DNA of 64,000 nucleotides from a virus (lineage: Duplodnaviria > Heunggongvirae > Uroviricota > Caudoviricetes). How positions within the stretch are numbered: the stretch's first letter is position 1; each line of letters begins with the position of its first letter. The DNA lies in IMG/VR virus record IMGVR_UViG_3300047444_000299, positions 1 to 64,000 of that record; one strand, given 5' to 3'. Of the stretch, positions 1 through 64,000 are shown one piece after another. The translations under genes were made by a program, and so were the position numbers. The notes under the pieces are model-generated. The model searched no databases. It was not told the DNA's origin and was given only the letters and a program-made list of their open reading frames with translations.

Positions 1-1
1 C

Positions 2-808
2 GGTATTACCCCTGAATACCTGAAATCGTTTGGTATTGATCCAAATCGTGTGATTCACATCCCGATTTACCATATCGAACAATTGACTTTCGAGTTCGCG
101 GCGCAGCTCAAAGAGATTCAGCGTAACGAGAAAGTTGTATTCTTGGTGGACTCGGTTGGTAACTTGGCTTCGAAGAAAGAAGTTGAGAACGCGGAAAACG
201 AAAACAGCGCTGCGGACATGACCCGTGCCCGTGCATTGAAATCGATGTTCCGTATTATCACCCCGCATTTCCAAGGTAAGAACATTCCTTGTATTGTGAT
301 TAACCACACATACAACGAAATCGGTATGTTCCCAAAACAAATCATGGGTGGTGGTCAGGGCGGTATGTTGTCCTCGAACACGGTTCTGTTTATTTCCAAG
401 TCGCAGGACAAGGACGGTACAGAACTGACTGGATTCAAGTTTACGTTGATCGTGGAGAAATCCCGATTCGTGGTTGAGAAATCCAAGTTCCCGATTCACG
501 TTAGTTTTGCCGGTGGTGTACAGCCACTGTCTGGGATCTTTGAATTGGCGCTTGAGGAAGGATCGCTTGTCAGTCCGACCAAAGGATTCTATCAAATGGT
601 CAACAAGGATACCGGCGAAGTCCTGTACGAAGGTAAGAAATTCCGTCGTGCCGAGCTGGAAGCAACGAATAACTATTTGATGGAAATCCTGAAACGCAAG
701 TCGTTCCGTGATTACGTCGAAGACACGTATATGCTGAAAGCGACTGAAATTGACACGAACCATCAGGAAGAATTCGAAAACTTCCTATCGGATTCGAAGA
801 ATGAATAA
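2..808 (+). CDS. uvsX: UvsX/RecA-like recombinase (5' truncated by window edge)
   Basis: RecA-fold C-terminal motifs (ARALKSMFRIITPHF.., GGGQGG); frame runs open from position 2; T4-like uvsX-41-61 synteny. Confidence 0.8.
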   Translation, partial: GITPEYLKSFGIDPNRVIHIPIYHIEQLTFEFAAQLKEIQRNEKVVFLVDSVGNLASKKEVENAENENSAADMTRARALKSMFRIITPHFQGKNIPCIVINHTYNEIGMFPKQIMGGGQGGMLSSNTVLFISKSQDKDGTELTGFKFTLIVEKSRFVVEKSKFPIHVSFAGGVQPLSGIFELALEEGSLVSPTKGFYQMVNKDTGEVLYEGKKFRRAELEATNNYLMEILKRKSFRDYVEDTYMLKATEIDTNHQEEFENFLSDSKNE

Positions 809-1037
809 GGCTGGAGAGCCTTATATTCTGTTTGATCTAAACGGACAGAATATCGGAGTGACGGAGGCTGGTATCGATGATACCGGCCAGCTTCGATGCA
901 CTTGGGTGTGTATCGACAAAGAACGCAAGTTCACGAACGAAGAAATTGAATTGATGCTCAATCGGGCATTCCAAGACATTCTTCGCCGTGAAGTTGAACG
1001 CGATGAACTAACCAACAGACCAATTGATTTAAATTAA
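801..1037 (+). CDS. hypothetical small protein
   Basis: ATG overlaps uvsX stop; 78 aa; no recognizable motif. Confidence 0.45.
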   Translation: MNKAGEPYILFDLNGQNIGVTEAGIDDTGQLRCTWVCIDKERKFTNEEIELMLNRAFQDILRREVERDELTNRPIDLN

Positions 1038-1046
1038 AGGTGTAGC

Positions 1047-2492
1047 ATGATCGAAGAAAGTATCTTCCAAAATTTGATCTACAACGAAGATTATTTTCGT
1101 ACAGTCATCCCACATCTGAAAAAAGAATACTTTTCGGATTTTGCTGATCAGCGTATGTTTTCGTATATCAGGGGGTTTGGTGACAAGTACAACAAACGCC
1201 CTGATACTACTGTTCTGAAACTGCTACTTGAGAAAGATACCTCTTTGAATGAAGGGGTATATGAATCGTTGTCGGCTCAAATCGACAATCTCAGGACCGC
1301 TGGACCGGATCTATCCCTTACAGATTTCATGGTTGAAGAAACTGAGAATTTCTGTAAGCAGCAAGCTTTGTACAATGCGCTGAAAGATGCGCTGGAAATC
1401 AAGGCTAACGCTGAAATGTCCCCGGACAAACGAAACAAAAAGCTTGCAGACATCGGCTGTATCCCTGATATGCTGCGTGATGCATTGGGCGTGTGTTTTG
1501 ATACATCGGTCGGCCATAACTACATGGAAGACTGGGAAACTCGTTACGAGTCGTATCACAACAAAGAAGCCAAGATTCCGTTTGACATTGAGATTTTGAA
1601 CAAGGTCACCAAAGGTGGTGCCGAGTACAAAACCCTTAACCTGATTCTAGCCGGTTCCAACGCCGGTAAGTCTCTGGGGTTGTGTCATTTGGCCGCTGGC
1701 TATTTGAACCAAGGGCTAAACGTCCTATACATTTCGATGGAAATGTCGGAAGAATCCATTGGTAAGCGTATTGATGCAAACCTACTGAATGTCAGTATGG
1801 ATGATTTGGATGCAATTCCTAAAGAGTATTTTGGTCAAAAGATCGCCAAGCTCAAGGAAAAGACTCTAGGTAAGCTGTTCTTTAAACAGTTCCCAACCGG
1901 TGCTGCGCACGTAGGGCATTTCCGTACCCTTCTGCAAGAGCTGAAAACCAAGAAGAATTTTGTTCCGAATGTTATCATCATCGACTACCTAGGGATCTGC
2001 GCAAGCTCCCGGATCGGCTACGGTGGTGAAAACTCCTATGGCTACGTGAAGGCGATTGCAGAGGAATTGCGTGGTATGGCTATCGAAACCAATACCTGCA
2101 TCTGGTCCGCTGCACAGACTACCCGTGGTTCGTGGGAAAAGAGCGACATTGATATGGGCGACACCGCTGAATCGGCTGGTCTGGTTCACACCGCTGACTT
2201 TATTCTGGGTATCGTTGAAACCGACGAGCTGGCCCAGCAAGGTCAACAGATGTTCAAGCAGGTGAAATCCCGATACGGTGACAAGTCGAAATGGTCCCGG
2301 TTCTTTATCGCCGTGGATAAGGGTCTACAACGCTGGTCTGAGCTTCCTAATAACGGATTCGCGGAAGTGGCTGAGCAACCTAACAAGCCTCAAACCCAGC
2401 ATCAGTCGGCTTCTATAGCTACTGATTCCAAGGTGCCGGGGCGACGTAAGAAAGGTGGGGACAACCCAGAGGCTGCGAAAGTAGTCTGGTAA
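1047..2492 (+). CDS. 41: replicative DNA helicase, DnaB-like (T4 gp41 family)
   Basis: Walker A GSNAGKS, DnaB-like motifs (YISMEMS..), 481 aa; follows uvsX as in T4. Confidence 0.9.
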   Translation: MIEESIFQNLIYNEDYFRTVIPHLKKEYFSDFADQRMFSYIRGFGDKYNKRPDTTVLKLLLEKDTSLNEGVYESLSAQIDNLRTAGPDLSLTDFMVEETENFCKQQALYNALKDALEIKANAEMSPDKRNKKLADIGCIPDMLRDALGVCFDTSVGHNYMEDWETRYESYHNKEAKIPFDIEILNKVTKGGAEYKTLNLILAGSNAGKSLGLCHLAAGYLNQGLNVLYISMEMSEESIGKRIDANLLNVSMDDLDAIPKEYFGQKIAKLKEKTLGKLFFKQFPTGAAHVGHFRTLLQELKTKKNFVPNVIIIDYLGICASSRIGYGGENSYGYVKAIAEELRGMAIETNTCIWSAAQTTRGSWEKSDIDMGDTAESAGLVHTADFILGIVETDELAQQGQQMFKQVKSRYGDKSKWSRFFIAVDKGLQRWSELPNNGFAEVAEQPNKPQTQHQSASIATDSKVPGRRKKGGDNPEAAKVVW

Positions 2493-2589
2493 GCCCCGCA
2501 AATCGATTCTGGGAGGCTTTACATCAAATTCCATGCGATGGTATGGGGTTCGGTGTAAAACCTTTCAAAACAAATTTTAGGCGATTCTG

Positions 2590-2618
2590 TTTAGGTTCGC
2601 CGGAAATAGTGGTATAGT
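2590..2618 (+). promoter_or_regulatory. sigma70-like early promoter TTTAGG-N17-TATAGT
   Basis: (ctg)TTTAGx-N17-TAtaxT pattern recurring in this genome. Confidence 0.45.
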
Positions 2619-2656
2619 TCAATTCTCTTGTGACAACAACCAACCGGAATTACATT

Positions 2657-2947
2657 ATGAGCAAGCCTTTCTCCTTTTCCTCCCTGTTCGGCGGCACCTC
2701 GGCTGCCAAACCAGTCAATCAAATCCTGTCGGGTATCGCTGACCTGATTAGCGAACTGAAAGCGGCTGTAGCAACCCACAACACCAAGATTGCAGAAAAC
2801 GATGCTCAGATCGAAGCTCTGAAAGCTGCATCTGACGCAAGCCGTGCTGAAATTGATGCTGCGACCAACGCACATACCAATCTGGCGGCACTGATCGGCA
2901 CCAAGCCAGTCGTTCAAGAACCCCCGGCACCAGTTGGTGCTGAATAA
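2657..2947 (+). CDS. hypothetical coiled-coil protein
   Basis: Ala/Lys-rich heptad-like sequence; first ATG of ORF (GTG possible at 2630). Confidence 0.4.
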   Translation: MSKPFSFSSLFGGTSAAKPVNQILSGIADLISELKAAVATHNTKIAENDAQIEALKAASDASRAEIDAATNAHTNLAALIGTKPVVQEPPAPVGAE

Positions 2948-3354
2948 TGCATATGAACGATTTGAATCGATTTAACATTCCAAAGCATTTTATTATCGAT
3001 TGGGATCATGTTGAACGTGTGATGCGTGAACGAAACTCCCCAATGGATCGTGACAATCTGGATCGTTATTTCCAGAAACATCCCGGTGGTGCTGGTGGTA
3101 CAACTACCGCAAGTTCTACCAGCGGTACAGTACCGGTCAGGCAAGTTCCTGCGGTACATGAACAATGGTGGGTGAAGGCTCCGAATCGTGATCGCCTGTA
3201 TCTGGTCAATATTCGTAAGATTTCCAGTGCTATCGTAGAAATCACCGTCGAAGGCCAGACCATTGATGGATTGCGCTCCGGTTGCTACGAACGCGATTAC
3301 CTCAAATTTGTTGAACAACATGTGCAACCGGGTCTGGAACCAAAATCAGTCTAA
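2947..3354 (+). CDS. hypothetical protein
   Basis: 135 aa ORF, ATG overlaps upstream stop. Confidence 0.45.
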   Translation: MHMNDLNRFNIPKHFIIDWDHVERVMRERNSPMDRDNLDRYFQKHPGGAGGTTTASSTSGTVPVRQVPAVHEQWWVKAPNRDRLYLVNIRKISSAIVEITVEGQTIDGLRSGCYERDYLKFVEQHVQPGLEPKSV

Positions 3355-3601
3355 TCTCCCGCGTGGGGCGATCTACATCGGTCGCCCTTCAAAATGGGAG
3401 AATCCATATGAAATTGGAATTGATGGAAATCGCACAGAAGTAATTCAAAAGTTCCGTGCGTACCTGTATTCATCTGGGTTGATCAATGACATTCATGAAC
3501 TCTGTGGTAAGGATTTGATTTGCTGGTGCAAACCGAAGAAATGCCACGGCGACATTTTGATTGAATTGGCTAACCCAAGATTGGGTCAATTCTTTGAGTA
3601 G
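3320..3601 (+). CDS. DUF4326-like protein (GRPSKWxNP...CWCxPxxCHGD motif)
   Basis: conserved motif IYIGRPSKWENPY...LICWCKPKKCHGDIL; start uncertain (overlaps upstream ORF). Confidence 0.5.
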   Translation: MCNRVWNQNQSNLPRGAIYIGRPSKWENPYEIGIDGNRTEVIQKFRAYLYSSGLINDIHELCGKDLICWCKPKKCHGDILIELANPRLGQFFE

Positions 3602-3606
3602 GTAAG

Positions 3607-4629
3607 ATGGATCATATAGACCAAGCGTACATCGGGCGGGTTTCCCTCCGATTAGATCAGTTCAAGCAGAAATCACCCGGACGGTACAACTTTAGATGTC
3701 CTATCTGCGGCGACTCGGCTAAGAATAAGTACAAGGCTCGCGCATGGTTCATCGGCCATGATGGTAAGACGTGGTTCAAATGCTTCAACGACGATACATG
3801 CGGGTCCGGTTTTGGATTCTTTCTGAAACGTCATGACCCAGCGCTGTATTCTGAATGGGCTCTTGAGAAATTCAGGGAATATGGTAACGGCAAGCGTCAA
3901 AGCTCGGTCCAAGAAGCCAAGCCGGTACGTCATATGGGTGATCCAGAATTGGTTCACGATTTACCGACGATTGCAAGCCTGCCACATGATCATTTTGCAC
4001 GGGCTTATATCGAAGACCGGAAGTTACCAACGCATTGGCTAGAAAAGTTGTATTTCTGTGAAAGCTGGAAAGAACTGACTAACCAATTTGAGCCGGATAC
4101 ATACAAAACAATCAAATCTGAGGAAGCTCGGATTGTGATTCCCGCTTACAACGAGAAGCGGGAATTGATCTGCTTTCAAGGTCGGAGTCTCGACCCAGAT
4201 GTGGATGAAAAGAAATACCTAACCGTCAAGGTTCAAGATTGCCTCAAAATCTGGGGCATGGACAAGGCGAAAAAGAATGCGCCGGTATTCCTGTTGGAAG
4301 GTGCATTTGATGCAATGTGTTTAAGCAACACTACGGCGATTCTCGGGGGCACTGCGAACCCTAATGATCTACCGGAAGGGTATGATTGGGTGTTCTCGCT
4401 CGATAATGAGCCGCGAAATGTTTCAGTCCTGCGACGATATCAACAATTGATTGATCGCAAGGCAAAGTTTGTGAACTGGCGTGGATGGCCCTACAAATTC
4501 AAAGATGTCAATGAGTGCATCAAGAATGGGATATCCGCCCGTGAGATTCAGCGTTATTTTGAATCAAATATTGTGTCCGGGCTACAAGCTCAACTTGAAT
4601 TTAATCTTTGGAAGAAAGCACCTTTATGA
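3607..4629 (+). CDS. 61: DNA primase (T4 gp61 family; Zn-ribbon + TOPRIM)
   Basis: N-terminal RCPICGDS..KARAW zinc-binding motif typical of gp61; position after helicase. Confidence 0.85.
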   Translation: MDHIDQAYIGRVSLRLDQFKQKSPGRYNFRCPICGDSAKNKYKARAWFIGHDGKTWFKCFNDDTCGSGFGFFLKRHDPALYSEWALEKFREYGNGKRQSSVQEAKPVRHMGDPELVHDLPTIASLPHDHFARAYIEDRKLPTHWLEKLYFCESWKELTNQFEPDTYKTIKSEEARIVIPAYNEKRELICFQGRSLDPDVDEKKYLTVKVQDCLKIWGMDKAKKNAPVFLLEGAFDAMCLSNTTAILGGTANPNDLPEGYDWVFSLDNEPRNVSVLRRYQQLIDRKAKFVNWRGWPYKFKDVNECIKNGISAREIQRYFESNIVSGLQAQLEFNLWKKAPL

Positions 4630-5189
4630 CAACTCCTATTACCCTCGCTACCGTACCTGTATTCGATCTGATCCGCCAATGGGGTTCCGACCGCAATCTG
4701 ATTCTGGGTGCGACTCCGAAAGATCAGTTCTCGAAACTGATTGAGGAATTCAGCGAAATCACTACCGGCATGGAAGAAAGCAACTACGCCGAAATCAAAG
4801 ACGGTATCGGTGATACTGCGGTGGTTCTGACCATTCTGGCAGCACAGATGGGCCTTACAGTCGAGGAATGTTTCGAATACGCCTCGGGTCTGGGTGCAAC
4901 ATTGGTGTACTTCGAGGACGAAGCTGAGTATTCGACCTATATCCGTGCCCTTGTTACCAACTTCGGTAAACTGGCTACCGGTATCAACAAGAAAAACCTG
5001 CCACTGGCGAAAGCTGGTATTGGTCATGGTCTGGGTCTGGTCTGCGCACTGGCTGGCTGCTTGCTGATCGAAGAAACCTTTGATGACGCTTTGCTGGCAT
5101 CGTACAACGTGATCAAAGACCGTAAAGGTAAAATGATCGACGGTGTATTCGTGAAAGAAGCCGACCTGCATATGGTTGGTGCGCTTTAA
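4626..5189 (+). CDS. MazG-like all-alpha NTP pyrophosphohydrolase (possible gp56-type dCTPase/dUTPase)
   Basis: MazG motifs LIRQWG..KLIEEFSE, C-terminal IKDRKG; ATGA overlap with primase stop. Confidence 0.6.
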   Translation: MTTPITLATVPVFDLIRQWGSDRNLILGATPKDQFSKLIEEFSEITTGMEESNYAEIKDGIGDTAVVLTILAAQMGLTVEECFEYASGLGATLVYFEDEAEYSTYIRALVTNFGKLATGINKKNLPLAKAGIGHGLGLVCALAGCLLIEETFDDALLASYNVIKDRKGKMIDGVFVKEADLHMVGAL

Positions 5190-5833
5190 TGCTGACAGTC
5201 GGTAACGATAGCAAACTGTATGGTTTCGATATCGAAACCTTGGGCACAAAGCCCGGTTGTGTAATCGTATCGGCGGCGTTTCTGGTTTTTGACTTCAACG
5301 AAACAAAAACGTTTGACGAATATGTCAACGATGCCCTTTACATCAAATTCAGTGTGAAGCAACAGAAGGATGAAGGTCGTAAGATCGATCCCGACACACT
5401 GGCTTGGTGGAAACGTCAGGATGATGTGGTTCGTAAAGAACTGATGCCATCTGCGAAAGACGTGAGCATTGAAGAAGGTTCGAAACAGATTCTGGAATAT
5501 CTGTCAGAGCGTGGTGTCAACAAAGGCAGTGAAAAGCGTACCTACCGATTCTGCCGGGGTCAGGATTTCGACATCCCGATTCTGGATGATGCAATGGGTA
5601 CGGTCGGGTTGAAATTGCCGGGTGCCTTCTGGAACTCCCGCGATATCCGTTCGTTCATTTCCGGGGCTTTGATGGATCTGACCGCGACTACGCTGTACAA
5701 GGATGATCGGGAATACAAAACCATTCCGGGTTTCCGTATGCATGATGCACGCCATGACATTGCCAAGGCTGTGATCGAAATGCAGAACTGCGTCAAGCTT
5801 GCAATGGGTCAAATGGAAATTACCGACCTGTAA
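5189..5833 (+). CDS. DEDDh 3'-5' exonuclease (DnaQ-like; DexA-like)
   Basis: Exo I motif FDIETLG, later HDARHD; 214 aa. Confidence 0.65.
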   Translation: MLTVGNDSKLYGFDIETLGTKPGCVIVSAAFLVFDFNETKTFDEYVNDALYIKFSVKQQKDEGRKIDPDTLAWWKRQDDVVRKELMPSAKDVSIEEGSKQILEYLSERGVNKGSEKRTYRFCRGQDFDIPILDDAMGTVGLKLPGAFWNSRDIRSFISGALMDLTATTLYKDDREYKTIPGFRMHDARHDIAKAVIEMQNCVKLAMGQMEITDL

Positions 5834-5837
5834 TGTG

Positions 5838-5866
5838 TTTAGATGAAATGGGATTCGTGATAGAAT
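5838..5866 (+). promoter_or_regulatory. sigma70-like early promoter TTTAGA-N17-TAGAAT
   Basis: upstream of the topoisomerase gene. Confidence 0.5.
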
Positions 5867-5893
5867 CCCTTTTCTATTTTAAAGGAATCACTA

Positions 5894-7720
5894 ATGAGCT
5901 TCAAGATTCTAGATGATAAGGCCCATATCCTGCTACGACCGGGAATGTACTGCGGATCGGTGGTTGAAGAAACCCAATCCTTGTTCCTGAATTATCAGTG
6001 GACAAGCGCGAAATTCGTACCGGGTCTGTTCAAGATCATCAACGAACTGATTGACAACTCAATCGATGAACACATTCGAACCAATGGCGAATTTGCCAAT
6101 GCGATTGATATCAAGGTCGATGCCAAAAGCTTTTGGATCAAAGACAATGGCCGGGGTATCCCTGTTGTCCTAGTCGATGACCTAGACGGCGAGAAAATCT
6201 ATACCCCTGTAGCCGCGTGGTGTAAAACCAAGGCTGGATCGAACTTCGGATCTGATACAGACCGGGATACAATCGGTATGAACGGTGTGGGTTCGGCACT
6301 GGCTAACATATTCAGTTCCAAATTCATAGGTACAACCTCAGACGGCAAAATGCATCTGGTGGTGACATGTGAAGACAACGCGACAATTCGTGATGTGTCG
6401 GTGAAGAAATCGACCAAGAAATTCACAGAGGTGTATATCGAACCAGATTTCCCACGGTTCGGTGTTACAGAAATTGATACAACCCTTATTGATTTGATCA
6501 AATCCCGATTGATCAATTTGGCGATTTGCTACCCGGCGATTACTTTCAAGTTGAATGGTGAATCGATCAAGACCGGATCAGCAAAGGCGTGGGTAGACAA
6601 GTTCGCCCCTGAAAACGTTCTACACCACGATGATTCCATCATTCTCGGGTTCATGAATTCTACGGATGAAGAATTCCGTTGCCTATCACTGGTCAACGGC
6701 TTGAACATCAGTCAAGGTGGTACGCATATTGATTACGTCTTGGGTCAAATCTGTGATGTTCTGCGGGATTTGATCAAAAAGAAACACAAGCTCGAAGTTA
6801 CCCCCGGTCAGATTAAGAGCCATCTACAAGTGGTGTCTGTGATCCGTGGTATGAAGAACATGAAATTCGATTCTCAGACCAAGGAACGAATCACCAACCC
6901 GCGTGGTGAAGTATCTGGTTTGTTTGCGAATGTCAAGTTTGACAAGCTGGCTCAGGGCATCATGAAAAATGATGCATTGATTCTGCCGATCATTCAGGCA
7001 CAGCTAGCCAAACAAATGGCGGCTGATGCTCGGGCGGCGACTCTGGCTGAAAAGGCTTTGCAAGCCAAGAAGGTTGCAAAACACATCCCCGCTACAAGCC
7101 GTAAGGCGAGCGAGAAGACCCTATTCATCACAGAAGGCGACTCTGCTATTGGCCCGTTCATTTCGGCCCGTACACAGGATCTGGCAAAGATTTACGGTGG
7201 GTATCCACTGCGCGGTAAGATTCCAAACATTACCGACATGACCACCACTGAAATTCTGAAAACCAAAGAGCTTGGCGATTTGATCAATATCCTTGGGTTG
7301 AAAATTGGTCAGAAAGCAGACGAACCAGATTACGGTACGATTGCGATCATGACTGACCAAGATATCGATGGATTCTCGATTCAAGGTTTGCTGTTGAACT
7401 TCTTTTGGCTTTGGCCGGAACTGTATCAAAAGAATAGAATCAAAATTGTTCGCACGCCTCTTTACGTGGCAACCAAGAAAGATGAACGGAAATATTTCTA
7501 TGACAAGGCTGATTACGAAGCCGCATCTAGCGGTTTGAAAGGCTATGAAATCCGATACATCAAAGGTCTTGGTTCGCTGCGGAAAACTGAGTACAAAGAC
7601 ATTCTGGCAAACCCAGTGATGATTACTGTACAGATTGATGACCCTGTACTATTTGATGCAATGTATGGCTCATACAATAAATTTGGTGATGCCCGTAAGA
7701 AATTAATTGGTGACGTATGA
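5894..7720 (+). CDS. 39: DNA topoisomerase II large subunit (GyrB-like ATPase + TOPRIM; T4 gp39 family)
   Basis: N-terminal ILLRPGMYCGS, GHKL ATPase and TOPRIM motifs; 608 aa. Confidence 0.9.
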   Translation: MSFKILDDKAHILLRPGMYCGSVVEETQSLFLNYQWTSAKFVPGLFKIINELIDNSIDEHIRTNGEFANAIDIKVDAKSFWIKDNGRGIPVVLVDDLDGEKIYTPVAAWCKTKAGSNFGSDTDRDTIGMNGVGSALANIFSSKFIGTTSDGKMHLVVTCEDNATIRDVSVKKSTKKFTEVYIEPDFPRFGVTEIDTTLIDLIKSRLINLAICYPAITFKLNGESIKTGSAKAWVDKFAPENVLHHDDSIILGFMNSTDEEFRCLSLVNGLNISQGGTHIDYVLGQICDVLRDLIKKKHKLEVTPGQIKSHLQVVSVIRGMKNMKFDSQTKERITNPRGEVSGLFANVKFDKLAQGIMKNDALILPIIQAQLAKQMAADARAATLAEKALQAKKVAKHIPATSRKASEKTLFITEGDSAIGPFISARTQDLAKIYGGYPLRGKIPNITDMTTTEILKTKELGDLINILGLKIGQKADEPDYGTIAIMTDQDIDGFSIQGLLLNFFWLWPELYQKNRIKIVRTPLYVATKKDERKYFYDKADYEAASSGLKGYEIRYIKGLGSLRKTEYKDILANPVMITVQIDDPVLFDAMYGSYNKFGDARKKLIGDV

Positions 7721-9015
7721 CCGAAACTACATTAAGTCAATTTGCTGCTGGCCCTTGGCGCGATTTCTCCCTGTACACAATCAGCGAGCGGGCTATCCCA
7801 TCGCTGATTGACGGGTTCAAACCATCACAGCGATTCATTATGTATTCCGCGTTTAAGAATGCATCAAATCGCTGGCTCAAGGTGTCGTCATTGGCGGCGA
7901 TTGCTGAATACGGCTATCACCACGGCGATGCAGCCGCACAGGAAACCGCTCAAAAGATGGCTGCGGATTGGTCGAACAACCAACCATGCCTGCTTGGCGA
8001 CGGTAACTTTGGCGACCGACTGGTTCAAGAGCCGTCAGCCCCTCGGTATGTGTTCGCACAGGTTCACCCGATGGTTCAAAAGCTGTTCAAAGACAACGAT
8101 CTTTGTCCAGCTCATGAAGACCCGGAACACATCCCACCGAAATACTACCTGCCAATCATCCCGATGGTTTTGGTCAATGGTGTTTCCGGGGTTGCAACTG
8201 GGTATGCGACGGACATCCCACCGTATGCATTAAATGATGTAAAAAACCTTTGCATCAAATATGTACAGGGTAAGGACATCGATTCAATTGATGTAATCCC
8301 GACATTCTACGGCTTCAAGGGTAAGATCGAACGTAACCCAAAAGGTGGGTTTGATCAGGTTGGTATTATCGAACTGAAAGGTAAGACTACCGCCATCATC
8401 AGTGAAGTACCGTTCAAGTACGACCGGGTGAAATACATCGCGGTTCTAGACGAGCTGCAAGAAAACGGGCTGATCCTGCGTTACGACGAGGATTGCGGCG
8501 ACCACGGCTTTAGATTCATTGTGGATTTGAAGCGTGGATTTGATACAAAGTCGAACGAAGAATTGATCAAATTGTTCAAGCTGCGTTCGTCTTTCACAGA
8601 AAACCTTACGGTACTGGATCAGGATCGTAAGCTGCGGAAATTCAGTGGGCCGCATGAGGTTGTTAGGGAGTTTTGCGACTTCCGTTTGCCATTCTATTCC
8701 GATAGGATCGCAAAGCAATTGGCGGAATCGGAACATAATTTCAAGGTAGCGGTTGCAAAGATCAAGTTTATCGGTATGATCCTCGACCAGAAGCTTGATT
8801 TTAAAGGGAAAACTAAAGCGGCACTCACAAAGGAGTTGACCGCTACCTTCGATAAGGATATTGTTCCGAGTCTATTAGGAATGGAATTCTACTCGCTGAC
8901 CAAGGATGAAATTGTAGTCCAGATGGGCAAGGCGAAAGCCCTTGACTCAAAACGGAATTACTGGAAAAATGCGACCCCTGCTGGGTTGTTCATAGAAGAT
9001 TTGGAACAGATTTAA
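7717..9015 (+). CDS. 52: DNA topoisomerase II medium subunit (GyrA-like; T4 gp52 family)
   Basis: GyrA-like N-terminus (SERAIPSLIDGFKPSQRFI); overlaps stop of gp39-like gene. Confidence 0.85.
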   Translation: MTETTLSQFAAGPWRDFSLYTISERAIPSLIDGFKPSQRFIMYSAFKNASNRWLKVSSLAAIAEYGYHHGDAAAQETAQKMAADWSNNQPCLLGDGNFGDRLVQEPSAPRYVFAQVHPMVQKLFKDNDLCPAHEDPEHIPPKYYLPIIPMVLVNGVSGVATGYATDIPPYALNDVKNLCIKYVQGKDIDSIDVIPTFYGFKGKIERNPKGGFDQVGIIELKGKTTAIISEVPFKYDRVKYIAVLDELQENGLILRYDEDCGDHGFRFIVDLKRGFDTKSNEELIKLFKLRSSFTENLTVLDQDRKLRKFSGPHEVVREFCDFRLPFYSDRIAKQLAESEHNFKVAVAKIKFIGMILDQKLDFKGKTKAALTKELTATFDKDIVPSLLGMEFYSLTKDEIVVQMGKAKALDSKRNYWKNATPAGLFIEDLEQI

Positions 9016-9033
9016 GGTTCCAGTATTAATCGC

Positions 9034-9060
9034 ACGGCCTGAATGATCGGGCCGTTTTTG
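9034..9060 (+). terminator. rho-independent terminator
   Basis: hairpin ACGGCC-N10-GGCCGT followed by TTTTT after the topoisomerase gene. Confidence 0.6.
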
Positions 9061-9076
9061 CCGGGGGTTGTTGTAA

Positions 9077-9367
9077 GTGTCTGAATTGTCAAAACGTGAT
9101 GTCCAACGTGCTAAACGTGAAGAAATTATCGAAACCCTGTTGGTGATTCGTAGCATTTTGTTCAAATTCGGTATCGATGATACCGCTGAGAACGACGAGT
9201 ATTTTGTTGCGTTTATCAATGAATTGCGAGAACCCCCGGTTACCATCACTGGGGCGCGATTCACGTACATGAGCTATCGCCAGTTGATGGCTCGCTGCCC
9301 AGAAGATCGAATGCGTCATATCTATGACAAAATCACATCTGAGCCGTATGCGATTCCGCTCGAATAA
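9077..9367 (+). CDS. hypothetical protein
   Basis: GTG start after GGGGG; 96 aa. Confidence 0.4.
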   Translation: MSELSKRDVQRAKREEIIETLLVIRSILFKFGIDDTAENDEYFVAFINELREPPVTITGARFTYMSYRQLMARCPEDRMRHIYDKITSEPYAIPLE

Positions 9368-9378
9368 GAGTAAAACTA

Positions 9379-10065
9379 ATGACCAAACGGATTGAACAGG
9401 GGCTGATCGTGGTATCGGCCTGCCTATCAGTTTTGTTGGTCGCGCAGCTACACAAAGCAGATGTACCGGATCAGGCGCGGCAACTCAACGAAATTGAATT
9501 GACCGGACAGCAAATAGCTGTCAGTGAACCAGTTCTAAAAACAGAACCGGCAAAAGAGGTTGTATCAAAACCTGTGGCGCATGTTCATAAAACGATTGAT
9601 GCAGCTCCATCCGAAGACCGGATGTTTGCGTATGCTCAAAAGTGTTTTAAAAACTGGGAATGCTACAAATTAGCGGAAGCGACCTATTTCGAGGATCGCG
9701 GGGGCGGTTTGGATGGCATGAAAGCAGTCGCCAATGTAATCGTGAATCGAACCAATACCGATGGGTTCCCTAGTTCCATCGCGGCGGTTGTGAATCAAAA
9801 GAAATATGTCAAGAAAACTGGGTGGGTGTGTCAATTCAGTTATATGTGCCAATTGAAAGATCGGCGGATGATTGACACCGATTCAAAATACATGGCTGGG
9901 TATGTGGCGTGGACTGCCTACGAAGGGGTGTTGAAAGATACTACCCGTGGGGCTACGCATTACCTGAATGAATCAAAGGTTGCATCAAAACCCAAGTGGG
10001 TCTATGCGTTCAATAAGACCGCAAAGATTGGTGCCCACACATTTTATGTCAGTAAAAACGGTTAG
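9379..10065 (+). CDS. SleB-like cell wall hydrolase (Hydrolase_2 family) with N-terminal TM anchor
   Basis: N-terminal hydrophobic helix; SleB-type motifs (EATYFEDRGGG.., VANVIVNRT.., FP.SI..VV.Q..Q). Confidence 0.65.
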   Translation: MTKRIEQGLIVVSACLSVLLVAQLHKADVPDQARQLNEIELTGQQIAVSEPVLKTEPAKEVVSKPVAHVHKTIDAAPSEDRMFAYAQKCFKNWECYKLAEATYFEDRGGGLDGMKAVANVIVNRTNTDGFPSSIAAVVNQKKYVKKTGWVCQFSYMCQLKDRRMIDTDSKYMAGYVAWTAYEGVLKDTTRGATHYLNESKVASKPKWVYAFNKTAKIGAHTFYVSKNG

Positions 10066-10073
10066 GAGTAGGT

Positions 10074-10457
10074 ATGACGCATTCGGCAGTGTTGTTGGTG
10101 ACTCGAATTCTCCAGAATCGAAACCTTCTGGAATGTAGCGGCGTAGCCAAATTCCGGGAAGACGATGAAGGGTATGTTTCGTGGATTGAATTCCCGAAAC
10201 ATAAAATTCGGATGTACGAAAAGGCAGACCAGAAGCATGGGATTGTGTTTCGATTCGAATTCTATGAATCGAGGAAACCATTCTTCACTGTCGAAGACTA
10301 CCTGCGCAACGGTTCGGAACAGGTGATTTACCTGAAAAAGTCCGAGCTGTTGCAGGCTCCGAAAATGAATAAAATCATTTCGGACATGAACACGGTTGTT
10401 CAGGAAACAATCAATTCCATCAATCATATCGGACGCTATCTGGCGGGTGCTGCATGA
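10074..10457 (+). CDS. hypothetical protein
   Basis: 127 aa ORF contiguous with neighbours. Confidence 0.45.
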   Translation: MTHSAVLLVTRILQNRNLLECSGVAKFREDDEGYVSWIEFPKHKIRMYEKADQKHGIVFRFEFYESRKPFFTVEDYLRNGSEQVIYLKKSELLQAPKMNKIISDMNTVVQETINSINHIGRYLAGAA

Positions 10458-10789
10458 CCACACGAAGTCGTCTGGGGCCGATTGTAGATGAGCCCCGGAA
10501 AAAGTACCGGATCAAACTTGTACCCGGTGCTGATAAGTTGACGTTCAATCGCTTGGTGCGTTATGACCCGGTTGAAAACTATTATATCCCAATATATGAG
10601 ACGGTAACCATCCCAGATGGTGAAGTGATCGATTACTTCCTTACAGAAGACTCGGAATCAAATCCCGTGCATCTGTTCGCTCGTCAATTTGATACAAGGC
10701 TGTTTGTCTTGACTCAAGACGTGGTGGACGGTGCTGTACTGGAACCCGGTAAGGGTAATAACCAGCATTTATGGCTACAAGAAATTTAA
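10454..10789 (+). CDS. hypothetical protein
   Basis: 111 aa ORF, overlapping stop/start. Confidence 0.45.
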   Translation: MTTRSRLGPIVDEPRKKYRIKLVPGADKLTFNRLVRYDPVENYYIPIYETVTIPDGEVIDYFLTEDSESNPVHLFARQFDTRLFVLTQDVVDGAVLEPGKGNNQHLWLQEI

Positions 10790-10806
10790 TCAAATTCGGA
10801 GTTTGT

Positions 10807-11940
10807 ATGTCCACCAACCCATTCCAGCTTTATGATCAATTGATGCAATTGACCTTGATCGGTGATGCATTCTTCTTCAAAGACTTCCCAGCGGACGACC
10901 CGGAACGTATGTATCGGATCTTTAACTACCGACTGGCTAGCTATTCGGATTTCTGCAAACCCGGTGCGCTGGAATGTCGTGGAACGATGTTTCTGGTAGA
11001 TCGCAAAGGCAACTTTGACGATCTGGTTTGCCGACCACCGAAGAAATTTTTCAATCTGGGTGAAAACCCATTCACGATGGAATTGCCGCTGGATGATTTG
11101 GCAATGTGCATGGTCAAGGAAGACGGTTCGTTGATGTCTACCTACTTGCACACCAACGGCGAATTGCGTCTGAAATCGAAAGGTTCTACCGGATCGGTTC
11201 AATGTAATGATGCAATGGCGTTCCTCAAGACCCAACCGGCCCTGCTGGCGGATCTGCGGTTCCTCGCAGCCCGTGACTTTACGGTCAATCTGGAATGGTG
11301 CGCGCCGTGGAACCGTATCGTGGTTGGCTATCAGCAACCGAAACTGATCGGTCTGAGCATCATCGACAATCACACCGGTACTGTTTACGGACAAGACCTG
11401 ATTGATGATTTGGGTCTGGCTGGGGTTGACGATATCTGGGTTGAAGAATTCCAGTACACCGGCTTGTTGGCGGCTGCAATCAACAACCTGACAGGCACCG
11501 AAGGCGTTGTAGCCCTGACCAAACAAGGGGTTTACTTCAAAATGAAATGCCCGTGGTATCTGGCGTTGCACCGTAACAAGGACAACGTACAGAACACCAG
11601 AGCGTTGATCGAACTGATCCTTTCAGAACAGATTGATGACCTCAAGGTTCTGTTCTCGGACGACCCAGCGGTATTGAACAAAATCAATGCTTACGAAAAA
11701 AGTATCAGTTCTGTTTATAACCATACCTGTTCTGTGGTAGAATCATTTCATGACCGCAACAAGGATCTGTCTCAAAAAGACTACGCCATTGCTGCGAAGG
11801 CTGAATATTCCGATTGGGTGTTTAACATCCAAATGTCCAGATTTGTTGGGCGTGACTGGGAAACTCAGGCCAAAGAGTTCATGCAAAAGAACTATTCCAA
11901 TTATATCTTGAAAGAATTTGAGAGTTCGTCTGGTGAATAA
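10807..11940 (+). CDS. rnlA: RNA ligase 1 (T4 Rnl1 / gp63 family)
   Basis: strong similarity to T4 Rnl1 (YRIFNYRLASYSDFCKPGALECRGTMF, KFFNLGENPFTM, KEDGSL nucleotidyltransferase lysine motif); GGAG SD 7 nt upstream. Confidence 0.9.
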   Translation: MSTNPFQLYDQLMQLTLIGDAFFFKDFPADDPERMYRIFNYRLASYSDFCKPGALECRGTMFLVDRKGNFDDLVCRPPKKFFNLGENPFTMELPLDDLAMCMVKEDGSLMSTYLHTNGELRLKSKGSTGSVQCNDAMAFLKTQPALLADLRFLAARDFTVNLEWCAPWNRIVVGYQQPKLIGLSIIDNHTGTVYGQDLIDDLGLAGVDDIWVEEFQYTGLLAAAINNLTGTEGVVALTKQGVYFKMKCPWYLALHRNKDNVQNTRALIELILSEQIDDLKVLFSDDPAVLNKINAYEKSISSVYNHTCSVVESFHDRNKDLSQKDYAIAAKAEYSDWVFNIQMSRFVGRDWETQAKEFMQKNYSNYILKEFESSSGE

Positions 11941-12550
11941 ATTGATCGTCGGTGGCGGTATCTATGAAAAGGGTCGCCACGAAGCATGGGACGCTAAGAG
12001 TAAGCGGAACACCAAAGAATATGAAACTTGGTATGGGTTCCTCAAGCGGTGTTCGGCTGCCATCCAAGCCACTGGAAAATTCAAATCCTATGTGGGATGT
12101 TCGGTTCATCCAGATTTTATCAAATTCCAAGACTTCGCGGAATGGTGCCAACATCAAATCGGATTTGGTAATGACGGCTGGGCATTGGATAAGGATATTC
12201 TGGTGCGGGGTAACAAGGTCTACGGACCTGATACCTGTGTGTTTGTGCCATCGGAATTGAATAGTCTGTTGACCCATGTACAGTCAACCAAAGGGGATCT
12301 ACCAACCGGTGTTTCTATAAAACCTATACGGGTTCCGAAATACAAGACCGATTATGATAAAACCCCAGTTTACAAGGCTCAAATTATGATCAGTGGGGCG
12401 GTGACATTCCTTGGATATTTTGATACCCCAGAAGCCGCCGAAGCTGTTTATAAAGTGGCCAAAACCAAAGAAATTCGTAGACGGGCTGAACTTGTGAAAG
12501 ATCAAATTGACCCACGGGCGTATAACGCATTGATGAATTATGTAGTTTAA
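11933..12550 (+). CDS. homing-endonuclease-like protein (degenerate HNH-like core + AP2 DNA-binding domain)
   Basis: GIYEKG..YxxW...FQDFAEW..WALDKDIL..YGPDTCVFVPSELN core and C-terminal AP2-like YKAQIMISGAVTFLGYFDTPEAAEAVY; non-ATG start; paralog at 45811. Confidence 0.5.
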   Translation: MNKLIVGGGIYEKGRHEAWDAKSKRNTKEYETWYGFLKRCSAAIQATGKFKSYVGCSVHPDFIKFQDFAEWCQHQIGFGNDGWALDKDILVRGNKVYGPDTCVFVPSELNSLLTHVQSTKGDLPTGVSIKPIRVPKYKTDYDKTPVYKAQIMISGAVTFLGYFDTPEAAEAVYKVAKTKEIRRRAELVKDQIDPRAYNALMNYVV

Positions 12551-12558
12551 GGAATATT

Positions 12559-13425
12559 GTGAGTAAATTAGTATTGACAATCGGGGTTCCCGGAAGTGGG
12601 AAGTCTACCCTTGCGCATAAATTTGTGTCGCAAGGGTATGTACAGGTCGAGCGAGACTTGTTGCGTAAAAAGTTCTACGGAACTTGGTATTCAAAAGGTG
12701 TTGATGAAAAACGCATCACCCACGCTCATGAAGAATTAATTCGTAATGCTTTGCGTAGTAACCTGAATGTATTTGTATCAGATACAAACATCAATCCAGT
12801 TACCCGCGAACATTTGATCAAATTTGGATCTAGCCTTGGTGCTGAAATCCAGTTGATCCACGTTGCACCTTACATGCTGCTTGATGATTTGATCCAACGC
12901 AATGCAAATCGCGATGATCAAACTAAAGTGGTTCCTGTAGGTGTGATGCAGCAAATGTATACCAGTTATCGGGAACAGTTTCCGATCATGGCCCCGGCTT
13001 ATGATTCATTGAAACAAGATGCGTTCTTGTTTGATTTGGATGGTACGGTTGCGGAAATGAATGGGATTCGCGGACCATTTGATTGGAAAAAGGTTGGAAT
13101 GGACGATGCACATTCTGATGTGATTGAAGTCTTGAAAGCTCTTGAAGTTGCTGGTAACAAACTGATCGGTGTATCTGGTCGGGATGAAGTATGCCGAGCT
13201 GAAACTATGGAATGGTTGCTGAAACACAATCTCCCAGAACATGGGCTGTGTATGCGCCCAACCGGATCGCAAATCAAAGATTCTGCTGTAAAACATGATT
13301 TGTATCATCGTTACATCGCACCGTATTACAACGTAAAAGGTGTCTTTGATGATAGGACACAAGTTGTAAAAACGTGGCGTAGCATGGGACTCCGGTGTTA
13401 CCAATGTGCCCCCGGCGACTTTTGA
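12559..13425 (+). CDS. pseT: polynucleotide 5'-kinase/3'-phosphatase (T4 PseT family)
   Basis: P-loop GVPGSGKST, HAD phosphatase motif FLFDLDGTVAEMNG, C-terminal WRSMGLRCYQCAPGDF nearly identical in pattern to T4 Pnk. Confidence 0.9.
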   Translation: MSKLVLTIGVPGSGKSTLAHKFVSQGYVQVERDLLRKKFYGTWYSKGVDEKRITHAHEELIRNALRSNLNVFVSDTNINPVTREHLIKFGSSLGAEIQLIHVAPYMLLDDLIQRNANRDDQTKVVPVGVMQQMYTSYREQFPIMAPAYDSLKQDAFLFDLDGTVAEMNGIRGPFDWKKVGMDDAHSDVIEVLKALEVAGNKLIGVSGRDEVCRAETMEWLLKHNLPEHGLCMRPTGSQIKDSAVKHDLYHRYIAPYYNVKGVFDDRTQVVKTWRSMGLRCYQCAPGDF

Positions 13426-13450
13426 TAAAAATATTTTAGAAATTTGTTAG

Positions 13451-13492
13451 AAATCTCCTACTAGATCGCTAAATAGATATAGAAGGAGATTT
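13451..13492 (+). promoter_or_regulatory. stem-loop sequestering the RBS of the GIY-YIG gene
   Basis: 8-bp inverted repeat AAATCTCC...GGAGATTT; 3' arm contains the AAGGAG SD 8 nt before ATG 13496. Confidence 0.5.
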
Positions 13493-13495
13493 TTA

Positions 13496-14197
13496 ATGAA
13501 CGAACATTATTGCTTATATCAAATTACAAACCTAATCAACGGTAAGATTTATGTTGGCGTCCACAAGACTGCTGACCCGCTAGATGGATATTTAGGATCT
13601 GGCCCATTAATACGAAAGGCTGTCGCGAAATATGGTCGTGAAAATTTCAGAAAAGATATTCTGGAAACTTATGAGGATTATGAATCCTTAAATCGCGCAG
13701 AAGCTGAAATCGTAACCAGAGAATTTATTGAACGTCCTGATACATATAACCTTGATTTGGGTGGTCGTGGTGGGAAGATTTTTACCGAAGATATGAAATC
13801 AAAAATTTCACAGTCTCAAAAAGATAGGTTTAAATCGAACCCAGACGCATGGAACACAGACATACGCCGCGTGGCTCAACGTAAGTATTTGGATTCCTTA
13901 ACCAAAGAAGATTATATAAGGATGTTTAGCAAACCGGGTGAATCAAATCCTATGTATGGGATTCCATGTCATTACAAAATGACAGATTCTGAGCGAGCTA
14001 ATTGGGCTGCCAATATTTCCGCTGCCAATAAAGGCAAGAAGCGAACCGATGCGCAAAAACAGAATTATTCTGACTACGCCAAACAGCGTTTTTGGATTGT
14101 GAATCAAAATGGTACGTGCGCTCATTGTCTGGATATTAATGATCCACGATTACTGGGTGGTGAATGGCAACGTGGTAAAAAGTGGAAAACTGTATGA
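13496..14197 (+). CDS. GIY-YIG homing endonuclease (Seg/I-TevI-like) with NUMOD3 repeats
   Basis: N-terminal YCLYQITNLINGKIYVGVH...GYLGSG (GIY-YIG), NUMOD3-like SERANWAANISAANKGKK. Confidence 0.8.
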   Translation: MNEHYCLYQITNLINGKIYVGVHKTADPLDGYLGSGPLIRKAVAKYGRENFRKDILETYEDYESLNRAEAEIVTREFIERPDTYNLDLGGRGGKIFTEDMKSKISQSQKDRFKSNPDAWNTDIRRVAQRKYLDSLTKEDYIRMFSKPGESNPMYGIPCHYKMTDSERANWAANISAANKGKKRTDAQKQNYSDYAKQRFWIVNQNGTCAHCLDINDPRLLGGEWQRGKKWKTV

Positions 14198-14442
14198 CTG
14201 ATAAGAAATTGTTCCAATTGGTTGCTAAGACCAAGCCTCAAGAAAAGATGACCCCAGAAATGAAAGCGGCTCTTGATGAAATGTATCAAGAGATTCTTAC
14301 AGGGGATGTTGATTTCATTATGGCAACAGGGGATTCTAACGGCGAAGACCCAGTTGGTTTTATTACCAATCTGGATACTGCGGGATCTAACCTGATGCTT
14401 GATCAAATGAAATTGGGCATTCTCATGGGCCAGATTGATTGA
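14194..14442 (+). CDS. hypothetical protein
   Basis: ATGA overlap with endonuclease stop; 82 aa. Confidence 0.4.
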   Translation: MTDKKLFQLVAKTKPQEKMTPEMKAALDEMYQEILTGDVDFIMATGDSNGEDPVGFITNLDTAGSNLMLDQMKLGILMGQID

Positions 14443-14768
14443 GAACCCTAACCGTGATTTTTGATGTGGTGTCGGTTTCATCGCCGTTCACCTCGTCAAG
14501 AATTACTCGGTATTACCAAGATACCCCAGAATCGGTGTTTGATATTATTCATGATTACCTAAAACTGTTCTTCAAAAATACAGGAATTGGGTATGTGGAT
14601 ATCGGTATCCGAGCTGATAGGGGTGCTTTCTCGAAGACATCCATGCAGAGGATTCGAGATATTATTGTGGAAAAAATTCTTGGTTATGCCGATGGCGATT
14701 TACCACTAACACAACTTCAACAATCGTTGTTATTCGACCGGTTAGAATCTGGTCGTCCAAAGAAATAA
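14439..14768 (+). CDS. hypothetical protein
   Basis: 109 aa ORF, non-ATG start; weak. Confidence 0.3.
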   Translation: MRTLTVIFDVVSVSSPFTSSRITRYYQDTPESVFDIIHDYLKLFFKNTGIGYVDIGIRADRGAFSKTSMQRIRDIIVEKILGYADGDLPLTQLQQSLLFDRLESGRPKK

Positions 14769-14778
14769 AGGATCTATT

Positions 14779-15822
14779 GTGAGCGAATTTGTTAAATATT
14801 CTTCCATCGAAAACTCTTACCAGCAACGTTTCCTCGACAAATGCGCTATGCATGTCGGGGATGCACAGATGGTTGCGGTGGAGAAAATCCACGGTGCCAA
14901 CTTTTCGTGGATTGCTGACGGGACATCTGTTCGGGTAGCCAGTCGTAACGATTTGATCGATGAATTGGAAACCTTCTACGGCCATACCCGGTTCTTCAAT
15001 CGGTACACACCGGTTGTAAAAGCTCTGTATGGTCTGGCTAAGAACGAGTTCCCCGGATTGGTTCAAATCAATCTGTTCGGTGAAATTTTCGGTGGTCGGT
15101 ATAATGGCGAATGCGCTCAGTCTGCCAAGAAAGTTCAAGATGGTGTGAACTACCATCCTGATAACGAATTCATGGCATTTGACCTGAAACTGACATTCGA
15201 TACCGGTGTGAGCCGTTATGTTCCATTCGTGGACTTGATCGATCTGCTATTTGATGCAAACTTCATCGCTCGGTTGCCGTTCGCAGACCGTATGCGTCAT
15301 GCGCCGGTTATCAAAATTGGTACTCTGGAAGAACTGATCAAAATTGATCCATTGTTCTATACCCACGTACCACAAGCATACGGACTCGAAACTGAATACC
15401 GTGAAAAGACTCCACTTGACTACGCGGAAGGTTTTGTGATCTGCGGGTATGAAGAAGACTTCTACATCGGCAACGAGCGTGTGATTCTGAAACAGAAAAA
15501 CGCCTTGTACGGTGAAAAAGTTAAAGAAGTCAAGATCAAATCGGCGGTGAACCTGTCGGAAGCCCAACAAGCCCTGCTGGATAAGGTTTGTTCGTACATG
15601 AACGAGAACCGCGTAAATGCAGTTCTATCAAAAGGTGTGTATGACCAGAAGTCGTTCGGCAGGCTGCAAGGCGATTTCACCCGTGATGCACTGGAAGACT
15701 TCGAGAAAGACGAGGGCTACCGGGCACAGGACTCCGAAGAATGGAATGTTCTGGGTAAACGTGTCGGTTCCCATGCGGCTCAGGTAATCAAGCCGGTTTG
15801 GATCAATCTCGATTTTTCGTAA
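14779..15822 (+). CDS. rnlB: RNA ligase 2 (T4 Rnl2 / gp24.1 family)
   Basis: N-terminus KYSSIENSY..VAVEKIHGANFS matches the Rnl2 KxHGxN adenylyltransferase motif; GTG start. Confidence 0.85.
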   Translation: MSEFVKYSSIENSYQQRFLDKCAMHVGDAQMVAVEKIHGANFSWIADGTSVRVASRNDLIDELETFYGHTRFFNRYTPVVKALYGLAKNEFPGLVQINLFGEIFGGRYNGECAQSAKKVQDGVNYHPDNEFMAFDLKLTFDTGVSRYVPFVDLIDLLFDANFIARLPFADRMRHAPVIKIGTLEELIKIDPLFYTHVPQAYGLETEYREKTPLDYAEGFVICGYEEDFYIGNERVILKQKNALYGEKVKEVKIKSAVNLSEAQQALLDKVCSYMNENRVNAVLSKGVYDQKSFGRLQGDFTRDALEDFEKDEGYRAQDSEEWNVLGKRVGSHAAQVIKPVWINLDFS

Positions 15823-15867
15823 TTGATGTAATCCTCCTAGGTAAATATGTCTAGGAGGACATCACTA

Positions 15868-16353
15868 ATGTCAAATTTTGAAAAAGCAATTAAAATTGTT
15901 CTGGCCCATGAAGGTGGGTATGTCAACAATCCGGCTGATCCGGGTGGTGAAACCAATTTTGGGATTACCAAACGAACCTACCCGAATGTAGATATCAAGA
16001 ATCTAACGGTAGACGGTGCAAAAGCCATCTATCTACGCGATTGGTGGCAGCCGAATGGTTATGATTCCATCATTAACGACGACGCGGCAACCAAGATTTT
16101 TGATACCGCCGTCAACGTCGGCAGCAAACGAGCATATCGATTCGCACAACAAGCCATGAATAAACAGGGTAAAGGTCTACAGGAAGACGGGGTGTTTGGG
16201 GTAGCTTCTATTACCGCACTGAATGCTTCCGATCCTGTACGATTCCTAGCCGATTTCCGTTCGATTCAAGCTGATTACTATAAAGGACTGGTAGCGGCCA
16301 AGCCGTCTCTATCTGTTTTCCTACGCGGTTGGCTGGCTCGGGCACAATCTTAA
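15868..16353 (+). CDS. GH108-family lysozyme-like protein with peptidoglycan-binding domain
   Basis: AHEGGYVNNPADPGGETNFGITKRTY motif (GH108) and PG_binding_3-like C-terminus; GGAGG SD. Confidence 0.75.
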   Translation: MSNFEKAIKIVLAHEGGYVNNPADPGGETNFGITKRTYPNVDIKNLTVDGAKAIYLRDWWQPNGYDSIINDDAATKIFDTAVNVGSKRAYRFAQQAMNKQGKGLQEDGVFGVASITALNASDPVRFLADFRSIQADYYKGLVAAKPSLSVFLRGWLARAQS

Positions 16354-16360
16354 AATAATC

Positions 16361-16400
16361 GAAACAGAATGTTGACACCCGTGTTTCATTCTGTTTTAAT
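16361..16400 (+). promoter_or_regulatory. sigma70-like promoter (TTGACA-N17-TTTAAT) embedded in a 10-bp inverted repeat AAACAGAATG/CATTCTGTTT
   Basis: perfect 10-bp inverted repeat whose loop contains TTGACA; lies upstream of natV. Confidence 0.45.
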
Positions 16401-16424
16401 GGCCACACATTGAGGGGATCAAGC

Positions 16425-17495
16425 GTGAGCAAAGTTAAAAAGTACGACCTAGCGGTTTTTATCGGGCGAATGGCACCACTGCATAATGCCCATCTGGAAA
16501 ACATTCAATTGGCAGATTCGATTGCTGATCGCGTTGTTGTGATTCTCGGCGGTGCTAACGCTCCGCGTGATGAACGAAATCCATTCAGTAACCAAGACCG
16601 TTCTCGAATGGTCGAAGCTGCAACCAGTGAAGCCGGGATCAAAGGTGTTGGCCTAGCCTTCATCAATGACAACCCATCCGATGATTTGTGGGCCGCTGAA
16701 ATCATGCGTCTGGCAAATCGTTACATTATGGGCATAGAGGCTCCGCGAATCGCAATCGTTGGGCACAAGAAAGATGATAGTTCATTCTATCTCGATTTGT
16801 TCCCAACGTGGGAATTCGTAGAAACCGGCGCAAAGATGCATGGCGACGAAGAAATGGCGGCAACATCAATCCGCAAACTGATGTTTGAGGATAATTTCGA
16901 ACCTGCCATGTACATGATGCCAGCATCTGTATACAACTACGTCAATTACGAATTCATCGGCTCCCCAGAGTATGATGCAATCCGTGAAGAATACATGTTC
17001 CACCAAGCTTACCCAGCAAAACGCCGTGCGTCTTACCCGATCAACGACGTTACCGCTGATGCTGTTGTTCTGTGCAAAAGCCACATCCTGTTGATTCGCC
17101 GTAAAAACATTCCCGGTAAAGGCAAACTGGCCCTACCCGGTGGATTCGTCAACACCAACGAAACGGTTGAAGACGGCGCGATTCGTGAACTGGATGAAGA
17201 AACAAAACTGCATGTACCTGAAAAGGTGTTGCGCAAGTCGATCATTGACGAAAAGCGGTTCGATAATCCGAAACGTTCCCTTCGCGGTCGGCTGATGACC
17301 TTCGCATTTACTTTCAAGATTGATACAAATCATGACGGTAGCTTGCCACGGGTTTACGGTTCCGATGACGCTGATAAGGCGTTCTGGGTTCCAATCTCGG
17401 ATATCTCGGCCCCTGAAAACGCGGCTGACTTTTTCGAAGACCACCACAACATCATCATGACCATGATCGGTCGTGCTGCGAAACAACAAAACTAA
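16425..17495 (+). CDS. natV: bifunctional NMN adenylyltransferase / Nudix hydrolase (NatV-like)
   Basis: N-terminal cytidylyltransferase motif (LAVFIGRMAPLHNAH), C-terminal Nudix box (GGFVNTNETVEDGAIRELDEET); GTG start with GAGGGGA SD. Confidence 0.85.
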   Translation: MSKVKKYDLAVFIGRMAPLHNAHLENIQLADSIADRVVVILGGANAPRDERNPFSNQDRSRMVEAATSEAGIKGVGLAFINDNPSDDLWAAEIMRLANRYIMGIEAPRIAIVGHKKDDSSFYLDLFPTWEFVETGAKMHGDEEMAATSIRKLMFEDNFEPAMYMMPASVYNYVNYEFIGSPEYDAIREEYMFHQAYPAKRRASYPINDVTADAVVLCKSHILLIRRKNIPGKGKLALPGGFVNTNETVEDGAIRELDEETKLHVPEKVLRKSIIDEKRFDNPKRSLRGRLMTFAFTFKIDTNHDGSLPRVYGSDDADKAFWVPISDISAPENAADFFEDHHNIIMTMIGRAAKQQN

Positions 17496-17520
17496 TTCAA
17501 TTTTCGAGGAGTTCGAAAGA

Positions 17521-19014
17521 ATGACAGCTTTCAATACAGAGTTTAACAAAGACAACGCAATCCTGATGGATTTCAACCCGGATAACCTGATCCTGAAATC
17601 CGATTCATACAAAGGTGGTCACTGGGAAATGCTCCCGGCTGGCGCTCAGTACCTGTATTCCTACGGGGAATCGCGTGGATCTGATCAATACGCTGTACGT
17701 GGTGTCAACGAAGGTTACACCTACACAGTTTTCCACGGTCTGCAAGGTATTCTGAAACGTCACTTCTCTAGTCGCCTGACTATGAAAGATGTTGATGAAG
17801 CCGAAGAACTGGTAGAGCTGCATATGGGACCGGGCGTTTTCAACCGTAAAGGTTGGGAACAGATTGTTACCCAGTTCAAAGGTAAACTGCCACTGCGTAT
17901 CCGCTGCCTGAAAGAAGGTACGGTTGTTCCTACCGGCAACGTTCTGTGGACTGTTGAAAACACCCACCCGGACTTTGCATGGTTGGTTTCGTACTTCGAA
18001 CCGCTGTTCCTGCAAGCGTGGTATCCAATTACGGTTGCTTCTGTTTCGTACAGCATCCGTCAAGTGGTAGAACAAGCTTTCCGTCAGTCGGTTGACGAAG
18101 GTGTTGGTAGCCAATTCAAGCTTCACGATTTCGGCTATCGCGGTGTATCCAGTAACGAATCGGCCCGTATTGGTGGTGCTGCTCACTTGGTGGCCGGTTG
18201 GATGGGTAGCGATACCATTCAGGCTGTTATCGAACTGAAAATGCACTACGGCGTGAAGAAAGGCGAAATGCCTGCCTTCTCGGTTCGTGCAACGGAACAC
18301 AGTGTTGTGTGTGCAAACTCCAACGCTGACACCCGCGACGATTCCAACGCTCTGGAAATGGCGATCCAACTGCTGGAGAAACACAAGGGCATCGTAGCCT
18401 GTGTGGGTGATACCTATAGCATTCGCCGTTTCGCGGAATGGTGTGCAACCGATCCGATCAAAACCCGAATCATCAATTCCGGTGGTACGTTTGTACTGCG
18501 CCCAGACTCTGGCAACCCGCTGGAAATTCCGGTCGAAATCATCGGTATCCTGATGGCTGGGTTTGGTTACACCGTGAACAGCAAAGGCTACAAAGTCCTG
18601 CCGAGCTGCATCCGAGTTCTGCAAGGCGACGGTATCAACGAATCCAGCATTCGTGGCATCTACGACAATATGTTCAAAAAGTCGCGTATGTACTCTGCTG
18701 ATAACATCGTTTTCGGTATGGGCGGCGCCCTGCTGCAACACTGCGACCGTGATTGGCTCAAATTTGCCATGAAAGCGGCTGCACTGTGCAAAAACGGCAT
18801 CTGGACTGACCTGTTCAAAGACCCGGACACCGATTCAGTTAAACGGTCGAAGAAAGGTCGAGTGACCACGTTCAAAGATTCGAGTGGGAAATACTTCTCG
18901 GATCGTATCGAACTGCAAGAAACCAATCACACAATCGTTGACCAACTGGTTACGGTGTGGGAAGACGGCGACCACATTATGCAGTGGGCGTTTAGCGAAA
19001 TCCGCATCCCGTAA
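17521..19014 (+). CDS. nadV: nicotinamide phosphoribosyltransferase (NAMPT, NadV-like)
   Basis: NAMPT motifs (LKSDSYKGGHW, FGYRGVSS, GSDT); 498 aa; GAGGAG SD. Confidence 0.9.
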   Translation: MTAFNTEFNKDNAILMDFNPDNLILKSDSYKGGHWEMLPAGAQYLYSYGESRGSDQYAVRGVNEGYTYTVFHGLQGILKRHFSSRLTMKDVDEAEELVELHMGPGVFNRKGWEQIVTQFKGKLPLRIRCLKEGTVVPTGNVLWTVENTHPDFAWLVSYFEPLFLQAWYPITVASVSYSIRQVVEQAFRQSVDEGVGSQFKLHDFGYRGVSSNESARIGGAAHLVAGWMGSDTIQAVIELKMHYGVKKGEMPAFSVRATEHSVVCANSNADTRDDSNALEMAIQLLEKHKGIVACVGDTYSIRRFAEWCATDPIKTRIINSGGTFVLRPDSGNPLEIPVEIIGILMAGFGYTVNSKGYKVLPSCIRVLQGDGINESSIRGIYDNMFKKSRMYSADNIVFGMGGALLQHCDRDWLKFAMKAAALCKNGIWTDLFKDPDTDSVKRSKKGRVTTFKDSSGKYFSDRIELQETNHTIVDQLVTVWEDGDHIMQWAFSEIRIP

Positions 19015-19030
19015 TTGATGTAAATAAAAA

Positions 19031-19052
19031 GGAGCCGAAAGGCTCCTTTTTT
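19031..19052 (+). terminator. rho-independent terminator
   Basis: GGAGCC-GAAA-GGCTCC followed by TTTTTT. Confidence 0.8.
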
Positions 19053-19053
19053 G

Positions 19054-19082
19054 TTTAGAATGAATCGAAACTGTGATATGAT
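19054..19082 (+). promoter_or_regulatory. sigma70-like early promoter TTTAGA-N17-TATGAT
   Basis: matches the recurrent (ctg)TTTAGA-N17-TAtaAT pattern of this region. Confidence 0.5.
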
Positions 19083-19106
19083 TCTGTTTCTAATGAGGAA
19101 TTAAGA

Positions 19107-19307
19107 ATGTACGACGAAACCGATGACAGCCTCCCGTTCAACTCTAGTTCGGAATTCAACGAGCGTAAGTTTCAATTCATTTTGAACTACTGCCTTGCCG
19201 AACGTACCAGTGGTAATGGCTCAGACATGGGATATGCCCACAACCGAAACGATTTGGTTGAAGCTGCGAGTAGCTTGTATGAAAAAGCCCTCGAAATCTG
19301 TCAGTGA
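19107..19307 (+). CDS. hypothetical protein
   Basis: 66 aa ORF downstream of promoter. Confidence 0.4.
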   Translation: MYDETDDSLPFNSSSEFNERKFQFILNYCLAERTSGNGSDMGYAHNRNDLVEAASSLYEKALEICQ

Positions 19308-19320
19308 GCCTGACGGCTTG

Positions 19321-19512
19321 ATGGCTGGGAAGGTAATCAAAATCACCCCACACGTCCCATTTTACAAACAGAATGGGTGTTCTGTCACGAAAGAGTGGCA
19401 AGAAAACTTTACAGATCGAATCGGAAACAAAGCAATCCTGACTCATTGTGAGTACACGGATAAGAAAGGCAAAATTCATACCTGTGTTATCCGGGTAAAG
19501 TGGAGTAATTGA
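19321..19512 (+). CDS. hypothetical protein
   Basis: internal ATG chosen to avoid overlap; 63 aa. Confidence 0.3.
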   Translation: MAGKVIKITPHVPFYKQNGCSVTKEWQENFTDRIGNKAILTHCEYTDKKGKIHTCVIRVKWSN

Positions 19513-20321
19513 TGGAATTCAGACTGATTTCTGATACACATTTAGAATGGTATGCATCCTTTGCGATGCCGTCACTGCCACACATCAACGGTGACAAGGA
19601 ACGTGTGTTGGTCATCGCCGGGGATTTCCATACCCTGAAACGGGCTGAGAACGTTGCACCCCTGTTGACTGAATACGGCCAGAGATTCAAGGCGGTTGTG
19701 TACGTTCCGGGGAATCACGAATACTACGGCAGCGTAATCAAACCGATGTCCAACCTGTTCAATTTCCAGAAAATGAACCCGGAAGGCTTGGATAACATCC
19801 ACTTCCTGATTCGTGACTCTATCGTAATTGATGGAATTCGTTTCGTCGGGGCCACGCTCTGGACTGACATGAATGATCGCGACCCTATCGCGGAATATCA
19901 ATTGAGTACCGGAATGAACGATTTCCGGGTGATTGATTACCATGATGAAAAGTTTGATCATTATGGTAAGTTCAAGGCGCGGCACTGGCAAGCCGAGCAT
20001 CACAAGGATTTGACGTATATCGCAGAGGAAGTTGGTAATTCGATGGAACCCTGTGTGGTTGTGACACACCATCCACCAAGTGCCCGTAGTCTCGACCCAA
20101 AGTTTGCAGATGCATCAAATTACTACATGAACTACGGCTATCACTCGGTATTGGACGAATTCATTCTGGATCGCCCTAGCATCAAATTCTGGTGCCACGG
20201 CCACGTTCATATCGTTCATGACTACATGATTGGTGACACCAATGTCATTTGCAACCCGTATGGCTACCCTGATCAAGACGACACAGGGTTTCTCGAAAAA
20301 AGTTTTTACAGAATTCATTGA
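19512..20321 (+). CDS. calcineurin-like metallophosphoesterase (CpdA/Icc-like phosphodiesterase)
   Basis: MPP motifs DTHLE, AGDF, GNHEYYG, TLWTD..., VVTHHPP, HGHVH; 270 aa, the size of cAMP phosphodiesterase CpdA. Confidence 0.7.
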   Translation: MEFRLISDTHLEWYASFAMPSLPHINGDKERVLVIAGDFHTLKRAENVAPLLTEYGQRFKAVVYVPGNHEYYGSVIKPMSNLFNFQKMNPEGLDNIHFLIRDSIVIDGIRFVGATLWTDMNDRDPIAEYQLSTGMNDFRVIDYHDEKFDHYGKFKARHWQAEHHKDLTYIAEEVGNSMEPCVVVTHHPPSARSLDPKFADASNYYMNYGYHSVLDEFILDRPSIKFWCHGHVHIVHDYMIGDTNVICNPYGYPDQDDTGFLEKSFYRIH

Positions 20322-20345
20322 CATTATGTTTTGAGTCGGTAGAAT
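20318..20345 (+). promoter_or_regulatory. sigma70-like promoter TTGACA-N16-TAGAAT
   Basis: near-consensus hexamers overlapping the 3' end of the phosphoesterase gene. Confidence 0.6.
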
Positions 20346-20374
20346 GGCGATATCAAAACAAAACGGTGATTGTA

Positions 20375-20644
20375 ATGAAACAGATTAAAGCGTTCTACGC
20401 GGCAAAGGTTACCCCTGTGCTTCGCCCGGTAGCGGTCTTCTTGATCATTCTGGGTAGTGCCGCACCGGTCGGTAAAGCAATCGGTATTATGGTATATGGT
20501 TGGATTTGTGGTATGAGCCAACCTACCACGATGTACGAAGACGTATTTGTCATGATCGGTTCGGCATTCGTCGGGGTTATGACTATCGCCTATTACATGA
20601 GTGCAATTTACCGAATTATGAAAAAACATTTCGAAACTGTTTAA
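20375..20644 (+). CDS. small integral membrane protein (NfeD-like partner candidate)
   Basis: about 3 hydrophobic helices; immediately upstream of the SPFH gene. Confidence 0.5.
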   Translation: MKQIKAFYAAKVTPVLRPVAVFLIILGSAAPVGKAIGIMVYGWICGMSQPTTMYEDVFVMIGSAFVGVMTIAYYMSAIYRIMKKHFETV

Positions 20645-20688
20645 AACAGAATCAAAATGTAGTATGATGTACATGTAACCCGGTCATA

Positions 20689-22071
20689 ATGACCACAAAC
20701 AAAACAAAGGATAGATTAGTGAGCAGTATTCTCGGATTTGAAGTAAACAAGAAACTCGGTTGGATGGCTGGTGTCGCAGTCGCCGCTCTGTTGTTCGTTT
20801 GGCTCATGTTTAGCAGCATGTTCTATTACAACAGCGCTGGCTACATCACTCAGGTTCAAACCAAGTTCCCAACTCAGGGTGAAAAGGTTGTTAGCACTAC
20901 AGGTTACACCTACATCGGTTTCGGTACGGTAACCCCGTGGCCCCGTCAGATGTCGGTTCAATCTGTTCTGGATACATCGACATTGCCGAAAGGTGACTTC
21001 GACGGATTGGGTTCTTCTCTGATTCCAGCCTTCGGCGTAACGTTCCTTGGTGGTGTGGTTGCCACGGTTGATGCAAACGTTCGTGTGGCCCTGCCAGAAG
21101 GTGAAACCTTCCTGCAACTGGCTCGAACCTACCGCACCCCGGACAACTTTGTTCTGCAATCGATCATGCCGGTAATGAAATCTACGCTGCAATCGACTGC
21201 CCAGTTGATGACCGCCGATGATTACTACAACGGACGTTCGACTGAATTCCGTCAGAGCTTTCAAGATCAAATCACCGATGGTTCGTATGTTGTGAGCCGC
21301 GTTGAAAAACAAGTCAAGAACACCCGTGCTGCGGCTCAAGGTGCAATCGTACAGAATGGTACAGCTCAAGGTGAATTCGGCGGCGACACCACTACTGTTG
21401 TGACCACCGAAAAGGTACTCGACCCAAAATCCGGTCTGCCGATTCGTCTGGAACGTCAGTTCTCGAAACTCGGTGTAACCGTAGCCGATGCGAACATTTT
21501 GAACATCGATCCGTCGCCTCAGTTCAAAGAGCGTATGAAAGCGGTTCAACAGTCGCAAGCTGATTTGTCTATTGCTCGCCAAGGTCGTCAGACTGCCGAC
21601 GAACAAAAGAAATTGGTTACCGCCAAGGGTGAAATGGAAGTTGAGCAGAAACGCCAAACTACCATGAAAGATCAGGTTGAACGTACCACCAACGCCGAAA
21701 CCGAAAAGCAATTGGCACTGACCAATGCTAATCGTGAGCAGGAAAAGGCTTCGATTGAGAAAGCAACTTCTCAGATCAAATACGAACAAGCCCAGATTGA
21801 TGCAAAGACCACCAAAGAGAAAGCCGAAGCCGAGGCGTATGCCAAGAAAGCGGTAATCATGGCGGATGGTGCTTTGACTCAGAAACTGGCGGCGCGTGTT
21901 GAAATCGAAAAGGTTTGGGCTAACGCATTCGAACATGCCAAGGTTCCACAACTGGTTATGGGTGGTTCTGGTGATGGCACTGGTCGTCAATCCGATGCAC
22001 AAACCCTGCAACAACTGGTAGGTATCAAAGCTGCGAAAGACCTCATGCTGGATATGAAAGTCTCTCAATAA
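20689..22071 (+). CDS. SPFH/band-7 (flotillin/HflKC-like) membrane protein with long C-terminal coiled coil
   Basis: N-terminal TM helix; SPFH-like core; Ala/Glu/Lys/Gln-rich coiled coil; alternative GTG start at 20720 has a better SD. Confidence 0.65.
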   Translation: MTTNKTKDRLVSSILGFEVNKKLGWMAGVAVAALLFVWLMFSSMFYYNSAGYITQVQTKFPTQGEKVVSTTGYTYIGFGTVTPWPRQMSVQSVLDTSTLPKGDFDGLGSSLIPAFGVTFLGGVVATVDANVRVALPEGETFLQLARTYRTPDNFVLQSIMPVMKSTLQSTAQLMTADDYYNGRSTEFRQSFQDQITDGSYVVSRVEKQVKNTRAAAQGAIVQNGTAQGEFGGDTTTVVTTEKVLDPKSGLPIRLERQFSKLGVTVADANILNIDPSPQFKERMKAVQQSQADLSIARQGRQTADEQKKLVTAKGEMEVEQKRQTTMKDQVERTTNAETEKQLALTNANREQEKASIEKATSQIKYEQAQIDAKTTKEKAEAEAYAKKAVIMADGALTQKLAARVEIEKVWANAFEHAKVPQLVMGGSGDGTGRQSDAQTLQQLVGIKAAKDLMLDMKVSQ

Positions 22072-22087
22072 TCAAAATTGAATAAGG

Positions 22088-22110
22088 AACCCGGCGAAAG
22101 TCGGGTTTTT
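22088..22110 (+). terminator. rho-independent terminator (family B: ACCCGGCGAAAGTCGGGTTTTT)
   Basis: hairpin + T-tract; identical sequence recurs at 53551 and 55893. Confidence 0.75.
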
Positions 22111-22113
22111 AAT

Positions 22114-22386
22114 ATGAAAAAGATCCCAAATTTGTTTCTAAAAGGTTTCGCCTCGGTACGTGCTAATGACGGTTTCCAATTTGGTGTAACCGGTCACAGT
22201 ACGATGATCGTCAAGCGACGTTTCACCGAAAACTTCAAATCGCATTACACCAAGTTCGATGATCAAACCGATTATATTCTGGTTCAACCTGTCAACCCGG
22301 TGGCCCTGAAAGGCTTCTTGAATGACATGAAAGGCACCAACGTAAGCGGCGACGAGCTGATTCGTCTTTTGATGGAACAGCTTTGA
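22114..22386 (+). CDS. hypothetical protein
   Basis: ATG immediately after the terminator; 90 aa. Confidence 0.45.
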   Translation: MKKIPNLFLKGFASVRANDGFQFGVTGHSTMIVKRRFTENFKSHYTKFDDQTDYILVQPVNPVALKGFLNDMKGTNVSGDELIRLLMEQL

Positions 22387-22979
22387 TCGTCACCGGTATT
22401 GGCTCTAGGGATATTGATGCAATCCAATTTGAGATTTGTCAGAAAGTCGCTAGAGTCTTCGCTAATAAAGGCTGGCATTTGCGGTCTGGTGGTGCTAGAG
22501 GCGCGGATAGTGCTTGGGAATTGGGATTTTCCGAATCTGATCGAAAGACAATCTATCTCCCAGAACCAAATTTCAACGGTCGCCCTAATACCGGGTGTTA
22601 TAAAGTCCCTGATACATTCGGGGATGTTTGGTTCGAAGCCCGCGAAATAGCAAGCCGACTTCATACCCGATTTGATCAACTCGATGAATTTGGACAGAAC
22701 GCCCATACCCGCAACGTGTTTCAGGTATTAGGTGACGACCTCAAGTCAAAAGCTGATTTGGTCGTCGTGTGTGCCCCACCAAGAGGCAAAACGGTCAAGG
22801 GTGGTACGGCTACAGCGTTCAATCTTGCAAAGGGCTTGAGAATCACCACATTCAATCTCTGGGAGCCCCAAGATCGGGAAGCCCTTTATAAAATCTACGC
22901 ACAGGAATTGATGCATGAACTCGCTCAGCGTTCCAACACCGGTCACGATCTTTTCGCAGCGTGTGTTGATTCACCTTAA
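22383..22979 (+). CDS. SLOG/DprA-like Rossmann-fold protein (standalone)
   Basis: GIGSRD...GWHLRSGGARGADSAWELG...TIYLPEP...VVVCAPP pattern typical of DprA/LOG/SLOG domains. Confidence 0.55.
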   Translation: MIVTGIGSRDIDAIQFEICQKVARVFANKGWHLRSGGARGADSAWELGFSESDRKTIYLPEPNFNGRPNTGCYKVPDTFGDVWFEAREIASRLHTRFDQLDEFGQNAHTRNVFQVLGDDLKSKADLVVVCAPPRGKTVKGGTATAFNLAKGLRITTFNLWEPQDREALYKIYAQELMHELAQRSNTGHDLFAACVDSP

Positions 22980-23007
22980 CGAAATCAAAGAAGTCATCGC
23001 CAAGGCG

Positions 23008-23217
23008 ATGGTTAACGCCCCGGTAACCGGGTTGAATCGAAAATCCCTCAAGCTGGAATTTGATGTAAAGGTTTCACCTGCATGTTGGGATTTCTTCGAG
23101 GCGAACGGTCACGATTTGCTGTATCTCGGTGGCTGGGAATTCAACGAATTCAATATGGGTGAGGATTTCACAATCGAAATCGGTATTACCGGCACCTACG
23201 AATCCAGCTTTCGATAA
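23008..23217 (+). CDS. hypothetical protein
   Basis: start uncertain (ORF extends upstream to 22915). Confidence 0.3.
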   Translation: MVNAPVTGLNRKSLKLEFDVKVSPACWDFFEANGHDLLYLGGWEFNEFNMGEDFTIEIGITGTYESSFR

Positions 23218-23233
23218 TTATTTTTCGATTCTG

Positions 23234-23262
23234 TTTATTACAACTCAAAACTGATATAGAAT
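23234..23262 (+). promoter_or_regulatory. sigma70-like promoter TTTATT-N17-TAGAAT (possibly leaderless)
   Basis: -10 ends 6 nt before ATG 23269 and there is no SD. Confidence 0.4.
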
Positions 23263-23268
23263 AGGCTC

Positions 23269-23571
23269 ATGAGCAAACAACTAAGCAATACATTGGTGCA
23301 ATATTCGGCGGTAGCTGATACCCAAAAGATCAAACTGAATATCGGTGATGTTCGGGATCTGACTGCCCGCAAGACCTTCTACGAATCCGCAACTGTTTCG
23401 GCTATCACCATCCTCAGTTGGGTTGCCGACAATCTGCCGATTTCGTTTGAAGAACGCAAAAACATCGAAGCCCTGATTCAATCGGTGGCGAAAGAACCGG
23501 GTTTGGACAAAATCGAGCTGTCTGAGCAGCTTAACACCCTGTTGGCGATTGCCAACCACTACACCAAGTAA
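23269..23571 (+). CDS. hypothetical protein
   Basis: 100 aa ORF. Confidence 0.45.
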   Translation: MSKQLSNTLVQYSAVADTQKIKLNIGDVRDLTARKTFYESATVSAITILSWVADNLPISFEERKNIEALIQSVAKEPGLDKIELSEQLNTLLAIANHYTK

Positions 23572-23579
23572 GGTATTTG

Positions 23580-23939
23580 ATGAAAAGTCAAAAAGGCAAT
23601 TCGGCGGTTGAATTACTGATCTACGGCGCAATTCTGATGGTGATCCTGTTGTTTGGCGGTGCCAAAGCGATTCTGTATCTGGCTACCGGCAATGATGTGG
23701 TTGTCACTGTGTCCGACAAGGGCGAACGCTGTAAGTCGGTCGGCAACTGCACGTACCTGATTTATACCGATCATGGCACATTCGAGAACCGAGATTCGTG
23801 GTTGAATTGGAAATTCAATTCGTCCGACATCTACGGCGATATCAAGCGTGATACCAAGTATCAGTTCCATACCAATGGTATTCGCGTACCGTTCCTGAGC
23901 TGGTATCCAAACATTTCTAAGGTACAGGAAGTCAAGTAA
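23580..23939 (+). CDS. hypothetical membrane-anchored/secreted protein
   Basis: N-terminal hydrophobic segment (AVELLIYGAILMVILLFGGA). Confidence 0.45.
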   Translation: MKSQKGNSAVELLIYGAILMVILLFGGAKAILYLATGNDVVVTVSDKGERCKSVGNCTYLIYTDHGTFENRDSWLNWKFNSSDIYGDIKRDTKYQFHTNGIRVPFLSWYPNISKVQEVK

Positions 23940-24421
23940 TGGGAACACTTCTGGGTGGTATTTTCGCAGTCGCCGCATTGGCACATCAATTTGATGTGGA
24001 CAAGGGTGGTAAGGCATACATCCTGCATTGCATTACCGTAATGCAGAATGCTCAAAAGATGGGCGTTACCAGCGAAGTCAGTCTTGCACTCGCGGCTTGC
24101 CATGATGTCAAGGAAGACCACCCGGAACTGCTTCAACATTTATTGATTCATGCCAAAGCCCACGGTGTCATTGACGAATTCGAATCTGGTCTGGATTTAC
24201 TGACCCGGCGCCCTGATGAATCCTATGAGGATTTCATCAAACGCATTATCGCATCGGGCAGGATCGACATTATTCGGATTAAAAAGGCCGATCTTAAACA
24301 CAACTCCTGCATTACAAGGCTCAAGGGCGTGCGTCCTAGCGATATCGCTAGGATTCAGACCTACCACAAAGCTTGGATGGAATTGGAGAACACGGAAAAA
24401 AATCTGAATGTTGTTATCTGA
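23939..24421 (+). CDS. HD-domain phosphohydrolase, SpoT/Mesh1-like small alarmone hydrolase candidate
   Basis: H...LALAACHDVKED motif equals the RelA/SpoT hydrolase LLHDVVED signature; 160 aa, the size of SAH enzymes. Confidence 0.6.
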   Translation: MGTLLGGIFAVAALAHQFDVDKGGKAYILHCITVMQNAQKMGVTSEVSLALAACHDVKEDHPELLQHLLIHAKAHGVIDEFESGLDLLTRRPDESYEDFIKRIIASGRIDIIRIKKADLKHNSCITRLKGVRPSDIARIQTYHKAWMELENTEKNLNVVI

Positions 24422-24599
24422 TTATAAAAAATTGCTTGCAAGTCACGACTGGTTCTATCAGTATAGCGATGACGGCAAGGTGTATCGCTCGGGGAGAGCA
24501 GCGTTTGAGACACTTTGCCGTCAACAGGCAATTTTGGATTTGGACGCTTCGATCTGGAACGAACATTGCCCACCTGATTACAAGCTGTACAAAAAATAA
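24408..24599 (+). CDS. hypothetical small protein
   Basis: 63 aa. Confidence 0.3.
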   Translation: MLLSDYKKLLASHDWFYQYSDDGKVYRSGRAAFETLCRQQAILDLDASIWNEHCPPDYKLYKK

Positions 24600-24632
24600 C
24601 CAAAAACATAAAGCATTAGGAGCAGGGTCGGA

Positions 24633-25466
24633 ATGGGCGCAGTTGCGGCAGTTGCAGATATGGGTTGTGCAGAAAGTGTTTGCATTTCCTTTGCAGGTGG
24701 TGTAGTCAAATTTGGTCCGTCCTACGACGATCTGGTACATCAAGCAGTCGATGATGTCAAGGTCATCCAAGGGGATGTCCGCAACCTTCCGAAGAATTTG
24801 ATTAAAATCTTCGACAAGTATGCAACCAAGCAATCGCTCGGCAGCGAGTTTACTCCCTGCGATGATGTCGGAGATAGTGGGTACGACATCGAATTTATCT
24901 CCGAAGTGTTGGGTAAGTGCTTTATTTTCATCGGGAATGGCTCGTTCGCGGAGGTTTTCAGCATCGACCCTGAATGGGTGCTGAAAGTCAACTGCCATGA
25001 CAACTTTCATTCGCCGGTTGACGGTGGGTTTGGGTGGATGAAGACCTGCACCAAGCATCAAGGGAACCCGTACATTCCTAACCTTTCATCGATTGAACAG
25101 CGTGGACATCTGTACATCGCTGTGGTAGAGCATCTGCATTTGGGTGTTGGCCTGTCGTTTGAGGATGGTTCGCTGGGTGACCTGTCAGAAGAATCCTATA
25201 GCCCTGACTTTGATGTAAACCTGTACATGGACGAAGCTGAATTTACATTCGGCCAGTTCATCAAACACAGCCCAAAAGATGCAATTGAAGCAGCTCGGGT
25301 TTACGAATCACATCGTAAAGATGTACGCGGCTGTGATGACATCAGCCGGGACAATGTTATGCACCGGGGCGGGTTTCCGGTACTGACAGACCCGATCTGT
25401 GATACAGGTAGTGGCTATACGCAATTGGAACAAGGCTCGTCGTTTTCATGGATGTCGAAAAACTGA
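24633..25466 (+). CDS. protein-kinase-fold protein 1 (APH/ePK-like)
   Basis: Gly-rich loop IGNGSFAEVF, VLKV lysine, catalytic DDISRDN, metal-binding LTDPI. Confidence 0.5.
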   Translation: MGAVAAVADMGCAESVCISFAGGVVKFGPSYDDLVHQAVDDVKVIQGDVRNLPKNLIKIFDKYATKQSLGSEFTPCDDVGDSGYDIEFISEVLGKCFIFIGNGSFAEVFSIDPEWVLKVNCHDNFHSPVDGGFGWMKTCTKHQGNPYIPNLSSIEQRGHLYIAVVEHLHLGVGLSFEDGSLGDLSEESYSPDFDVNLYMDEAEFTFGQFIKHSPKDAIEAARVYESHRKDVRGCDDISRDNVMHRGGFPVLTDPICDTGSGYTQLEQGSSFSWMSKN

Positions 25467-26059
25467 TTGATTGTCTAATTACTGGTGATTTGCAGGGGGC
25501 ATTCCAACATGCTCCCCGCGTTTTCCACGAAACCCTAGAGCTGCAACGCTTGATGCCGGTGGGTTGGAAATATCACGGAACAGGGTTCTACTCGTCGGTG
25601 ATTGGGCAAATTGATTCTGATAAGGTGTTCAAGCTGTCGTGGAAAGGGTCCGATCCTTGGATTCAGTACGCGGAGCATGTAACCCGGCATATGGATTTAA
25701 ATCCATTGATGCCGAAAATTTATAATCTGGTTGTAGATGATGGTCGAGCAATTGCCTGTATGGAACGGCTCTATGAGTCTGAAATCGTTCATAGTGTTGG
25801 TATGTCGAATGTTGTAAAACTCTGTAGAAATCAATGGTTTAGCAATCAGTTTAAAACTCTGAATGCCAAGCGAAAGAAAATTGCAGATTTTTTGCGATAT
25901 CAGTTTGACATGCGCGGGAACCGGAATTACAATACAAACAACCTAGCAGATATTGTGATTTGGATGGCTGGGTTACCGGATGCGAAAGTGGATTGTCACG
26001 GGTCAAACTGGATGATTCGCACCACCGGACAACTCGTTCTTACCGATCCAATTGGATAA
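25448..26059 (+). CDS. protein-kinase-fold protein 2 (paralog of upstream gene)
   Basis: HGTGFYSSVI G-loop, VFKL lysine, catalytic VDCHGSNWMI (HxDxxxxN), LVLTDPI. Confidence 0.5.
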   Translation: MDVEKLIDCLITGDLQGAFQHAPRVFHETLELQRLMPVGWKYHGTGFYSSVIGQIDSDKVFKLSWKGSDPWIQYAEHVTRHMDLNPLMPKIYNLVVDDGRAIACMERLYESEIVHSVGMSNVVKLCRNQWFSNQFKTLNAKRKKIADFLRYQFDMRGNRNYNTNNLADIVIWMAGLPDAKVDCHGSNWMIRTTGQLVLTDPIG

Positions 26060-26074
26060 ACAAAGGAAATTGTT

Positions 26075-26467
26075 ATGAAAACTTCTATGATGGTATTGGC
26101 ACTTGCACTCGGTTCTCTGGCACTGACAGGCTGTGCCTCGAAACAAGACGAACAGCACAGCGAAGCTCGAACCGATGGTACGCGGGTATTCTACAACTGC
26201 TCGTCCCTCATTCAGAAACAGTTGGTGATCCAACAGTTCAACCAATGCTACCTGAATGGGCCGAAGACCAAAGAAAACCGATTCGACTGTGAAGAAGTCG
26301 CCCGGTCGATGGCATGTGATCGGATGGTGGAAATCACCCGGAGCGAACCAGCTCCGGTTCAAGCACCGGCCCCTGTAGTAGTCTCCCCGGTGGTGATTTC
26401 GCCCCCAGCTTCGGTGGTACAGGTTAACCCTGTTCCAACCCCGGCCCCAGTGGCAACCGTTCAGTAA
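26075..26467 (+). CDS. lipoprotein with Pro-rich C-terminal tail
   Basis: signal peptide + lipobox LALTGC; PAPVQAPAPVVVSPVV tail. Confidence 0.6.
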   Translation: MKTSMMVLALALGSLALTGCASKQDEQHSEARTDGTRVFYNCSSLIQKQLVIQQFNQCYLNGPKTKENRFDCEEVARSMACDRMVEITRSEPAPVQAPAPVVVSPVVISPPASVVQVNPVPTPAPVATVQ

Positions 26468-26487
26468 TACAACCCAACCCCTCAAAG

Positions 26488-26510
26488 GGCGGCGTTAGCC
26501 GCCTTTTTTA
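26488..26510 (+). terminator. rho-independent terminator
   Basis: GGCGGC-GTTA-GCCGCC + TTTTTT. Confidence 0.8.
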
Positions 26511-26527
26511 TTGCTCGGAATAATTTG

Positions 26528-26845
26528 ATGCAACCTATAATTGATAAAATCGACCAGCCGTATAAGGTTGGTGACATCGTTGTTTATTCGGCCCTGAAAG
26601 GTCAATCGGCGGTTACCCAAATTCATGTGGTTCGAAAGGTCGATGAAAAGAAGGGGAATGTCAGTACCCATAAATTAGGTCGAGTACGCGATTCGCAACC
26701 ACCTTATGCATACATCGGCCCGTATTATGTGGTTGGTGATCGCAAGTCCTGTATCCAAACCCCATCCCGTGGTGTAATTCTTCCACCCGGTTACATTCAG
26801 TTCGTGGATGAAACCCATCCTGATATGAGCCCATATTCACACTAA
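26528..26845 (+). CDS. hypothetical protein
   Basis: 105 aa. Confidence 0.45.
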   Translation: MQPIIDKIDQPYKVGDIVVYSALKGQSAVTQIHVVRKVDEKKGNVSTHKLGRVRDSQPPYAYIGPYYVVGDRKSCIQTPSRGVILPPGYIQFVDETHPDMSPYSH

Positions 26846-26849
26846 ACTG

Positions 26850-26878
26850 TTTGTAATTCTGTTTCGGTATGGTATTAT
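26850..26878 (+). promoter_or_regulatory. sigma70-like promoter TTTGTA-N17-TATTAT within inverted repeat TTCTGTTT/AAACAGAA
   Basis: pattern as in other early promoters here. Confidence 0.4.
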
Positions 26879-26908
26879 GGTCGTACCAAAACAGAATGGG
26901 TGTCGGTA

Positions 26909-27187
26909 ATGCTTGTTGACAGATTTGGCAGAGAAATGTATCCGGGTGACTGGTTTATTCGAATGGATCAAAACAATGAAGGTCGTCTGTACCTCATTGA
27001 AGGTTATCCGAAAGAAGGTCATGTAGCCGTCCATGAACACTTACCGGCATTTGCCGGTGCGTATCCGCGTGACAAGATCCAGTCTTATACCCCGGCACGT
27101 TTGAAACAGGTGATCAAACTCCCACGTTTCGCTCTCTGGTATCCGAAAGAGCTATTGCCGAAGGTGGTTGCATCCAATGAGCAATAG
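26909..27187 (+). CDS. hypothetical protein
   Basis: 92 aa. Confidence 0.4.
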   Translation: MLVDRFGREMYPGDWFIRMDQNNEGRLYLIEGYPKEGHVAVHEHLPAFAGAYPRDKIQSYTPARLKQVIKLPRFALWYPKELLPKVVASNEQ

Positions 27188-27482
27188 CCGTCGCAAATTC
27201 CTTTGCATGGATTGTAAAGTGGATACCGGTAAAATCGGTGAGCATTACATGCTGGCCGATTCGACTTGGAATTTGATCCATGATTCTAATAAAGGTATGC
27301 TCTGTATTGGTTGTGTCGAATCCCGATTGGGGCGCCAGCTAATCAGTACAGATTTCAATGATTCTCATGTAAACAAACCGTTTCCGGGGAAATTTTTCAG
27401 TGGACGACTCCACAATCGAATTAACAATATCGAAATTGATGCAAATCGAACAGGCCACCAGAGCGTTAGAAGCGCTGCGTGA
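27177..27482 (+). CDS. hypothetical Zn-ribbon protein
   Basis: CMDC...CIGC cysteine pairs. Confidence 0.4.
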   Translation: MSNSRRKFLCMDCKVDTGKIGEHYMLADSTWNLIHDSNKGMLCIGCVESRLGRQLISTDFNDSHVNKPFPGKFFSGRLHNRINNIEIDANRTGHQSVRSAA

Positions 27483-27575
27483 ATTGATGGAATTGGGTAA
27501 ACCAGTCGATCAAGATCATATGGACCTGTTGGATTCGGCGTTGTTTCGACTCAACACAGGATTGGAAAGCTAGTA

Positions 27576-27851
27576 ATGACAACAAAGATTTTCGGCGCAA
27601 CTTGGTGTGCTAATTGCAAAACCGCAAAACAGTTTCTCGAAGCAAACGGCTATATCGTAAGCGAGCAACGTGAAACCTCTGCGCCATATGAAGCAAATCC
27701 GAAGTACGTTCGGTATGTGAATATCGATGAATTCCCGGACGAAGCCCAAGCGAACAACATCCGTTCACTCCCAACCCTGATTACCGAAGCCGGTGATCGT
27801 GTGATTGGCTCTGCGAAGATTAAAGAGTATGTCACTTCTCAAAGCAATTGA
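27576..27851 (+). CDS. glutaredoxin/NrdH-like redoxin
   Basis: KIFGATWCANCKTAKQFL thioredoxin-fold CxxC. Confidence 0.6.
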   Translation: MTTKIFGATWCANCKTAKQFLEANGYIVSEQRETSAPYEANPKYVRYVNIDEFPDEAQANNIRSLPTLITEAGDRVIGSAKIKEYVTSQSN

Positions 27852-28329
27852 TCGTGCTTACCGGGTATCCCAAGAGCGCAAATATGATCGTATCTACTGG
27901 TCCCTTGACCTGCATGGTACGGTTCTGCATGGGAACTACCAACAGAATACATATGAATGGATTTCGCCAGAGATTCCGGGCATCTTGAAACAGCTCTCAG
28001 AATTTAATGAAACCCATTTCATCCTCTGGAGTTCTCTACACCCGGAAGAAATTCCGAATGTATTGAAGTTTTTCAAGAATGCGGGTATCCATGTATTCGC
28101 AGTCAACAGCAACCCACTGGAAGGCAACACCCAGACTGGGAATTTTGATGCAAAGTTTTACACCTCCATCATCGTAGATGATAAAGCTGGGTTTGATCCT
28201 GCTGACTGGGATCATGTTTACCGGGCTACGCTTCATTACCGGGAACGATATGGGTTTGCCGATAGGTATCATCACCCACATCGATCCAACATCGAACCGT
28301 GGCCGCTTGGCTGTGCGCAATACAAATAA
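27805..28329 (+). CDS. HAD-like hydrolase with atypical motif I (DLHGT)
   Basis: IYWSLDLHGTVL, ILWSS, IVDDKAG resemble HAD motifs I/II/IV; start uncertain. Confidence 0.35.
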   Translation: MALRRLKSMSLLKAIDRAYRVSQERKYDRIYWSLDLHGTVLHGNYQQNTYEWISPEIPGILKQLSEFNETHFILWSSLHPEEIPNVLKFFKNAGIHVFAVNSNPLEGNTQTGNFDAKFYTSIIVDDKAGFDPADWDHVYRATLHYRERYGFADRYHHPHRSNIEPWPLGCAQYK

Positions 28330-28332
28330 TAA

Positions 28333-28357
28333 AAGGCCCGGTTTTCCGGGCTTTTTA
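28333..28357 (+). terminator. rho-independent terminator
   Basis: GCCCGG-TTTT-CCGGGC + TTTTT. Confidence 0.8.
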
Positions 28358-28403
28358 TTGCCTACAGATTCTATCGATACAAAATCTTTTTGTTTTGAAA
28401 GTG

Positions 28404-28432
28404 TTTAGAATAGGCGGAAACTGCGGTAGAAT
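28404..28432 (+). promoter_or_regulatory. sigma70-like promoter TTTAGA-N17-TAGAAT (near-leaderless)
   Basis: shares the GAAAGTGTTT...TAGAAT module with 37231-37266; ATG 8 nt after the -10. Confidence 0.5.
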
Positions 28433-28440
28433 GACACCAT

Positions 28441-28824
28441 ATGGCAGATACAGCCGACCACCAAAACAGAATTAGGAGCATTATGATGTATTCAACAAAT
28501 CAATTCAGTCGTGACCTCGCCATTGCTACCTATCGCGAATATCGTGATCCGAACGTCCGTCGTAACAAGGTCAATTCCTTGTACGAAAAGTTTGGTGTGT
28601 CCGAAGTTCTGTTTGATGGTCGAATTGTTGGTTGGAATATTGGTTCGAATCAATTTGTCTGCTTCAAGAAACGTTACGCCACCGAAGCTGATGCCAGACT
28701 GGTTACGTCTGTGGGTATGGTCAAATCAAGAGGCCGTCACGCCGCAACCAATGTTTATCACTGCAAAAACTGCGACGGTTGGCACGCGACCAGTAAAGGT
28801 CATATGGCCGGGAAGTATAAATGA
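28441..28824 (+). CDS. hypothetical protein
   Basis: 127 aa; C-terminal CKNCDGWH. Confidence 0.45.
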   Translation: MADTADHQNRIRSIMMYSTNQFSRDLAIATYREYRDPNVRRNKVNSLYEKFGVSEVLFDGRIVGWNIGSNQFVCFKKRYATEADARLVTSVGMVKSRGRHAATNVYHCKNCDGWHATSKGHMAGKYK

Positions 28825-29021
28825 TTCTCCACACAGAATTTGATACAAAGATTGAATGCAACCCTAGCCGTGCGGTAATGGAAGACTTTTCTGTTCGCAC
28901 CGGCCAAGCTGTAGAAGATTTGATGTTATGTGACGTTGATTCCATGTTTCACGATATCGCGGGTATTGTAGAACGCGAATTTGACTGGTCTGAGCGTATT
29001 ACTGATCGTATGGGAGAGTAA
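28821..29021 (+). CDS. hypothetical protein
   Basis: ATGA overlap; 66 aa. Confidence 0.4.
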   Translation: MILHTEFDTKIECNPSRAVMEDFSVRTGQAVEDLMLCDVDSMFHDIAGIVEREFDWSERITDRMGE

Positions 29022-29026
29022 GAAGT

Positions 29027-29224
29027 ATGTTTGATATTCTGGTTAAATCGGTTCGTATGGCTCTGGCTAACACCCCACACGGTCGTAAATTGCTGGCAAG
29101 TTGGAAAGACTCCCAGATCAAAGCGGAATTGAAAGACCCATGCTTCTTTGGTGCGAAGAATGCACTCAAGACAAAGGAACATGCTGTAAAGCATTTTGAG
29201 AAATTGGCGGATATGCGTAAATGA
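29027..29224 (+). CDS. hypothetical protein
   Basis: GGAGAG SD; 65 aa. Confidence 0.45.
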   Translation: MFDILVKSVRMALANTPHGRKLLASWKDSQIKAELKDPCFFGAKNALKTKEHAVKHFEKLADMRK

Positions 29225-29883
29225 CAGAATACAAGGATTACCTCGGAAGGCCACTCAAGGTGGGCGATTTCGTGGTAGCTGCCGGGAATCGCGGTTGGTT
29301 CGACAAAGGTGTGGTAGTCGGATATACCCCGACAATGGTTCGCACTAGCTGCGGCCTATACGGGGCTGGGCAATTGATGATTTCCACCGAACAGTTCCAC
29401 GCGTCTGGGCATTCGGAATGGATGCAACAGACCCATGACCAGTACAAAGACAAGCTCGACCCAAGCAAGCCGATTGAAAAGCCGAAACAAACTTGGAAGT
29501 ACCTGATTTCCATTGTGCAGGACCGAGACACCAAGGCTCGTTTCGGTGTTGTTATGAAACTGAATGGTAATTCCCAAGAGCTGTTCAATGATTCACGTCA
29601 AGTTTGGCTGAAAGATCGTAACTATTTCGACGGTGATAAGGCACATTACCTGAGAAAGATCCGTAACCCAGTTTGGTCGTACAGTAGCGGTAGTAAGATC
29701 CAACAATACATTGATGGGTTTGATACAAACTATAGCTGGTATAGCGGTAAGGGTGAAACCCTGTCCACTGTCAAAGTGCATGGTATGGAAACCCTGATCA
29801 ATAGCCCAATGCCAATTGATCAATTCATTACATCGTTCCCGAAATTTAATCTAGCCGAGCTACGTTCAAACGGTAAAATCTAA
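29221..29883 (+). CDS. hypothetical protein
   Basis: 220 aa. Confidence 0.5.
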   Translation: MTEYKDYLGRPLKVGDFVVAAGNRGWFDKGVVVGYTPTMVRTSCGLYGAGQLMISTEQFHASGHSEWMQQTHDQYKDKLDPSKPIEKPKQTWKYLISIVQDRDTKARFGVVMKLNGNSQELFNDSRQVWLKDRNYFDGDKAHYLRKIRNPVWSYSSGSKIQQYIDGFDTNYSWYSGKGETLSTVKVHGMETLINSPMPIDQFITSFPKFNLAELRSNGKI

Positions 29884-30521
29884 TGCCAAAGCGAATTCGA
29901 ACTAAGACTAAGCGGTACTGGTATTTTGTGACCCAAGATTTTATGGGTAACGAAATGGAATTGAAACCTCGCCTACCACATTCAGCCGGTGAAGACGAAC
30001 CGCGTGTTAAACGCATCTGTGTGGCTCCGACCGCTGGGCATTGTATGTCAGCGATCAATATATTCGGTAGCGATCCGGTGTTTGTGTATCGAACTACCCG
30101 CCAACTGAAAGCCGAAAAGGCGTGGGATGTTGGGGATTCTCCAATCACCCACGAACATTTCCTACGCCGTCCAAGCAAGTTCGAATTCGTCTCTGCGATT
30201 TCCCCTGAGTGGGTTAAGAAATGTCGCAGTCGTGGTGCATTTGATGACCGGGGATTCAAACCCGGCACCAATGGCTATAAAGAGCAGAGGCGCCAAAAGG
30301 AACAAGTGATCCGTGCGGTTGTCCAATTAGATCGGCGGTTAGGTATTATTGCTGAATCCAATGATCGATTCCATTACGAAGGTGAACAGAAGCTGTTGGG
30401 TGAGGTCTGGCCTGAGCAATCCCCGTGGAATGATATGAACACCCGTGGTTATGTTCTGGAAATGCTTGGGATTGCACAGCGAGCCGTCAAAGAGCCCATC
30501 GTGATTCCCTGCCTACCATAA
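29883..30521 (+). CDS. hypothetical protein
   Basis: 212 aa. Confidence 0.5.
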   Translation: MPKRIRTKTKRYWYFVTQDFMGNEMELKPRLPHSAGEDEPRVKRICVAPTAGHCMSAINIFGSDPVFVYRTTRQLKAEKAWDVGDSPITHEHFLRRPSKFEFVSAISPEWVKKCRSRGAFDDRGFKPGTNGYKEQRRQKEQVIRAVVQLDRRLGIIAESNDRFHYEGEQKLLGEVWPEQSPWNDMNTRGYVLEMLGIAQRAVKEPIVIPCLP

Positions 30522-30539
30522 CAAAATTTTCAAATTCTG

Positions 30540-30568
30540 TTTAGATTCATCGGAAACAGGTGTATCAT
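30540..30568 (+). promoter_or_regulatory. sigma70-like promoter TTTAGA-N17-TATCAT
   Basis: ctgTTTAGA pattern, inverted repeat CTGTTT/AAACAG in the spacer. Confidence 0.45.
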
Positions 30569-30650
30569 TAGCCTAACAACCCAGAACGACTAACGATAAT
30601 CTGGGTAAGGAATAATATCGAAATAAAAATCAAATTAACGGTGGAGTAGC

Positions 30651-30860
30651 ATGGGTACATATCTAAAGAGTTTGCATTACATCAATATGACGCTATCAAT
30701 GATGGGGATCATATTCAGCCTGTACATCATTGGGTGGGTTCCGGTAGAAAACAATTTCTTGATTGGAGCCTCATGTTTCTTCATGTTTCTGGGCTGCATG
30801 GTCGCAAGCACCCTCGGGTGGCTCAAGTCCATCGCCAAGAAGACCCCACCGGGAGTTTGA
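30651..30860 (+). CDS. small membrane protein (2 TM)
   Basis: GGTGGAG SD; hydrophobic helices. Confidence 0.5.
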   Translation: MGTYLKSLHYINMTLSMMGIIFSLYIIGWVPVENNFLIGASCFFMFLGCMVASTLGWLKSIAKKTPPGV

Positions 30861-30994
30861 TGTAATACCCCAGCAACGAGCTGTGGTGCGATTACAGACG
30901 TTTTTAAAACACTACCTATGCGATGGTATAGGTAATTTGATTAAAAGGCTTACAGAGGCTTACAGAGCCTCTTAGGCATTGTGAGATTTATAGC

Positions 30995-31387
30995 ATGTCG
31001 AATTTGATTCAAATCTCGGAGAAAATCCGCGACCACCTAACCAAACAGCGTAAGCAGTCCAAAACCCCATATGGCGGTATGATTACCCCTAACTGCGCAT
31101 ATCGCGGTGGTAATGGGTTGATGTGTGCAGTTGGATGTCTGATCAAAGATGAAGTCTATTCTGAAAATCTGGAATCGCTGACCGCCGATATGCCCGAAGT
31201 TGTCAACGCGATTCGCGATTCGCTTGGGGTTGAAATCACTTCGGATATGATCCAACTGTGCATGGATTGGCAATCGTATCATGATGATAGTCATAATGGG
31301 TTTCACTACGAAAATTGGACGGATGGTACTAGCGGCGAGTCCAGCCCAGAGCTGTTCCACATCCACATGATGGGTGTTCACGGCTAA
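30995..31387 (+). CDS. hypothetical protein
   Basis: 130 aa. Confidence 0.45.
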   Translation: MSNLIQISEKIRDHLTKQRKQSKTPYGGMITPNCAYRGGNGLMCAVGCLIKDEVYSENLESLTADMPEVVNAIRDSLGVEITSDMIQLCMDWQSYHDDSHNGFHYENWTDGTSGESSPELFHIHMMGVHG

Positions 31388-31587
31388 TGAAAATCCAGAT
31401 CGGCAACACTCAATGGGCAACGGTTTGTGATCGGTGTAACAGAACCATTCATACTGGGGTTTATGTTGCTGATCTGGATCTTTGCACCTATTGCATCAAT
31501 ATGGGGAATATCCGCAATGTCTTGGCTAAAGTGGCAGAACGGGCGACAAAACAGTGGGTACGACACACTCCGGCTTTTGCAAGGTAA
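31387..31587 (+). CDS. Zn-ribbon small protein
   Basis: CDRC...CTYC; ATGA overlap with upstream gene. Confidence 0.45.
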   Translation: MKIQIGNTQWATVCDRCNRTIHTGVYVADLDLCTYCINMGNIRNVLAKVAERATKQWVRHTPAFAR

Positions 31588-31858
31588 GAAATTCGATTTC
31601 TGGCTTCTGCGATTCCGTCAAGGTAGTTGTATTAAATGGCACGTCGATCCGGTTGAAACTGGTCTTCGCCATTTCCGATTGAACATCTTTGTCAAACCAG
31701 CCGAGATTGGTGGGGAATTCCAAACCACCGGTTCAATCATCAAGAACAGAATTTTCTGTCTGTTCCGCCCCGATATTCATCGACATTCCGTAACGCCTAT
31801 CATTAAAGGCACGCGTTACGTTTTATCATTTGGTTTTGTATTGAAAGAGAAAGTATGA
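31517..31858 (+). CDS. 2OG-Fe(II) oxygenase-like (PF13640-like HxD...H...R core); N-terminus unresolved
   Basis: WHVDP (HxD), GGEF, RHSV, RYVLSF pattern; overlaps the Zn-ribbon ORF in another frame (ORF extends to 31427). Confidence 0.4.
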   Translation: MSWLKWQNGRQNSGYDTLRLLQGKKFDFWLLRFRQGSCIKWHVDPVETGLRHFRLNIFVKPAEIGGEFQTTGSIIKNRIFCLFRPDIHRHSVTPIIKGTRYVLSFGFVLKEKV

Positions 31859-32349
31859 TTACAATTCGTAAAACAACACCTAGTAAGGCATGGCGTCTGA
31901 TTCGGCATAAACCTACCGGGGATATTCTGACCGATGAACACAACCTGTATCAACTAAACCACGAAGACCTCAAAAATAAGATGATTGCAACTCATGATGC
32001 AATCGCCAATGGTCAAACCGTTCCGATGTACAATTTCGGTCGGTACTGGCAGCAACCAAAGCCTAGCTCACTCGAAGAATTTGAACAATTGGATCATATT
32101 CCAGTGATGCGTGGTGATTTCGAGTTTGATGCAATCCACAACGGCACCAGTAGCATTCAGATTTACTTTAGATCCCGTGCCGGGACGCGGTACACCCTAA
32201 AAGGTGACCACGCCAACGATTTCTTCCAGCGTGTGGGTAAAAGCAAAATCCTGATGTCGCCGGATGGGTTTTACACGTTTAACTTCACATTTACAAAATC
32301 CAGCACGAAAGTCTTTCTATTACTTGAACCGGACAACGCCCATGTCTAA
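31855..32349 (+). CDS. hypothetical protein
   Basis: 164 aa. Confidence 0.45.
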   Translation: MITIRKTTPSKAWRLIRHKPTGDILTDEHNLYQLNHEDLKNKMIATHDAIANGQTVPMYNFGRYWQQPKPSSLEEFEQLDHIPVMRGDFEFDAIHNGTSSIQIYFRSRAGTRYTLKGDHANDFFQRVGKSKILMSPDGFYTFNFTFTKSSTKVFLLLEPDNAHV

Positions 32350-32554
32350 TCCTGTTCGATACGCCTATACAGGCAACGGGAAGAACAAGGGTGGCGTTTA
32401 CGAACTGGTGTTGGATGCGACGGAACATAACACCATCATTTGCGCCGGGATTCTGAAACATATTGAAGTCATTATGTATCGGGATATCGGTACACATCAA
32501 ATCTACCTGCGTGAGAAATCTGATTTCCATAGCAAAATGAAGATCCTTGTATGA
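32342..32554 (+). CDS. hypothetical protein
   Basis: 70 aa. Confidence 0.35.
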   Translation: MSNPVRYAYTGNGKNKGGVYELVLDATEHNTIICAGILKHIEVIMYRDIGTHQIYLREKSDFHSKMKILV

Positions 32555-33075
32555 ATTCAGTCACAACCGATAGCGGGCTAACCATTTATGAAACCCCTAC
32601 ATTCTACGAACGATCCGATTGGGAACATCTTATGCCATTCGGATTTGCGCCGGGTGGCTATATGTTTCGCTGCACCGGCTGCAAGGACAGTTGGAATGGC
32701 GTCGATAAGCGAGCGTCTTATTGTTTTGAATGTGCCACAAAGCGACATGCAGAATACAAAGTCGAAATCGAAACTTTCGATCCGCTTGTTGAAATCCAGA
32801 AAGTCGCCAGAATCGTCGGGAACACCAGAGAACACCAAAAAGATGTTCTGGCTAGCGCCCTCGAAGAACTGGGAGAGCTTTCCGTCGAGGTTCGAATCGC
32901 CCACGGCACCAAACCCGGACCTGCCGGGGTCGATGGTATCGTAGGTGAAGCGATTGATTTGATCCTTTGCGGCTTCGACATGATCCACACAGAGCTTGGT
33001 GTGCTTGACCCGGATGTTATCTATCCGATCATGAGAAAGAAGCTCGCCAAGTGGCAGCGAAAATATTCGAAATAA
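32551..33075 (+). CDS. Zn-ribbon + MazG-like NTP pyrophosphohydrolase fusion
   Basis: N-terminal CTGC...CFEC; C-terminal MazG-like EHQKDVLASALEELGELSVE. Confidence 0.5.
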   Translation: MNSVTTDSGLTIYETPTFYERSDWEHLMPFGFAPGGYMFRCTGCKDSWNGVDKRASYCFECATKRHAEYKVEIETFDPLVEIQKVARIVGNTREHQKDVLASALEELGELSVEVRIAHGTKPGPAGVDGIVGEAIDLILCGFDMIHTELGVLDPDVIYPIMRKKLAKWQRKYSK

Positions 33076-33080
33076 AATGC

Positions 33081-33108
33081 TTGCACCCGGAACAGAATCT
33101 GGTATTCT
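33081..33108 (+). promoter_or_regulatory. sigma70-like promoter TTGCAC-N16-TATTCT
   Basis: weak. Confidence 0.3.
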
Positions 33109-33134
33109 AGTCGAAATCAAACAGCAAGGAATGA

Positions 33135-33473
33135 ATGATGTCCTTTATCACTGTAACCCCGAAGTTCGATGCGTTTGTCAAATTCTGTTCCGAACAGGAT
33201 CCCGAAGCCAAGATCGATCATTTCACCTACGACACCTGCGCGATTGGTGAATTCACCCCAACGTACAATGAACTGTACCCGGATGACCTGAAAAGCCCTA
33301 CAGGTGTTGTCCATCAAATTATCGATGAACTGTCTGTGGTGAAACCTGAGTTGAGTGATAATTTCGGCAACAAGCTCGGCTACGCATTGGGTCGCCCTGA
33401 TATCGCCACCTACGGCGGTATGTCCCAGTGGTTACATCAATTCCAACATACCGTAATCGAGGCTGCACAATAA
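33135..33473 (+). CDS. hypothetical protein
   Basis: 112 aa; AAGGAA SD. Confidence 0.45.
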   Translation: MMSFITVTPKFDAFVKFCSEQDPEAKIDHFTYDTCAIGEFTPTYNELYPDDLKSPTGVVHQIIDELSVVKPELSDNFGNKLGYALGRPDIATYGGMSQWLHQFQHTVIEAAQ

Positions 33474-33664
33474 TGTGGGCTTTGGGTTACATCATCATGT
33501 GGCTTGTTGTCATCTGGTGTTTGTGTGCTGGGTTCATGTTGACATTCATCGGGAGTCAGTTCCAAAAGGAATTGGGTATCGTTGGGGTTATCATGATGAT
33601 CATCGGCGCGGTCGGTGGTTGGAAGCTGTACACCATGATCAATATTACGGTAGCGATTTCATGA
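33473..33664 (+). CDS. small membrane protein (2 TM)
   Basis: hydrophobic; ATG overlaps upstream stop. Confidence 0.4.
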   Translation: MWALGYIIMWLVVIWCLCAGFMLTFIGSQFQKELGIVGVIMMIIGAVGGWKLYTMINITVAIS

Positions 33665-34107
33665 AAAACGTAAAACTGAAAGATTTCCGCCAAGGAGTGA
33701 CCATGTATTACGTGATGGCGTTCCCGCTCGAAAATAAATGTGGTGATGCCAAGGTCGAGACGTATAGCATCAAATCCCGTGCGTATCTGAAACCGCTACG
33801 TGGTAAAGGTTTCATGCGTACCATTCTGGCGGGGTCGTTGTGGTTCAAAGAATCGCACCCTAGTAGTTTTTACACAGGCCGCAAACCATATGTTTCGGAA
33901 CATTCCATTCAAGATTCCGGTGTGGCGGTTGGGAAGACTAACTACAACTTCCATCGGATGTTCCATACCCGGAAACAAGCCCAGCGTTATGCAGATCGGA
34001 TGAACGCCGGTCGCCTGACTCACGAAGAACGTCTGCACGCTCTTGAAATGATTGACCGCGATCGTATGTTCGCAAGTTTTGACACATATTGGGATGATCG
34101 GTACTGA
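33661..34107 (+). CDS. hypothetical protein
   Basis: ATGA overlap; 148 aa. Confidence 0.45.
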   Translation: MKNVKLKDFRQGVTMYYVMAFPLENKCGDAKVETYSIKSRAYLKPLRGKGFMRTILAGSLWFKESHPSSFYTGRKPYVSEHSIQDSGVAVGKTNYNFHRMFHTRKQAQRYADRMNAGRLTHEERLHALEMIDRDRMFASFDTYWDDRY

Positions 34108-34403
34108 TGCACGTTCCATTTTCGATGAGTGACGAGCCGGATCTAGGCGACGAATTCAACGGGATGACCAGCTATGGTGCTGGGGATCGTGACACCAGTT
34201 GGCGGGATTACGAAGAAATTCGTATCCCACCAGAACCCAAACCTGAATTCGTATTCATGACAGAAATGGATTTAGTTCGATCTGATGTGTTCATGAAACA
34301 TATCCGAATGGCGCTGAAAGGCAAAGACCGGCAAATTCATGAACTCCGCGTGGAAAATCTCCAGTTGGCGGAAAGGCTCGGGTGGAAACAGATTGGTAAG
34401 TGA
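34107..34403 (+). CDS. hypothetical protein
   Basis: 98 aa. Confidence 0.4.
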   Translation: MHVPFSMSDEPDLGDEFNGMTSYGAGDRDTSWRDYEEIRIPPEPKPEFVFMTEMDLVRSDVFMKHIRMALKGKDRQIHELRVENLQLAERLGWKQIGK

Positions 34404-34677
34404 CGATTGCTGGGAATTCCAATTATTCGTAGAAGAACATTCGTTCGACGGTGGCATTGACATTTTCGAACGAATCGGTGATGCGTGTTGGAATGACGGC
34501 AAAGTGGATGGTGTTTCCATCAATAGCAGTTCGTCCTACGGGCCGGAAACTCCGGGTGGTGAATACTATGGTGATTTTGAAATAGGTGATGAAACTTTTA
34601 GCTTCCACCTTGAATCATCAAATAGACGCGGTGATGTAATGCACTCATGGGAACGGCATGTATACGACGAATCTTGA
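34393..34677 (+). CDS. hypothetical acidic protein
   Basis: TTG start with GGTGGA SD (ATG alternative at 34339). Confidence 0.3.
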   Translation: MVSDDCWEFQLFVEEHSFDGGIDIFERIGDACWNDGKVDGVSINSSSSYGPETPGGEYYGDFEIGDETFSFHLESSNRRGDVMHSWERHVYDES

Positions 34678-34858
34678 TCCAAGCCTTGAACAACAGCGGG
34701 ATATGTTCGCGAATGCGATCCAAGACGCTGTGACGCGGGCTGGTATTATCAGAAAAGACGCGGGTGAACTGTCTGGCCCGCAATTGCTTCAATTTCTCGG
34801 TGACCTGACAGACCACTACATCCAACTTTGTGAGAATCAGAATGAAACGTTGGCTTAA
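34658..34858 (+). CDS. hypothetical protein
   Basis: 66 aa. Confidence 0.35.
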   Translation: MYTTNLDPSLEQQRDMFANAIQDAVTRAGIIRKDAGELSGPQLLQFLGDLTDHYIQLCENQNETLA

Positions 34859-35063
34859 AAATTTGATGGAAGTTCCTCAGAATATGATGGAAATCGGGCC
34901 AACCGCTATGATTGACCTGAATGAAGTCTCTGCGGTCTACAAGGAATCGCTTGAGCTGGTCATTCGCATTGGTGGGATGGGCGTAATCAAGCTATCCAGT
35001 CGCCAATTGCATCAATCGGTTGATTACACCTACAATGCCATCGCGGAACGTCTGATCAAATGA
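34842..35063 (+). CDS. hypothetical protein
   Basis: 73 aa. Confidence 0.35.
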   Translation: MKRWLKNLMEVPQNMMEIGPTAMIDLNEVSAVYKESLELVIRIGGMGVIKLSSRQLHQSVDYTYNAIAERLIK

Positions 35064-35332
35064 CAGATATCGTTCGCACTATGTACGGTGAAACCGTGAT
35101 GGGAATGAAGGTCGCCGGGTATCGGTGGGAAACTCCAATCCCTATAGAGCTGCAAGGCTCCGAAACCATGCCGTCCTATGCTTCGCATTGGAGTACCGGC
35201 CCGAAGGATTCTGTTCGTTTGTTCACCGAACCGGATGTTCGAAACCTGATTGCCGAATTACTTGCAACAAGAAAGCTTGACTCGAAACAGATTGATCTTG
35301 TACAATCGATCCAAGTTAACCAACCTGAGTAA
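35060..35332 (+). CDS. hypothetical protein
   Basis: 90 aa. Confidence 0.4.
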   Translation: MTDIVRTMYGETVMGMKVAGYRWETPIPIELQGSETMPSYASHWSTGPKDSVRLFTEPDVRNLIAELLATRKLDSKQIDLVQSIQVNQPE

Positions 35333-35337
35333 ACAGA

Positions 35338-35748
35338 ATGAATATCAAGAAAACATCGTGGCATTTCAAGCTGGTCGCTTTCTTCAACGATAGCTACCCA
35401 TCCAGTAGCCTTTGCATCTATATCCGCCAACTGATCATCGCAATGGGTATGGCTCTGTTTCTGGCGGTGATTTGTGTAGCGGGACTTATTGTTTTCGTGG
35501 GTGCCCCTCTACAGGCAATCGCCGGGTGGTTCGGGTTGATTTCTATCACCAAAGGTGAGTTGATCGCTGGTGGTGTTGTCCTCGGTGTCTATCTGGCCGC
35601 TGGTGTGGTGTCCGGTGCTGTCTGGTCGTGGAAGCAATACCGCGCCCGGAACCCGTACAAAAAACCATTGCCGAAAGAACCGAACATTGTTATGGCGTAC
35701 ATCAAAGCCAAGAAAGAAATGTTCTGCCCGCAAATCAAATTTGTTTAA
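35338..35748 (+). CDS. membrane protein (3 TM)
   Basis: hydrophobic helices. Confidence 0.45.
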   Translation: MNIKKTSWHFKLVAFFNDSYPSSSLCIYIRQLIIAMGMALFLAVICVAGLIVFVGAPLQAIAGWFGLISITKGELIAGGVVLGVYLAAGVVSGAVWSWKQYRARNPYKKPLPKEPNIVMAYIKAKKEMFCPQIKFV

Positions 35749-35757
35749 GGAAGTAGC

Positions 35758-35952
35758 ATGAGTACCATTTTTAAAAATGATGAAGGTAAGGTTGTCTGGG
35801 AACACCATGAAACCTTTACCCCACAAATCGGAACCCAATTCGAAGCAGATTATGTTTTGTATAAGGTTAAATCCGTGAAGCTGCAAGTCGTATCGCAAGG
35901 GCAGGGTGCCGCCGTCGTCCAAGCTCTTACCTCATTTGTCGAGCTGGAATAA
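35758..35952 (+). CDS. hypothetical protein
   Basis: AGGAAG SD; 64 aa. Confidence 0.4.
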   Translation: MSTIFKNDEGKVVWEHHETFTPQIGTQFEADYVLYKVKSVKLQVVSQGQGAAVVQALTSFVELE

Positions 35953-36137
35953 TGAAACTTACCGGGAATTGCCGCTATCGCAGTACATTTTTCGGTAAAT
36001 TGGTTCTTCAAGTCGAATATTCTCGCGAATACTCCACCTGTGGCGGTATGGATTCTGAAACCGCCTTGGAATGGCGTGACGCGAAGCTCCAAGACTTGAA
36101 TATCATCCAACCTGTTGAAGTGAGACGTGATGCCTGA
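35952..36137 (+). CDS. hypothetical protein
   Basis: 61 aa. Confidence 0.35.
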   Translation: MKLTGNCRYRSTFFGKLVLQVEYSREYSTCGGMDSETALEWRDAKLQDLNIIQPVEVRRDA

Positions 36138-36672
36138 GCCAACTCTATACACATGCCATGCCTGCAACGGCCACTGCCGATTTGAATACGATTTGAACAA
36201 ATCGATTGATTGTGCGGTTTGTAAAGGCGAAGGCTACGTGCCACTCGAATTGCTGGATGTTAAACCAGTTAAACAATCGTTTGATGAAAATTTTAGCATT
36301 CATGGCATTCTGGCTATGGCTGGGGTTACCGATTTCTCCCACGGTATGAAAGGATCAATTCCGTTCAAAATCGGGGATAAGTTCAAAACACTTCGCGGTA
36401 TCGAAGTCGAATGCATCCAGCTCAGTGACACCAGAGGCTATGAAACCGCCCGGTTCTCTGACGGTGGGTGGCGTTATAACCGGGATCATGACCGTGGGCG
36501 TGCAACCGCTTCTCGGTGGGATAGTCCTTGGAACATTTTACCGAATTACCCAAAACCAGTTACCGAACCTGTGTGGGGTCTATGCCCGCACAAAAAGAAA
36601 ACCGGTGGATGTCCTTTCCACAACCTTCAATGCGGGTATCCGAAATGCGATACCACACCAACTGAGAAATAA
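36130..36672 (+). CDS. Cys-rich hypothetical protein
   Basis: CHAC..C...CAVC and C-terminal CPFHNLQCGYPKC. Confidence 0.45.
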   Translation: MPEPTLYTCHACNGHCRFEYDLNKSIDCAVCKGEGYVPLELLDVKPVKQSFDENFSIHGILAMAGVTDFSHGMKGSIPFKIGDKFKTLRGIEVECIQLSDTRGYETARFSDGGWRYNRDHDRGRATASRWDSPWNILPNYPKPVTEPVWGLCPHKKKTGGCPFHNLQCGYPKCDTTPTEK

Positions 36673-36675
36673 AGA

Positions 36676-36963
36676 ATGATTATTGCAATCGCAATCGTAA
36701 CCAACAAGCAATTGATGCAAACCATCCACAATCTGACCCCAAAACTGTTGGCAGAAGACAACCTTGCCGAACGTATCGCAGGTAATGCACTCAATCGTAT
36801 TTCGGATGTAAGTGCGCCGGACGAACTGTTCGCAAACGCAATGGTTACCGCACTGGATCAAGCTGACCAGCCGTTTGCTGTTGAAGTGCGTGATTGGATC
36901 TACAAGCACCTCAAAATCGAACCAACTCCGGTTACCATGACCAACGATAAGGTTGCCGGATGA
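36676..36963 (+). CDS. hypothetical protein
   Basis: 95 aa. Confidence 0.4.
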   Translation: MIIAIAIVTNKQLMQTIHNLTPKLLAEDNLAERIAGNALNRISDVSAPDELFANAMVTALDQADQPFAVEVRDWIYKHLKIEPTPVTMTNDKVAG

Positions 36964-37190
36964 TTCTCTCGGTAGCAGTCGCCACTAATATGGCCCTATT
37001 CAGTTATGCGGTGGAATCGTCTGGTGTTGACAATGCGGTGGAAAAAGCATTCACCGAAATTGATGCGATGTTGGAACATGATGAATTTGTGATCAATGTA
37101 GTCATCGATCCACTCAAACCAGAAGACCAGAATGCGTCTGATGAAGTAGAACGGTTGCTGAGTTTGCGATACAACATCGCAGACCTGTAA
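36960..37190 (+). CDS. hypothetical acidic protein
   Basis: 76 aa. Confidence 0.4.
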   Translation: MILSVAVATNMALFSYAVESSGVDNAVEKAFTEIDAMLEHDEFVINVVIDPLKPEDQNASDEVERLLSLRYNIADL

Positions 37191-37200
37191 TTTGATACAA

Positions 37201-37226
37201 AGCCTCGGGAAACCGGGGCTTTTTTA
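37201..37226 (+). terminator. rho-independent terminator (family A: AGCCTCGGGAAACCGGGGCTTTTT)
   Basis: 8-bp stem with GAAA tetraloop + T-tract; identical at 47794 and 53927. Confidence 0.8.
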
Positions 37227-37238
37227 TTTCGAAAGTGT

Positions 37239-37266
37239 TTGACATAGAATAGAATCGTGGTAGAAT
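37239..37266 (+). promoter_or_regulatory. sigma70-like promoter TTGACA-N16-TAGAAT
   Basis: near-consensus; shared module with 28388-28432. Confidence 0.65.
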
Positions 37267-37290
37267 TCTCACATCGACGGAGGAATCAAC

Positions 37291-37674
37291 ATGGCAGCCA
37301 ATCAAATACACCCTTGCATGTGGTGTCAATACCCACTTCACCATCTGGAAGAATGTCCAGAATGCGCCAAGCCGGTGGATGAAGAACTGCTTGATCGGGT
37401 TATGTTTCAAGAAAATATGTTGCGGGTGGTTCGCACTCTGAAATTGATGCAAATGAGTTTGAACAAAACCCGAACCGAGAAACTGCAAGGCACCTATCCA
37501 TCTGATGGTGAATATCAACCCGAAATCGAGCTATGTGATGCTTGGGGTAATATCATCGTCTGGGAAGTTGATAAGCGACGGTGGACGATTGTATCCCTGA
37601 CCCACTGGGAACAATACAAGGTCTGCTATCCGCGTTGGGCCTATTTACCACAAACACCGGAGATTGTATTGTGA
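37291..37674 (+). CDS. hypothetical Zn-binding protein
   Basis: GGAGG SD; CMWC..ECPEC. Confidence 0.5.
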   Translation: MAANQIHPCMWCQYPLHHLEECPECAKPVDEELLDRVMFQENMLRVVRTLKLMQMSLNKTRTEKLQGTYPSDGEYQPEIELCDAWGNIIVWEVDKRRWTIVSLTHWEQYKVCYPRWAYLPQTPEIVL

Positions 37675-37895
37675 AACTGAAATCGAAACATAAATGGTTT
37701 GGCGTTGGTGGGGTGTTCTTCCTGAGCTTGGTTGGGATGTTCTCATTACCAGAACATAATATCTTGTTTGGGTTCTTGCAATTTCTTGTATCGTTCATTT
37801 TTATGCTGGTTTCGGTTTGCTACGGACTCGCTGGTATGGAAGACGCTAAAGTATTCGAACGGTTCTTTAAATGGTTGAAAACCGATGACGTGTAA
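37671..37895 (+). CDS. small membrane protein
   Basis: GTG overlapping upstream stop; 2 TM. Confidence 0.35.
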   Translation: MKLKSKHKWFGVGGVFFLSLVGMFSLPEHNILFGFLQFLVSFIFMLVSVCYGLAGMEDAKVFERFFKWLKTDDV

Positions 37896-38325
37896 TTGTG
37901 ATATCGAATCAATTGCCAAGCGTGAAATGATCAAATTGGTGTACAACCAAGATTATTTCTTCGCCAAGAAAGGTGATGTGGTCTACGCGGATCGCGCTGA
38001 CTGGAAGGATAAACATAGTTCATGTTTGTCCTATTGGTTCACCCCGGAAGACTTTGGTAAATCTTATGCTGAATGTCGGGTTGGTAAACAACTTCTGGAT
38101 CAAGAAACCCCAGATCCATTGTTCCAATTGGTGTTCTCCCAGCATTATCATGGAACCAATTCGTTGCAACAAGTCAAGTTTCCGTCGATGGAATGGAATG
38201 ATGTTTCATTAGCCGCGATGCAGTTTGCCAGAGCAATGGAAATCCCAGAAATCCGCCGCAACTTCTGGAAGCTCGACACCCCGGAAGTAATGTATACAAT
38301 CCGAATTGATAAGGTTGAAGTATGA
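37885..38325 (+). CDS. hypothetical protein
   Basis: 146 aa. Confidence 0.45.
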   Translation: MTCNCDIESIAKREMIKLVYNQDYFFAKKGDVVYADRADWKDKHSSCLSYWFTPEDFGKSYAECRVGKQLLDQETPDPLFQLVFSQHYHGTNSLQQVKFPSMEWNDVSLAAMQFARAMEIPEIRRNFWKLDTPEVMYTIRIDKVEV

Positions 38326-38888
38326 ATATTGATGGATATGTAAAAATCACTGGTACAGAACTTACCACCAAGGCAAGCGCTGTATTGCAATACCTCACAG
38401 AACAAAACAAGCTTCTTGAACAACAAGATGTTGCGAATCGACTGGAATTTGAAGCAAAGTGTGTTTCAGATACCGCTGAGCTTGACGCATACCGGGACTC
38501 TGGTAAGGCGTGGGGCGATTACGAACGGGCTCGAATCAAACACACCACCTACGAACCGGTCAAGTTCCTTGGGTTGTTCAAAGTCGGCACCAACGAAGTC
38601 GTAAGTGTTTACGGTATCAACCGTGAATTGGAATCGATCAATTACAAGTTCTGGTCGAATATGTACGATGTGGCTGACCTGACCTTTGACGCTCTCAATC
38701 ATTTCTATGATTACGAGTTGGATTGGCGCCCGGATGCCACCAAGAAATACGACATCGGTTTTGTGACGAATTTGATCGGTATGGCCGATAAGCCGGAAAT
38801 CTATCTGAGCATCGATATCTACCAGAAGCTCAATGCCCTGTGGTCGGGTCTGTCTGCGGACAACACCCAAGAGCTGTTGGTGGGTTAA
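38322..38888 (+). CDS. hypothetical protein
   Basis: 188 aa. Confidence 0.5.
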   Translation: MNIDGYVKITGTELTTKASAVLQYLTEQNKLLEQQDVANRLEFEAKCVSDTAELDAYRDSGKAWGDYERARIKHTTYEPVKFLGLFKVGTNEVVSVYGINRELESINYKFWSNMYDVADLTFDALNHFYDYELDWRPDATKKYDIGFVTNLIGMADKPEIYLSIDIYQKLNALWSGLSADNTQELLVG

Positions 38889-38932
38889 TAGCTACAAAAA
38901 TTGAAATTCACTGTTGATTTAACGAGAATAGA

Positions 38933-39220
38933 ATGAATCAAGAACATCCAAAATATCCGGGCTTTTACTTTGTTCCTCTGGAAGCCGATCCAAATTTGGT
39001 CGAATTAACTTTGGCCGAACGTCAGGTTATGTTGTCCGAGGAAGGCAACTACGCGGTTATGCTGGCGGATATGTCCAATCCAAGTTATCGGGTAGACGTG
39101 CATTGCGCGTGTGATAACGCACGAATCCCAACCCACCGCCATAAAGAAAATCTGGTTCACAAGACCGATGGTTTCAAAGACTACCTGCAACATCGAGTTG
39201 CTGCGGTATTGATGCATTGA
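38933..39220 (+). CDS. hypothetical protein
   Basis: 95 aa. Confidence 0.4.
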   Translation: MNQEHPKYPGFYFVPLEADPNLVELTLAERQVMLSEEGNYAVMLADMSNPSYRVDVHCACDNARIPTHRHKENLVHKTDGFKDYLQHRVAAVLMH

Positions 39221-39498
39221 GTACATGTGATCATGATGACCCGGACGCTACCTGTCCGTTCGCGTTCACAATGGAAAGCGAAAAGGTTCAAAACTATGGC
39301 TGCCTCCCGGAACCGTGGGATATCCGCACCATGCGGGTACATCACGGTAAGACATGGGCGTGTCATAAAGACAATACAAAACCATGCGTTGGCGGTATTC
39401 AGTTCTTGAAAGAACGCGGGGAACCGTACAAGGTCATTGATTCGGTATTGCTTACCGAAGACGATGACTGGAACAAATACATCAGGCCAGTGGAATAA
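39217..39498 (+). CDS. hypothetical Cys/His-rich protein
   Basis: 93 aa. Confidence 0.4.
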   Translation: MSTCDHDDPDATCPFAFTMESEKVQNYGCLPEPWDIRTMRVHHGKTWACHKDNTKPCVGGIQFLKERGEPYKVIDSVLLTEDDDWNKYIRPVE

Positions 39499-39728
39499 TG
39501 AACAAATTTAAAGATTTGCTGGAAATGTTGGGTGAAGCCCCGGATGGTCAGTTGGATAAATCGATGGCGGTCAAGTTCGCAGAAATGGCGAAAAAAGATA
39601 CCAACCCAACCGCTAAAGAAGTCCTCGACATTCTAGATCAATCCGCGTATGCCGCGTTGGCGAGTCAATTCACCATGATTGTTATGGACCACCTCTGGAA
39701 ACAGTTGAAAGAATTGGAAGCCGCGTAA
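39498..39728 (+). CDS. hypothetical protein
   Basis: 76 aa. Confidence 0.4.
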   Translation: MNKFKDLLEMLGEAPDGQLDKSMAVKFAEMAKKDTNPTAKEVLDILDQSAYAALASQFTMIVMDHLWKQLKELEAA

Positions 39729-39835
39729 TGGGATATGTCGAATGCACTCGTTGCCCTTGGTGGGCGCATTGGAAATTCATGGGGCCGAACTATTCATGCC
39801 CTAAATGTGGCTCGGCCACAAGGAGTCTGGATTGA
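39728..39835 (+). CDS. Zn-ribbon mini-protein (35 aa)
   Basis: CTRC...CPKC; TAATG overlap. Confidence 0.3.
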   Translation: MGYVECTRCPWWAHWKFMGPNYSCPKCGSATRSLD

Positions 39836-39901
39836 CAGAACAAGAATGGCAAGAAGCCGAGGAATTGGCGGAACGTCGGCGCAATCAAGAGGACTGGGAT
39901 A

Positions 39902-40366
39902 GTGACCATGACTAATGTTCTGGGATGGGCTGTTGTGAACCTCGAAACCCAACAGTTGCATTTGTGCGGGATCGATGATCGCGATGTAATCGAACGACTG
40001 TTCGGCTCAGACCCAAAGTGCAAGATCGTCAATTTGATTGATGAACAACTGCTGTTGGATGCCAAAGCAGATGCGGAACGAATGCACAATCTGTTCCCAG
40101 ATGAACGACGCCGGAGCATCGATTTTCATTTCGCGTTGTGTAAGATCCATAATGAGCAAGCCCAATGGTTAATGCGGTTCTCGAAGTATGGGGATAGCAC
40201 AGACCGGGCGTTGTACAAAGAACTGAATCGCCGGGATAAGCAACTCAAACGGTTCCGTGAGTTGGTTCGTGACATCCGCAATTCCAAGGCTCACTGCACA
40301 ACCAATCTTTGGTATGCGGAAATTGATGCAGTTGTCCGCGATATTGATGCAATGGTGGGTGAATGA
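39902..40366 (+). CDS. hypothetical protein
   Basis: 154 aa; GTG or ATG(39908) start. Confidence 0.45.
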   Translation: MTMTNVLGWAVVNLETQQLHLCGIDDRDVIERLFGSDPKCKIVNLIDEQLLLDAKADAERMHNLFPDERRRSIDFHFALCKIHNEQAQWLMRFSKYGDSTDRALYKELNRRDKQLKRFRELVRDIRNSKAHCTTNLWYAEIDAVVRDIDAMVGE

Positions 40367-40623
40367 CTTTGCGTAAGGGTATCAAACCAACAATTGGCGA
40401 ATTGAAATACGTTTTTCCGGGGTTTGATGTTATTATCCCCGGTGAACGATTCACCTACAAGGGATATGATATATTCCAAAATCAATATGGTCATTTTATG
40501 ATCAAGTTGAACGGTGAGGGGATTGATGTTGCATATAGCACATTGAGCGAAACCTTGCAGGTTATTGATCGATTGAATGGTAAACCCGAAGTCATGGGCA
40601 TCAACATTTGTGGTGGCTGGTAA
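40363..40623 (+). CDS. hypothetical protein
   Basis: 86 aa. Confidence 0.4.
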   Translation: MTLRKGIKPTIGELKYVFPGFDVIIPGERFTYKGYDIFQNQYGHFMIKLNGEGIDVAYSTLSETLQVIDRLNGKPEVMGINICGGW

Positions 40624-40922
40624 TGCTGACATTAGAATATCACCCAGACGGGCTTTGTGTTCCTGATGCAAAGACTATGCAAATCGCTAAAAGTTTTGTC
40701 GCGGCGGCGAATGATACATCCTCACATACCATCTTGTTTTCTCAGGCAATGCTTCTGGATGCGTTCCGGGTTTTGATCAAACGTGGTGATGTTGACCCGA
40801 CAAGGGTTGTTATCCGATTCGAGAACAACGCCATGTATTGCAACAGGGATGGTCATGTGAGTGATTGGCCGCGTGGGTTCTGTGACCACACCGAAAACTA
40901 CCTGATGGAACTGCTGTCATGA
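40623..40922 (+). CDS. hypothetical protein
   Basis: 99 aa. Confidence 0.4.
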   Translation: MLTLEYHPDGLCVPDAKTMQIAKSFVAAANDTSSHTILFSQAMLLDAFRVLIKRGDVDPTRVVIRFENNAMYCNRDGHVSDWPRGFCDHTENYLMELLS

Positions 40923-41242
40923 ATCGGTTCGATATCACAGCCTACGCCGAAGCCACCACAAGTTGGGGAGAGGATTGCTATGTAGGGGCTCTAACAATTA
41001 CCCCGTCTGAGAAAGGTCAGTGGGTAAAGGCCGAAGACATGGAATTGCTGCAACTCAAGCTGGATACCATTACCGCTGATCGTGATGCCGAAAAGGCCAT
41101 GAAAGCCACCGCCCGGATGCAACGGGATGAACAGACCAAATTGGCTAGAATCCGTCAAGAAGCTCTGGATGATATCTGCGGTAGGTATAAACGCGGTACT
41201 TTGACAATTCTGGATATTCTTCCGCACTGTGGGAATTTATAA
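40919..41242 (+). CDS. hypothetical protein
   Basis: 107 aa. Confidence 0.4.
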   Translation: MNRFDITAYAEATTSWGEDCYVGALTITPSEKGQWVKAEDMELLQLKLDTITADRDAEKAMKATARMQRDEQTKLARIRQEALDDICGRYKRGTLTILDILPHCGNL

Positions 41243-41421
41243 TGAAAATTTTCATCTTGTGGGTAATGCTTAGTTCCCACGGTATTGCCATATCCAATCA
41301 AGAATACAATTCGCTGGAAGCTTGTCATGCAGCCGAATTGCAGCTCCAAAAAGAATTTCCACAAGGAGGGGATTGGGGCGACTACTCAATCCATGTCAAA
41401 ACATCATGTACACAGAAGTAA
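41242..41421 (+). CDS. small secreted protein (signal peptide)
   Basis: MKIFILWVMLSSHGIAIS signal-like N-terminus; 59 aa. Confidence 0.35.
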   Translation: MKIFILWVMLSSHGIAISNQEYNSLEACHAAELQLQKEFPQGGDWGDYSIHVKTSCTQK

Positions 41422-42149
41422 ACCTAAGCTCGGAAGCTATTGCAAACTTCCGGGCGGTATTGGCGGATTTACCGCCATATGATCCAAATAACCCAGTATT
41501 CAATCTCCCTGATCTAACCGGGAAGGTTGTCAGAGATTACGGCCCAATTCATAAATTTGAGAGTATTGATAGAATGAAAACCAAAACCACCGTACAAGCC
41601 TTGCTCAACGTTCTGGTAGGCCGCGACCCAAACGAAGAAATTATCATCGAAGACAATCAACTTCGGGTTGTGTCTACGGTTGACCTATTGTCCGAACGAC
41701 CTATGCCGGGTGGCAAGCAAACCCACTCGTTTCCCACCACAACATTTATCCGGGATGCAATTCGGGAACAACTTCCAAAAGCCATCTGTAATGCCGATAC
41801 CAAAACCGACCCAGAATTGCGCGCATTGGTTAATCAACCACTAGCCACATCGGTTAAAGTTGAAACCCGTGGCCGTCCGCGTAAACCAGCGGGTGCCCCA
41901 AAATCGCCATATACTACGAAAGCTTCCAAACCGGTTAAACCTGCCAAGGGTATTGACAACGCCCGTAGAGCATGGAAACCAGAAGACATCAAAACAATGG
42001 CAGCCCTGCGGGAGAACGGCGCAAGCTTCGAGGATATTGGTAAAGTCTTCGGACGTTCCGGGAAAGCAATTGAATGTCAGTTGAATTACCTGCGCAACCC
42101 ACGACCTAAGCCACCAGCCCCGGTCAGTAATTCGGTTCCATTGATGTAA
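41406..42149 (+). CDS. DNA-binding protein (AT-hook RGRPRKP + C-terminal HTH)
   Basis: GRPRKPAGAPKSP AT-hook-like; C-terminal MAALRENGASFEDIGKVFGRSGKAIECQLNYL helix-turn-helix. Confidence 0.5.
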   Translation: MYTEVNLSSEAIANFRAVLADLPPYDPNNPVFNLPDLTGKVVRDYGPIHKFESIDRMKTKTTVQALLNVLVGRDPNEEIIIEDNQLRVVSTVDLLSERPMPGGKQTHSFPTTTFIRDAIREQLPKAICNADTKTDPELRALVNQPLATSVKVETRGRPRKPAGAPKSPYTTKASKPVKPAKGIDNARRAWKPEDIKTMAALRENGASFEDIGKVFGRSGKAIECQLNYLRNPRPKPPAPVSNSVPLM

Positions 42150-42319
42150 TGCTTTTGATCATTTTATGGGGCGTAATGATTGTTTACGCCCTTGGCTGGG
42201 TTATCGCCTCGGCTATATTGATTTTGATTGATAAACACAATAAATGGTTCTATTTGGTGCTGGCATTGAGTTGGCCGTGGTTATTGTGGAATCTATGGGG
42301 ATTCAGGGTATGGAAGTAA
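42149..42319 (+). CDS. small membrane protein (56 aa)
   Basis: two hydrophobic helices; TAATG overlap. Confidence 0.35.
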   Translation: MLLIILWGVMIVYALGWVIASAILILIDKHNKWFYLVLALSWPWLLWNLWGFRVWK

Positions 42320-42588
42320 AAGGTAAAGGAATTGAAGTCGGGGATATTGTCCTCGGCTACCACAAAGGCTATTGGTTGGTTCTTGAACAAACCAAAAGGC
42401 TGGGTGGTAATACCAATCTGCTCAGATACCAACGAGTTGATAGAGTTTCCAAGACGCCACTAATCAAATCCTGCGACCAAGCATGGTGTACAAAGATCGA
42501 TCCAGAAGCGTTGTATCACAAACAAATCACAGAAGCATATGAATTGATGGATATGCTGATGAAGGCCAAATCTAAAGGTACTAATTGA
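42310..42588 (+). CDS. hypothetical protein
   Basis: 92 aa. Confidence 0.4.
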   Translation: MEVKGKGIEVGDIVLGYHKGYWLVLEQTKRLGGNTNLLRYQRVDRVSKTPLIKSCDQAWCTKIDPEALYHKQITEAYELMDMLMKAKSKGTN

Positions 42589-42947
42589 TGGAAAGAACAC
42601 AAATCGCCCTAGCGGATAAAATCCGTGAATGGGAATTGAGCGCTGGGGAAAGCTTTACCGACTATTACATGCACGATTCTGTAAAGGATGTATCGTGGGC
42701 GTTTTGGTTGCTGGGGAAAGGTTTCACCGAACGAGCCAATGAATTGATCGATTTGATTCAAGCCGGTGAAACATGCATCGATCAAGAGTTGCTGTATGAG
42801 ATTTATCCACAAGATATCACCGAGGGTGAATCTAGTTGGGATTCGGATATACATTCCGCGAATATCTGTTTGTGGGCTGAATTTCTGGTAGCGTCTGATC
42901 GGTATTGGAAAGACATTACCGAATGGTTCGCAGATCAAAATGATTGA
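42585..42947 (+). CDS. hypothetical acidic protein
   Basis: 120 aa. Confidence 0.45.
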   Translation: MMERTQIALADKIREWELSAGESFTDYYMHDSVKDVSWAFWLLGKGFTERANELIDLIQAGETCIDQELLYEIYPQDITEGESSWDSDIHSANICLWAEFLVASDRYWKDITEWFADQND

Positions 42948-43413
42948 AATCGAACGCAAATTCCTAATTGATGCAACCATGTTGCCGGGATGCTTAACCC
43001 CAACCCGAATCGCCCAAGGCTATTTGAATCAAGATCCTGACAAGACCGTCAGGATTCGGATCGCCGGGGATAAAGGATTCATTACCATCAAAGGTAAATC
43101 CAGCGACAACGGCCTATCCCGGTACGAATGGGAAAAGGAAATTGATCTAAACGACGCCAAAGACTTGTTGGGAATGTGTTCCAATATCATCGACAAGTCC
43201 CGGTATCATATGATTCATCAAGGCAAGCTCTGGGAAATTGATGTATTCCACGGCTTGAACGAAGGATTGGTTGTCGCAGAAATTGAGTTGACTTCCGAAA
43301 CAGAATTGTTTAATTTACCGGAATGGATTACCCAAGAGGTTACGGGCAACCCAGATTACTACAATTCGAATTTAGCTGTATGTCCCTTTAAGTGGTGGTT
43401 TGAGTATGAATAA
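42940..43413 (+). CDS. CYTH-domain protein (triphosphate tunnel metalloenzyme; CyaB/ThTPase-like)
   Basis: N-terminal MIEIERKFLI (ExExK signature), later VAEIEL. Confidence 0.6.
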   Translation: MIEIERKFLIDATMLPGCLTPTRIAQGYLNQDPDKTVRIRIAGDKGFITIKGKSSDNGLSRYEWEKEIDLNDAKDLLGMCSNIIDKSRYHMIHQGKLWEIDVFHGLNEGLVVAEIELTSETELFNLPEWITQEVTGNPDYYNSNLAVCPFKWWFEYE

Positions 43414-43627
43414 ATTTGACATTTCGACCCGGATGGATACCGTCCGGGGATTCTTGGACGACCCCGATACCCATCAAGCCATTCTGGTAATTACCGATAC
43501 CCCGAATGGTCAGTGGGTGCGGGTAGGGGATGTTGAAGCTTATGCCAAGATCAAAGTCGAAAGGGCTACTAAGGTTTTGATGCAACAACATGCGGATGAA
43601 ATCTCCGAATTGTTAGGGTGTAAGTAA
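43400..43627 (+). CDS. hypothetical protein
   Basis: 75 aa. Confidence 0.4.
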   Translation: MSMNKFDISTRMDTVRGFLDDPDTHQAILVITDTPNGQWVRVGDVEAYAKIKVERATKVLMQQHADEISELLGCK

Positions 43628-43827
43628 TGCTAAGAAAATATCCCAAGGGTGCTACCCACTGCGTCTATCCGAATGATATGCAAGACGAGCTGTTTTATCG
43701 CCGGGGATCGGAAACCCTCGAAATCTTTATCATGGGTAGACATGAATGGTTCCCATCTAGGAAACCATTTGGTTATCTCGATGAAATCCATAAGCTGGAA
43801 AATCCAGATCAATTGGTGGGCGAATGA
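43627..43827 (+). CDS. hypothetical protein
   Basis: 66 aa. Confidence 0.35.
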   Translation: MLRKYPKGATHCVYPNDMQDELFYRRGSETLEIFIMGRHEWFPSRKPFGYLDEIHKLENPDQLVGE

Positions 43828-44321
43828 AAGTACAAATCAAAGATATCTATAATCAATTTGATGGTAGAATTTCGGTAGGTCCGCTGGGGATGTTCAAACA
43901 CGCTTTGTTTTGCAAAGTCCCGGATCATGGTCGAACCATCATCACCGATTATGAGTCCCTGAAAAACCTTCGGGATGAATTGGGCAAATACCTGAATGAT
44001 GTCAGGCCGGTGGTGATTCCACAAGAGCTGTGCAATACCATCAATGCCAAAAGCGAACAGCACAGAAAGGAATTGTTCAACCTGAATTTCCTGCTTGAAG
44101 CTATGACCGCTGATCGGGATTCTGAAATCGAACATAAAAACCTTGCTCGGTATCATCGGGATTTGAAGGAACAACAAATCAAGGATCTTGAATCGAAATT
44201 GAATGATGCCAATATGATCAAATCCCAATGGCGTAGTTTGGCCCACAAACATGAGCAAACTATCCTCGATTTGAAATACCGGATTGTCGAGCTGGAAAAT
44301 CCAGTTGTGGTGGGTGACTGA
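43824..44321 (+). CDS. hypothetical coiled-coil protein
   Basis: 165 aa. Confidence 0.45.
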   Translation: MKVQIKDIYNQFDGRISVGPLGMFKHALFCKVPDHGRTIITDYESLKNLRDELGKYLNDVRPVVIPQELCNTINAKSEQHRKELFNLNFLLEAMTADRDSEIEHKNLARYHRDLKEQQIKDLESKLNDANMIKSQWRSLAHKHEQTILDLKYRIVELENPVVVGD

Positions 44322-44509
44322 TGGATCTACCTAATGTGTTTAGAAGCTTTTGGTGTGACCATCGGTATAAGCAGATTCGGACATGGAATGCCTGTTTCTT
44401 CGGAATTCCTCTGTGGAGTTATGCTGATATCCAATGCATCAAATGTGGTCGGACCAAGACCATCACCGGATCGCAATATCTGGACAGTGATGGGAAATTG
44501 ATCAAATGA
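44321..44509 (+). CDS. hypothetical Zn-binding small protein
   Basis: 62 aa. Confidence 0.35.
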   Translation: MDLPNVFRSFWCDHRYKQIRTWNACFFGIPLWSYADIQCIKCGRTKTITGSQYLDSDGKLIK

Positions 44510-44697
44510 GCATGGAAGAATTGTTTGAAAAGGCCCGGTTGGCTATGGGAGCTACCCCAGAAATACGCCTAGCTAAAGCCAGAGCAAGGACTATCGCATT
44601 CAATAAGAAATTGATTGAACAATATCGGTGCTCTGAATGTGGGGTTGATACCTTGAATTACTCCCATACCTTCAAATGTTCCTATAGGGGCTTGTGA
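44506..44697 (+). CDS. hypothetical small protein
   Basis: 63 aa; CSECG. Confidence 0.35.
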   Translation: MSMEELFEKARLAMGATPEIRLAKARARTIAFNKKLIEQYRCSECGVDTLNYSHTFKCSYRGL

Positions 44698-44870
44698 TGT
44701 TTTTACAAATCGAGAAATGTCCGTTTTGTGGTGGAAATGCTGACACCGACAATAATATGCGGTCTGTCTGGGTAGAATGCTATACCTGCGGTGGTAAAGG
44801 CCCATGCTTCAATGGTAGAGACGCTACCTATAATGCGGTCAGGGCTTGGAATCAGCGGGTGACCAAATGA
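44697..44870 (+). CDS. Lar-family restriction alleviation protein-like (57 aa)
   Basis: EKCPFCGG...VWVECYTCGGKGP...AVRAWNQRV matches the Lar signature CPFCGG...C..CGA.GP...AWN.R. Confidence 0.55.
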   Translation: MFLQIEKCPFCGGNADTDNNMRSVWVECYTCGGKGPCFNGRDATYNAVRAWNQRVTK

Positions 44871-45088
44871 CAGCATTCAGAGTTAGGCGGATTGTCGATA
44901 AAGCAGAATTCGGGGTAATTGAATCAAATCATATTGGGTTATTCGATATGGTCGATGAATTCACCGATCCGTATGCTTTCGAATTCACCAGTACCCGATT
45001 CAGTACCCGGACAAATAATTGGGGTCATGGTATCATGTGGCAGCGGTTTGTGTACCCATCCCGGATGTTGGAGCATTTTCATACATGA
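44867..45088 (+). CDS. hypothetical protein
   Basis: ATGA overlap; 73 aa. Confidence 0.35.
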   Translation: MTAFRVRRIVDKAEFGVIESNHIGLFDMVDEFTDPYAFEFTSTRFSTRTNNWGHGIMWQRFVYPSRMLEHFHT

Positions 45089-45429
45089 AAGAATTGATCG
45101 GTCAAGAAGTTCGGCGGATTCATCCCTGTGTAGGTGAATTAGTGGTAGGTGGGGTTTATACCATTACCAATGTCAATCTAAGGATACCGACCAGAATCAT
45201 GGTTTCCGGGGCTGATACGTGGTTTCTATTTGATGCATTCGAGGTAATCAAAAAGGTCTGGATTCTATATGAATGGTATTACGATTTCTGCAATACATGG
45301 GATTGCATCGTCAATATATTCGATTCCGAAGACAAGGCTATCGCCGCCAAGATTGTGGAAGAACAAAAACCCCAGTACAAGAACAAAGAGCAGTATTACA
45401 CCACAATAGATTGTCGGGAAGTATTGTAA
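45085..45429 (+). CDS. hypothetical protein
   Basis: 114 aa. Confidence 0.4.
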   Translation: MKELIGQEVRRIHPCVGELVVGGVYTITNVNLRIPTRIMVSGADTWFLFDAFEVIKKVWILYEWYYDFCNTWDCIVNIFDSEDKAIAAKIVEEQKPQYKNKEQYYTTIDCREVL

Positions 45430-45656
45430 TGTTGCATGACCTTGACGAAATCGAGAGGCTTTATCCGGTATTACCCAAATGCCCATTCTGTCAAGGATAT
45501 TCATCCCCAAATAGCCATATGGGTAAATGCTGGGTAGGATGTGATGTCTGCGGAGCAAGAGGCCCGAAGTTTGTCATGGAATTTAATGATACAAAACCAG
45601 CCTATGTCCGAGCGATCATGGCATGGGCATCCAGAAATGGGAATATTGTTTTATGA
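45429..45656 (+). CDS. Lar-family restriction alleviation protein-like (paralog)
   Basis: LPKCPFCQG...KCWVGCDVCGARGP...AIMAWASRNG. Confidence 0.55.
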   Translation: MLHDLDEIERLYPVLPKCPFCQGYSSPNSHMGKCWVGCDVCGARGPKFVMEFNDTKPAYVRAIMAWASRNGNIVL

Positions 45657-45814
45657 TCAAAATCGAAGACTGGATTCTAGAAGACATCCGAAGACTCCGT
45701 AAAATCCCCCAGCCATCCAGAAGCTCCGACGAGCATCAATACTTAAAGCTGTTGATGGAATACAACAATAAGGTTGAAGAATTCAATATCAGGCTTCGGC
45801 GGTTGAAGAAATGA
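45653..45814 (+). CDS. hypothetical small protein
   Basis: 53 aa. Confidence 0.3.
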   Translation: MIKIEDWILEDIRRLRKIPQPSRSSDEHQYLKLLMEYNNKVEEFNIRLRRLKK

Positions 45815-46374
45815 AGAAAGTGGCTGGTATCGGTATATACGAAAAGGGTAAGTACCCTGCATCAATTACATTGAATGGTGAAACCACCCAAACCAAGGCG
45901 TATAAGGATTGGGTCAATCTATGTAGTTTCTGTGGGTCTGAATCCTACCTGACCCAGAGTCCGTCGTATGTCGGTAAAATCCTTGACCAGCAATGGATCA
46001 AATTCCAAGACTTCGCGGAATGGCATTCAGAGAATCATAGGGAAGGGTGGGTATTATCCACCAGTTGTTCCAATTTGATTGGCCCTGATACCAGCTTTTT
46101 TGTCCCTAGGGAAGTGATGCAATTCATCAATCCCCGAAAGAAACCTATGGTCGTGACCAAAACCCATGTCAAGTTGTCCATGACCCTACAAGGGGTTGAA
46201 TGTACATTCGGGAAATATCGAAACATCCCGGACGCCATGATGGTCTATAGCGGACTGTTTCTGGTAGAGATTACCAGATTGATTAAAGAATATGCCCTAT
46301 CTGAATGGTTGGGCGGCAAGTTGAAAACATTAGCAAACACCACACCGAATATCCGGTATGCGAAAAATATCTAA
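45811..46374 (+). CDS. homing-endonuclease-like protein (paralog of 11933..12550 core, without AP2)
   Basis: GIYEKGKY...YKDW...SYVG...FQDFAEW...IGPDTSFFVPREV shared with the rnlA-pseT intergenic gene. Confidence 0.45.
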   Translation: MKKVAGIGIYEKGKYPASITLNGETTQTKAYKDWVNLCSFCGSESYLTQSPSYVGKILDQQWIKFQDFAEWHSENHREGWVLSTSCSNLIGPDTSFFVPREVMQFINPRKKPMVVTKTHVKLSMTLQGVECTFGKYRNIPDAMMVYSGLFLVEITRLIKEYALSEWLGGKLKTLANTTPNIRYAKNI

Positions 46375-46388
46375 AGAGAATTGAAAGA

Positions 46389-46865
46389 ATGAACAAAAAG
46401 AACATCGCTGTCGCCCTTTGCTTCGAAAACATCAGTACCTTGATGAACGGCCAATTTGAATCAATGGAAGAAGTATTGAAGGATGTCAAGGACGCTATTG
46501 CTGGTTTGGATGAACCCGCCAATGGTGATTTAGGCGAGCTGACATTGGTGATGATTTCCGCCCAAGATGATGAAACCCAAGATACCATCGATGAAGCCAA
46601 TCTACTGGGGCAAATCCTTGAGCATTGGTTCGGCCCATCCTTGGCTAAACTCGCCATGTCCGGTAATGTCGAAGTTGGTATGACGGTGTATCTGTATAAT
46701 CCGGGTCAGGCTGGAATCGTCGGACGGGTGATTGACTTTGATACCGAAACCTGTGACGAACCTTATATTGGGGTTGAATGGTTGAATGAAGACGGGGATG
46801 TTATCGCTGGTAGTGCTGGTGGCCCGGAAATGTTTACATCGGTATTTGATTACCCTATGCTGTAA
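46389..46865 (+). CDS. hypothetical acidic protein
   Basis: 158 aa. Confidence 0.45.
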   Translation: MNKKNIAVALCFENISTLMNGQFESMEEVLKDVKDAIAGLDEPANGDLGELTLVMISAQDDETQDTIDEANLLGQILEHWFGPSLAKLAMSGNVEVGMTVYLYNPGQAGIVGRVIDFDTETCDEPYIGVEWLNEDGDVIAGSAGGPEMFTSVFDYPML

Positions 46866-46907
46866 AAATGTAAAAGATGTAGGGGAAAAGTTTTAGACCA
46901 GAATTTT

Positions 46908-46987
46908 TTGGTGGGAAATTTTTTTGGAATCGACATTGGGGAAACTTTTTGTCGATTTCTATATGGTGGGAAATTTTTTTGGAATCG
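46908..46987. repeat. 23-bp direct repeat GGTGGGAAATTTTTTTGGAATCG x2
   Basis: two identical copies about 55 bp apart in an ORF-free region. Confidence 0.7.
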
Positions 46988-47058
46988 GGTAGGGTGTCTA
47001 ATAACCTGCCCAAAACCACTAAACTGCCAAGGAATCCATAGGTATGGAACCTTAAATT

Positions 47059-47107
47059 CACCCCCTCCCCACCCCCGGCACCCCCACCACACCACTAGCC
47101 CCTCCCC
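47059..47107. repeat. C-tract cluster (CCCCCTCCCCACCCCCGGCACCCCCACCACACCACTAGCCCCTCCCC); G4-prone on complement
   Basis: six or more C-runs of 4-5 within 49 nt. Confidence 0.7.
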
Positions 47108-47384
47108 ATTCGGAATAGAACTAGTATCCACCACTCACTAGTCTACCATATCAATTCCCAATAGTTCAACCCTATTCTACTACCATTCATCCGTTCCCGA
47201 ATCGATACACAATAGACTCCATTCCTTTGCATCAATTCCTAACCCATTGCATCAAACTCCCTAGTAGTCTGTAAGCCTCTGTAGTCGCGTATAACCCGTG
47301 ATAGAATCAAATCCACCTAATGCCCTAGGCTATACCATATCGAGTCCTATAGATCATTGTAGTTCGATTGAATCATATTAGAAT

Positions 47385-47472
47385 TGATTGCATCAAATGC
47401 TTGACACACTCACTGTATGGTATAGAATGAGCATACACCAACCGAAACCCTGAACCATATAGGAGTTACACA
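47385..47472 (+). promoter_or_regulatory. promoter TTGACA-N16-TAGAAT + conserved leader (CACCAACCGAAAC..AGGAG)
   Basis: near-consensus hexamers, leader shared with downstream cassettes. Confidence 0.6.
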
Positions 47473-47778
47473 ATGTCTAAACGTACTGAATTCGAACTAC
47501 TCGAAGCGCATCTAACCCTACAACTGAAAAAGCATGTCGAAGCCAAGACTACCGGGAAACCATCAAAGAAAGGTTCTAAGGTAGCTCGGGACTTTATCCA
47601 AGTGTCTATGTTGTGTGGTAAGTGGTCATTAGATGGGATGCATTACATTCCGCTTGTGGTTGATGTTGAGGCGATTGATAACGCTATAGCCGAAATGGAA
47701 GCAAAGAAAGCTGCTAGGGCATTGGGTTATCAGGACCGAGATATCAAGGTCGAAGGGTTTGTAAAGGTTAGTAAGTAA
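47473..47778 (+). CDS. Lys-rich small basic protein (possible DNA/RNA-binding)
   Basis: 101 aa, strong promoter + SD. Confidence 0.5.
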   Translation: MSKRTEFELLEAHLTLQLKKHVEAKTTGKPSKKGSKVARDFIQVSMLCGKWSLDGMHYIPLVVDVEAIDNAIAEMEAKKAARALGYQDRDIKVEGFVKVSK

Positions 47779-47793
47779 CCTAAACCATTGATA

Positions 47794-47818
47794 AGCCTCG
47801 GGAAACCGGGGCTTTTTG
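47794..47818 (+). terminator. rho-independent terminator (family A)
   Basis: AGCCTCGGGAAACCGGGGCT + TTTTT. Confidence 0.8.
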
Positions 47819-47869
47819 TTATGTGATCCAATCCCTATAATAGAATCAAAAATAATTTGTTTTGGGGGG

Positions 47870-47897
47870 TTGACACCATAAAAACCCATGCCATACT
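47870..47897 (+). promoter_or_regulatory. sigma70-like promoter TTGACA-N16-CATACT
   Basis: lies about 130 nt upstream of ATG 48031. Confidence 0.45.
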
Positions 47898-48030
47898 GAC
47901 ATCACGCAAAAGGAATACAGATTTTAAAGATTTAAGGAACTTGTTAGCAGATGCACGCACTAAACGACTCAATTGCCTAGGTTCGCATTATCAACCGACC
48001 AAACCAATTTGATGTTTAGGAGATTCAAAA

Positions 48031-48507
48031 ATGCGCCAAGTATCTAAAGCTGCTCAGGAACAAACTGTTACCACAAACGTTCTGGAAACCGCTACTACCG
48101 CGTTGTCACTCGCGGAGGATGCATTGATCAAGGCTAAAGAAGCTTTGGCCGCTGCTGGGGGTTCCAAGGGCTCTAAAGGTGGTTCCAAGGGTAAGGCTGT
48201 GACCATTCAACCCCAAACCCCTGTAAACGGTTCTGATGCGTCCAAGGGATCGGCTGGACGTAACCCAAGCCCGGAACAACTCGAAATTCGATCTGCGATT
48301 ATCGAGGCTTTGCAGTCCGGGGAAATCCGATTCTTTACCATTGCCGAAGTTACCGACGCAATGAAAGCCGATAGAATCCAAACCCGAAACGCGGTTAACT
48401 ATCTGGAAGCCCAAGGGGTAGTAACCCGATACGGTGAAAAACTCCCAGAAGGTCGCGGCCAGCGGGAACTGATCTACAAGGCCGGGACCATTCCACCGGT
48501 TGCCTAA
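48031..48507 (+). CDS. putative winged-helix DNA-binding protein with Gly/Ser/Lys-rich linker
   Basis: disordered GGSKGSKGGSKGK segment; C-terminal wHTH-like region. Confidence 0.45.
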   Translation: MRQVSKAAQEQTVTTNVLETATTALSLAEDALIKAKEALAAAGGSKGSKGGSKGKAVTIQPQTPVNGSDASKGSAGRNPSPEQLEIRSAIIEALQSGEIRFFTIAEVTDAMKADRIQTRNAVNYLEAQGVVTRYGEKLPEGRGQRELIYKAGTIPPVA

Positions 48508-48527
48508 AAGATCCTGATAAGCTCTAA

Positions 48528-48551
48528 AGCCCCTTAACCGGGGCTTTTTTG
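48528..48551 (+). terminator. rho-independent terminator
   Basis: AGCCCC-TTAACC-GGGGCT + TTTTTT. Confidence 0.75.
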
Positions 48552-48562
48552 TTTTCAATAGC

Positions 48563-48590
48563 TTGACAATCTGTTTCAATGGGTTACATT
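48563..48590 (+). promoter_or_regulatory. sigma70-like promoter TTGACA-N16-TACATT
   Basis: upstream of the 48640 ORF. Confidence 0.45.
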
Positions 48591-48639
48591 ACCATATAGG
48601 AACATTCTTACATTCTCATACCTTAATCAATGGTGACTT

Positions 48640-48870
48640 ATGAAACTGTTTTATGTAGCAATCTATATGGTTGTGTGTAGTCTCCCTGTAGCGTTCCTGT
48701 CAATCTATATGGCATGGGATAGGACTCCCCCAAACCTGCGCCTAGTACAGTTGGATCAAATCCTTAGAACCGGTTCCCTGACCTATATCGGGTTGATTGT
48801 CGGTAGTCTGTTGGTGTTTCTGGTTTGGCTGATGCTTCCGGGTGACCGGGTTCGCAATGTGTATCAGTGA
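48640..48870 (+). CDS. small membrane protein (2 TM)
   Basis: 76 aa. Confidence 0.45.
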   Translation: MKLFYVAIYMVVCSLPVAFLSIYMAWDRTPPNLRLVQLDQILRTGSLTYIGLIVGSLLVFLVWLMLPGDRVRNVYQ

Positions 48871-49439
48871 ATAATTGCTGAATTTGATGGAATTCTAGTG
48901 AATTATTCTGAATGGTTCCGGGGCTGATTAGTGAATTCTGCTGTAATTTGATGCTATTGCGGGATTTGATGCATTTATTATTGCATCAAAATATTGAACA
49001 CTCACTAGGCAGCCCGAACGAATTCCCCATTTTTCTGTAACGTTTTCGATACACCGTAACGTTTTCAATACACCACATAAATTTTCGATCAATTCAATTC
49101 CCCAACCATTTCCGAACCATTCCTAAGCTGATTCTATTACCTTCCAACCATTCCAAATCTATATCTATTTTCCTGATATTCTCCCCTAAAAATATGCATA
49201 ATACCAATATACATTATGGATTTAATCAATCCCAATATATGGGATGATTTTGATTGATTTAGGCTTGCATTCTGTTCTGAATCTGCTAGGCTATTGTCTA
49301 TTCACTAATGCTTTTCTAACCTTCTAATGGTTATATGACTACTCACTTGATGGCTGGATTGATTGTTATCGGGTTGTTGCTATCCCTAACCGGATCAATG
49401 GTTTGTGGTTATGGTGATATGCCTAGGCATTCCCTTTGC

Positions 49440-50030
49440 TGGATTATTTGGTTTGATATCTCTATAGGTATGTTGGGGGTATCCCTGCTATTGCTTATTG
49501 GTTTGATGATGTTCTAGGGGTTTGATGATGTTCTATATGGTTTGGATGATATCATTGGTTTGTGATGGTTTGATGATCTATGCGGTTCAATGCATGGTTA
49601 AACATTCGTTTTGGCAGGTGGTGGTTTTTGATTCATCCTTATTGATTAGTGGTATTGCAATGTTTGTGGTATTGTGCTATGGGTTTAAATCTCTGCGGCT
49701 TGTTCGGTTGAATAGGGGTTGATATTATGTTTCGGTTGATTAATGCTTTAGAGGTTTGCGGCTGGTTTGGATTGATTTGTGTTTCTGGTTTGATTTTGGA
49801 ATCATTCCGGGTTATCATTTGATTCTACTGATTGAGGGGATTTGATCATGGTTACTATGATTCTAGGCTTCGCGGTATTGCTGGGGTTTTTGTTTCACTA
49901 TTGCCCGGTTGATACTGCTAAGGGTTGATATTCTGCTAGGTTTGGGGCGATTCTGGTGGAATATTAGCATTTAGGGTTTGCATTTAATTTTGAATTGGTT
50001 TATTGTTTGATTTTGATTTAATCACTTGAC
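49440..50030. repeat. iteron-like degenerate GGTTTGAT / GGTTGAT repeat array
   Basis: more than 20 occurrences of GGTTTGAT-like words, including tandem GGTTTGATGATGTTCTA x2. Confidence 0.6.
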
Positions 50031-50042
50031 TTGGCGAATTAC

Positions 50043-50396
50043 ATGACTCTGTATAACTCTATCAAATTGTTGGAAGCGTTCCGGGACTTTTGTTTGTCTA
50101 AGGGCAAATCGGTTATTGTTCACATTGAACCGGGTAAGGGTGCAAACTGGAATGTTTGCGCGGTTGGTCAATTCGGGGAATTCAAAAAGGTAAAGGTCGG
50201 GAATTGGGGCCGGGGCCATACAATGGCCGAAAAGCTGTCTGATGCGTTTGATTGTTTCAATAACCGTCAAACCTATCAGGATTTGTGTAAAGCTGATCGA
50301 GCCGAGGAATTGTTCCCGACATTCGATAAGCTGGCGGTTCGATTGACTGCTGATATCGAAGCATTCCAAGCCCAATGGATGAAAGCTAAAAAGTAA
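50043..50396 (+). CDS. hypothetical protein
   Basis: 117 aa. Confidence 0.45.
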   Translation: MTLYNSIKLLEAFRDFCLSKGKSVIVHIEPGKGANWNVCAVGQFGEFKKVKVGNWGRGHTMAEKLSDAFDCFNNRQTYQDLCKADRAEELFPTFDKLAVRLTADIEAFQAQWMKAKK

Positions 50397-50399
50397 TTT

Positions 50400-50457
50400 G
50401 CATTTGATGCAATCCCCTGTATACTGCTGATACCAACCAAATACAGGGGATTTGAAA
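50400..50457 (+). promoter_or_regulatory. PeSL-like cassette (stem-loop + TTGCAT-N16-TATACT + conserved leader)
   Basis: TTGCATTTGATGCAA palindrome, TATACT, CCAACCAAATACAGGGGA leader. Confidence 0.55.
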
Positions 50458-50841
50458 ATGGCTTTAGAAATATCGGCGGTATCTGATCTGTTTAACTACG
50501 GTATGACTGAAGACGGAACCCCTTTTATAGCTGAACGTTATTTCATAGAAGCCGAAGCGACTAACGGCCAGCGTTGGATTCATACCGCACGGTTTGATTC
50601 TGTTGTCAAGGTTGACGGCGGCGAAGAATGCGACGGAATGGTATTTTTTGAAGACCATCGCCAAGAAGCAAGCGATAAATGCGAAGCATTGGCCGAACGT
50701 ATCCGGTTATTCATGAATGCCGGTGGTAAGCTTGATCCTGTACACTGGATTGAATCTGATCCTAGATATGGTTCGAATGCCTATCAAACCCTAGATTCAC
50801 AAGGATATTTCCGGGATCTGGAAAGAAAAGAAGAATATTAA
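50458..50841 (+). CDS. hypothetical protein
   Basis: 128 aa after cassette. Confidence 0.5.
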   Translation: MALEISAVSDLFNYGMTEDGTPFIAERYFIEAEATNGQRWIHTARFDSVVKVDGGEECDGMVFFEDHRQEASDKCEALAERIRLFMNAGGKLDPVHWIESDPRYGSNAYQTLDSQGYFRDLERKEEY

Positions 50842-50845
50842 GCAT

Positions 50846-50870
50846 AAGCCCCTGATTCTAGGGGCTTTTT
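50846..50870 (+). terminator. rho-independent terminator (family C: AGCCCCTGATTCTAGGGGCTTTTT)
   Basis: identical at 58604, 60314 (1 mismatch) and 61886. Confidence 0.8.
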
Positions 50871-50880
50871 ATTTCTTCAA

Positions 50881-50955
50881 AATAATTGCATCAAATTGCT
50901 TGCATTGGTCTGGGGTTGGGTTATACTGACCATACACCAACCGGAGACATCAACC
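50881..50955 (+). promoter_or_regulatory. PeSL-like cassette (type a: TTGCATCAAATTGCTTGCATT-N15-TATACT + leader)
   Basis: conserved with about 30 other copies. Confidence 0.55.
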
Positions 50956-51189
50956 ATGAAATCCAAAATCAAAGTTACCGTACAAGTTGAAGACTACAAA
51001 GGCAATATGGTTGATGTTGTTGGATGCAAAAGCCTGAAACAAAATATCCACGGTAACTGGGTTGGTTATGTTGGCCGGGAACGTATCGAAAACTTTAGCT
51101 GCGCATTTGATGCCGCCCAATGGTTCCTAGGCGCTGATATGGCTGGCGACGAAATCACCGCTTTCATGACCAAACATATCATGCATTAA
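50956..51189 (+). CDS. hypothetical protein
   Basis: 77 aa. Confidence 0.5.
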   Translation: MKSKIKVTVQVEDYKGNMVDVVGCKSLKQNIHGNWVGYVGRERIENFSCAFDAAQWFLGADMAGDEITAFMTKHIMH

Positions 51190-51267
51190 TTGATGCAAAG
51201 GGGCTTGCATTTGATGTAAACCCCTGCTAGAATGATCTTACACCAACCAAATACAGGATTCGCCAAC
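51190..51267 (+). promoter_or_regulatory. PeSL-like cassette
   Basis: GGGGCTTGCATTTGATGTAAACCCC hairpin, TAGAAT, leader. Confidence 0.55.
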
Positions 51268-51579
51268 ATGAAATTTTACAGCCTCCCAGTGAACGTACAA
51301 GCTCAAGTCAAAGCCGAATGGATGGCAGGTAAGATCATGTCGGCTAATGATCGTATGCGGTACTTTGCCCAAAATGGCTACAAAACAGCGGCGGAATATC
51401 ATCAAGCTGTACTAGCCGAAGCCCCAACCGTTGAAGAACTGAAAATAATCATTATCGAATTGATGAAATCCCGGTTTATCCAACATGGTTTTGAGGACTG
51501 GATGAATCAAATCCCTAACGCGGCCATGATCTGCCGTAACTATAACGAACTGGTCATGATGACTAAGGCCGGGAAATAA
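51268..51579 (+). CDS. hypothetical protein
   Basis: 103 aa. Confidence 0.5.
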   Translation: MKFYSLPVNVQAQVKAEWMAGKIMSANDRMRYFAQNGYKTAAEYHQAVLAEAPTVEELKIIIIELMKSRFIQHGFEDWMNQIPNAAMICRNYNELVMMTKAGK

Positions 51580-51648
51580 TTTCATCAAAGGGGTTGCATC
51601 AAATGCAGCCCCTGCTATACTGATGACACACAAACAGGAGTTACCAAC
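51580..51648 (+). promoter_or_regulatory. PeSL-like cassette
   Basis: hairpin + TATACT + leader with AGGAG. Confidence 0.55.
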
Positions 51649-51861
51649 ATGCAATTGATCAAAGCGGTTGACGCGAAGCTGGGCAACATTATAGCCATGC
51701 CGGTGACTGTCCATACTGGGGTTGTCCAAATGGTTATGGGCAAACTGGTATCCCGGACGTTTGAAGACGTTGACGGCTGGATTACCTTGACCATTGAAAC
51801 CAAGGCCGGTAAGGTCGCGCATGATTATCCCTTTGATGATTTGATTGTAAAGGAGGTTTGA
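51649..51861 (+). CDS. hypothetical protein
   Basis: 70 aa. Confidence 0.5.
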   Translation: MQLIKAVDAKLGNIIAMPVTVHTGVVQMVMGKLVSRTFEDVDGWITLTIETKAGKVAHDYPFDDLIVKEV

Positions 51862-51863
51862 AC

Positions 51864-51980
51864 ATGATCGGCCAAACCCGGATAACAAAGAAAGAGTTTT
51901 ATAAACTCGGTGGTTTGTCAAATCCTAAGTTGTTTCGCAAATCCGCTAATGGTGTTTGGTCCTATTGGAAAGGGGAATAA
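51864..51980 (+). CDS. mini-protein (38 aa)
   Basis: AAGGAGG SD 7 nt upstream. Confidence 0.4.
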   Translation: MIGQTRITKKEFYKLGGLSNPKLFRKSANGVWSYWKGE

Positions 51981-51983
51981 ACC

Positions 51984-52187
51984 ATGTATAACCATAAGGC
52001 TTTGATGGGGTTGGAAGCGCGTATAAACGATGATCTAGAGGTCATTGGGATTATCACCGATTCCTATCATGAGGGGCAAACCCACTGGCTGCAAATCGAT
52101 GGCAGCTATGAACTCGCTGTGCAAGCGGTGGCGGTTGTTCTGGATCTGGGCAAGGGTACAAGCTTTGCACGTCCTAAAGCGTTCTAG
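51984..52187 (+). CDS. hypothetical protein
   Basis: 67 aa. Confidence 0.45.
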   Translation: MYNHKALMGLEARINDDLEVIGIITDSYHEGQTHWLQIDGSYELAVQAVAVVLDLGKGTSFARPKAF

Positions 52188-52199
52188 GGGCGGTTTAAA

Positions 52200-52320
52200 C
52201 GATATTCTAAACCCGGCATTGTCCGGGTTTTATTTTGTCTATTGGTATTGACAAGCTGTCGGAGAATATGAGAAAATGAATTGACGACCTATATTTGTGG
52301 TTGGCATGAAAATTTCCTCA
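52200..52320 (+). repeat. conserved intergenic element (TTGACA...AATATGAGARAATGAATTGACGACC...TTGGCAYGAAAATTTCC), copy 1
   Basis: three near-identical copies (52200, 53571, 53953). Confidence 0.6.
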
Positions 52321-52400
52321 ATTATTTGCATCAAATTGCTTGCATTCTGTTTTGATTCAATTATACTGACCACACACCAAACGAAATCGGGGGCTACAAC
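52321..52400 (+). promoter_or_regulatory. PeSL-like cassette (type a)
   Basis: as above. Confidence 0.55.
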
Positions 52401-52610
52401 ATGAACCGTAAAGAAGTTTTCCTAAAGATCAAAGCTGTCGCGGCGGTTGATGGTTTTACTAAACTTGACGTGCTGCCGATGTTCAAAGGCGTAGCACCCT
52501 CGGTTGTTGATTCGTACCTGAAAAAAGCGTATGAACTCGGGTTTATTACCCTGAATGCAGGCAACCCGCTTTGCATGTACCCGACTATCAATCTGATCAA
52601 TCTCAAATAA
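52401..52610 (+). CDS. hypothetical protein
   Basis: 69 aa. Confidence 0.5.
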   Translation: MNRKEVFLKIKAVAAVDGFTKLDVLPMFKGVAPSVVDSYLKKAYELGFITLNAGNPLCMYPTINLINLK

Positions 52611-52685
52611 TTTGATGGAAAGGGGTTGTATTTGATGCAACCCCTGTTATACTAACCACACCAAACGAAATCAGGAGTTACCAAA
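52611..52685 (+). promoter_or_regulatory. PeSL-like cassette
   Basis: GGGGTTGTATTTGATGCAACCCC + TATACT + leader. Confidence 0.55.
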
Positions 52686-53015
52686 ATGATCGTTGACCAA
52701 ACCCCAGTAATGAAAACAATCGAAATCAAGATCATAAACCAGTCCGGCGAAGTGGTGTATCATCAATCCGAAATAACTTTCGGCTTCCCGCCAGCCTTTG
52801 TCGGTGCTGTTATCGAAAAGGTTTGCGTCTGCGAATTAGACGATGATGATCATGGTGATTTGAACAACTTGCATGTAATGGGCAATATGTCAAGCCGTCG
52901 ATTCGGTAAGGATTGGGAATTTACAGTTTCGGCGGTTGTTGTTTACCCTAAATCGGTGGGGGTGGCTGATGGCGACATGCACGCCATGTCACTGGCCTAT
53001 AAAAACACCCTGTAA
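52686..53015 (+). CDS. hypothetical protein
   Basis: 109 aa. Confidence 0.5.
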   Translation: MIVDQTPVMKTIEIKIINQSGEVVYHQSEITFGFPPAFVGAVIEKVCVCELDDDDHGDLNNLHVMGNMSSRRFGKDWEFTVSAVVVYPKSVGVADGDMHAMSLAYKNTL

Positions 53016-53092
53016 TTAATTGATGTAAAGGGTTTGACATTTGATGCAAACCCTTTATACTGATCATACACCAACCGAAACAGGATTTGATC
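53016..53092 (+). promoter_or_regulatory. PeSL-like cassette
   Basis: as above. Confidence 0.55.
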
Positions 53093-53320
53093 ATGGCCGC
53101 CACTGAACTGCAAAAATGGCAAGCAATGCAAACTAAAGCACATGCCCAAGCAAATGCGGGGTTTGCATTGTCGGTTAATGTTGAAATGTTGTTGAACCAC
53201 GAACTGCCAGCCGAAAAGATGCGCGAAGAATTGGCAAAGTTTTTGGAAGACTGGAAACAGGGTTGGGATAAAGCAATTGACGATTATGTTCAAACCGGTA
53301 TTAAATTAGGGGAAATTTAA
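53093..53320 (+). CDS. hypothetical protein
   Basis: 75 aa. Confidence 0.5.
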   Translation: MAATELQKWQAMQTKAHAQANAGFALSVNVEMLLNHELPAEKMREELAKFLEDWKQGWDKAIDDYVQTGIKLGEI

Positions 53321-53321
53321 A

Positions 53322-53525
53322 ATGAAAGCAGTTTCATTCTTTACTGATGACATCAAGATCATAGCCCACACCGCAACCCATGCCGATGATATTGGCAAAC
53401 CGATATCAGTCCGGGAGTTTGCGCAAGGCCAGCCGGTAAGCCTGTACACCATGCACAATGGTGACCTGATGCTGATTCGCAATGATGCACACCGGACGTT
53501 TATCGAAGGCCCGGAAATGGTTTAA
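53322..53525 (+). CDS. hypothetical protein
   Basis: GGGGAA SD; 67 aa. Confidence 0.45.
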   Translation: MKAVSFFTDDIKIIAHTATHADDIGKPISVREFAQGQPVSLYTMHNGDLMLIRNDAHRTFIEGPEMV

Positions 53526-53549
53526 ATCAAATCCTAATGAACCCGGCGA

Positions 53550-53577
53550 AAGTCGGGTTTATTTTTGTCTGTACTAG
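53550..53577 (+). terminator. rho-independent terminator (family B)
   Basis: ACCCGGCGAAAGTCGGGT + T-tract. Confidence 0.75.
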
Positions 53578-53640
53578 TTGACACACCCCAGAAAAATATG
53601 AGAGAATGAATTGACGACCCTAAAAACATATTGGCACGAA
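53571..53640 (+). repeat. conserved intergenic element, copy 2
   Basis: as 52200. Confidence 0.6.
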
Positions 53641-53728
53641 AATTTCCCGAATTATTTGCATCAAATTGGTTGTATTGCATCAAATACCCTGTATACTGAC
53701 CATACACCAACCGAAAGAGGCTGCAAAA
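53641..53728 (+). promoter_or_regulatory. PeSL-like cassette (type a)
   Basis: as above. Confidence 0.55.
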
Positions 53729-53920
53729 ATGAAACAGCAAATCATAAAATCCGCTGATGAATCGAAAATCGCTAAAATCAAGTTTGATTCTGAATATCAA
53801 GAATGGCAAGTCCGGTTGTATCATGTTGTAGGCGGTAAAGAAGTGTTTCAAAAGGATGCAACCTATTTCACCACTGATAAAGAAGACGCAACCGGCACCG
53901 CCCAAGCAATGATCAAGTAA
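53729..53920 (+). CDS. hypothetical protein
   Basis: 63 aa. Confidence 0.5.
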   Translation: MKQQIIKSADESKIAKIKFDSEYQEWQVRLYHVVGGKEVFQKDATYFTTDKEDATGTAQAMIK

Positions 53921-53926
53921 GAAAAG

Positions 53927-53951
53927 AGCCTCGGGAAACCGGGGCTTTTTA
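53927..53951 (+). terminator. rho-independent terminator (family A)
   Basis: AGCCTCGGGAAACCGGGGCT + TTTTT. Confidence 0.8.
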
Positions 53952-53952
53952 T

Positions 53953-54049
53953 TGCATCAAATACTTGACCTGAATAAATTTTTCATGTTAAAATGGGCTG
54001 ACGACCCCAAAAAGGTGTTGGCATGATTATTTCCCGAAAAAATTTTAAA
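53953..54049 (+). repeat. conserved intergenic element, copy 3
   Basis: as 52200. Confidence 0.55.
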
Positions 54050-54128
54050 ATAATTGCATCAAATGGCTTGTATTGCATCAAATTAGGCGTATACTGACCA
54101 CACACCAACCGAAACAGGGAACACGAAC
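54050..54128 (+). promoter_or_regulatory. PeSL-like cassette (type a)
   Basis: as above. Confidence 0.55.
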
Positions 54129-54602
54129 ATGAACGCATTTGCCCAAGCCCACAAGTTGACTAAAGAAATCATTCAACCGGGTGACAGCTATGCAGCCACG
54201 TTTGCCCTGTGCCTGAAACACCTAAACCAGAAGGCCAAGACCATGCAAATCAAACCAGAAGCCGTACAGTTTATCGAAACCGCTATTGCCGATTCCAAGG
54301 CTTATATAGCGCGTCTGGAAGCGTTCAAGGCAACCGACCCTAAAGGTTACATTGTAGTCACTGGCTCGGGCCGCATCCCGGTTACATTCAACATTCAAGC
54401 GGATACCGCGAATATCGGCAACATTGAAACCGCGAACCGCTTCAATGATCTGCGGATTGCCCAAGCAATGGGCCGCAAAGTAACCAACGGCAACAAAGAA
54501 CAAGGGGTAGCGGTTTACGTTGTTGACCAAATCGAATGGGAAATCGGTCAACAGCAAAAACTGATCGATGACTTAACCGAAGCCCTGAAAAAACACAAAT
54601 AA
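54129..54602 (+). CDS. hypothetical protein
   Basis: 157 aa. Confidence 0.5.
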   Translation: MNAFAQAHKLTKEIIQPGDSYAATFALCLKHLNQKAKTMQIKPEAVQFIETAIADSKAYIARLEAFKATDPKGYIVVTGSGRIPVTFNIQADTANIGNIETANRFNDLRIAQAMGRKVTNGNKEQGVAVYVVDQIEWEIGQQQKLIDDLTEALKKHK

Positions 54603-54677
54603 ATCAAAATAGGGGTTTGCAATTTGATGCAAACCCCTATAGAATGATCTTACACCAACCAAATAGAGGGTTTGAAC
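54603..54677 (+). promoter_or_regulatory. PeSL-like cassette
   Basis: as above. Confidence 0.55.
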
Positions 54678-55004
54678 ATGGATCACCATTACTACGCATC
54701 ATCCTGCTACGGCTGGGGAACTGGTGACACAAAGGAAGCTGCGATAAAGGAATCGGCAAAGCAACTGGGGGTTAGCACTCTAAGCCGTCATAAACCTGAT
54801 GGGGTTATGACTGTTGTGTGTCGTGTGGCCTTGCCGAAGGCTGCGCACTATTCAATCAGCCACTATATGCCGAATCTGATCACGAAAGAAGACGGCGTAA
54901 ACGATACCCGCAAGGGTGAAACCGTGCCGATATCTGAGGTTGAATATGTACGGGTTGTTTCGACTACCGGGAAATTTAAACCCGCACCGAAAGACCCTGA
55001 ATAA
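54678..55004 (+). CDS. hypothetical protein
   Basis: 108 aa. Confidence 0.5.
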   Translation: MDHHYYASSCYGWGTGDTKEAAIKESAKQLGVSTLSRHKPDGVMTVVCRVALPKAAHYSISHYMPNLITKEDGVNDTRKGETVPISEVEYVRVVSTTGKFKPAPKDPE

Positions 55005-55080
55005 AAATAAAATAGGGGGTTGCATTTGATGCAATCCCCTTTTATACTACTATCACACCAAACGAAATCGGGGCTACAAA
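55005..55080 (+). promoter_or_regulatory. PeSL-like cassette
   Basis: as above. Confidence 0.55.
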
Positions 55081-55320
55081 ATGCATACCATCAAAATCAC
55101 CAAATCCCCACGCGCAATAACCGAAGTCGATGCCTCGAACCTGATGTTTACCGGGTTCCGCCGCATCATGCGCGACGATGAACCATGCGCCTATGGTTCG
55201 ATTGGTTCGACCCTGTACCGTATCGAGTGCGAACCGCCGACCAATGGGGAATATCTGGTTAAGGTTTATATCGAGCAAGAATTGCTTGCATCGGCGTATA
55301 TGGATCGTTTCGACAACTAA
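55081..55320 (+). CDS. hypothetical protein
   Basis: 79 aa. Confidence 0.5.
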   Translation: MHTIKITKSPRAITEVDASNLMFTGFRRIMRDDEPCAYGSIGSTLYRIECEPPTNGEYLVKVYIEQELLASAYMDRFDN

Positions 55321-55389
55321 AATCAAAATAGGGGTTGTATTTGATGCAACCCCTGTTATACTGACCATACCAACTAAGGAGCGGCCAGC
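55321..55389 (+). promoter_or_regulatory. PeSL-like cassette
   Basis: leader ends AAGGAGCGGCCAGC. Confidence 0.55.
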
Positions 55390-55560
55390 ATGTTAGACAA
55401 CAAATTCTCAAAGGGTGACAAAGTGCTGGCCGCTGGCCCTTTTTGGTTGACGATTACCGAAGTACGCGCAAACGGCTGGTATAGCTGCCGGTTTGGTTCT
55501 ATCGGCGGTGATGCTGGATCTTTCCGGGAACGCGAACTAATCCCATATACAGGAGCATAA
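55390..55560 (+). CDS. hypothetical small protein (56 aa)
   Basis: AAGGAG SD; below the ORF-track length cut-off. Confidence 0.45.
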   Translation: MLDNKFSKGDKVLAAGPFWLTITEVRANGWYSCRFGSIGGDAGSFRERELIPYTGA

Positions 55561-55563
55561 TCC

Positions 55564-55878
55564 ATGCCAATGATTACAACCCCCGGCGAATATAAAGCCT
55601 ATATTGACGTTTTCGTTTCGGATAATGGGCATTTGCGCCATATCGCCAGCTTTCAACTAGGTTCGGATTCTAGTCGGGTATTTGCCAAATCATGGCTAGA
55701 CCGGTTTGCCGAACATGGCGAAGCCCTGTTATCTAAGCCCATACAAGCCTATTTGGAAGCTTTGCGGGCGAAAGGCGCAGACCTGACCATCAAACCGCAT
55801 TTAACCGGCTCAGAACGCATCCAGACCCTCGAAGAAATGGAAAAAGAAGACCCGGACATTTTCAAAAACCCGGAATAA
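55564..55878 (+). CDS. hypothetical protein
   Basis: CAGGAG SD; 104 aa. Confidence 0.5.
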   Translation: MPMITTPGEYKAYIDVFVSDNGHLRHIASFQLGSDSSRVFAKSWLDRFAEHGEALLSKPIQAYLEALRAKGADLTIKPHLTGSERIQTLEEMEKEDPDIFKNPE

Positions 55879-55891
55879 CACCAACCCAATA

Positions 55892-55919
55892 GACCCGGCG
55901 AAAGTCGGGTTTATTTTTG
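55892..55919 (+). terminator. rho-independent terminator (family B)
   Basis: ACCCGGCGAAAGTCGGGT + T-tract. Confidence 0.75.
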
Positions 55920-56059
55920 TTCCGGGGTTGCATTTTGTTTTGAGTGTGGTATGCTTTAGTTACTGGGGAGGCCCGGAGGAAATCATCGGAGGAACCTGAG
56001 ATTTGAGTTGGCATGATTCTTGATATAGCAATTTGAATGCCAGAAATTATTTTAAAATA

Positions 56060-56133
56060 ATTGCATCAAATGCTTGCATTGCATCAAATTGCTGCCATAA
56101 TAACCACACACCAACCGAAACCGGAGAAACAAA
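56060..56133 (+). promoter_or_regulatory. PeSL-like cassette (type a, -10 CATAAT)
   Basis: as above. Confidence 0.5.
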
Positions 56134-56343
56134 ATGTCTACTTCTACTAAAGCATTCCTAGCCGCGATTGACATCGAATCGAAAAATGCGATTCTGGATT
56201 CCATCGCCAAGCATTGCGGCATTACCCGTGAAGCCGCGTATGATGAGGTAACAGACCCGGAAGCCGAACACCTGTTAGATTATATGGTCGCGCCGTTTCG
56301 GTTGGGTGCGTCGGTTTTGATGCAAAAACACGGATTCAAATAA
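56134..56343 (+). CDS. hypothetical protein
   Basis: 69 aa. Confidence 0.5.
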   Translation: MSTSTKAFLAAIDIESKNAILDSIAKHCGITREAAYDEVTDPEAEHLLDYMVAPFRLGASVLMQKHGFK

Positions 56344-56419
56344 TTTGATAGAAAGGGGTTGCATTTGATGCAATCCCTTGCCATAATAACCACACACCAA
56401 CCGGAAAGAGGCTTTCAAA
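56344..56419 (+). promoter_or_regulatory. PeSL-like cassette
   Basis: as above. Confidence 0.55.
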
Positions 56420-56725
56420 ATGTCCGATATGACTGTAGCAAATACCATCCGTCAACAACTCGGCGGGCATAAATTCGCGGTAATGTGTGGCGTCAAGCAA
56501 TTTGTAGGCGGTGAGAATTTCCTACAATTCAAAATGCCGTCCAATTTCGCGAAAGATAAAATCAATTTGGTTAAAATTATCTTGACCCCGGCTGATTTGT
56601 ACGATATCGAATTTTATTATGTCCGTGGAATCAACCTGAAAATGGTTTGCAAAGTCGAGGGAATTTATAACGATATGCTGCAAAGCGAATTTACCCGCGT
56701 AACTGGTCTGGATACGCACCTGTAA
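56420..56725 (+). CDS. hypothetical protein
   Basis: 101 aa. Confidence 0.5.
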   Translation: MSDMTVANTIRQQLGGHKFAVMCGVKQFVGGENFLQFKMPSNFAKDKINLVKIILTPADLYDIEFYYVRGINLKMVCKVEGIYNDMLQSEFTRVTGLDTHL

Positions 56726-56802
56726 AAATTTGATAAAAAGGGTTTGCAATTTGATGCAAACCCTTTATACTGATCATACACCAACCGAAACGAGTAACCA
56801 TC
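56726..56802 (+). promoter_or_regulatory. PeSL-like cassette
   Basis: as above. Confidence 0.55.
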
Positions 56803-56964
56803 ATGACCCTGACTTACAAGCAAATCCAGATTATCGAACTAGTCAAGTCCGCTGGTCAAGAAGGCGCGGAGGATATGCTTGTTTGCATGGGTTGGGCGGC
56901 TGACCACAAGGCGGCAAAGGCTATGATTAAAAAGGCCCAAGCTGCGCAAAATAAACCAAAATAA
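56803..56964 (+). CDS. hypothetical small protein (53 aa)
   Basis: follows cassette; below the ORF-track cut-off. Confidence 0.4.
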   Translation: MTLTYKQIQIIELVKSAGQEGAEDMLVCMGWAADHKAAKAMIKKAQAAQNKPK

Positions 56965-56965
56965 A

Positions 56966-57028
56966 ATTTGTATTGCATCAAATTGATGTTATACTGACCA
57001 TACACCAACCGAAACAGGAGTTACAAAA
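56966..57028 (+). promoter_or_regulatory. PeSL-like cassette
   Basis: TATACTGACCATACACCAACCGAAACAGGAG. Confidence 0.55.
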
Positions 57029-57475
57029 ATGAACTATGCAGACAACGGCGAAAACATCAGTAACAAACTGTTTAAATATCTGCCATTGGGCGACATAATG
57101 CGCGTTCGGGCTGGGCATGATCTGGGGCTTTGCCGAATCGTCATGATTCAAGACGATGATTATAACTTTGAGGATCTTTGCGGTGACTGCTACAAGCCGG
57201 AAGCTTGCCCGGATATCGAAGTAACTACATTAGCACGCCAGAAACGAGCATTCCGCGCCCGTGTGAACCGTGAAGGCGTATGGGGCGTGATTTTGCAATG
57301 CCGACCTGATCCAACGTGCGAATGGGTTGACGTGGAATCGGTGTGGGGGTTGGTTGGCAAGGATTTTTTCGAATCAGGCTATGATTCTGAATTTGTCAAG
57401 CTCGCGGATCAATGGTTGATGGAAAAAGTCGATTTTGATTATATGATTGGGTTGATTCGTACCTTTTCAAAATAA
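57029..57475 (+). CDS. hypothetical protein
   Basis: 148 aa. Confidence 0.5.
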   Translation: MNYADNGENISNKLFKYLPLGDIMRVRAGHDLGLCRIVMIQDDDYNFEDLCGDCYKPEACPDIEVTTLARQKRAFRARVNREGVWGVILQCRPDPTCEWVDVESVWGLVGKDFFESGYDSEFVKLADQWLMEKVDFDYMIGLIRTFSK

Positions 57476-57549
57476 AATCAAAATAGGGGGTTGTATTTGA
57501 TGCAACCCCTTGCCATAATAACCACACCAACCGAACCGGAGTTAACAAA
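57476..57549 (+). promoter_or_regulatory. PeSL-like cassette
   Basis: as above. Confidence 0.55.
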
Positions 57550-57840
57550 ATGTCTTTTCGCCTCCCAGCTAAAACCAACCCATTGCGCGCACTGTTTGAC
57601 CTAGAACTGTTGGTCAAGATCGAAAGCCGGGAATTGGTTGTTACCCTGTTCGAAGCTCGCGGTTCGGCTCGCCGGTTGTTTGAATCTGATATCCGCGTGC
57701 AATCGGTTGCCTTTGTCATTGTCGAGGCTAATGGAATGGTTAGCCTTATCGCGTTTGAACGGAACCGCGAACATGGTGGAACCCCAGTTCATAAAATTTT
57801 GTGGAATTTCGGCAAGGCATGGGAAACCATCAAAATTTAA
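57550..57840 (+). CDS. hypothetical protein
   Basis: 96 aa. Confidence 0.5.
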   Translation: MSFRLPAKTNPLRALFDLELLVKIESRELVVTLFEARGSARRLFESDIRVQSVAFVIVEANGMVSLIAFERNREHGGTPVHKILWNFGKAWETIKI

Positions 57841-57914
57841 TTGCATCAAAGGGGTTGTATTTGATGCAACCCCTGCTATACTAACCCCATACCAACCAAC
57901 AAAGGGGTTTGATC
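57841..57914 (+). promoter_or_regulatory. PeSL-like cassette
   Basis: as above. Confidence 0.55.
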
Positions 57915-58004
57915 ATGGGCCAGCCACACACAAACGTCGATACACTGGGACTCTGGTTAGTAACCATTCTGGCGGTATTGTCCGTGGTCTGGACGTTTAG
58001 TTAA
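57915..58004 (+). CDS. membrane mini-peptide (29 aa)
   Basis: cassette-driven; hydrophobic LGLWLVTILAVLSVVW. Confidence 0.3.
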   Translation: MGQPHTNVDTLGLWLVTILAVLSVVWTFS

Positions 58005-58041
58005 TTTCTTGTTAGCCTGACCTTTTCCCGGAGTCTATCCC

Positions 58042-58239
58042 ATGCTCAATGTCATAACCCCAGCTACAAGCTCGCCTAAGCCCCTACAAGGCGTTTTCGG
58101 TCAATACGTGGCATATCGGGCCGAACATAACCCGCTTTCGGGCCGCTGGATGGTTCTGAGCGAGTTTGACCAATGTATTCAGGCAGGTCTAAGCAAGGCT
58201 GCCGCCGAATCGCTGGCGGATACCCTTAATCAAATTTAA
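58042..58239 (+). CDS. hypothetical protein
   Basis: 65 aa. Confidence 0.4.
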   Translation: MLNVITPATSSPKPLQGVFGQYVAYRAEHNPLSGRWMVLSEFDQCIQAGLSKAAAESLADTLNQI

Positions 58240-58315
58240 ATTTGATCCAAACCCTTGACCGGTGGATTTTGTTCTGTAATAATCCACCTATACCAATCGA
58301 AACGGAATTAACACC
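58240..58315 (+). promoter_or_regulatory. PeSL-like cassette variant (TTGACC-N17-TAATAA)
   Basis: leader CCAATCGAAACGGAA. Confidence 0.45.
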
Positions 58316-58588
58316 ATGTTGACCCAAACCAGCCTAAAACATCCGGTTATGCAGGAACGAATTCTCGCCGGGTTGATCGAAGCCCAAGAAAAGGCCGAAA
58401 AGACCGGGCATGGTCGGGCGTATGTCGCGAACTCGAAAAGCAATAACATCATGCGAATCGATGTTTTCAAGCCTGACCAATTGGCATGGCTGCCTAAAGG
58501 CGGCGTCATTGTGTACGGTGCCGAGTCCCGGACCATTACCCCTATGGTCGAGGCGGCATTAGGCTCGAAGCTGTCCGACCTGATCTAA
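58316..58588 (+). CDS. hypothetical protein
   Basis: 90 aa. Confidence 0.5.
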   Translation: MLTQTSLKHPVMQERILAGLIEAQEKAEKTGHGRAYVANSKSNNIMRIDVFKPDQLAWLPKGGVIVYGAESRTITPMVEAALGSKLSDLI

Positions 58589-58603
58589 CCCGGATTCAAT
58601 CAA

Positions 58604-58630
58604 AGCCCCTGATTCTAGGGGCTTTTTTAT
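58604..58630 (+). terminator. rho-independent terminator (family C)
   Basis: AGCCCCTGATTCTAGGGGCT + TTTTTT. Confidence 0.8.
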
Positions 58631-58632
58631 TT

Positions 58633-58718
58633 CTTAAAATAATTTGATGCAACCCCTTGCAATGGTCTGAATTAGGTGTAAACTTACCCCATACCAAACG
58701 AAATCAGGAGTTAAGAAC
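58633..58718 (+). promoter_or_regulatory. PeSL-like cassette variant
   Basis: leader CCAAACGAAATCAGGAG. Confidence 0.45.
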
Positions 58719-59141
58719 ATGAAATTCGAAGCCGGTCAAACCTACGCAACCCGCTCAATTTGTGATGCTGATATGGTCATATCGATTAAGGTTGTATCGC
58801 GTACCGCCAAACGTCTCAAAACAGAAGACGGCAAAACCCTCGGGATCTATGAATATGAGGGGATCGAACAGGTTCGCCCGTGGGGCCGTTATAGCATGTG
58901 CCCAATTATCGGCGCTGATGATCTGGTAAAGGCCAAACAACCAACCCAAGCCCCGGCGGTTAAAGCCCCGGTAACCCTTAACAGCCTGATGGCCGAAGGC
59001 GAGAAACTGTTTACCCCGGATCAATTCAGCGACCTTAAAAACATGTTGGGCGGTCTGCTAGGGGTAGCGATTCAAACCAAACCAGAACCGAAACCAACCG
59101 CGCAAATTATCAACTTTGCCGACTACAAGAAAAGGGGTTGA
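58719..59141 (+). CDS. hypothetical protein
   Basis: 140 aa. Confidence 0.5.
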   Translation: MKFEAGQTYATRSICDADMVISIKVVSRTAKRLKTEDGKTLGIYEYEGIEQVRPWGRYSMCPIIGADDLVKAKQPTQAPAVKAPVTLNSLMAEGEKLFTPDQFSDLKNMLGGLLGVAIQTKPEPKPTAQIINFADYKKRG

Positions 59142-59143
59142 TC

Positions 59144-59494
59144 ATGCTGTATACATTGATGGGTTTGGTTCTGATGAATGGGGCAACAGGCCCAATGGAT
59201 ACCGTCGATACAATCGAGGGGATGCATTTGGAACAATCGGTTTGTGTGGCTCGGGCAAAGGTTCTGGCGGAGGAACTCGGGGGCGCAAAATGCCGACCTG
59301 AAAAGGAATTAGATCCTGATTCGCCATATGAAAACTCAAATACAAAAATTCAATTGCCCTCGGGCCGGGTGATTGACTTGTTCTATACTCGGGGATATTG
59401 GTTCTATCCAATGGATTTAACCGACCCTGACCGGGAGCTAGTCGAGCAATGGACCGGGTTTGTGTATAGCCGCGACGATGGCAAACGATATTGA
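59144..59494 (+). CDS. hypothetical protein (hydrophobic N-terminus)
   Basis: 116 aa. Confidence 0.45.
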   Translation: MLYTLMGLVLMNGATGPMDTVDTIEGMHLEQSVCVARAKVLAEELGGAKCRPEKELDPDSPYENSNTKIQLPSGRVIDLFYTRGYWFYPMDLTDPDRELVEQWTGFVYSRDDGKRY

Positions 59495-59564
59495 TTAAAA
59501 AGTTTGCATTGCATCAAATAGCTGTTATACTGCTAACACACCAACCGAAACAGGGAATTGAAAC
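59495..59564 (+). promoter_or_regulatory. PeSL-like cassette
   Basis: as above. Confidence 0.55.
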
Positions 59565-59816
59565 ATGAAAACCACTCGCCAAACCTTCGACCTAGTAGAC
59601 GTTAAGAAATTCGAATTTTCGCACGTTACTGGTAATGGGAATTCGGTTTATAGTTTTATCATTCAAACCCCAGCCGGTGACCTGATCGAAGGCAAGACCC
59701 AACCGGGGCTAAAACAGCACCTGTCGAGCAACCCTGAAAAGCTGGCAAACGTGGCAATTGATACAACCCCAGCCGGTCGGGTTATCATGAAAGATGCCAG
59801 CCGGGTACAAAAATAA
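59565..59816 (+). CDS. hypothetical protein
   Basis: 83 aa. Confidence 0.5.
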   Translation: MKTTRQTFDLVDVKKFEFSHVTGNGNSVYSFIIQTPAGDLIEGKTQPGLKQHLSSNPEKLANVAIDTTPAGRVIMKDASRVQK

Positions 59817-59890
59817 TTTGATTCAAGGGGTTGTATTTGATGCAACCCCTGCTATACTAACCACACCAACCGAAACCGGGAGTTTACAAA
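59817..59890 (+). promoter_or_regulatory. PeSL-like cassette
   Basis: as above. Confidence 0.55.
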
Positions 59891-60121
59891 ATGGCTAAAG
59901 TTATACGATGCAAGAAATCGACCAACCCAAATCCGCCAGCCTTTACTGTTACGTTTGCGGGCCGTCCGTTGAATGCCCCGGTTGGTGCGAATTTGAATGT
60001 TTCTTGCACGGTGTACGCGGATGATCTGGAATCGGCAAGAATCGCGATATATCAGGAATACGAACATTTGGTTCGGGTTGATATCAAACCCCGCGTTTTC
60101 ATTCCCGGCGATATATTGTAG
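59891..60121 (+). CDS. hypothetical protein
   Basis: 76 aa. Confidence 0.5.
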   Translation: MAKVIRCKKSTNPNPPAFTVTFAGRPLNAPVGANLNVSCTVYADDLESARIAIYQEYEHLVRVDIKPRVFIPGDIL

Positions 60122-60147
60122 GACTCAAACCAAAACCCCGCGAACAA

Positions 60148-60309
60148 ATGCGCGGCGTGTGTCCTGAGAATGGCCGGGATGATAATAACACCGCGCAGGT
60201 TCGGGCCTGTTACGGTGACCACGGGGAATGCTGGTTAGATCAAGATTTGCATGGCGTCAAGTATTGGAATCAAGAAGACTTGATTTTGATTAAAGCGGCG
60301 GACGAATAA
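60148..60309 (+). CDS. hypothetical small protein (53 aa)
   Basis: no SD and no cassette; weak. Confidence 0.25.
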   Translation: MRGVCPENGRDDNNTAQVRACYGDHGECWLDQDLHGVKYWNQEDLILIKAADE

Positions 60310-60313
60310 GCTA

Positions 60314-60339
60314 AGCCCCTGATCCTAGGGGCTTTTTAT
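60314..60339 (+). terminator. rho-independent terminator (family C variant)
   Basis: AGCCCCTGATCCTAGGGGCT + TTTTT. Confidence 0.8.
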
Positions 60340-60340
60340 T

Positions 60341-60424
60341 TTCAATTATTTGCATCAAATCGCTTGACCATGATTCAAAACACTGTAAACTGACCATATC
60401 GAAACCAAAAACAGGAATTCAAAC
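60341..60424 (+). promoter_or_regulatory. PeSL-like cassette variant (TTGACC-N18-TAAACT)
   Basis: as above. Confidence 0.45.
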
Positions 60425-60838
60425 ATGACTACCCAAATCGAATTGATAGCCGAAGCTGTAGCCAATGCCGCCGAAGGTTGCGAAGCGTTCAATGTCAAGA
60501 TCAAAGAACTGTTTCCGACCTTTCTAGCTAAAGCTCGCCCATACAAATGTTTGGGTGATAATGTGACGGTTGATTTTTACAACGTCGCGGATAAATCGGA
60601 ATGCGCAAGCGGTATCCTGTTAAATGCAACCGGCCAAATGCGTTTTATGATGCATCTAAACGGCAACTCGGCGCATAATGTAGCTGCATCTTTTGATGTT
60701 GAATTGCTTAGTTGGTCGCACCACTTGCGAAATGCTGGCGTGAAATTCCGCAAGATCAAAGGCAAAACCCCAGCCGAAGCCCTGCAAAAGTTGGTGGTAT
60801 GGTTCGAAAAGAACGCGGATCTAATCAAATCGGTCTAA
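60425..60838 (+). CDS. hypothetical protein
   Basis: 137 aa. Confidence 0.5.
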   Translation: MTTQIELIAEAVANAAEGCEAFNVKIKELFPTFLAKARPYKCLGDNVTVDFYNVADKSECASGILLNATGQMRFMMHLNGNSAHNVAASFDVELLSWSHHLRNAGVKFRKIKGKTPAEALQKLVVWFEKNADLIKSV

Positions 60839-60840
60839 TT

Positions 60841-61188
60841 ATGGACAACGAACTGTTAGCCCCGTGTGGCAAATGCCCACGGGTTACCGATAAAGAATCG
60901 GGCTATATCGCTGGGGCGTCTGTAATGCTGTTTAAGACGTTCAACGGTTCAAGCCGATACGTTTATCAGGTTCAAGGCCGAAACGTCGCTGTGATGCTTA
61001 TAGCGAGCCATAGCAGCCAATTAGGCCGGGTTGTATCGGTGTTTTGCATGGGGGATTATGCGAACGCTGGATTGTTCCGAAAGTTGTGGTATGTTGCGGC
61101 AAAAGACTTTAAACATTTGCGGTTAGGGGATGAACTTTCAACCTGTCCGCAACTAGCCGAATTAATTCATGAAATCAAGGGGATTTAA
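60841..61188 (+). CDS. hypothetical protein
   Basis: 115 aa. Confidence 0.45.
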   Translation: MDNELLAPCGKCPRVTDKESGYIAGASVMLFKTFNGSSRYVYQVQGRNVAVMLIASHSSQLGRVVSVFCMGDYANAGLFRKLWYVAAKDFKHLRLGDELSTCPQLAELIHEIKGI

Positions 61189-61190
61189 CC

Positions 61191-61412
61191 ATGTGCAAAC
61201 AATTTATTAAAAATTCAGATATGCGCGAACTAGTCAAGTTTGCCGAAGGGATCGGCTATACTGTTGAACTAACCAAAAACAAACATTTAAAGTTTTTGCT
61301 ACCGGGTAACTCCCCAATTTTTACCAGTTCCACCCCTTCGGATTATCGAAGCTGGACCAATTGCAAAGCTCGACTAAAACGCCTTGTGTCCGGCTCGGGG
61401 GTTGCGGCATGA
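61191..61412 (+). CDS. hypothetical protein
   Basis: 73 aa. Confidence 0.45.
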   Translation: MCKQFIKNSDMRELVKFAEGIGYTVELTKNKHLKFLLPGNSPIFTSSTPSDYRSWTNCKARLKRLVSGSGVAA

Positions 61413-61591
61413 TCGAACGCAATAGGGCCGCATCCGGGCGCGTAGGGAACGTGGTTTTTGGTCTGGCTTGTGTAGGTGATGGGTTGGTACGGGTTTTGTC
61501 GCTGGGGTTCCTACACACCCGACTAACCCTGACCGTTTCCAAATACCAGACAAAACGCCATATTATGCGGCTCAAATCCAGCCGAAAATAA
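61409..61591 (+). CDS. hypothetical protein
   Basis: ATGA overlap; 60 aa. Confidence 0.35.
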   Translation: MIERNRAASGRVGNVVFGLACVGDGLVRVLSLGFLHTRLTLTVSKYQTKRHIMRLKSSRK

Positions 61592-61667
61592 TTTGATGCA
61601 ACCCCTTGACGTGGCTTGTGTGGCCTGTATACTGACCACACACCAACCAAAAACAAGGAATTCAAAA
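61592..61667 (+). promoter_or_regulatory. PeSL-like cassette variant (TTGACG-N17-TATACT)
   Basis: as above. Confidence 0.5.
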
Positions 61668-61880
61668 ATGGCAAACCATATCCAGAACCTGCAAACACAA
61701 GTTGACCAACTAACCACACAAGTTAACTTGGCGGATGATAGCCTGCAAGCGTTTCGCGCATATCTGGCGTCACCTAAGTTTACAGGCGACGGGGCTGGCG
61801 AGCTACAAGGTTACATATCGATTCAAGACGTTGAACACCGTCTAAGCGAAATTTGGCGGGAGTTGCACGGCCTGAATTGA
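61668..61880 (+). CDS. hypothetical coiled-coil protein
   Basis: 70 aa. Confidence 0.5.
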   Translation: MANHIQNLQTQVDQLTTQVNLADDSLQAFRAYLASPKFTGDGAGELQGYISIQDVEHRLSEIWRELHGLN

Positions 61881-61885
61881 ACGAA

Positions 61886-61911
61886 AGCCCCTGATTCTAG
61901 GGGCTTTTTCT
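61886..61911 (+). terminator. rho-independent terminator (family C)
   Basis: AGCCCCTGATTCTAGGGGCT + TTTTT. Confidence 0.8.
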
Positions 61912-61920
61912 TTTCTTTAA

Positions 61921-62001
61921 AATAATTGCATCAAATGCTTGCATTGCATCAAAACCCCTGCAATAATACAGGCACACCAACCAACAACGGGGAACACCAA
62001 C
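61921..62001 (+). promoter_or_regulatory. PeSL-like cassette (type a)
   Basis: as above. Confidence 0.5.
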
Positions 62002-62334
62002 ATGAATCAGCACCCAATGGCAAAAGCATACGTTTCGGCCTTTGTCAAGAATGGCGGCAAGAAATTTAAACACAAATTCAATCTGTACGGGTTGGATCAA
62101 ATCATAACCTTCGGATATCGTCGGTTTGCTTTTAACCTGAAAACAGTGTACGGCACTGCCAGCTATGAACTGGAATTCATTCCCCAGTGCGCAACCCGTC
62201 CGGGCGACTGTGATGAAATTTATCTAAGCCCATACCCGAATTTTGGGGATTGGTTAGAATGCGATTCAGTTGCAAAGGCTGAATATGAGGAATTTATGGG
62301 GATTGTATCCAAGACAATTGGAATCCGAAAATAA
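62002..62334 (+). CDS. hypothetical protein
   Basis: 110 aa. Confidence 0.5.
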   Translation: MNQHPMAKAYVSAFVKNGGKKFKHKFNLYGLDQIITFGYRRFAFNLKTVYGTASYELEFIPQCATRPGDCDEIYLSPYPNFGDWLECDSVAKAEYEEFMGIVSKTIGIRK

Positions 62335-62410
62335 TTTGATAGAAAGGGGTTGCATTTGATGCAATCCCTGTTATACTGCTAACACACCAACCGAAACAGG
62401 GGATTCACAA
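62335..62410 (+). promoter_or_regulatory. PeSL-like cassette
   Basis: as above. Confidence 0.55.
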
Positions 62411-62611
62411 ATGGCTTTCAAACTCACTAAAACCCGGTTCACTGGCCTAGCGTATTATCAGCAACAGCCGGGCTTGTGGCGGATTGCGGACATACATGAT
62501 TCACCGTTAAACGCGCAGGGGTTGCCGCGTGCGGTTGGTCCCCAGTACCAGACCAAATCGGAATTACTGGCGGATCTGGAAAGATACGCAAAAGAAAGCT
62601 GGGGCTATTGA
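62411..62611 (+). CDS. hypothetical protein
   Basis: 66 aa. Confidence 0.5.
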   Translation: MAFKLTKTRFTGLAYYQQQPGLWRIADIHDSPLNAQGLPRAVGPQYQTKSELLADLERYAKESWGY

Positions 62612-62790
62612 GAATGATTTTTAAAGATACTTTTATCGACAAAAAGACCGGCAAACAATTTACCGTCGAAATTCAATTAGACCAGATTGAAATTGCCAAA
62701 ATTATGGCACAACGGGCGATTGATTCACAAGCTGGCCTGTCGGTATCGCTAAACGGTAATATCAGGTGCCGGGTTATTAAAAAGCTCTAA
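62608..62790 (+). CDS. hypothetical protein
   Basis: ATGA overlap; 60 aa. Confidence 0.4.
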   Translation: MRMIFKDTFIDKKTGKQFTVEIQLDQIEIAKIMAQRAIDSQAGLSVSLNGNIRCRVIKKL

Positions 62791-62866
62791 AATCAAAAAT
62801 AGGGGTTGTATTTGATGCAACCCCTGCTATACTACTGGAAAGCCAACCAAAACAGGGAATCGAAAA
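62791..62866 (+). promoter_or_regulatory. PeSL-like cassette
   Basis: as above. Confidence 0.55.
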
Positions 62867-63082
62867 ATGGTCATGAAATTAGCCCAAATCATAGAAGCAA
62901 TCAAAAACAACCATCTGGAAACAGTTAAAAAGGAATTGGTCCGGTATGGGGATATTTTGGAATCGAACGATTGGGAAAGCGAGAAAGGTTGTCACCGCCG
63001 CTATATCATCAAACGGCTGGATTCGGTTTTTGTGGTGGCAATGTTGAACGGTGATACCCTCACAATTAAACAACAAAACTAA
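62867..63082 (+). CDS. hypothetical protein
   Basis: 71 aa. Confidence 0.5.
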   Translation: MVMKLAQIIEAIKNNHLETVKKELVRYGDILESNDWESEKGCHRRYIIKRLDSVFVVAMLNGDTLTIKQQN

Positions 63083-63091
63083 TTGACAACC

Positions 63092-63134
63092 AACCCGGCC
63101 TAGACTATGATTGGTTCTAGGCCGGGTTGTTTTA
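63092..63134 (+). terminator. rho-independent terminator (13-bp stem AACCCGGCCTAGA/TCTAGGCCGGGTT)
   Basis: long perfect hairpin followed by GTTTTA. Confidence 0.65.
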
Positions 63135-63180
63135 CCGGGAGACAAACACCCCGGCTGCCTGTTAGAATTTTTCCAAAAAT

Positions 63181-63263
63181 TTTAAAATAATTGCATCAAA
63201 TGCTTGCATTGCATCAAATACATGTCATAATGTCCCTACACCAACCGAAAAGAGGGTTACAAA
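63181..63263 (+). promoter_or_regulatory. PeSL-like cassette (type a, -10 CATAAT)
   Basis: as above. Confidence 0.5.
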
Positions 63264-63599
63264 ATGGAACTGCAAAACATAGCTAAGCTGGCGTTTGATG
63301 CAATGGGGCCAGCCGGTCACCATGCAAGGGTTGGGCGCGGTTGTGGTCGGGTTTACGTTGAACTGTTTACAGACCAATATAAAAGCATTCGCAAGGGTTC
63401 GGTGGTTGCCAAGGCTTTCGAGAAAGCCGGGTTTAAAATGTTCCCACGTCCAAACCATACCGGCGTGCAAATTTATATCGGTTACGACAATTCGACCGGG
63501 ATCGAATGGAATAAGGCCGAAGCTGTAGCCGCTTCCCTCAAGGCTAACGGGTTGGGCGAACATGGTTTAAAATGCACCGTTAGCGGTGACGGTGATTAA
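63264..63599 (+). CDS. hypothetical protein
   Basis: 111 aa. Confidence 0.5.
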   Translation: MELQNIAKLAFDAMGPAGHHARVGRGCGRVYVELFTDQYKSIRKGSVVAKAFEKAGFKMFPRPNHTGVQIYIGYDNSTGIEWNKAEAVAASLKANGLGEHGLKCTVSGDGD

Positions 63600-63678
63600 A
63601 ATTTGATACAAAGGGGTTGTATTTGATGCAACCCCTGTTATACTGACCCTACCAAATACGAATTTAGGAGTTTCAAAA
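63600..63678 (+). promoter_or_regulatory. PeSL-like cassette
   Basis: leader CTACCAAATACGAATTTAGGAG. Confidence 0.55.
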
Positions 63679-63921
63679 ATGGCACGTCAATCCCGTTACA
63701 CCGTTAAAGACCTACGCGCAGATATCGCGGAAATGAATAAAACCCTGATGCCGTCCGGTTACTATCTGGGGGTTGAATGTCGCAACGGCTATACCGGTCT
63801 GGATGAATACCGGGTAAGTACAGACCCGGCAAAGCGCGACACTTGTGTACGAAATATCGAATGCGGTTCGCCTCGGGATTGTTGGGACGCGGCTCGCATG
63901 TATTCACCCCGCGAAGCCTAA
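63679..63921 (+). CDS. hypothetical protein
   Basis: 80 aa. Confidence 0.5.
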   Translation: MARQSRYTVKDLRADIAEMNKTLMPSGYYLGVECRNGYTGLDEYRVSTDPAKRDTCVRNIECGSPRDCWDAARMYSPREA

Positions 63922-64000
63922 AAATTTCATCAAATAGGGGTTGCATCAAACTGTAATCCCTATATACTGACCCTACCAAATACGAATTTAGGAGTTTCAA
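63922..64000 (+). promoter_or_regulatory. PeSL-like cassette (runs off window end)
   Basis: same hairpin/TATACT/leader as 63600. Confidence 0.5.

Follow-up and report, generated by a model that had tools for sequence, protein, structure and literature searches.

The conserved 5′ leader that recurs upstream of many small genes in this T4-like phage is part of a promoter-plus-hairpin cassette with approximately 31 copies, and is not a stand-alone RNA operator. Judged by sequence, the modules exhibit every characteristic of promoter-early stem-loops (PeSLs) (Arbiol 2010; Comeau 2014), among them a cassette indel relative to a close relative. Probably, though by no means certainly, the leader forms the initially transcribed sequence, and with it the 5′ transcript end, of a dense array of PeSL-type early-promoter cassettes that are read by host machinery. 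A previous sequence-only reading saw the leader, but missed its place as the 3′ part of this known repeated cassette.

The window, meaning the entire 64,000-nucleotide stretch that was analysed, carries T4-type replication genes at 1-19 kb, and Astolliot and Milchi, both Pseudomonas phages, are the cultured phages closest to it. The modules occupy a hyperplastic region at 47.4-64 kb, all on the + strand and each preceding a small ORF. Each is composed of a sigma-70-type -10 element (often extended, TGnTATACT), six variable bases of which the last is a pyrimidine, the core A(C/T)ACCAAC(C)(G/A)AAA whose first A is the predicted +1, a Shine-Dalgarno (SD) sequence, and an ATG located 24-28 nt from +1. 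The 5′ end of the cassette is the stop codon of the previous gene within an AT-rich stretch. Two types of upstream part follow: a GGGG...CCCC hairpin in which the -35 element (TTGCAT) lies, or a set of TTGCATCAAAT repeats downstream of a true terminator. In 16 of 31 modules, a hairpin of -13 to -21 kcal/mol covers the -35 and spacer, and PeSLs with hairpins overlapping these elements are a described subclass (PMC2839356). Nine rho-independent-type terminators on the + strand (47793-47814, 48526-48547, 50846-50867, 52209-52230, 53536-53563, 55888-55915, 58602-58625, 60313-60334 and 61883-61908) split the array into short transcription units, and several of them precede non-hairpin modules.

For individual modules we give the span, the -10 (TATACT unless another sequence is named) with its position, the core, and the ATG. 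Those with a hairpin, whose dG in kcal/mol follows the span, are modules 4 (51168-51270; -18.1; TAGAAT 51228; ACACCAACCAAATAC; 51268), 5 (51556-51651; -18.5; 51616; shortened core ACACAAAC; 51649), 7 (52588-52688; -17.2; 52648; ACCAAACGAAAT; 52686), 8 (52996-53095; -13.2; 53056; ACACCAACCGAAAC; 53093), 11 (54580-54680; -20.7; TAGAAT 54640; ACACCAACCAAATA; 54678), 12 (54983-55083; -18.6; 55043; ACACCAAACGAAAT; 55081), 13 (55297-55392; -19.0; 55357; short core ACCAACTAAGGAG; 55390), 15 (56322-56422; -17.5; CATAAT 56382; ACACCAACCGGAAA; 56420), 16 (56706-56805; -16.8; 56766; ACACCAACCGAAAC; 56803), 18 (57454-57552; -17.6; CATAAT 57514; ACCAACCGAACC; 57550), 19 (57817-57917; -16.5; 57877; ATACCAACCAACAA; 57915), 23 (59793-59893; -16.5; 59853; ACCAACCGAAAC; 59891), 27 (62312-62413; -15.9; 62372; ACACCAACCGAAAC; 62411), 28 (62768-62869; -17.0; 62828; variant core AAGCCAACCAAAAC; 62867) and 30 (63579-63681; -16.5; 63639; ACCAAATACGAATT; 63679). 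Module 31 (63903-64000; -15.2; 63963; ACCAAATACGAATT) is cut by the window end before its ATG.

Non-hairpin modules are 3 (50862-50958, after the terminator at 50846-50867; 50922; ACACCAACCGGAG; 50956), 6 (52302-52403, with TTGCATCAAAT...TTGCAT; 52362; ACACCAAACGAAAT; 52401), 9 (53632-53731; 53692; ACACCAACCGAAAG; 53729), 10 (54030-54131; 54090; ACACCAACCGAAAC; 54129), 14 (56036-56136; CATAAT 56096; ACACCAACCGAAAC; 56134), 17 (56930-57031; 56990; exact CACCAACCGAAACAGGAG at 57003-57020; 57029), 22 (59466-59567; 59526; ACACCAACCGAAAC; 59565), 26 (61902-62004, after the terminator at 61883-61908; (C)AATAAT 61962; ACACCAACCAACAAC; 62002) and 29 (63166-63266; CATAAT 63226; ACACCAACCGAAAA; 63264). 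An extra consensus promoter unit (52248-52345) lies before module 6, and extra promoter units also lie upstream of modules 9 (53578-53675) and 10 (53965-54075).

The remaining representatives are module 2 (50360-50460; 50420; ACCAACCAAATAC; 50458), which has a partial hairpin, TTTGCATTTGATGCAATCCCC, upstream; module 20 (58218-58318; -35 TTGACC; extended -10 TGTAATAAT at 58275-58283; ATACCAATCGAAAC; 58316); module 21 (58619-58721, after the terminator at 58602-58625; TAAACT 58679; ATACCAAACGAAAT; 58719); module 24 (60326-60427, after the terminator at 60313-60334; -35 TTGACC; TAAACT 60386; start ATCGAAACCAAAAAC; 60425); and module 25 (61568-61670; -35 TTGACG; 61628; ACACCAACCAAAAAC; 61668). The start of module 24 is a minority type here and is common in RB16 and T1-like phages. 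Module 1 (47363-47475; TAGAAT 47423-47428; predicted +1 near 47435; ACACCAACCGAAAC; 47473) has an unusually long leader of 38 nt, in which the core adjoins the -10 and not the SD.

The repeat noted previously before some 25 genes is real, but our looser core search located 30 complete promoter-leader-SD-ATG modules, spread over 47423-63679, and near-invariance is limited to the first ~8-9 bases of the core, ACACCAAC(C). The GAAAC that follows and the SD-ATG spacer are variable. The range of 47430-63678 given in that account matches the first and the last complete leader precisely, and the variants it listed exist as well (CCAAACGAAATCAGGAG at 52660 and 58693; CCAACCAAATACAGGA at 50432 and 51242). 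The exact 18-mer CACCAACCGAAACAGGAG occurs once, at 57003, and with up to three mismatches there are eight occurrences, all on the + strand at 53-62.4 kb, where 0.02 would be expected. Information content in the core is 1-2 bits per position, at least that of the -10 hexamer, and falls to approximately 0-0.3 bits past the ATG. Conservation does extend beyond the SD, as had been proposed, and it is also kept across five related genomes with approximately 40% synonymous-site divergence. It extends upstream too, through the -10, the -35, and the hairpin or AT-rich block, and therefore the leader belongs to a larger repeat of ~90 bp. The 30 downstream proteins share no mutual BLASTP match (E<0.01), which confirms that the coding sequences are unrelated; recent gene duplication therefore does not explain leader conservation.

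Several observations tie the core to the promoter. CCAA lies 9 or 7 nt from the -10 (sd 0.8), whereas its distance to the ATG varies more (sd 2.7), and the core begins at the predicted +1, a position we placed from the spacing with the help of the Y(-1)R(+1) rule. In a set of 82 modules drawn from five related contigs, 95% have A at +1 and 89% have a pyrimidine at -1. Base composition over +1 to +12 in this set is A 52%, C 36%, G 9% and T 4%; hardly any TG steps occur in this interval, and CG usually appears first at +9. In vitro, promoter escape is slowed by YG steps near +5/+6 (PMC5961368). The exact ACACCAAC is present in 42 of the 82 modules, and a start that is A/C-rich and avoids YG does not need this exact sequence. 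ORF calls at 47-64 kb that have no module of their own (a crude set, n=18) lack the core, with a C+A fraction of 0.50 versus 0.86, and are mostly promoter-less internal genes with their own SD.

Related starts, of the pattern A(U/C)(A)C(C)GAAAC(GA) after the -10, are found in RB49, RB16, Slopekvirus, nt-1, T1-like phages, a Stenotrophomonas siphovirus and promoter A3 of T7, where GTACCAC is followed at the annotated start site by ATGAAACGACAG. They follow both a -10 and a C-rich discriminator in RB49, RB16, PMBT1, nt-1, the T1-like phages AYM and BEK7, Stenotrophomonas BUCT626 and Pseudomonas PIP. An RB16-type 36-nt query matched 1964 places in 693 phage records, and in five lineages CGAAAC shows a 20- to 67-fold enrichment in promoter-leader context. 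This spread over many unrelated phages favours a function at the level of the host. We linked ACACCAACCGAAAC of the window to AUCGAAAC elsewhere through a shared CCGAAAC, an identical position, and four clade modules with ATCGAAAC, a resemblance that could be compositional in part. In contrast, the early promoters of T4 include very strong ones that lack this start, and thus the core is not required for strength. We know of no phage-encoded regulator common to the T4-like, T1-like, T7 and other groups using such starts, which would argue against recognition of the core by such a factor.

It is possible, although we consider it unlikely, that the core acts in translation, its unstructured, C/A-rich 5′ end serving as a ribosome standby site, an S1 contact site or an enhancer; on this rather doubtful account it would raise initiation on every early mRNA. 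The whole leader of 24-28 nt would presumably lie inside the ribosome footprint, and S1 ligands and some enhancers contain ACA and GGA motifs (PMC1702504). Predicted accessibility of the SD/AUG region is indeed higher than with random leaders (Wilcoxon p=0.004), but the gain is small (0.59 versus 0.57 unpaired). Moreover, it is the spacing to the -10, rather than to the SD or ATG, that the core preserves, even in module 1, where it stays at the start though the SD is 12 nt further away. Internal genes do without the core and are presumably translated from an SD of their own. The best 16S duplex of the core is no better than those of shuffled sequences. The only 7-bp match pairs CCAACCG with 16S 1524-1530; its position relative to the SD is the wrong one for joint pairing, and it involves bases that we take to be within helix 45, and so already paired. 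RB16 and RB49 cores lack 16S complementarity, and the core is almost U-free, unlike the A/U-rich classical S1 and enhancer sites. These findings speak against the standby or enhancer role suggested by the sequence-only reading.

Another explanation, which we rate as quite improbable, is that the core is non-functional in itself and hitch-hikes in a cassette copied or homogenised by recombination, or is kept only as a homology patch. The repeat does cover the whole ~90-bp module, and sub-families couple given -10 hexamers and discriminators with given leaders, as for TAGAAT-GATCTT-ACACCAACCAAATA at 51228 and 54640. Orthologous genes often have a different upstream class. A 224-bp cassette bounded by module 16 on the left and module 17 on the right, and comprising a leader 3′ part, the ORF at 56803-56964 and the upstream half of the next module, has no counterpart in L119, a syntenic relative. 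The junction of this indel falls inside TATACTGAyCATACACCAACC (-10/leader), a position similar to that of the RB49 mini-circle crossovers, which also mapped between the -10 and the SD/ATG. The consensus further differs between clades, being GATCAC ATCAAAACGAAA in Milchi and Astolliot. However, leaders are 66% similar within a genome, 64% between genomes when non-orthologous, and most alike (77%) when orthologous, which indicates no genome-specific homogenisation since the phages split. Orthologous leaders differ at 24% of aligned positions versus 40% at third codon positions, which points to selection over recent copying, and rare variants are inherited with their gene, as seen for AAGCCAACCAAAAC of module 28, which is also present in the orthologous module of L119. 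Among the 82 modules, the discriminator next to the core has 42 variants and the -10 hexamer 10, and copying alone does not predict that the core should vary so much less than these. Related starts are also present in T7 A3, T1-like phages and BUCT626, which have no PeSL arrays.

Least credible, and in our judgment very unlikely, is that a phage-encoded factor uses the core as an operator or processing signal, whether through a RegA-like translational repressor, an RNA site for a RegB-like endonuclease cofactor, or a DNA site at +1 to +9 that serves to shut off early promoters. The invariance of ACACCAAC exceeds what composition alone requires and hints at sequence-specific recognition beyond our preferred explanation, the mechanism of T4 early-promoter shut-off is described as incompletely understood (PMC3014915), and the GGAG used as the SD in 11 of 30 modules is the RegB cleavage motif. 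Nevertheless, the operators of RegA overlap the AUG and are rich in A+U (PMC3014915), whereas the core lacks U and is located 19-25 nt upstream of the AUG. A tblastn search of the 64-kb window, which is part of the phage genome, found no RegA homologue. RegB/S1 sites are GGAGRAYARAA and need nothing 5′ of GGAG (PMC1702504), but GGAG here is followed by UUAC or UUUC, a mismatch at positions 5-6 at least. Neither the RegA-like repressor site nor the RNase processing signal raised earlier is supported by these features. The structure analysis recommended at that time found no predicted structure in the leader, and an Rfam search of it gave no match.

Returning to the PeSL interpretation, host sigma-70 RNA polymerase would start at the A and enter a T-free, G-poor sequence in which TG and CG steps are all but absent before +9. 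This should fix the start site and allow fast promoter clearance, the latter effect being proposed by analogy with E. coli in vitro data on other promoters. Each inserted ORF would receive the same short, unstructured 5′ end, which may give uniform expression, presumably early, whatever gene is carried. The cassettes would be spread and exchanged by homologous recombination, with the -10/leader stretch as one place of crossovers. Gene-content differences from L119 mostly involve genes carrying their own module. The PeSL cassette itself is already known, and the conserved transcript start is an under-described sub-element of it.

The sequence-only reading of this DNA held that one conserved leader precedes many unrelated ORFs, and this is borne out by a mismatch search, a reading of the individual modules, their information content and a comparison of the encoded proteins. 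The exact 18-mer leader occurs once in the window, and allowing up to three mismatches yields eight sites, all on the plus strand, where 0.02 are expected. Inspection of the sequence, with −10-like hexamers ahead of a C/A-rich stretch as anchors, gave 30 complete modules between positions 47423 and 63679, plus a 31st that is cut by the window end. Each is composed, in order, of a −10 element (TATACT, TAGAAT, CATAAT or TAAACT), six bases, a core of the form A(C/T)ACCAAC(C)(G/A)AAA, a Shine-Dalgarno (SD) sequence and an ATG. The core carries 1 to 2 bits per position, as much as the −10, and information content falls to background past the ATG; the 30 downstream ORFs (29 to 157 amino acids) encode proteins with no mutual similarity. 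The leader had also been called almost invariant, which holds for its first 8 or 9 bases, but later bases vary. Conservation also runs about 60 bp upstream of the leader. Within the −10 hexamer, A2 and T6 are invariant and TATACT is commonest, often preceded by TGn, and a predicted −35 (TTGCAT, TTGACA or TTGACC) lies 16 to 17 bp further upstream. A simple promoter scan of the window under-calls the modules because TTGCAT fits just three of the six positions of TTGACA.

The genome that carries this array is of the T4 type. ORFs at 1–19 kb match gp41 helicase, gp61 primase, topoisomerase II subunits, RnlA, RNA ligase 2 and NAD-salvage enzymes; the homologues of gp41, gp61, gp39, gp52, UvsX, DexA and RnlA all lie in this region, with tblastn matches in the window for T4 gp41, gp61, gp39, UvsX and DexA. 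Because a megablast search of 50–58 kb against cultured phages gave no match, the phage was identified via its proteins. Its nearest cultured relatives are the Pseudomonas phages Astolliot and Milchi, whose topoisomerase large subunit is 74% identical, all other records being below 60%. Pattern searches of IMG/VR found four uncultured relatives: UViG_3300046810_000101 (contigs L119, L120 and L126), which is syntenic with 75–85% nucleotide identity, UViG_3300005534_000011 (L123 and L161), UViG_3300027986_000023 and UViG_3300042013_000056 (L158). Patterns longer than the 14-mer ACACCAACCGAAAC were needed, as this 14-mer hits more than 100 IMG/VR loci, and the two multi-hit loci examined (L014 and L062) are chance matches in Thr/Pro-rich coding repeats. 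The NAD-salvage genes at 16410–19014 encode a nicotinamide-nucleotide adenylyltransferase/Nudix fusion and a nicotinamide phosphoribosyltransferase, the same pair that is found in KVP40-type phages. Two adjacent ORFs (24633–25466 and 25448–26059) match the PHROG family of the T7 gp0.7-type protein kinase (E=3e-4 and 1e-12), an inhibitor of host transcription that, to our knowledge, is not typical of T4-like phages.

By every hallmark that can be judged from sequence, the window module is a promoter-early stem-loop (PeSL) cassette. The papers on these elements describe a PeSL as an intergenic repeat of about 100 bp from the hyperplastic regions of T4-type genomes. In it, the stop codon of the preceding gene lies in an AT-rich stretch, a sigma-70-like early promoter follows, and an ORFan begins with its SD and ATG; a stable stem-loop, typically GGGG...CCCC, sits ahead of the promoter boxes, between them or over them, as a terminator or attenuator for transcription from upstream. 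Recombination among the copies yields indels and mini-circles, and the crossovers of RB49 mini-circles were mapped between the −10 and the SD/ATG (Arbiol et al. 2010, PMC2839356; Comeau et al. 2014, PMC4122927). The window modules show corresponding features. First, a predicted sigma-70-like promoter (−35, spacer of about 17 bp, −10) faces the downstream gene. Second, 16 of the 31 modules contain a hairpin of 10–14 bp (ΔG −13 to −21 kcal/mol) spanning the −35 and the spacer, with the −35 TTGCAT in its 5′ arm and its 3′ arm abutting TGnTATACT; the stems differ in sequence between relatives and the pairing is kept. Third, AT-rich blocks (e.g. TAAAATTTGAT and AAATAATT) lie upstream, and a small ORF starts at SD-N5-9-ATG. 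Fourth, all 31 modules cluster at 47.4–64 kb among the small ORFs of a T4-type genome.

A fifth feature is that gene gain and loss between the window and L119 is bounded by these elements on an otherwise colinear backbone. By hand count, at least nine window genes that have their own module lack a counterpart in L119, and the converse also occurs; the count is approximate given the crude gene calls. In one case, the left side of the L119 match is module 56766 and its right side is gene 57029; the switch between the two lies inside TATACTGAyCATACACCAACC, which indicates a 224-bp cassette that is present in the window only. This junction falls in the interval, −10 to SD/ATG, to which the RB49 mini-circle crossovers were mapped.

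The window elements resemble those of RB49/phi1, PST/T4 and nt-1/KVP40 in several respects (PMC2839356, PMC4122927). They are intergenic repeats of about 90–100 bp that cluster in a hyperplastic region. They combine the stop codon of the preceding gene, within AT-rich sequence, with a sigma-70-like promoter that a GGGG...CCCC stem-loop overlaps or adjoins, and with the SD and start codon that open a small ORFan. Close relatives differ by gene indels that the repeats bound, with a junction between −10 and SD. RB49 PeSLs even carry a closely related leader, acacccATACCGAAACGAA. Differences from known PeSLs are the higher density of the array (31 modules in 17 kb), its origin in another, Pseudomonas-phage-related clade, the position of its −35 (TTGCAT) inside the 5′ arm of the hairpin, and that about half of its modules have TTGCATCAAAT direct repeats in place of the hairpin. 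Several of these non-hairpin modules directly follow one of nine predicted rho-independent-type terminators.

The 11-mer TTGCATCAAAT (reverse orientation, ATTTGATGCAA) occurs 90 times in the whole window with no more than one mismatch, against 3.6 expected. Each module (47388–63951) has two copies about 35 bp apart, in hairpin modules in the orientation opposite to that in non-hairpin modules. By hand count, 37 further copies (5 exact) lie at 1–47 kb, for example at 4305, 7651, 8250, 15249 and 26523, mostly intragenic and mostly in the ATTTGATGCAA orientation; this distribution suggests a DNA-level site used genome-wide, possibly for a protein. Upstream of some non-hairpin modules there is a second conserved unit (52235–52345, 53565–53675 and 53952–54075, with a weaker copy at 55925–56075). 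It comprises a predicted consensus promoter, TTGACA-N18-TG-extended GAAAAT/TAAAAT, with a predicted start near TGACGACC, and about 30 nt later a TTGGCAYGAwwATTTCC element loosely like a sigma-54 −24/−12 element. These units could be tandem promoters or a small RNA.

Other repeats mark the remainder of the window. With up to one mismatch, ATTCTGTTTA is found 23 times against 5.7 expected (2584, 23228, 30534, 35330 and about 19 more at 1–47 kb), in two cases 19 nt upstream of a TAnAnT hexamer (2584/2613 and 23228/23257), and it may be the upstream box of a second, perhaps middle, promoter class. The non-coding stretches 46870–47400 and 48880–49330 have a strong strand bias; the former holds the C-rich run CCCCTCCCCACCCCCGGCACCCCCACCACACC (47060–47095) and the latter holds short direct repeats such as GTAACGTTTTCrATACACC, present twice. 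They are followed by T-rich, small, membrane-peptide-like ORFs at 49335–49970 (AT skew −0.18), and together these features mark where the conserved genes give way to the early array.

Copying alone might be thought to keep the leaders alike. Across 14 orthologous gene pairs (window versus L119/L120), 24% of aligned leader positions differ, compared with 40% of third codon positions. Leader identity is 77% between orthologues, 64% between non-orthologous modules from different genomes and 66% between paralogous modules of the window, and orthologues have the rare variants AAGCCAACC, ATCGAAACC and ATACCAAyCG in common. These values and shared variants argue that there has been no genome-specific homogenization since the phages diverged. 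Half of the orthologues carry a different upstream class. On such sequence comparisons, the core is held by constraint or by very old copying, with cassettes occasionally swapped. The consensus has shifted in the sister clade of Milchi and Astolliot, where it reads TATACT GATCAC ATCAAAACGAAA and ACTCGAAACCAAAGGAG occurs as a second type; some of their leaders have a small conserved hairpin (AAGGCAAAACGCCTT) between start and SD, which is absent from the window modules. The T4 gene 39 leader, TATAAT attccc GAAACCAAACGAGGA, resembles the short Milchi/Astolliot type ACTCGAAACCAAAGGAG, and the other T4 early leaders inspected do not.

The position of the core ties it to the promoter. The distance from the −10 to CCAA is 9 nt in 22 modules and 7 nt in 6 (sd 0.8, n=28), whereas that from CCAA to the ATG has an sd of 2.7; in module 1, where the SD is 12 nt further off, the core is still beside the −10. 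Statistics from 82 modules in five related contigs sharpen this picture. In 95% of them an A stands six positions past the −10, and in 89% the base just ahead of that position is a pyrimidine. Given the fixed spacing and the A at +1, we infer that the conserved block starts where transcription is predicted to start and is part of the leader's promoter end, as expected of an initially transcribed sequence. The start is exactly ACACCAAC in 42 modules, ACACCAAA in 8, ATACCAAC in 4 and ATCGAAAC in 4, whereas the discriminator comes in 42 variants and the −10 hexamer in 10. The first transcribed bases, and not the −35, the −10 or the hairpin, are the most constant portion of the cassette. The base composition from +1 to +12 is 52% A, 36% C, 9% G and 4% T, YG steps are scarce before +9, and the leader is 24–28 nt long in 67 of the 82. 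At −28 to −14 from the start codon, the C+A fraction is 0.86 for module genes, 0.50 for 18 crude ORF calls at 47–64 kb that lack their own module (mostly internal operon genes) and 0.54 for 91 genes at 1–47 kb.

The sequence-only reading had proposed that the leader is a translational operator, a processing signal or a translation enhancer, and these ideas find little support. There is a parallel with the sites of T4 RegA and of RegB/S1, which are likewise single-stranded, unstructured elements near the ribosome binding site of many early mRNAs, and the GGAG of RegB/S1 sites serves as SD in 11 of the 30 window modules. The window core differs from both in being U-free, upstream of the SD and tied to the promoter. 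The RegB/S1 site is an 11-nt single-stranded GGAGRAYARAA with no requirement 5′ of GGAG (PMC1702504), which is where the conserved core sits; the GGAG present in those 11 modules is followed by UUAC or UUUC, mismatching at least at positions 5–6, and there is no RegB-like match among ten candidate ORFs. RegA operators are A+U-rich, unstructured and overlapping or immediately 5′ of the AUG (PMC3014915). The core is 88% A+C (4% T) and lies 19–25 nt upstream of the AUG, and tblastn finds no match to T4 RegA in the window, whose bounds exclude the usual regA neighborhood (gene 62/44/45).

Nor does the leader look like a structured cis-regulatory RNA such as a riboswitch. The proposed analysis of leader structure indicates that the transcripts are weakly structured with the core unpaired, and no Rfam family reaches its gathering score at 46–64 kb. 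The SD/AUG region has a predicted unpaired probability of 0.59, versus 0.57 with random leaders (p=0.004), a small effect. Enhancement through pairing with 16S rRNA fares no better: the best duplex with E. coli 16S, the only 16S used and one whose 3′ end is conserved among gamma-proteobacteria, has −12.5 kcal/mol versus −12.4 ± 1.7 for shuffles, shuffled sequences outscore the RB16 and RB49 cores, and a local match of CCAACCG to 16S 1524–1530, which we take to lie within helix 45, is on the wrong side of the SD. Efficient NAD capping reportedly prefers a purine at −1 in CapZyme-seq data, and this idea was dropped since 89% of modules have a pyrimidine there. Within a small ORF, 19 nt (49729–49747) are 84% complementary to the module 1 leader at 47430–47448 (GTTTCGGTTGATTAATGCT versus AGCATACACCAACCGAAAC), probably by chance.

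In the proposal that we favor, the core would serve a portable early-expression cassette as its initially transcribed sequence and as its 5′ end. The pyrimidine at −1 and the A at +1 would fix the transcription start, and the core would avoid YG steps, which near +5/+6 slow promoter escape in vitro (PMC5961368). It would also provide a short, unstructured and U-free 5′ end, and is one stretch where cassette recombination takes place. The exact ACACCAAC goes beyond what this mechanism explains, which leaves room for sequence-specific recognition.

Related transcript starts occur in a wider set of phages. These are TATAAT acaccc ATACCGAAACGAA..GGAGAATCAAA ATG in RB49 PeSLs, TATATT acacac ATCGAAACGAAAC in RB16 and Slopekvirus PMBT1, TATTAT agctac ATCGAAACGAGA in Vibrio phage nt-1, ATCGAAACGAAAC after a −10-like hexamer (CTATTAT and TACATT, respectively) and six bases in the T1-like phages AYM and BEK7, TTTAAT acaccc ATCGAAACGAAC in the Stenotrophomonas siphovirus BUCT626, and TATAGT tacacc ATACCGCAACGCAC in Pseudomonas phage PIP. 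T7 promoter A3 (TACGAT gtaccac, then ATGAAACGACAG from the annotated start) and T7 A1 (TACAGCC, then ATCGAGAGGG) resemble both the RB16-type ATCGAAACGAAAC and the window arrangement of GACCAC followed by ACACCAACCGAAAC; like them, the window modules have a C-rich discriminator with a pyrimidine as its last base, and their conserved sequence starts at the predicted +1, the spacing of which from the −10 is fixed. The commonest window start, ACACCAAC, differs from the AUCGAAAC/AUGAAAC type, which occurs in one window module and in 4 of the 82 of the clade. That minority start, ATCGAAAC (window, L119 and L123), is the type common in RB16, T1-like and other phages, and follows a −10 of TAAACT or TAGACT; its window copy (60386–60425) and the L119 orthologue have a near-consensus TTGACC −35 after a terminator.

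CGAAAC is enriched 20- to 67-fold in the −10/leader/SD context (window, L119, RB49, RB16 and PMBT1). A 36-nt RB16-type query hits 1964 places in 693 phage records, and a search of 5,426 E. coli genomes at E<=10 revealed no host counterpart of the RB16-type promoter-leader. T4 early leaders mostly lack this start. T5 downstream regions are A/T- and purine-rich, unlike the C/A-rich window core. Changes in the initially transcribed sequence can alter promoter output more than 10-fold, and T5 promoters, which like T7 A1 and A3 are strong phage early promoters used by host RNA polymerase, were studied for downstream sequence by Kammerer et al. 1986, as cited in PMC5961368.

The motif seems to have escaped description. 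Searches of the open literature for the strings CGAAACGAAAC and ATCGAAACGA found no phage description of it, and published T4-like early promoter logos end at position 0, remarking solely that C is preferred at −3 to −1. We know of no phage-encoded regulator common to these phage groups, and hence a host-level function, through RNA polymerase or the ribosome, is the economical reading. The PeSL descriptions examined, in text and figure legends, list the AT-rich region, −35, −10, stem-loop, SD and ATG without naming the transcribed core as conserved (PMC2839356, PMC4122927).

We therefore raise, as a speculation that we consider rather unlikely to hold, that the first 8 to 14 or so transcribed bases are an unrecognized sequence-specific element, common to the early promoters of many unrelated virulent gamma-proteobacterial phages and read by a conserved host component. 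Its form would be ACACCAAC(C)GAAAC in the window and A(U/C)(A)C(C)GAAAC(GA) in RB49, RB16, Slopekvirus, nt-1, T1-like phages, the Stenotrophomonas siphovirus and T7 A3. Candidate readers are RNA polymerase in initial transcription, a 5′-end sensor or S1. If true, such an element would exceed a composition that is merely easy to transcribe, and it could be one factor in the success of phage early promoters over those of the host, or in their later shut-off.

Should the recurrence of such starts in unrelated phages reflect a real need of the host transcription or translation machinery, it would be a simple, testable determinant of early-promoter strength; it could improve the prediction of phage early promoters and start sites, and could supply a ready-made, context-insulating promoter/5′UTR part for use in Pseudomonas and in enterobacteria.

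In T4-type phages, PeSL cassettes are regarded as drivers of how small host-takeover genes are acquired and lost. The window contributes an array of unusual density and regularity, from a Pseudomonas-phage-related clade that is poorly sampled, and a clean cassette indel whose junction lies in the leader.

Follow-up and report, generated by a model that had tools for sequence, protein, structure and literature searches.

A small membrane-gene cassette and a conserved G-poor spacer, possibly a transcription boundary, in the early region of an uncultivated T4-like phage

The stretch 48871-50030 of the window (the whole 64,000-nt DNA analysed, taken from a single phage record) consists of two dissimilar parts. 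The left one is a G-poor non-coding spacer of about 460 bp, designated here NC2, which lies between gene C and the promoter predicted for the genes that follow; the right one (49335-49928) is T/G-rich and C-poor (10% C) and contains four small hydrophobic ORFs, the first two of which have homologues at the same locus in related phage contigs. With middling confidence, we regard the stretch as a membrane-gene cassette together with a transcription boundary or regulatory spacer that includes a tract resembling Rho-loading sites. An earlier note on this DNA had described the 1.1 kb as one low-complexity unit with little coding capacity; the G-poor non-coding part (48871-49334) differs from the T/G-rich, C-poor coding part (49335-49928), and the low coding capacity holds for the left 40% only, the right part being occupied by small membrane genes.

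Phage context and the A-B-C module

The source is an uncultivated T4-like myovirus of the lytic T4-like type, and the stretch is situated in its early "hyperplastic" region. The nearest phages are Pseudomonas phages Milchi and Astolliot, with 68% nucleotide identity in replication genes. Searches of 50,697 GenBank phage records with the region itself and with genes B, C and 50043 (megablast, blastn, tblastn) gave no match; the T4-like clade to which the phage belongs is without a cultured representative in GenBank. Five extra loci returned by an IMG/VR search with TGTAACGTTTTCNNTNCAC turned out to be unrelated chance matches, and a metagenome scan with GAATTCTGCTGNAATTTGATG produced three matches, two of which, when checked, were a 24-nt chance match in unrelated context, while the third was unlike the window. 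About 30 stereotyped PeSL-like cassettes are found at 50.4-64 kb, each with an AT-rich upstream part, a G-run/C-run stem-loop, a sigma-70-like promoter, a leader, a Shine-Dalgarno (SD) sequence and an ATG. They match the published description of PeSL (promoter-early stem-loop) units (Arbiol 2010, PMC2839356; Comeau 2014, PMC4122927), so the promoter cassettes around the stretch are an already known kind of element.

NC2 follows a module of three genes, which is itself preceded by a similar spacer, NC1:

46866-47472, + strand: NC1, second conserved gene-less spacer, upstream of A-B-C and ending in the gene A promoter
47473-47778, + strand: gene A, 101 aa; N-terminal helix, Lys-rich linker and small alpha/beta domain; own promoter and terminator
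47870-47897 and 48526-48547, + strand: predicted promoter and terminator of gene B
48031-48507, + strand: gene B, 158 aa; long N-terminal helix, disordered G/S/K linker and C-terminal winged helix
48640-48870, + strand: gene C, 76 aa, two hydrophobic segments; predicted promoter 48563-48590

The early promoter predicted for gene A (TTGACA-16-TAGAAT) lies at 47401-47428. Its product is Lys-rich, as had been noted before and as the translation confirms; the AF2 model of protein A is of low confidence (pLDDT 60) and not usable as a search query, and searches of Pfam, PHROG and PDB sequences gave nothing significant. The 26 homologues of protein B all lack a family annotation, and the sequence of B matches no solved structure and no Pfam or PHROG family. 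Its residues 80-150 are modelled by AF2 with pLDDT above 90 in an H-S-H-H-S-S topology, and the top Foldseek matches are the winged helices of ArsR, MarR, ROK and TFIIE proteins. Judged from the predicted structure, B is a winged-helix protein; AF2 and Foldseek thus agree with the G/S/K linker and wHTH-like C-terminus that the earlier note had ascribed to it. Gene B is located 360 bp upstream of NC2 in 13/13 contigs. Gene C shows dN/dS of 0.18-0.28 against its relatives, has no intrinsic terminator after it in the window, and gave nothing significant in Pfam, PHROG and PDB searches. NC1 contains no + strand ORF, is conserved in the relatives and is likewise depleted in G (C/G>3 over 46996-47280; 7% G and 42% C in 47061-47260). 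The word CACTCACTAG, present in the window at 47132 (NC1) and 48999 (NC2) only, is among several words common to both spacers.

Anatomy and conservation of NC2

The following elements are arranged along NC2 (48871-49334):

48866-48960: three direct repeats with the core AGKGAATTnTKCTG, at 48866 (3 mismatches), 48897 and 48930; period 31 and 33 bp
48964-48991: palindrome ATTTGATGCA-N8-TGCATCAAAA, unique in the window
48992-49036, + strand: conserved 45-nt element (TTGAAC ACTCACTAGG..GAAC.AA), the sole NC2 block alignable in the most distant loci
49037-49074: tandem direct repeat of 2 × 19 nt, GTAACGTTTTC(G/A)ATACACC, with 0.04 expected by chance
49021-49241, + strand: G-depleted tract, C/G>3, maximum 10.5 in 78-nt windows
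49224-49262, + strand: weak AT-rich hairpin (ATCCCAATATATGGGAT, stem 49229-49245) with T-rich tail, terminator- or pause-like, directly upstream of the promoter

Elsewhere in the 64 kb the AGKGAATTnTKCTG core is not found (2 matches, 0.39 being expected), and repeats 1 and 3 extend into AATTTGATGG/C. The spacing of 31-33 bp recurs in several relatives (L010, L015, L022, L001 and others), and L010 and L023 contain a 21-nt exact repeat pair. The arms of the palindrome share the word TTGATGCA with the stems of the PeSL promoter cassettes; in close relatives the palindrome is invariant and shows no compensatory changes. The 45-nt element is similar to the gene A promoter in its -35 and spacer, but a -10 is never present. 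The two-unit form of the 49037-49074 repeat is kept in 10 relatives, and ATCAATCCCAATATATGGG of the hairpin in 9 loci. The segment 49041-49240 (6% G, 27% C, 67% A+T) has the lowest G content of the 64 kb, where C/G>3 over more than 200 nt is reached by NC1 and NC2 only. On the + strand NC2 has a fold z-score of -3.3.

Two candidate features of this part were rejected. A micro-ORF of 8 codons (MNKPLKLL) found in four relatives has its SD 1 nt from the ATG, and its start codon is missing in the window, L001 and L013. A minus-strand ORF (48928-49092) has "ASN" repeats that are translated GCATCAAAT, has boundaries that vary among relatives and is not called by gene callers. IHF-like matches (CATCAAnnnnTTG) were also noted, but are a by-product of the promoter upstream word and the -35 TTG.

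In 13/13 contigs the module is followed by 448-498 bp without a gene. The NC2 copies of the four closest loci aligned are 64-72% identical to that of the window, with flanking-gene pS of 0.55-0.68, and NC2 keeps its place and length in the 13 contigs at a flanking-gene dS of about 1 or more. As judged from these comparisons, NC2 is better conserved than synonymous sites and is under purifying selection. In 11/11 full-length relatives the minimum-G 150-nt window of NC2 contains 4-9% G, also where the sequence is unalignable; the tract of L015 has 5% G, 37% C and 42% G+C. What is conserved across relatives is therefore the G depletion of the tract, not its AT-richness, and the tract also harbours conserved sequence islands. 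Rfam gave no match at gathering thresholds (whole window) or at permissive thresholds (NC1, NC2), and consensus folding of the NC2 5' part (RNAalifold) found no covariation support: the covariation term is unfavourable and the conserved stems are invariant. Since neither compensatory changes nor an Rfam family was found, the 5' part of NC2 more probably acts at the level of DNA or of sequence. The earlier reading is borne out for the left part, which is conserved non-coding DNA with repeats of protein-binding type. The conserved repeats are different from the words that had been singled out then, and are those of the AGKGAATTnTKCTG type, with a 31-33 bp period, at 48866-48960.

NC2 as a possible transcription boundary

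A boundary between the transcripts of gene C and those of the cassette could operate as follows. The first 210 bp of NC2 carry repeats of the protein-binding kind (three on one helix face, the palindrome and the 2×19-bp tandem), for which the adjacent winged-helix protein B is the obvious candidate. Transcribed into RNA, the 200-nt G-poor tract would lack structure and have a fair amount of C, as is characteristic of Rho loading (rut) sites, and it is followed downstream by the hairpin and then by the predicted promoter. Transcripts leaving gene C would be stopped in NC2, and the cassette of four membrane genes would be restarted from its own sigma-70-type early promoter at 49265-49292. NC2 would then represent a long factor-dependent version of the PeSL terminator-plus-promoter cassettes that separate the other small genes.

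The composition expected of a Rho-dependent terminator (at least about 80 nt untranslated and unstructured, with C well above G) is found at 49021-49241, and this property is conserved in 11 relatives. In the window and in L002 the DNA from the end of the gene C reading frame to the G-poor tract is free of intrinsic terminators; in L015 there is only a weak terminator-like hairpin, located within gene C about 75 nt ahead of its stop. In L013 gene C is immediately followed by an intrinsic terminator, but NC2 with its G-poor tract is retained, and the NC2 RNA of this relative may have a source other than the gene C promoter. Composition is all that a rut site requires, yet the tract contains conserved islands, and it is thus likely that NC2 has some other or additional function. 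The tract in the window is only moderately C-rich (27%), which speaks against the rut reading. In T4, Rho-dependent sites between immediate-early and delayed-early transcription units are established (PMC2988021).

Alternative functions of NC2

It is possible, if unlikely, that a phage regulator, either B or some other protein which also recognises TTGCATCAA of the early-promoter cassettes, has its operators clustered in the 5' part of NC2. The role of the cluster would then concern the timing of transcription, by shut-off or titration, and not replication. In favour of this, the palindrome and repeats are invariant in sequence and without covariation, and the TTGATGCA/TGCATCAA word is common to about 30 early promoters; the long N-terminal helix of B suits dimerisation combined with a winged helix, as in MarR/ArsR repressors. 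Such a role is also compatible with the boundary model. However, the cluster is about 300 bp away from the nearest promoter on either side, the word is missing from the promoters of genes B and C, and the AGKGAATTnTKCTG core, being confined to this site in the 64 kb, is not a general operator. No covariation of the B sequence with the repeat core was seen: the recognition helix of B in L013 is identical and the core is absent, and L027 has a diverged helix and the same core.

Rather improbable is that NC2 itself, as distinct from the GGTTTGAT words discussed below, is an iteron-type replication origin. B would bind the 31-33-bp-spaced repeats and/or the 2×19-bp repeat, the strand-asymmetric tract would unwind or hold an R-loop, and early transcription would prime synthesis. 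Consistent with this are the periodic direct repeats, which are unique to the site and accompanied by the palindrome and the 19-bp tandem, the adjoining tract, which in the window is both AT-rich (67% A+T) and strand-asymmetric, and the constant position of the gene for winged-helix B 360 bp upstream. The T4 origins, for their part, have no common motif, and the conserved iterons of oriE have an unproven role (PMC3016281). It was also considered that A-B-C with NC1 and NC2 could form a self-contained cis/trans unit, with B acting on the NC2 repeats, which would be either a new T4-like origin or an excisable mini-replicon; the latter would be excised by recombination, would have its own initiator and would be analogous to PeSL mini-circles. 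Taken together, the two variants have a slim chance of being correct.

Several observations are at odds with an origin. Plasmid Rep initiators have two winged helices, whereas B has one and no further folded domain. B is also unrelated to T4 RepEA/RepEB, whose CDSs (repEB and repEA, on the strand opposite gene 5) are 138 and 153 nt long and encode about 45 and 50 aa. AT-richness, unlike G depletion, is not a conserved property of the tract, as the 42% G+C of L015 demonstrates. No TTATCCACA match with <=1 mismatch, i.e. no DnaA box, occurs between 46.1 and 62.6 kb. NC2 also contains no middle promoter of the MotA type (MotA box, 11-13 bp, TAnnnT), the sole match in the window being the gene A early promoter at 47398. 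Gene orientation does not change and the cumulative GC skew makes no turn; L013 lacks the repeat core despite its identical B recognition helix; and a similar G-poor spacer, NC1, flanks the module on its opposite side, which is more in keeping with boundaries than with one origin. Among the neighbours no partition NTPase (ParA, ParM, TubZ) was found. Nothing positive supports an origin role for NC2, and we assign to it a low probability.

It is very improbable that a non-coding RNA is made from NC2, such as a sponge or decoy poor in G, about 230 nt long and with its end at the 49229 hairpin. Conservation above the synonymous rate, a terminal hairpin with a T-rich tail, the + strand fold z-score and the persistence of NC2 in L013 behind an intrinsic terminator would all agree with a transcript. 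On the other hand, a sigma-70 promoter is missing ahead of it (the promoter-like element, though conserved, has a -10 in no case), Rfam has no matching family, the conserved stems are invariant and covariation scores unfavourably in RNAalifold, and a periodicity of 31-33 bp is indicative of DNA. Neutral debris, i.e. promoter cassettes in decay and pieces of genes that recombination has left behind in the hyperplastic region, is a far-fetched explanation: the 45-nt element does look like a promoter that has lost its -10 and TTTGATGCA words resemble PeSL stems, but the same place and length are maintained in 13 contigs despite the divergence of the flanking genes, the invariant blocks are long, and G depletion is kept even where NC2 is unalignable.

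The small membrane-gene cassette

The elements of the right part and its borders are:

49265-49292, + strand: predicted early promoter of the small-gene cassette, TTGCAT-N16-TAGGCT; -35 of this phage's PeSL type
49335-49517, + strand: small gene 1, 60 aa, two hydrophobic segments
49528-49722, + strand: small gene 2, 64 aa, start possibly 49525 or 49522; two hydrophobic segments
49727-49822, + strand: small ORF 3, 31 aa, hydrophobic; AGGGGTTGATATT-ATG start, matching the ribosome-binding consensus of the clade
49848-49928, + strand: small ORF 4, 26 aa, hydrophobic; preceded by GAGGGGATTTGATC-ATG
49978-50006, + strand: promoter-like TTGCAT-N17-TATTGT, putative, read from the sequence, for the next gene 50043-50396

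The cassette promoter was missed by a TTGACA-based scan; the PeSL -35 consensus of this phage is TTGCAT/TTGTAT. Its block is kept in all relatives, with a canonical TATACT or TAGAAT in L013 and L027. Upstream of the promoter-like sequence at 49978-50006 lies a conserved element (49941-49975); counterparts are present in L001 and L016.

The two ORFs pointed out previously (49335-49517 and 49522-49722) exist and are hydrophobic; they had been taken for mere translations of repeats, which is contradicted by homologues and by conservation specific to the reading frame. Gene 1, which is also a JGI gene call (P0030), has a homologue at L001:7755-7937 with 53% aa identity (E 8e-18; dN/dS 0.34). The homologues of gene 2 are L016:4001-4195 (62% aa identity) and L002:7736-7921 (44%, E 2e-15). 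Genes 1 and 2 are paralogous and have in common the motif M(P/V)(K/R)HSFW..FDS. Among the small-ORF homologue pairs dN/dS is 0.34-0.68, and frame 0, which is free of stops, is the best in 4/4 pairs, its BLOSUM scores being 2-8 times those of the other frames. When the same substitutions were placed at random, the observed identity was reached in 1/2000 trials for 49335 against L001 and in 0/2000 for 49528 against L016 (p<0.001 for both pairs); the other two of the four frame tests, which are comparisons with L002, are weak (p about 0.08 and 0.13). The length of an ORF alone is no coding evidence here, as 43% of T/G-rich shuffles give ORFs of at least 64 codons. In the window gene 1 has no Shine-Dalgarno sequence before it and gene 2 is preceded by the SD AGGGG; the small genes of the relatives have start/stop overlaps and SD sites.

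No homologues were found for ORFs 3 and 4. For this reason ORF 3 is only inferred to be coding. ORF 4, for which coding is likewise presumed from its sequence, may be a truncated relative of L002:7918 and L016:4197. The small ORFs gave nothing significant in Pfam, PHROG and PDB sequence searches, and a profile search for the small TM family returned the four inputs and one further member only.

Origin of the TTGAT words

The many degenerate repeats of the TTGAT type that had been noted are a real excess: the + strand of 48871-50030 contains 23 copies of TTGAT (and 4 of ATCAA), with 4.9 expected from the genome rate and 7.5±2.5 in dinucleotide shuffles, 0/500 of which reached 23. The variants GTTTGAT, GGTTGAT, GATTTGAT and GATTGAT occur 15 times, against 1.6±1.3 in shuffles. 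Sixteen of the TTGAT copies are in 49335-49928 and 5 in 48871-49334. Some copies are indeed tandem, as had also been claimed, in two arrays:

49499-49550, + strand: 19-nt tandem duplication (TGGTTTGATGATGTTCTA), ×2.6, reaching from the end of gene 1 into the start of gene 2
49556-49577: 10-nt tandem array, ×2.1

The tandem GGTTTGATGATG copies stem from the 19-nt duplication, which is missing in relatives. Inspected copy by copy, most TTGAT occurrences fall within coding sequence, stop codons or ribosome-binding sites. They are Leu-Ile/Met codon pairs (TTG-ATx), x-Asp pairs, TGA stops, or the ribosome-binding spacer of the clade (GGGGnTTTGATcATG; GGGG-TTTGAT-ATG). The codon usage of the cassette differs from that of the long phage genes, with TTG at 60% versus 26% of Leu codons, ATT at 65% versus 37% for Ile and GAT at 100% versus 59% for Asp. 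With these preferences such codon pairs, together with the stops and the spacer, spell TTGAT. The ORFs contain 13 TTGAT against 4.3±1.8 after re-encoding with phage-average codon usage, so the explanation leans on the cassette's own codon bias and on the duplication.

From these contexts, most GGTTTGAT words appear to be by-products of codons, stops, ribosome-binding sequences and local duplication and not binding sites, and comparison with the relatives indicates that they are not conserved as a DNA feature. Their reading as an iteron-like array fails: the spacing is irregular, the contexts are coding, and TTGAT is not in excess in the homologous blocks of relatives. The earlier note's model as a whole (1.1 kb of non-coding DNA, TM ORFs as artefacts, GGTTTGAT copies as origin or partition iterons) could appeal to a TTGAT excess above both composition and average codon usage and to the chance ORFs of such length that arise in DNA of this kind, but the TM ORFs are conserved as protein in a frame-specific manner, the relatives have no such excess, most copies sit in coding, stop-codon or ribosome-binding-site sequence at irregular intervals, and no partition NTPase was found nearby; it is already contradicted by the comparative data and has next to no probability.

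Significance

Taken as written, that model would add a false origin to the annotation and erase real small genes from it, and the GGTTTGAT case is a caution for the reading of T-rich membrane-gene cassettes. What is left is modest but real: a selected 460-bp non-coding element with helix-phased repeats and an extremely G-poor tract, paired with a second such tract (NC1) around a winged-helix gene. If NC2 is a Rho-dependent boundary, it would provide a case, defined by sequence, of the kind of early/delayed-early junction whose existence in T4 has long been inferred; were it an origin, it would be among the few T4-type origins with a recognisable initiator and site.

Comparison with known systems

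Iteron origins (lambda ori/O; RK2, R6K, pPS10/Rep; the 12-nt iterons of T4 oriE) are similar in form to NC2 as seen in the window, with direct repeats at helical-turn spacing, an adjoining AT-rich or asymmetric tract and a winged-helix gene. NC2 differs from them in having only 3+2 repeats and no DnaA boxes, and in the single-winged-helix B, which lacks homology to Rep, O or RepEA/RepEB. It is also not syntenic with T4 oriE, which lies inside gene 5: NC2 belongs to the early hyperplastic region and its neighbour is a 158-aa winged-helix protein.

Small membrane proteins of the T4 early region, e.g. those of the Imm type responsible for superinfection exclusion, are expressed early and encoded in variable regions. 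The cassette products have no similarity to any Pfam or PHROG family, and they may resemble Imm-type proteins in size (60-80 aa), in their two hydrophobic segments, and in their early, variable-region location.

In contrast to PeSL units, NC2 is about 460 bp long (vs about 100 bp), features direct repeats at regular intervals along with an extended G-depleted tract, occurs once except that NC1 is partly similar to it, and contains a weak hairpin only in place of the GGGG...CCCC stem. The small genes described here have the same architecture as the small orphan genes flanked by PeSL units, a sigma-70-like promoter being predicted ahead of them at 49265-49292, and the gene content between conserved boundaries is likewise shuffled among relatives.

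From Rho-dependent terminators NC2 differs by its conserved sequence islands and by the terminator ahead of it in L013, the role of Rho here being a predicted one. It resembles them in its untranslated tract of 200-280 nt, which has C/G of 3-10 and is predicted to be unstructured, in the gene before this tract, which in the window has no intrinsic terminator, and in the hairpin after it.

TTGAT words and small membrane genes

The earlier note took 48871-50030 for one array of iteron-like TTGAT-type repeats, read as an origin or partition site, and its TM ORFs for mere translations of these repeats. The words are truly in excess, and on one strand (23 TTGAT vs 4 ATCAA): 4.9 TTGAT are expected from the genome rate and 7.5±2.5 from dinucleotide shuffles, and the four variants named at that time total 15 copies vs 1.6±1.3 expected. 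The excess does not belong to a single unit, since the stretch consists of two very different halves: 48871-49334 is G-poor with 5 TTGAT, and 49335-49928 holds 16 TTGAT at 44-47% T and 10% C. The locus comprises:

46866-47472, NC1, gene-less spacer
47473-47778, + strand, gene A
48031-48507, + strand, gene B
48640-48870, + strand, gene C
48871-49334, NC2, left half
49335-49517, + strand, ORF49335 (60 aa)
49528-49722, + strand, ORF49528 (64 aa)
49727-49822 and 49848-49928, + strand, two further hydrophobic ORFs

Among the 16 right-half copies, eight encode Leu(TTG)+Ile/Met(ATx), three encode Phe/Val+Asp(GAT), three are T-flanked TGA stops and two fill the spacer from SD to ATG. The ribosome-binding consensus of the clade, (A)GGGG(A/T)TTTGAT(C)ATG, preserves this spacer as well as the SD; it precedes the window starts 49528, 49727, 49848 and 50458 (ribosome-binding regions 49520-49530, 49712-49729, 49832-49850 and 50440-50460) and is also found in the related phage contigs L002, L011, L013 and L016. 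Codon usage of the small genes is skewed compared with long genes (TTG 60% vs 26% of Leu, ATT 65% vs 37% of Ile, GAT 100% vs 59% of Asp), and a 19-nt tandem duplication, TGGTTTGATGATGTTCTA (49499-49550), spans the end of the first gene and the start of the second. In the relatives, TTGAT density in the homologous blocks is ordinary (0-4 per 200 nt vs 4-6 in the window). This density, together with the codon, stop and ribosome-binding contexts and the duplication, marks the excess as a local by-product and speaks against a conserved signal in the DNA.

Relatives were recovered via gene B (2 IMG/VR contigs and 11 further contigs from a protein collection). L001 carries, at the same position, a homologue of ORF49335 (53% identity, E 8e-18), and ORF49528 has homologues in L016 (62%) and L002 (44%, E 2e-15). 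The two are paralogues with the common motif M(P/V)(K/R)HSFW..FDS, and each product has two hydrophobic segments. ORF length is uninformative here, as shuffles of such stop-poor DNA yield an ORF of at least 64 codons in 43% of cases; frame specificity was therefore tested instead. For each of the four pairs, the annotated frame ranked first in identity and was free of stops, and its BLOSUM score was 2-8 times as high as in the other frames. When the same number of substitutions was placed at random (2000 trials), the observed amino-acid identity was reached once for ORF49335 vs L001 and never for ORF49528 vs L016; the L002 pairs were weaker (165/2000 and 269/2000). The dN/dS of the small ORFs is 0.34-0.68 vs 0.10-0.28 in genes B and C. 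Good ribosome-binding sites precede ORFs 49727-49822 and 49848-49928, and no homologues of these two were found. A block of small membrane-protein genes occupies the same place in every relative with a differing selection of genes, and neighbouring genes there have start/stop overlaps (ATGA, TAATG). As judged from the frame-specific conservation and the homologues in L001, L016 and L002, the right half is coding, and ORF49335 and ORF49528 are not by-products of repeats.

The conserved spacers NC2 and NC1

Downstream of the module of gene A, gene B and a small gene, 13/13 contigs have a gap of 448-498 bp that contains no gene. In the four closest aligned loci this gap matches the window at 64-72% identity over the whole of NC2 and at 69-80% in the first 160 nt; pS at synonymous sites of the flanking genes is 0.55-0.68. 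This comparison marks the left half as non-coding DNA that is conserved, with seven parts:

48866, 48897 and 48930, part 1, three direct repeats with core AGKGAATTnTKCTG, period 31 and 33 bp
48964-48991, part 2, palindrome ATTTGATGCA-N8-TGCATCAAAA, unique in the window
Part 3, 45-nt element that looks like the gene A promoter in its -35 and spacer, never with a -10
49037-49074, part 4, 2×19-nt tandem repeat
49021-49241, part 5, tract with C/G>3
49224-49262, part 6, hairpin with T-rich tail
49265-49292, part 7, predicted promoter TTGCAT-N16-TAGGCT

The core of part 1 is found nowhere else in the 64 kb. Its period corresponds to about three helical turns, and the same 31-33 bp spacing recurs in L010 and L001 and also in L015 and L022, which are distant. 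The consensus fold of the NC2 5' part has an unfavourable covariation term with invariant stems, and no Rfam family matches NC2. Helical periodicity and invariance at the sequence level point to parts 1-4 as predicted protein-binding DNA. The G content at 49041-49240 (6%) is the window minimum, and in all full-length relatives the part-5 tract stays at 4-9% G, including those in which the sequence is unalignable. The part-7 promoter is canonical in L013 and L027 (TATACT or TAGAAT).

In four relatives (L002 ~6986-7012, L010 ~6012-6038, L011 ~6037-6063, L016 ~3328-3354) the 45-nt element contains an 8-codon micro-ORF, M(N/Y)KP(L/T/H)K(L/I/V)L-stop, with conservative replacements; its start codon is absent from the window, L001 and L013.

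NC1 is likewise gene-less and conserved in relatives, and the two spacers bracket the A-B-C module. They are the only places in 64 kb with C/G>3 over >200 nt, and they hold the only two window copies of CACTCACTAG, one in the NC2 45-nt element and the other at the start of the NC1 C-rich tract (7% G). NC1 has two direct repeats, the copies of GGTGGGAAATTTTTTTGGAATCG ~57 bp apart; after the C-rich tract come two TTGCATCAA words at a distance of 20 bp from each other, and the gene A promoter forms the end. Conserved hairpins, AATCGACA..TGTCGATT and AAGGAATCCATAGGTATGGAACCTT, are also seen in NC1. In the corresponding spacer of L027 a 151-aa ORF was gene-called on the opposite strand, which may be spurious. 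Just upstream of NC1, an HNH homing endonuclease-like ORF (45811-46374; phrog_953, E 1e-15) overlaps the next ORF (46305-46865) by 70 nt.

The description of the 48031 product as a wHTH-like protein with a disordered linker holds: in the AF2 model of B, a long N-terminal helix leads through a disordered linker to a winged helix at the C-terminus, which is modelled with confidence and best matched by ArsR, MarR, ROK and TFIIE winged helices. All 26 homologues of B lack annotation. B has no relation to T4 RepEA/RepEB, whose short CDSs measure 153 and 138 nt (about 50 and 45 aa) and run antisense to gene 5. The product of gene A belongs to no family and its AF2 model is poor; no NTPase was found among the neighbours.

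Possible roles of NC2

A protein, for which B is the candidate, most likely binds the repeats of parts 1-4, and this binding would serve either regulation or replication. We propose that the membrane-gene block would be driven by its own early promoter and separated by NC2 from the A-B-C module. The G-poor tract might then be a Rho loading site, and the downstream hairpin could serve as a pause or release point. Such loading sites are unstructured, untranslated and have C above G, and the NC2 tract resembles them in composition, predicted lack of structure and lack of translation. Neither the window nor L002 has an intrinsic terminator for gene C, and a weak terminator-like hairpin inside gene C is all that L015 has. 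In T4, Rho-dependent sites between early units are established (PMC2988021). Against this role, an intrinsic terminator precedes NC2 in L013, and the tract contains conserved islands beyond what composition requires; we regard the rut role as a tentative step, with chances somewhat below even.

It is unlikely that NC2 is a replication origin: it has the form sought in the earlier note (phased direct repeats, an asymmetric tract and an adjoining winged-helix gene) and T4 origins share no common motif (PMC3016281), but no DnaA box or MotA-type promoter was found, gene orientation is unchanged, cumulative GC skew takes no lasting turn at NC2, AT-richness of the tract is not conserved, B lacks a second domain, and the twin NC1 suits a boundary better.

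Early-region setting and known systems

All long ORFs of the window are on the + strand; among them are those for a DnaB-like helicase, primase, both topoisomerase II subunits, T4 RNA ligases 1 and 2 and a NAD salvage pair (NMNAT-Nudix fusion and NAMPT, 16410-19014), which occurs in some large T4-like phages. In GenBank, the closest genomes are those of two T4-like Pseudomonas phages, Milchi and Astolliot (~68% nucleotide identity across replication genes).

The stretch lies in an early region of small genes. From 50390 to 64000, ~30 near-identical promoter cassettes, each followed by a small gene, have the formula aaaataATTTGAT..GGGGTTGyATTTGATGCAAyCCC-TGyTATACT..ACACCAACCGAAAC..GGAG..ATG. 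Along each cassette, an AT-rich ATTTGAT comes first, then the stem GGGGTTGyATTTGATGCAAyCCC, TGyTATACT, ACACCAACCGAAAC as leader, an SD and the ATG; the -35 consensus is TTGCAT/TTGTAT, not TTGACA. Seven independently assembled contigs (L010, L011, L013, L015, L016, L027, L028) stop roughly 1-5 kb downstream of NC2, probably at an assembly break in this repeated array rather than at a genome terminus.

At 49941-49975 a conserved element, TTTGGGGCGATTCTGG..AATATTAGCATTTA, lies directly upstream of a promoter-like TTGCAT-N17-TATTGT (49978-50006) and is recognisable in L001 (~8320-8350), L002 (~8105-8130) and L016 (~4490-4510). The following gene (50043-50396) belongs to a small family with the motif FRDFC...W..CAVGQFA, a tandem triplicate in L001 (8436-9489), present in L016 (4560-4907) and absent from L002; this copy variation illustrates apparent cassette shuffling between conserved boundaries.

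The observation of the earlier note is confirmed in part, while another interpretation largely takes the place of its own. For a hyperplastic region of a T4-like phage, most of this DNA is ordinary; new, and worth modest follow-up, are NC2 and NC1, the conserved elements on either side of the winged-helix gene. PeSL elements of such regions are built from a strong early promoter of sigma-70-like type, an AT-rich part upstream and a stem-loop terminator with a G-run and a C-run, and they mediate orphan-gene shuffling (PMC2839356, PMC4122927). The cassettes at 50.4-64 kb match this published description, the arms of the NC2 palindrome carry a word of the PeSL stems, and the stretch as a whole may represent a PeSL-style arrangement at a larger scale.
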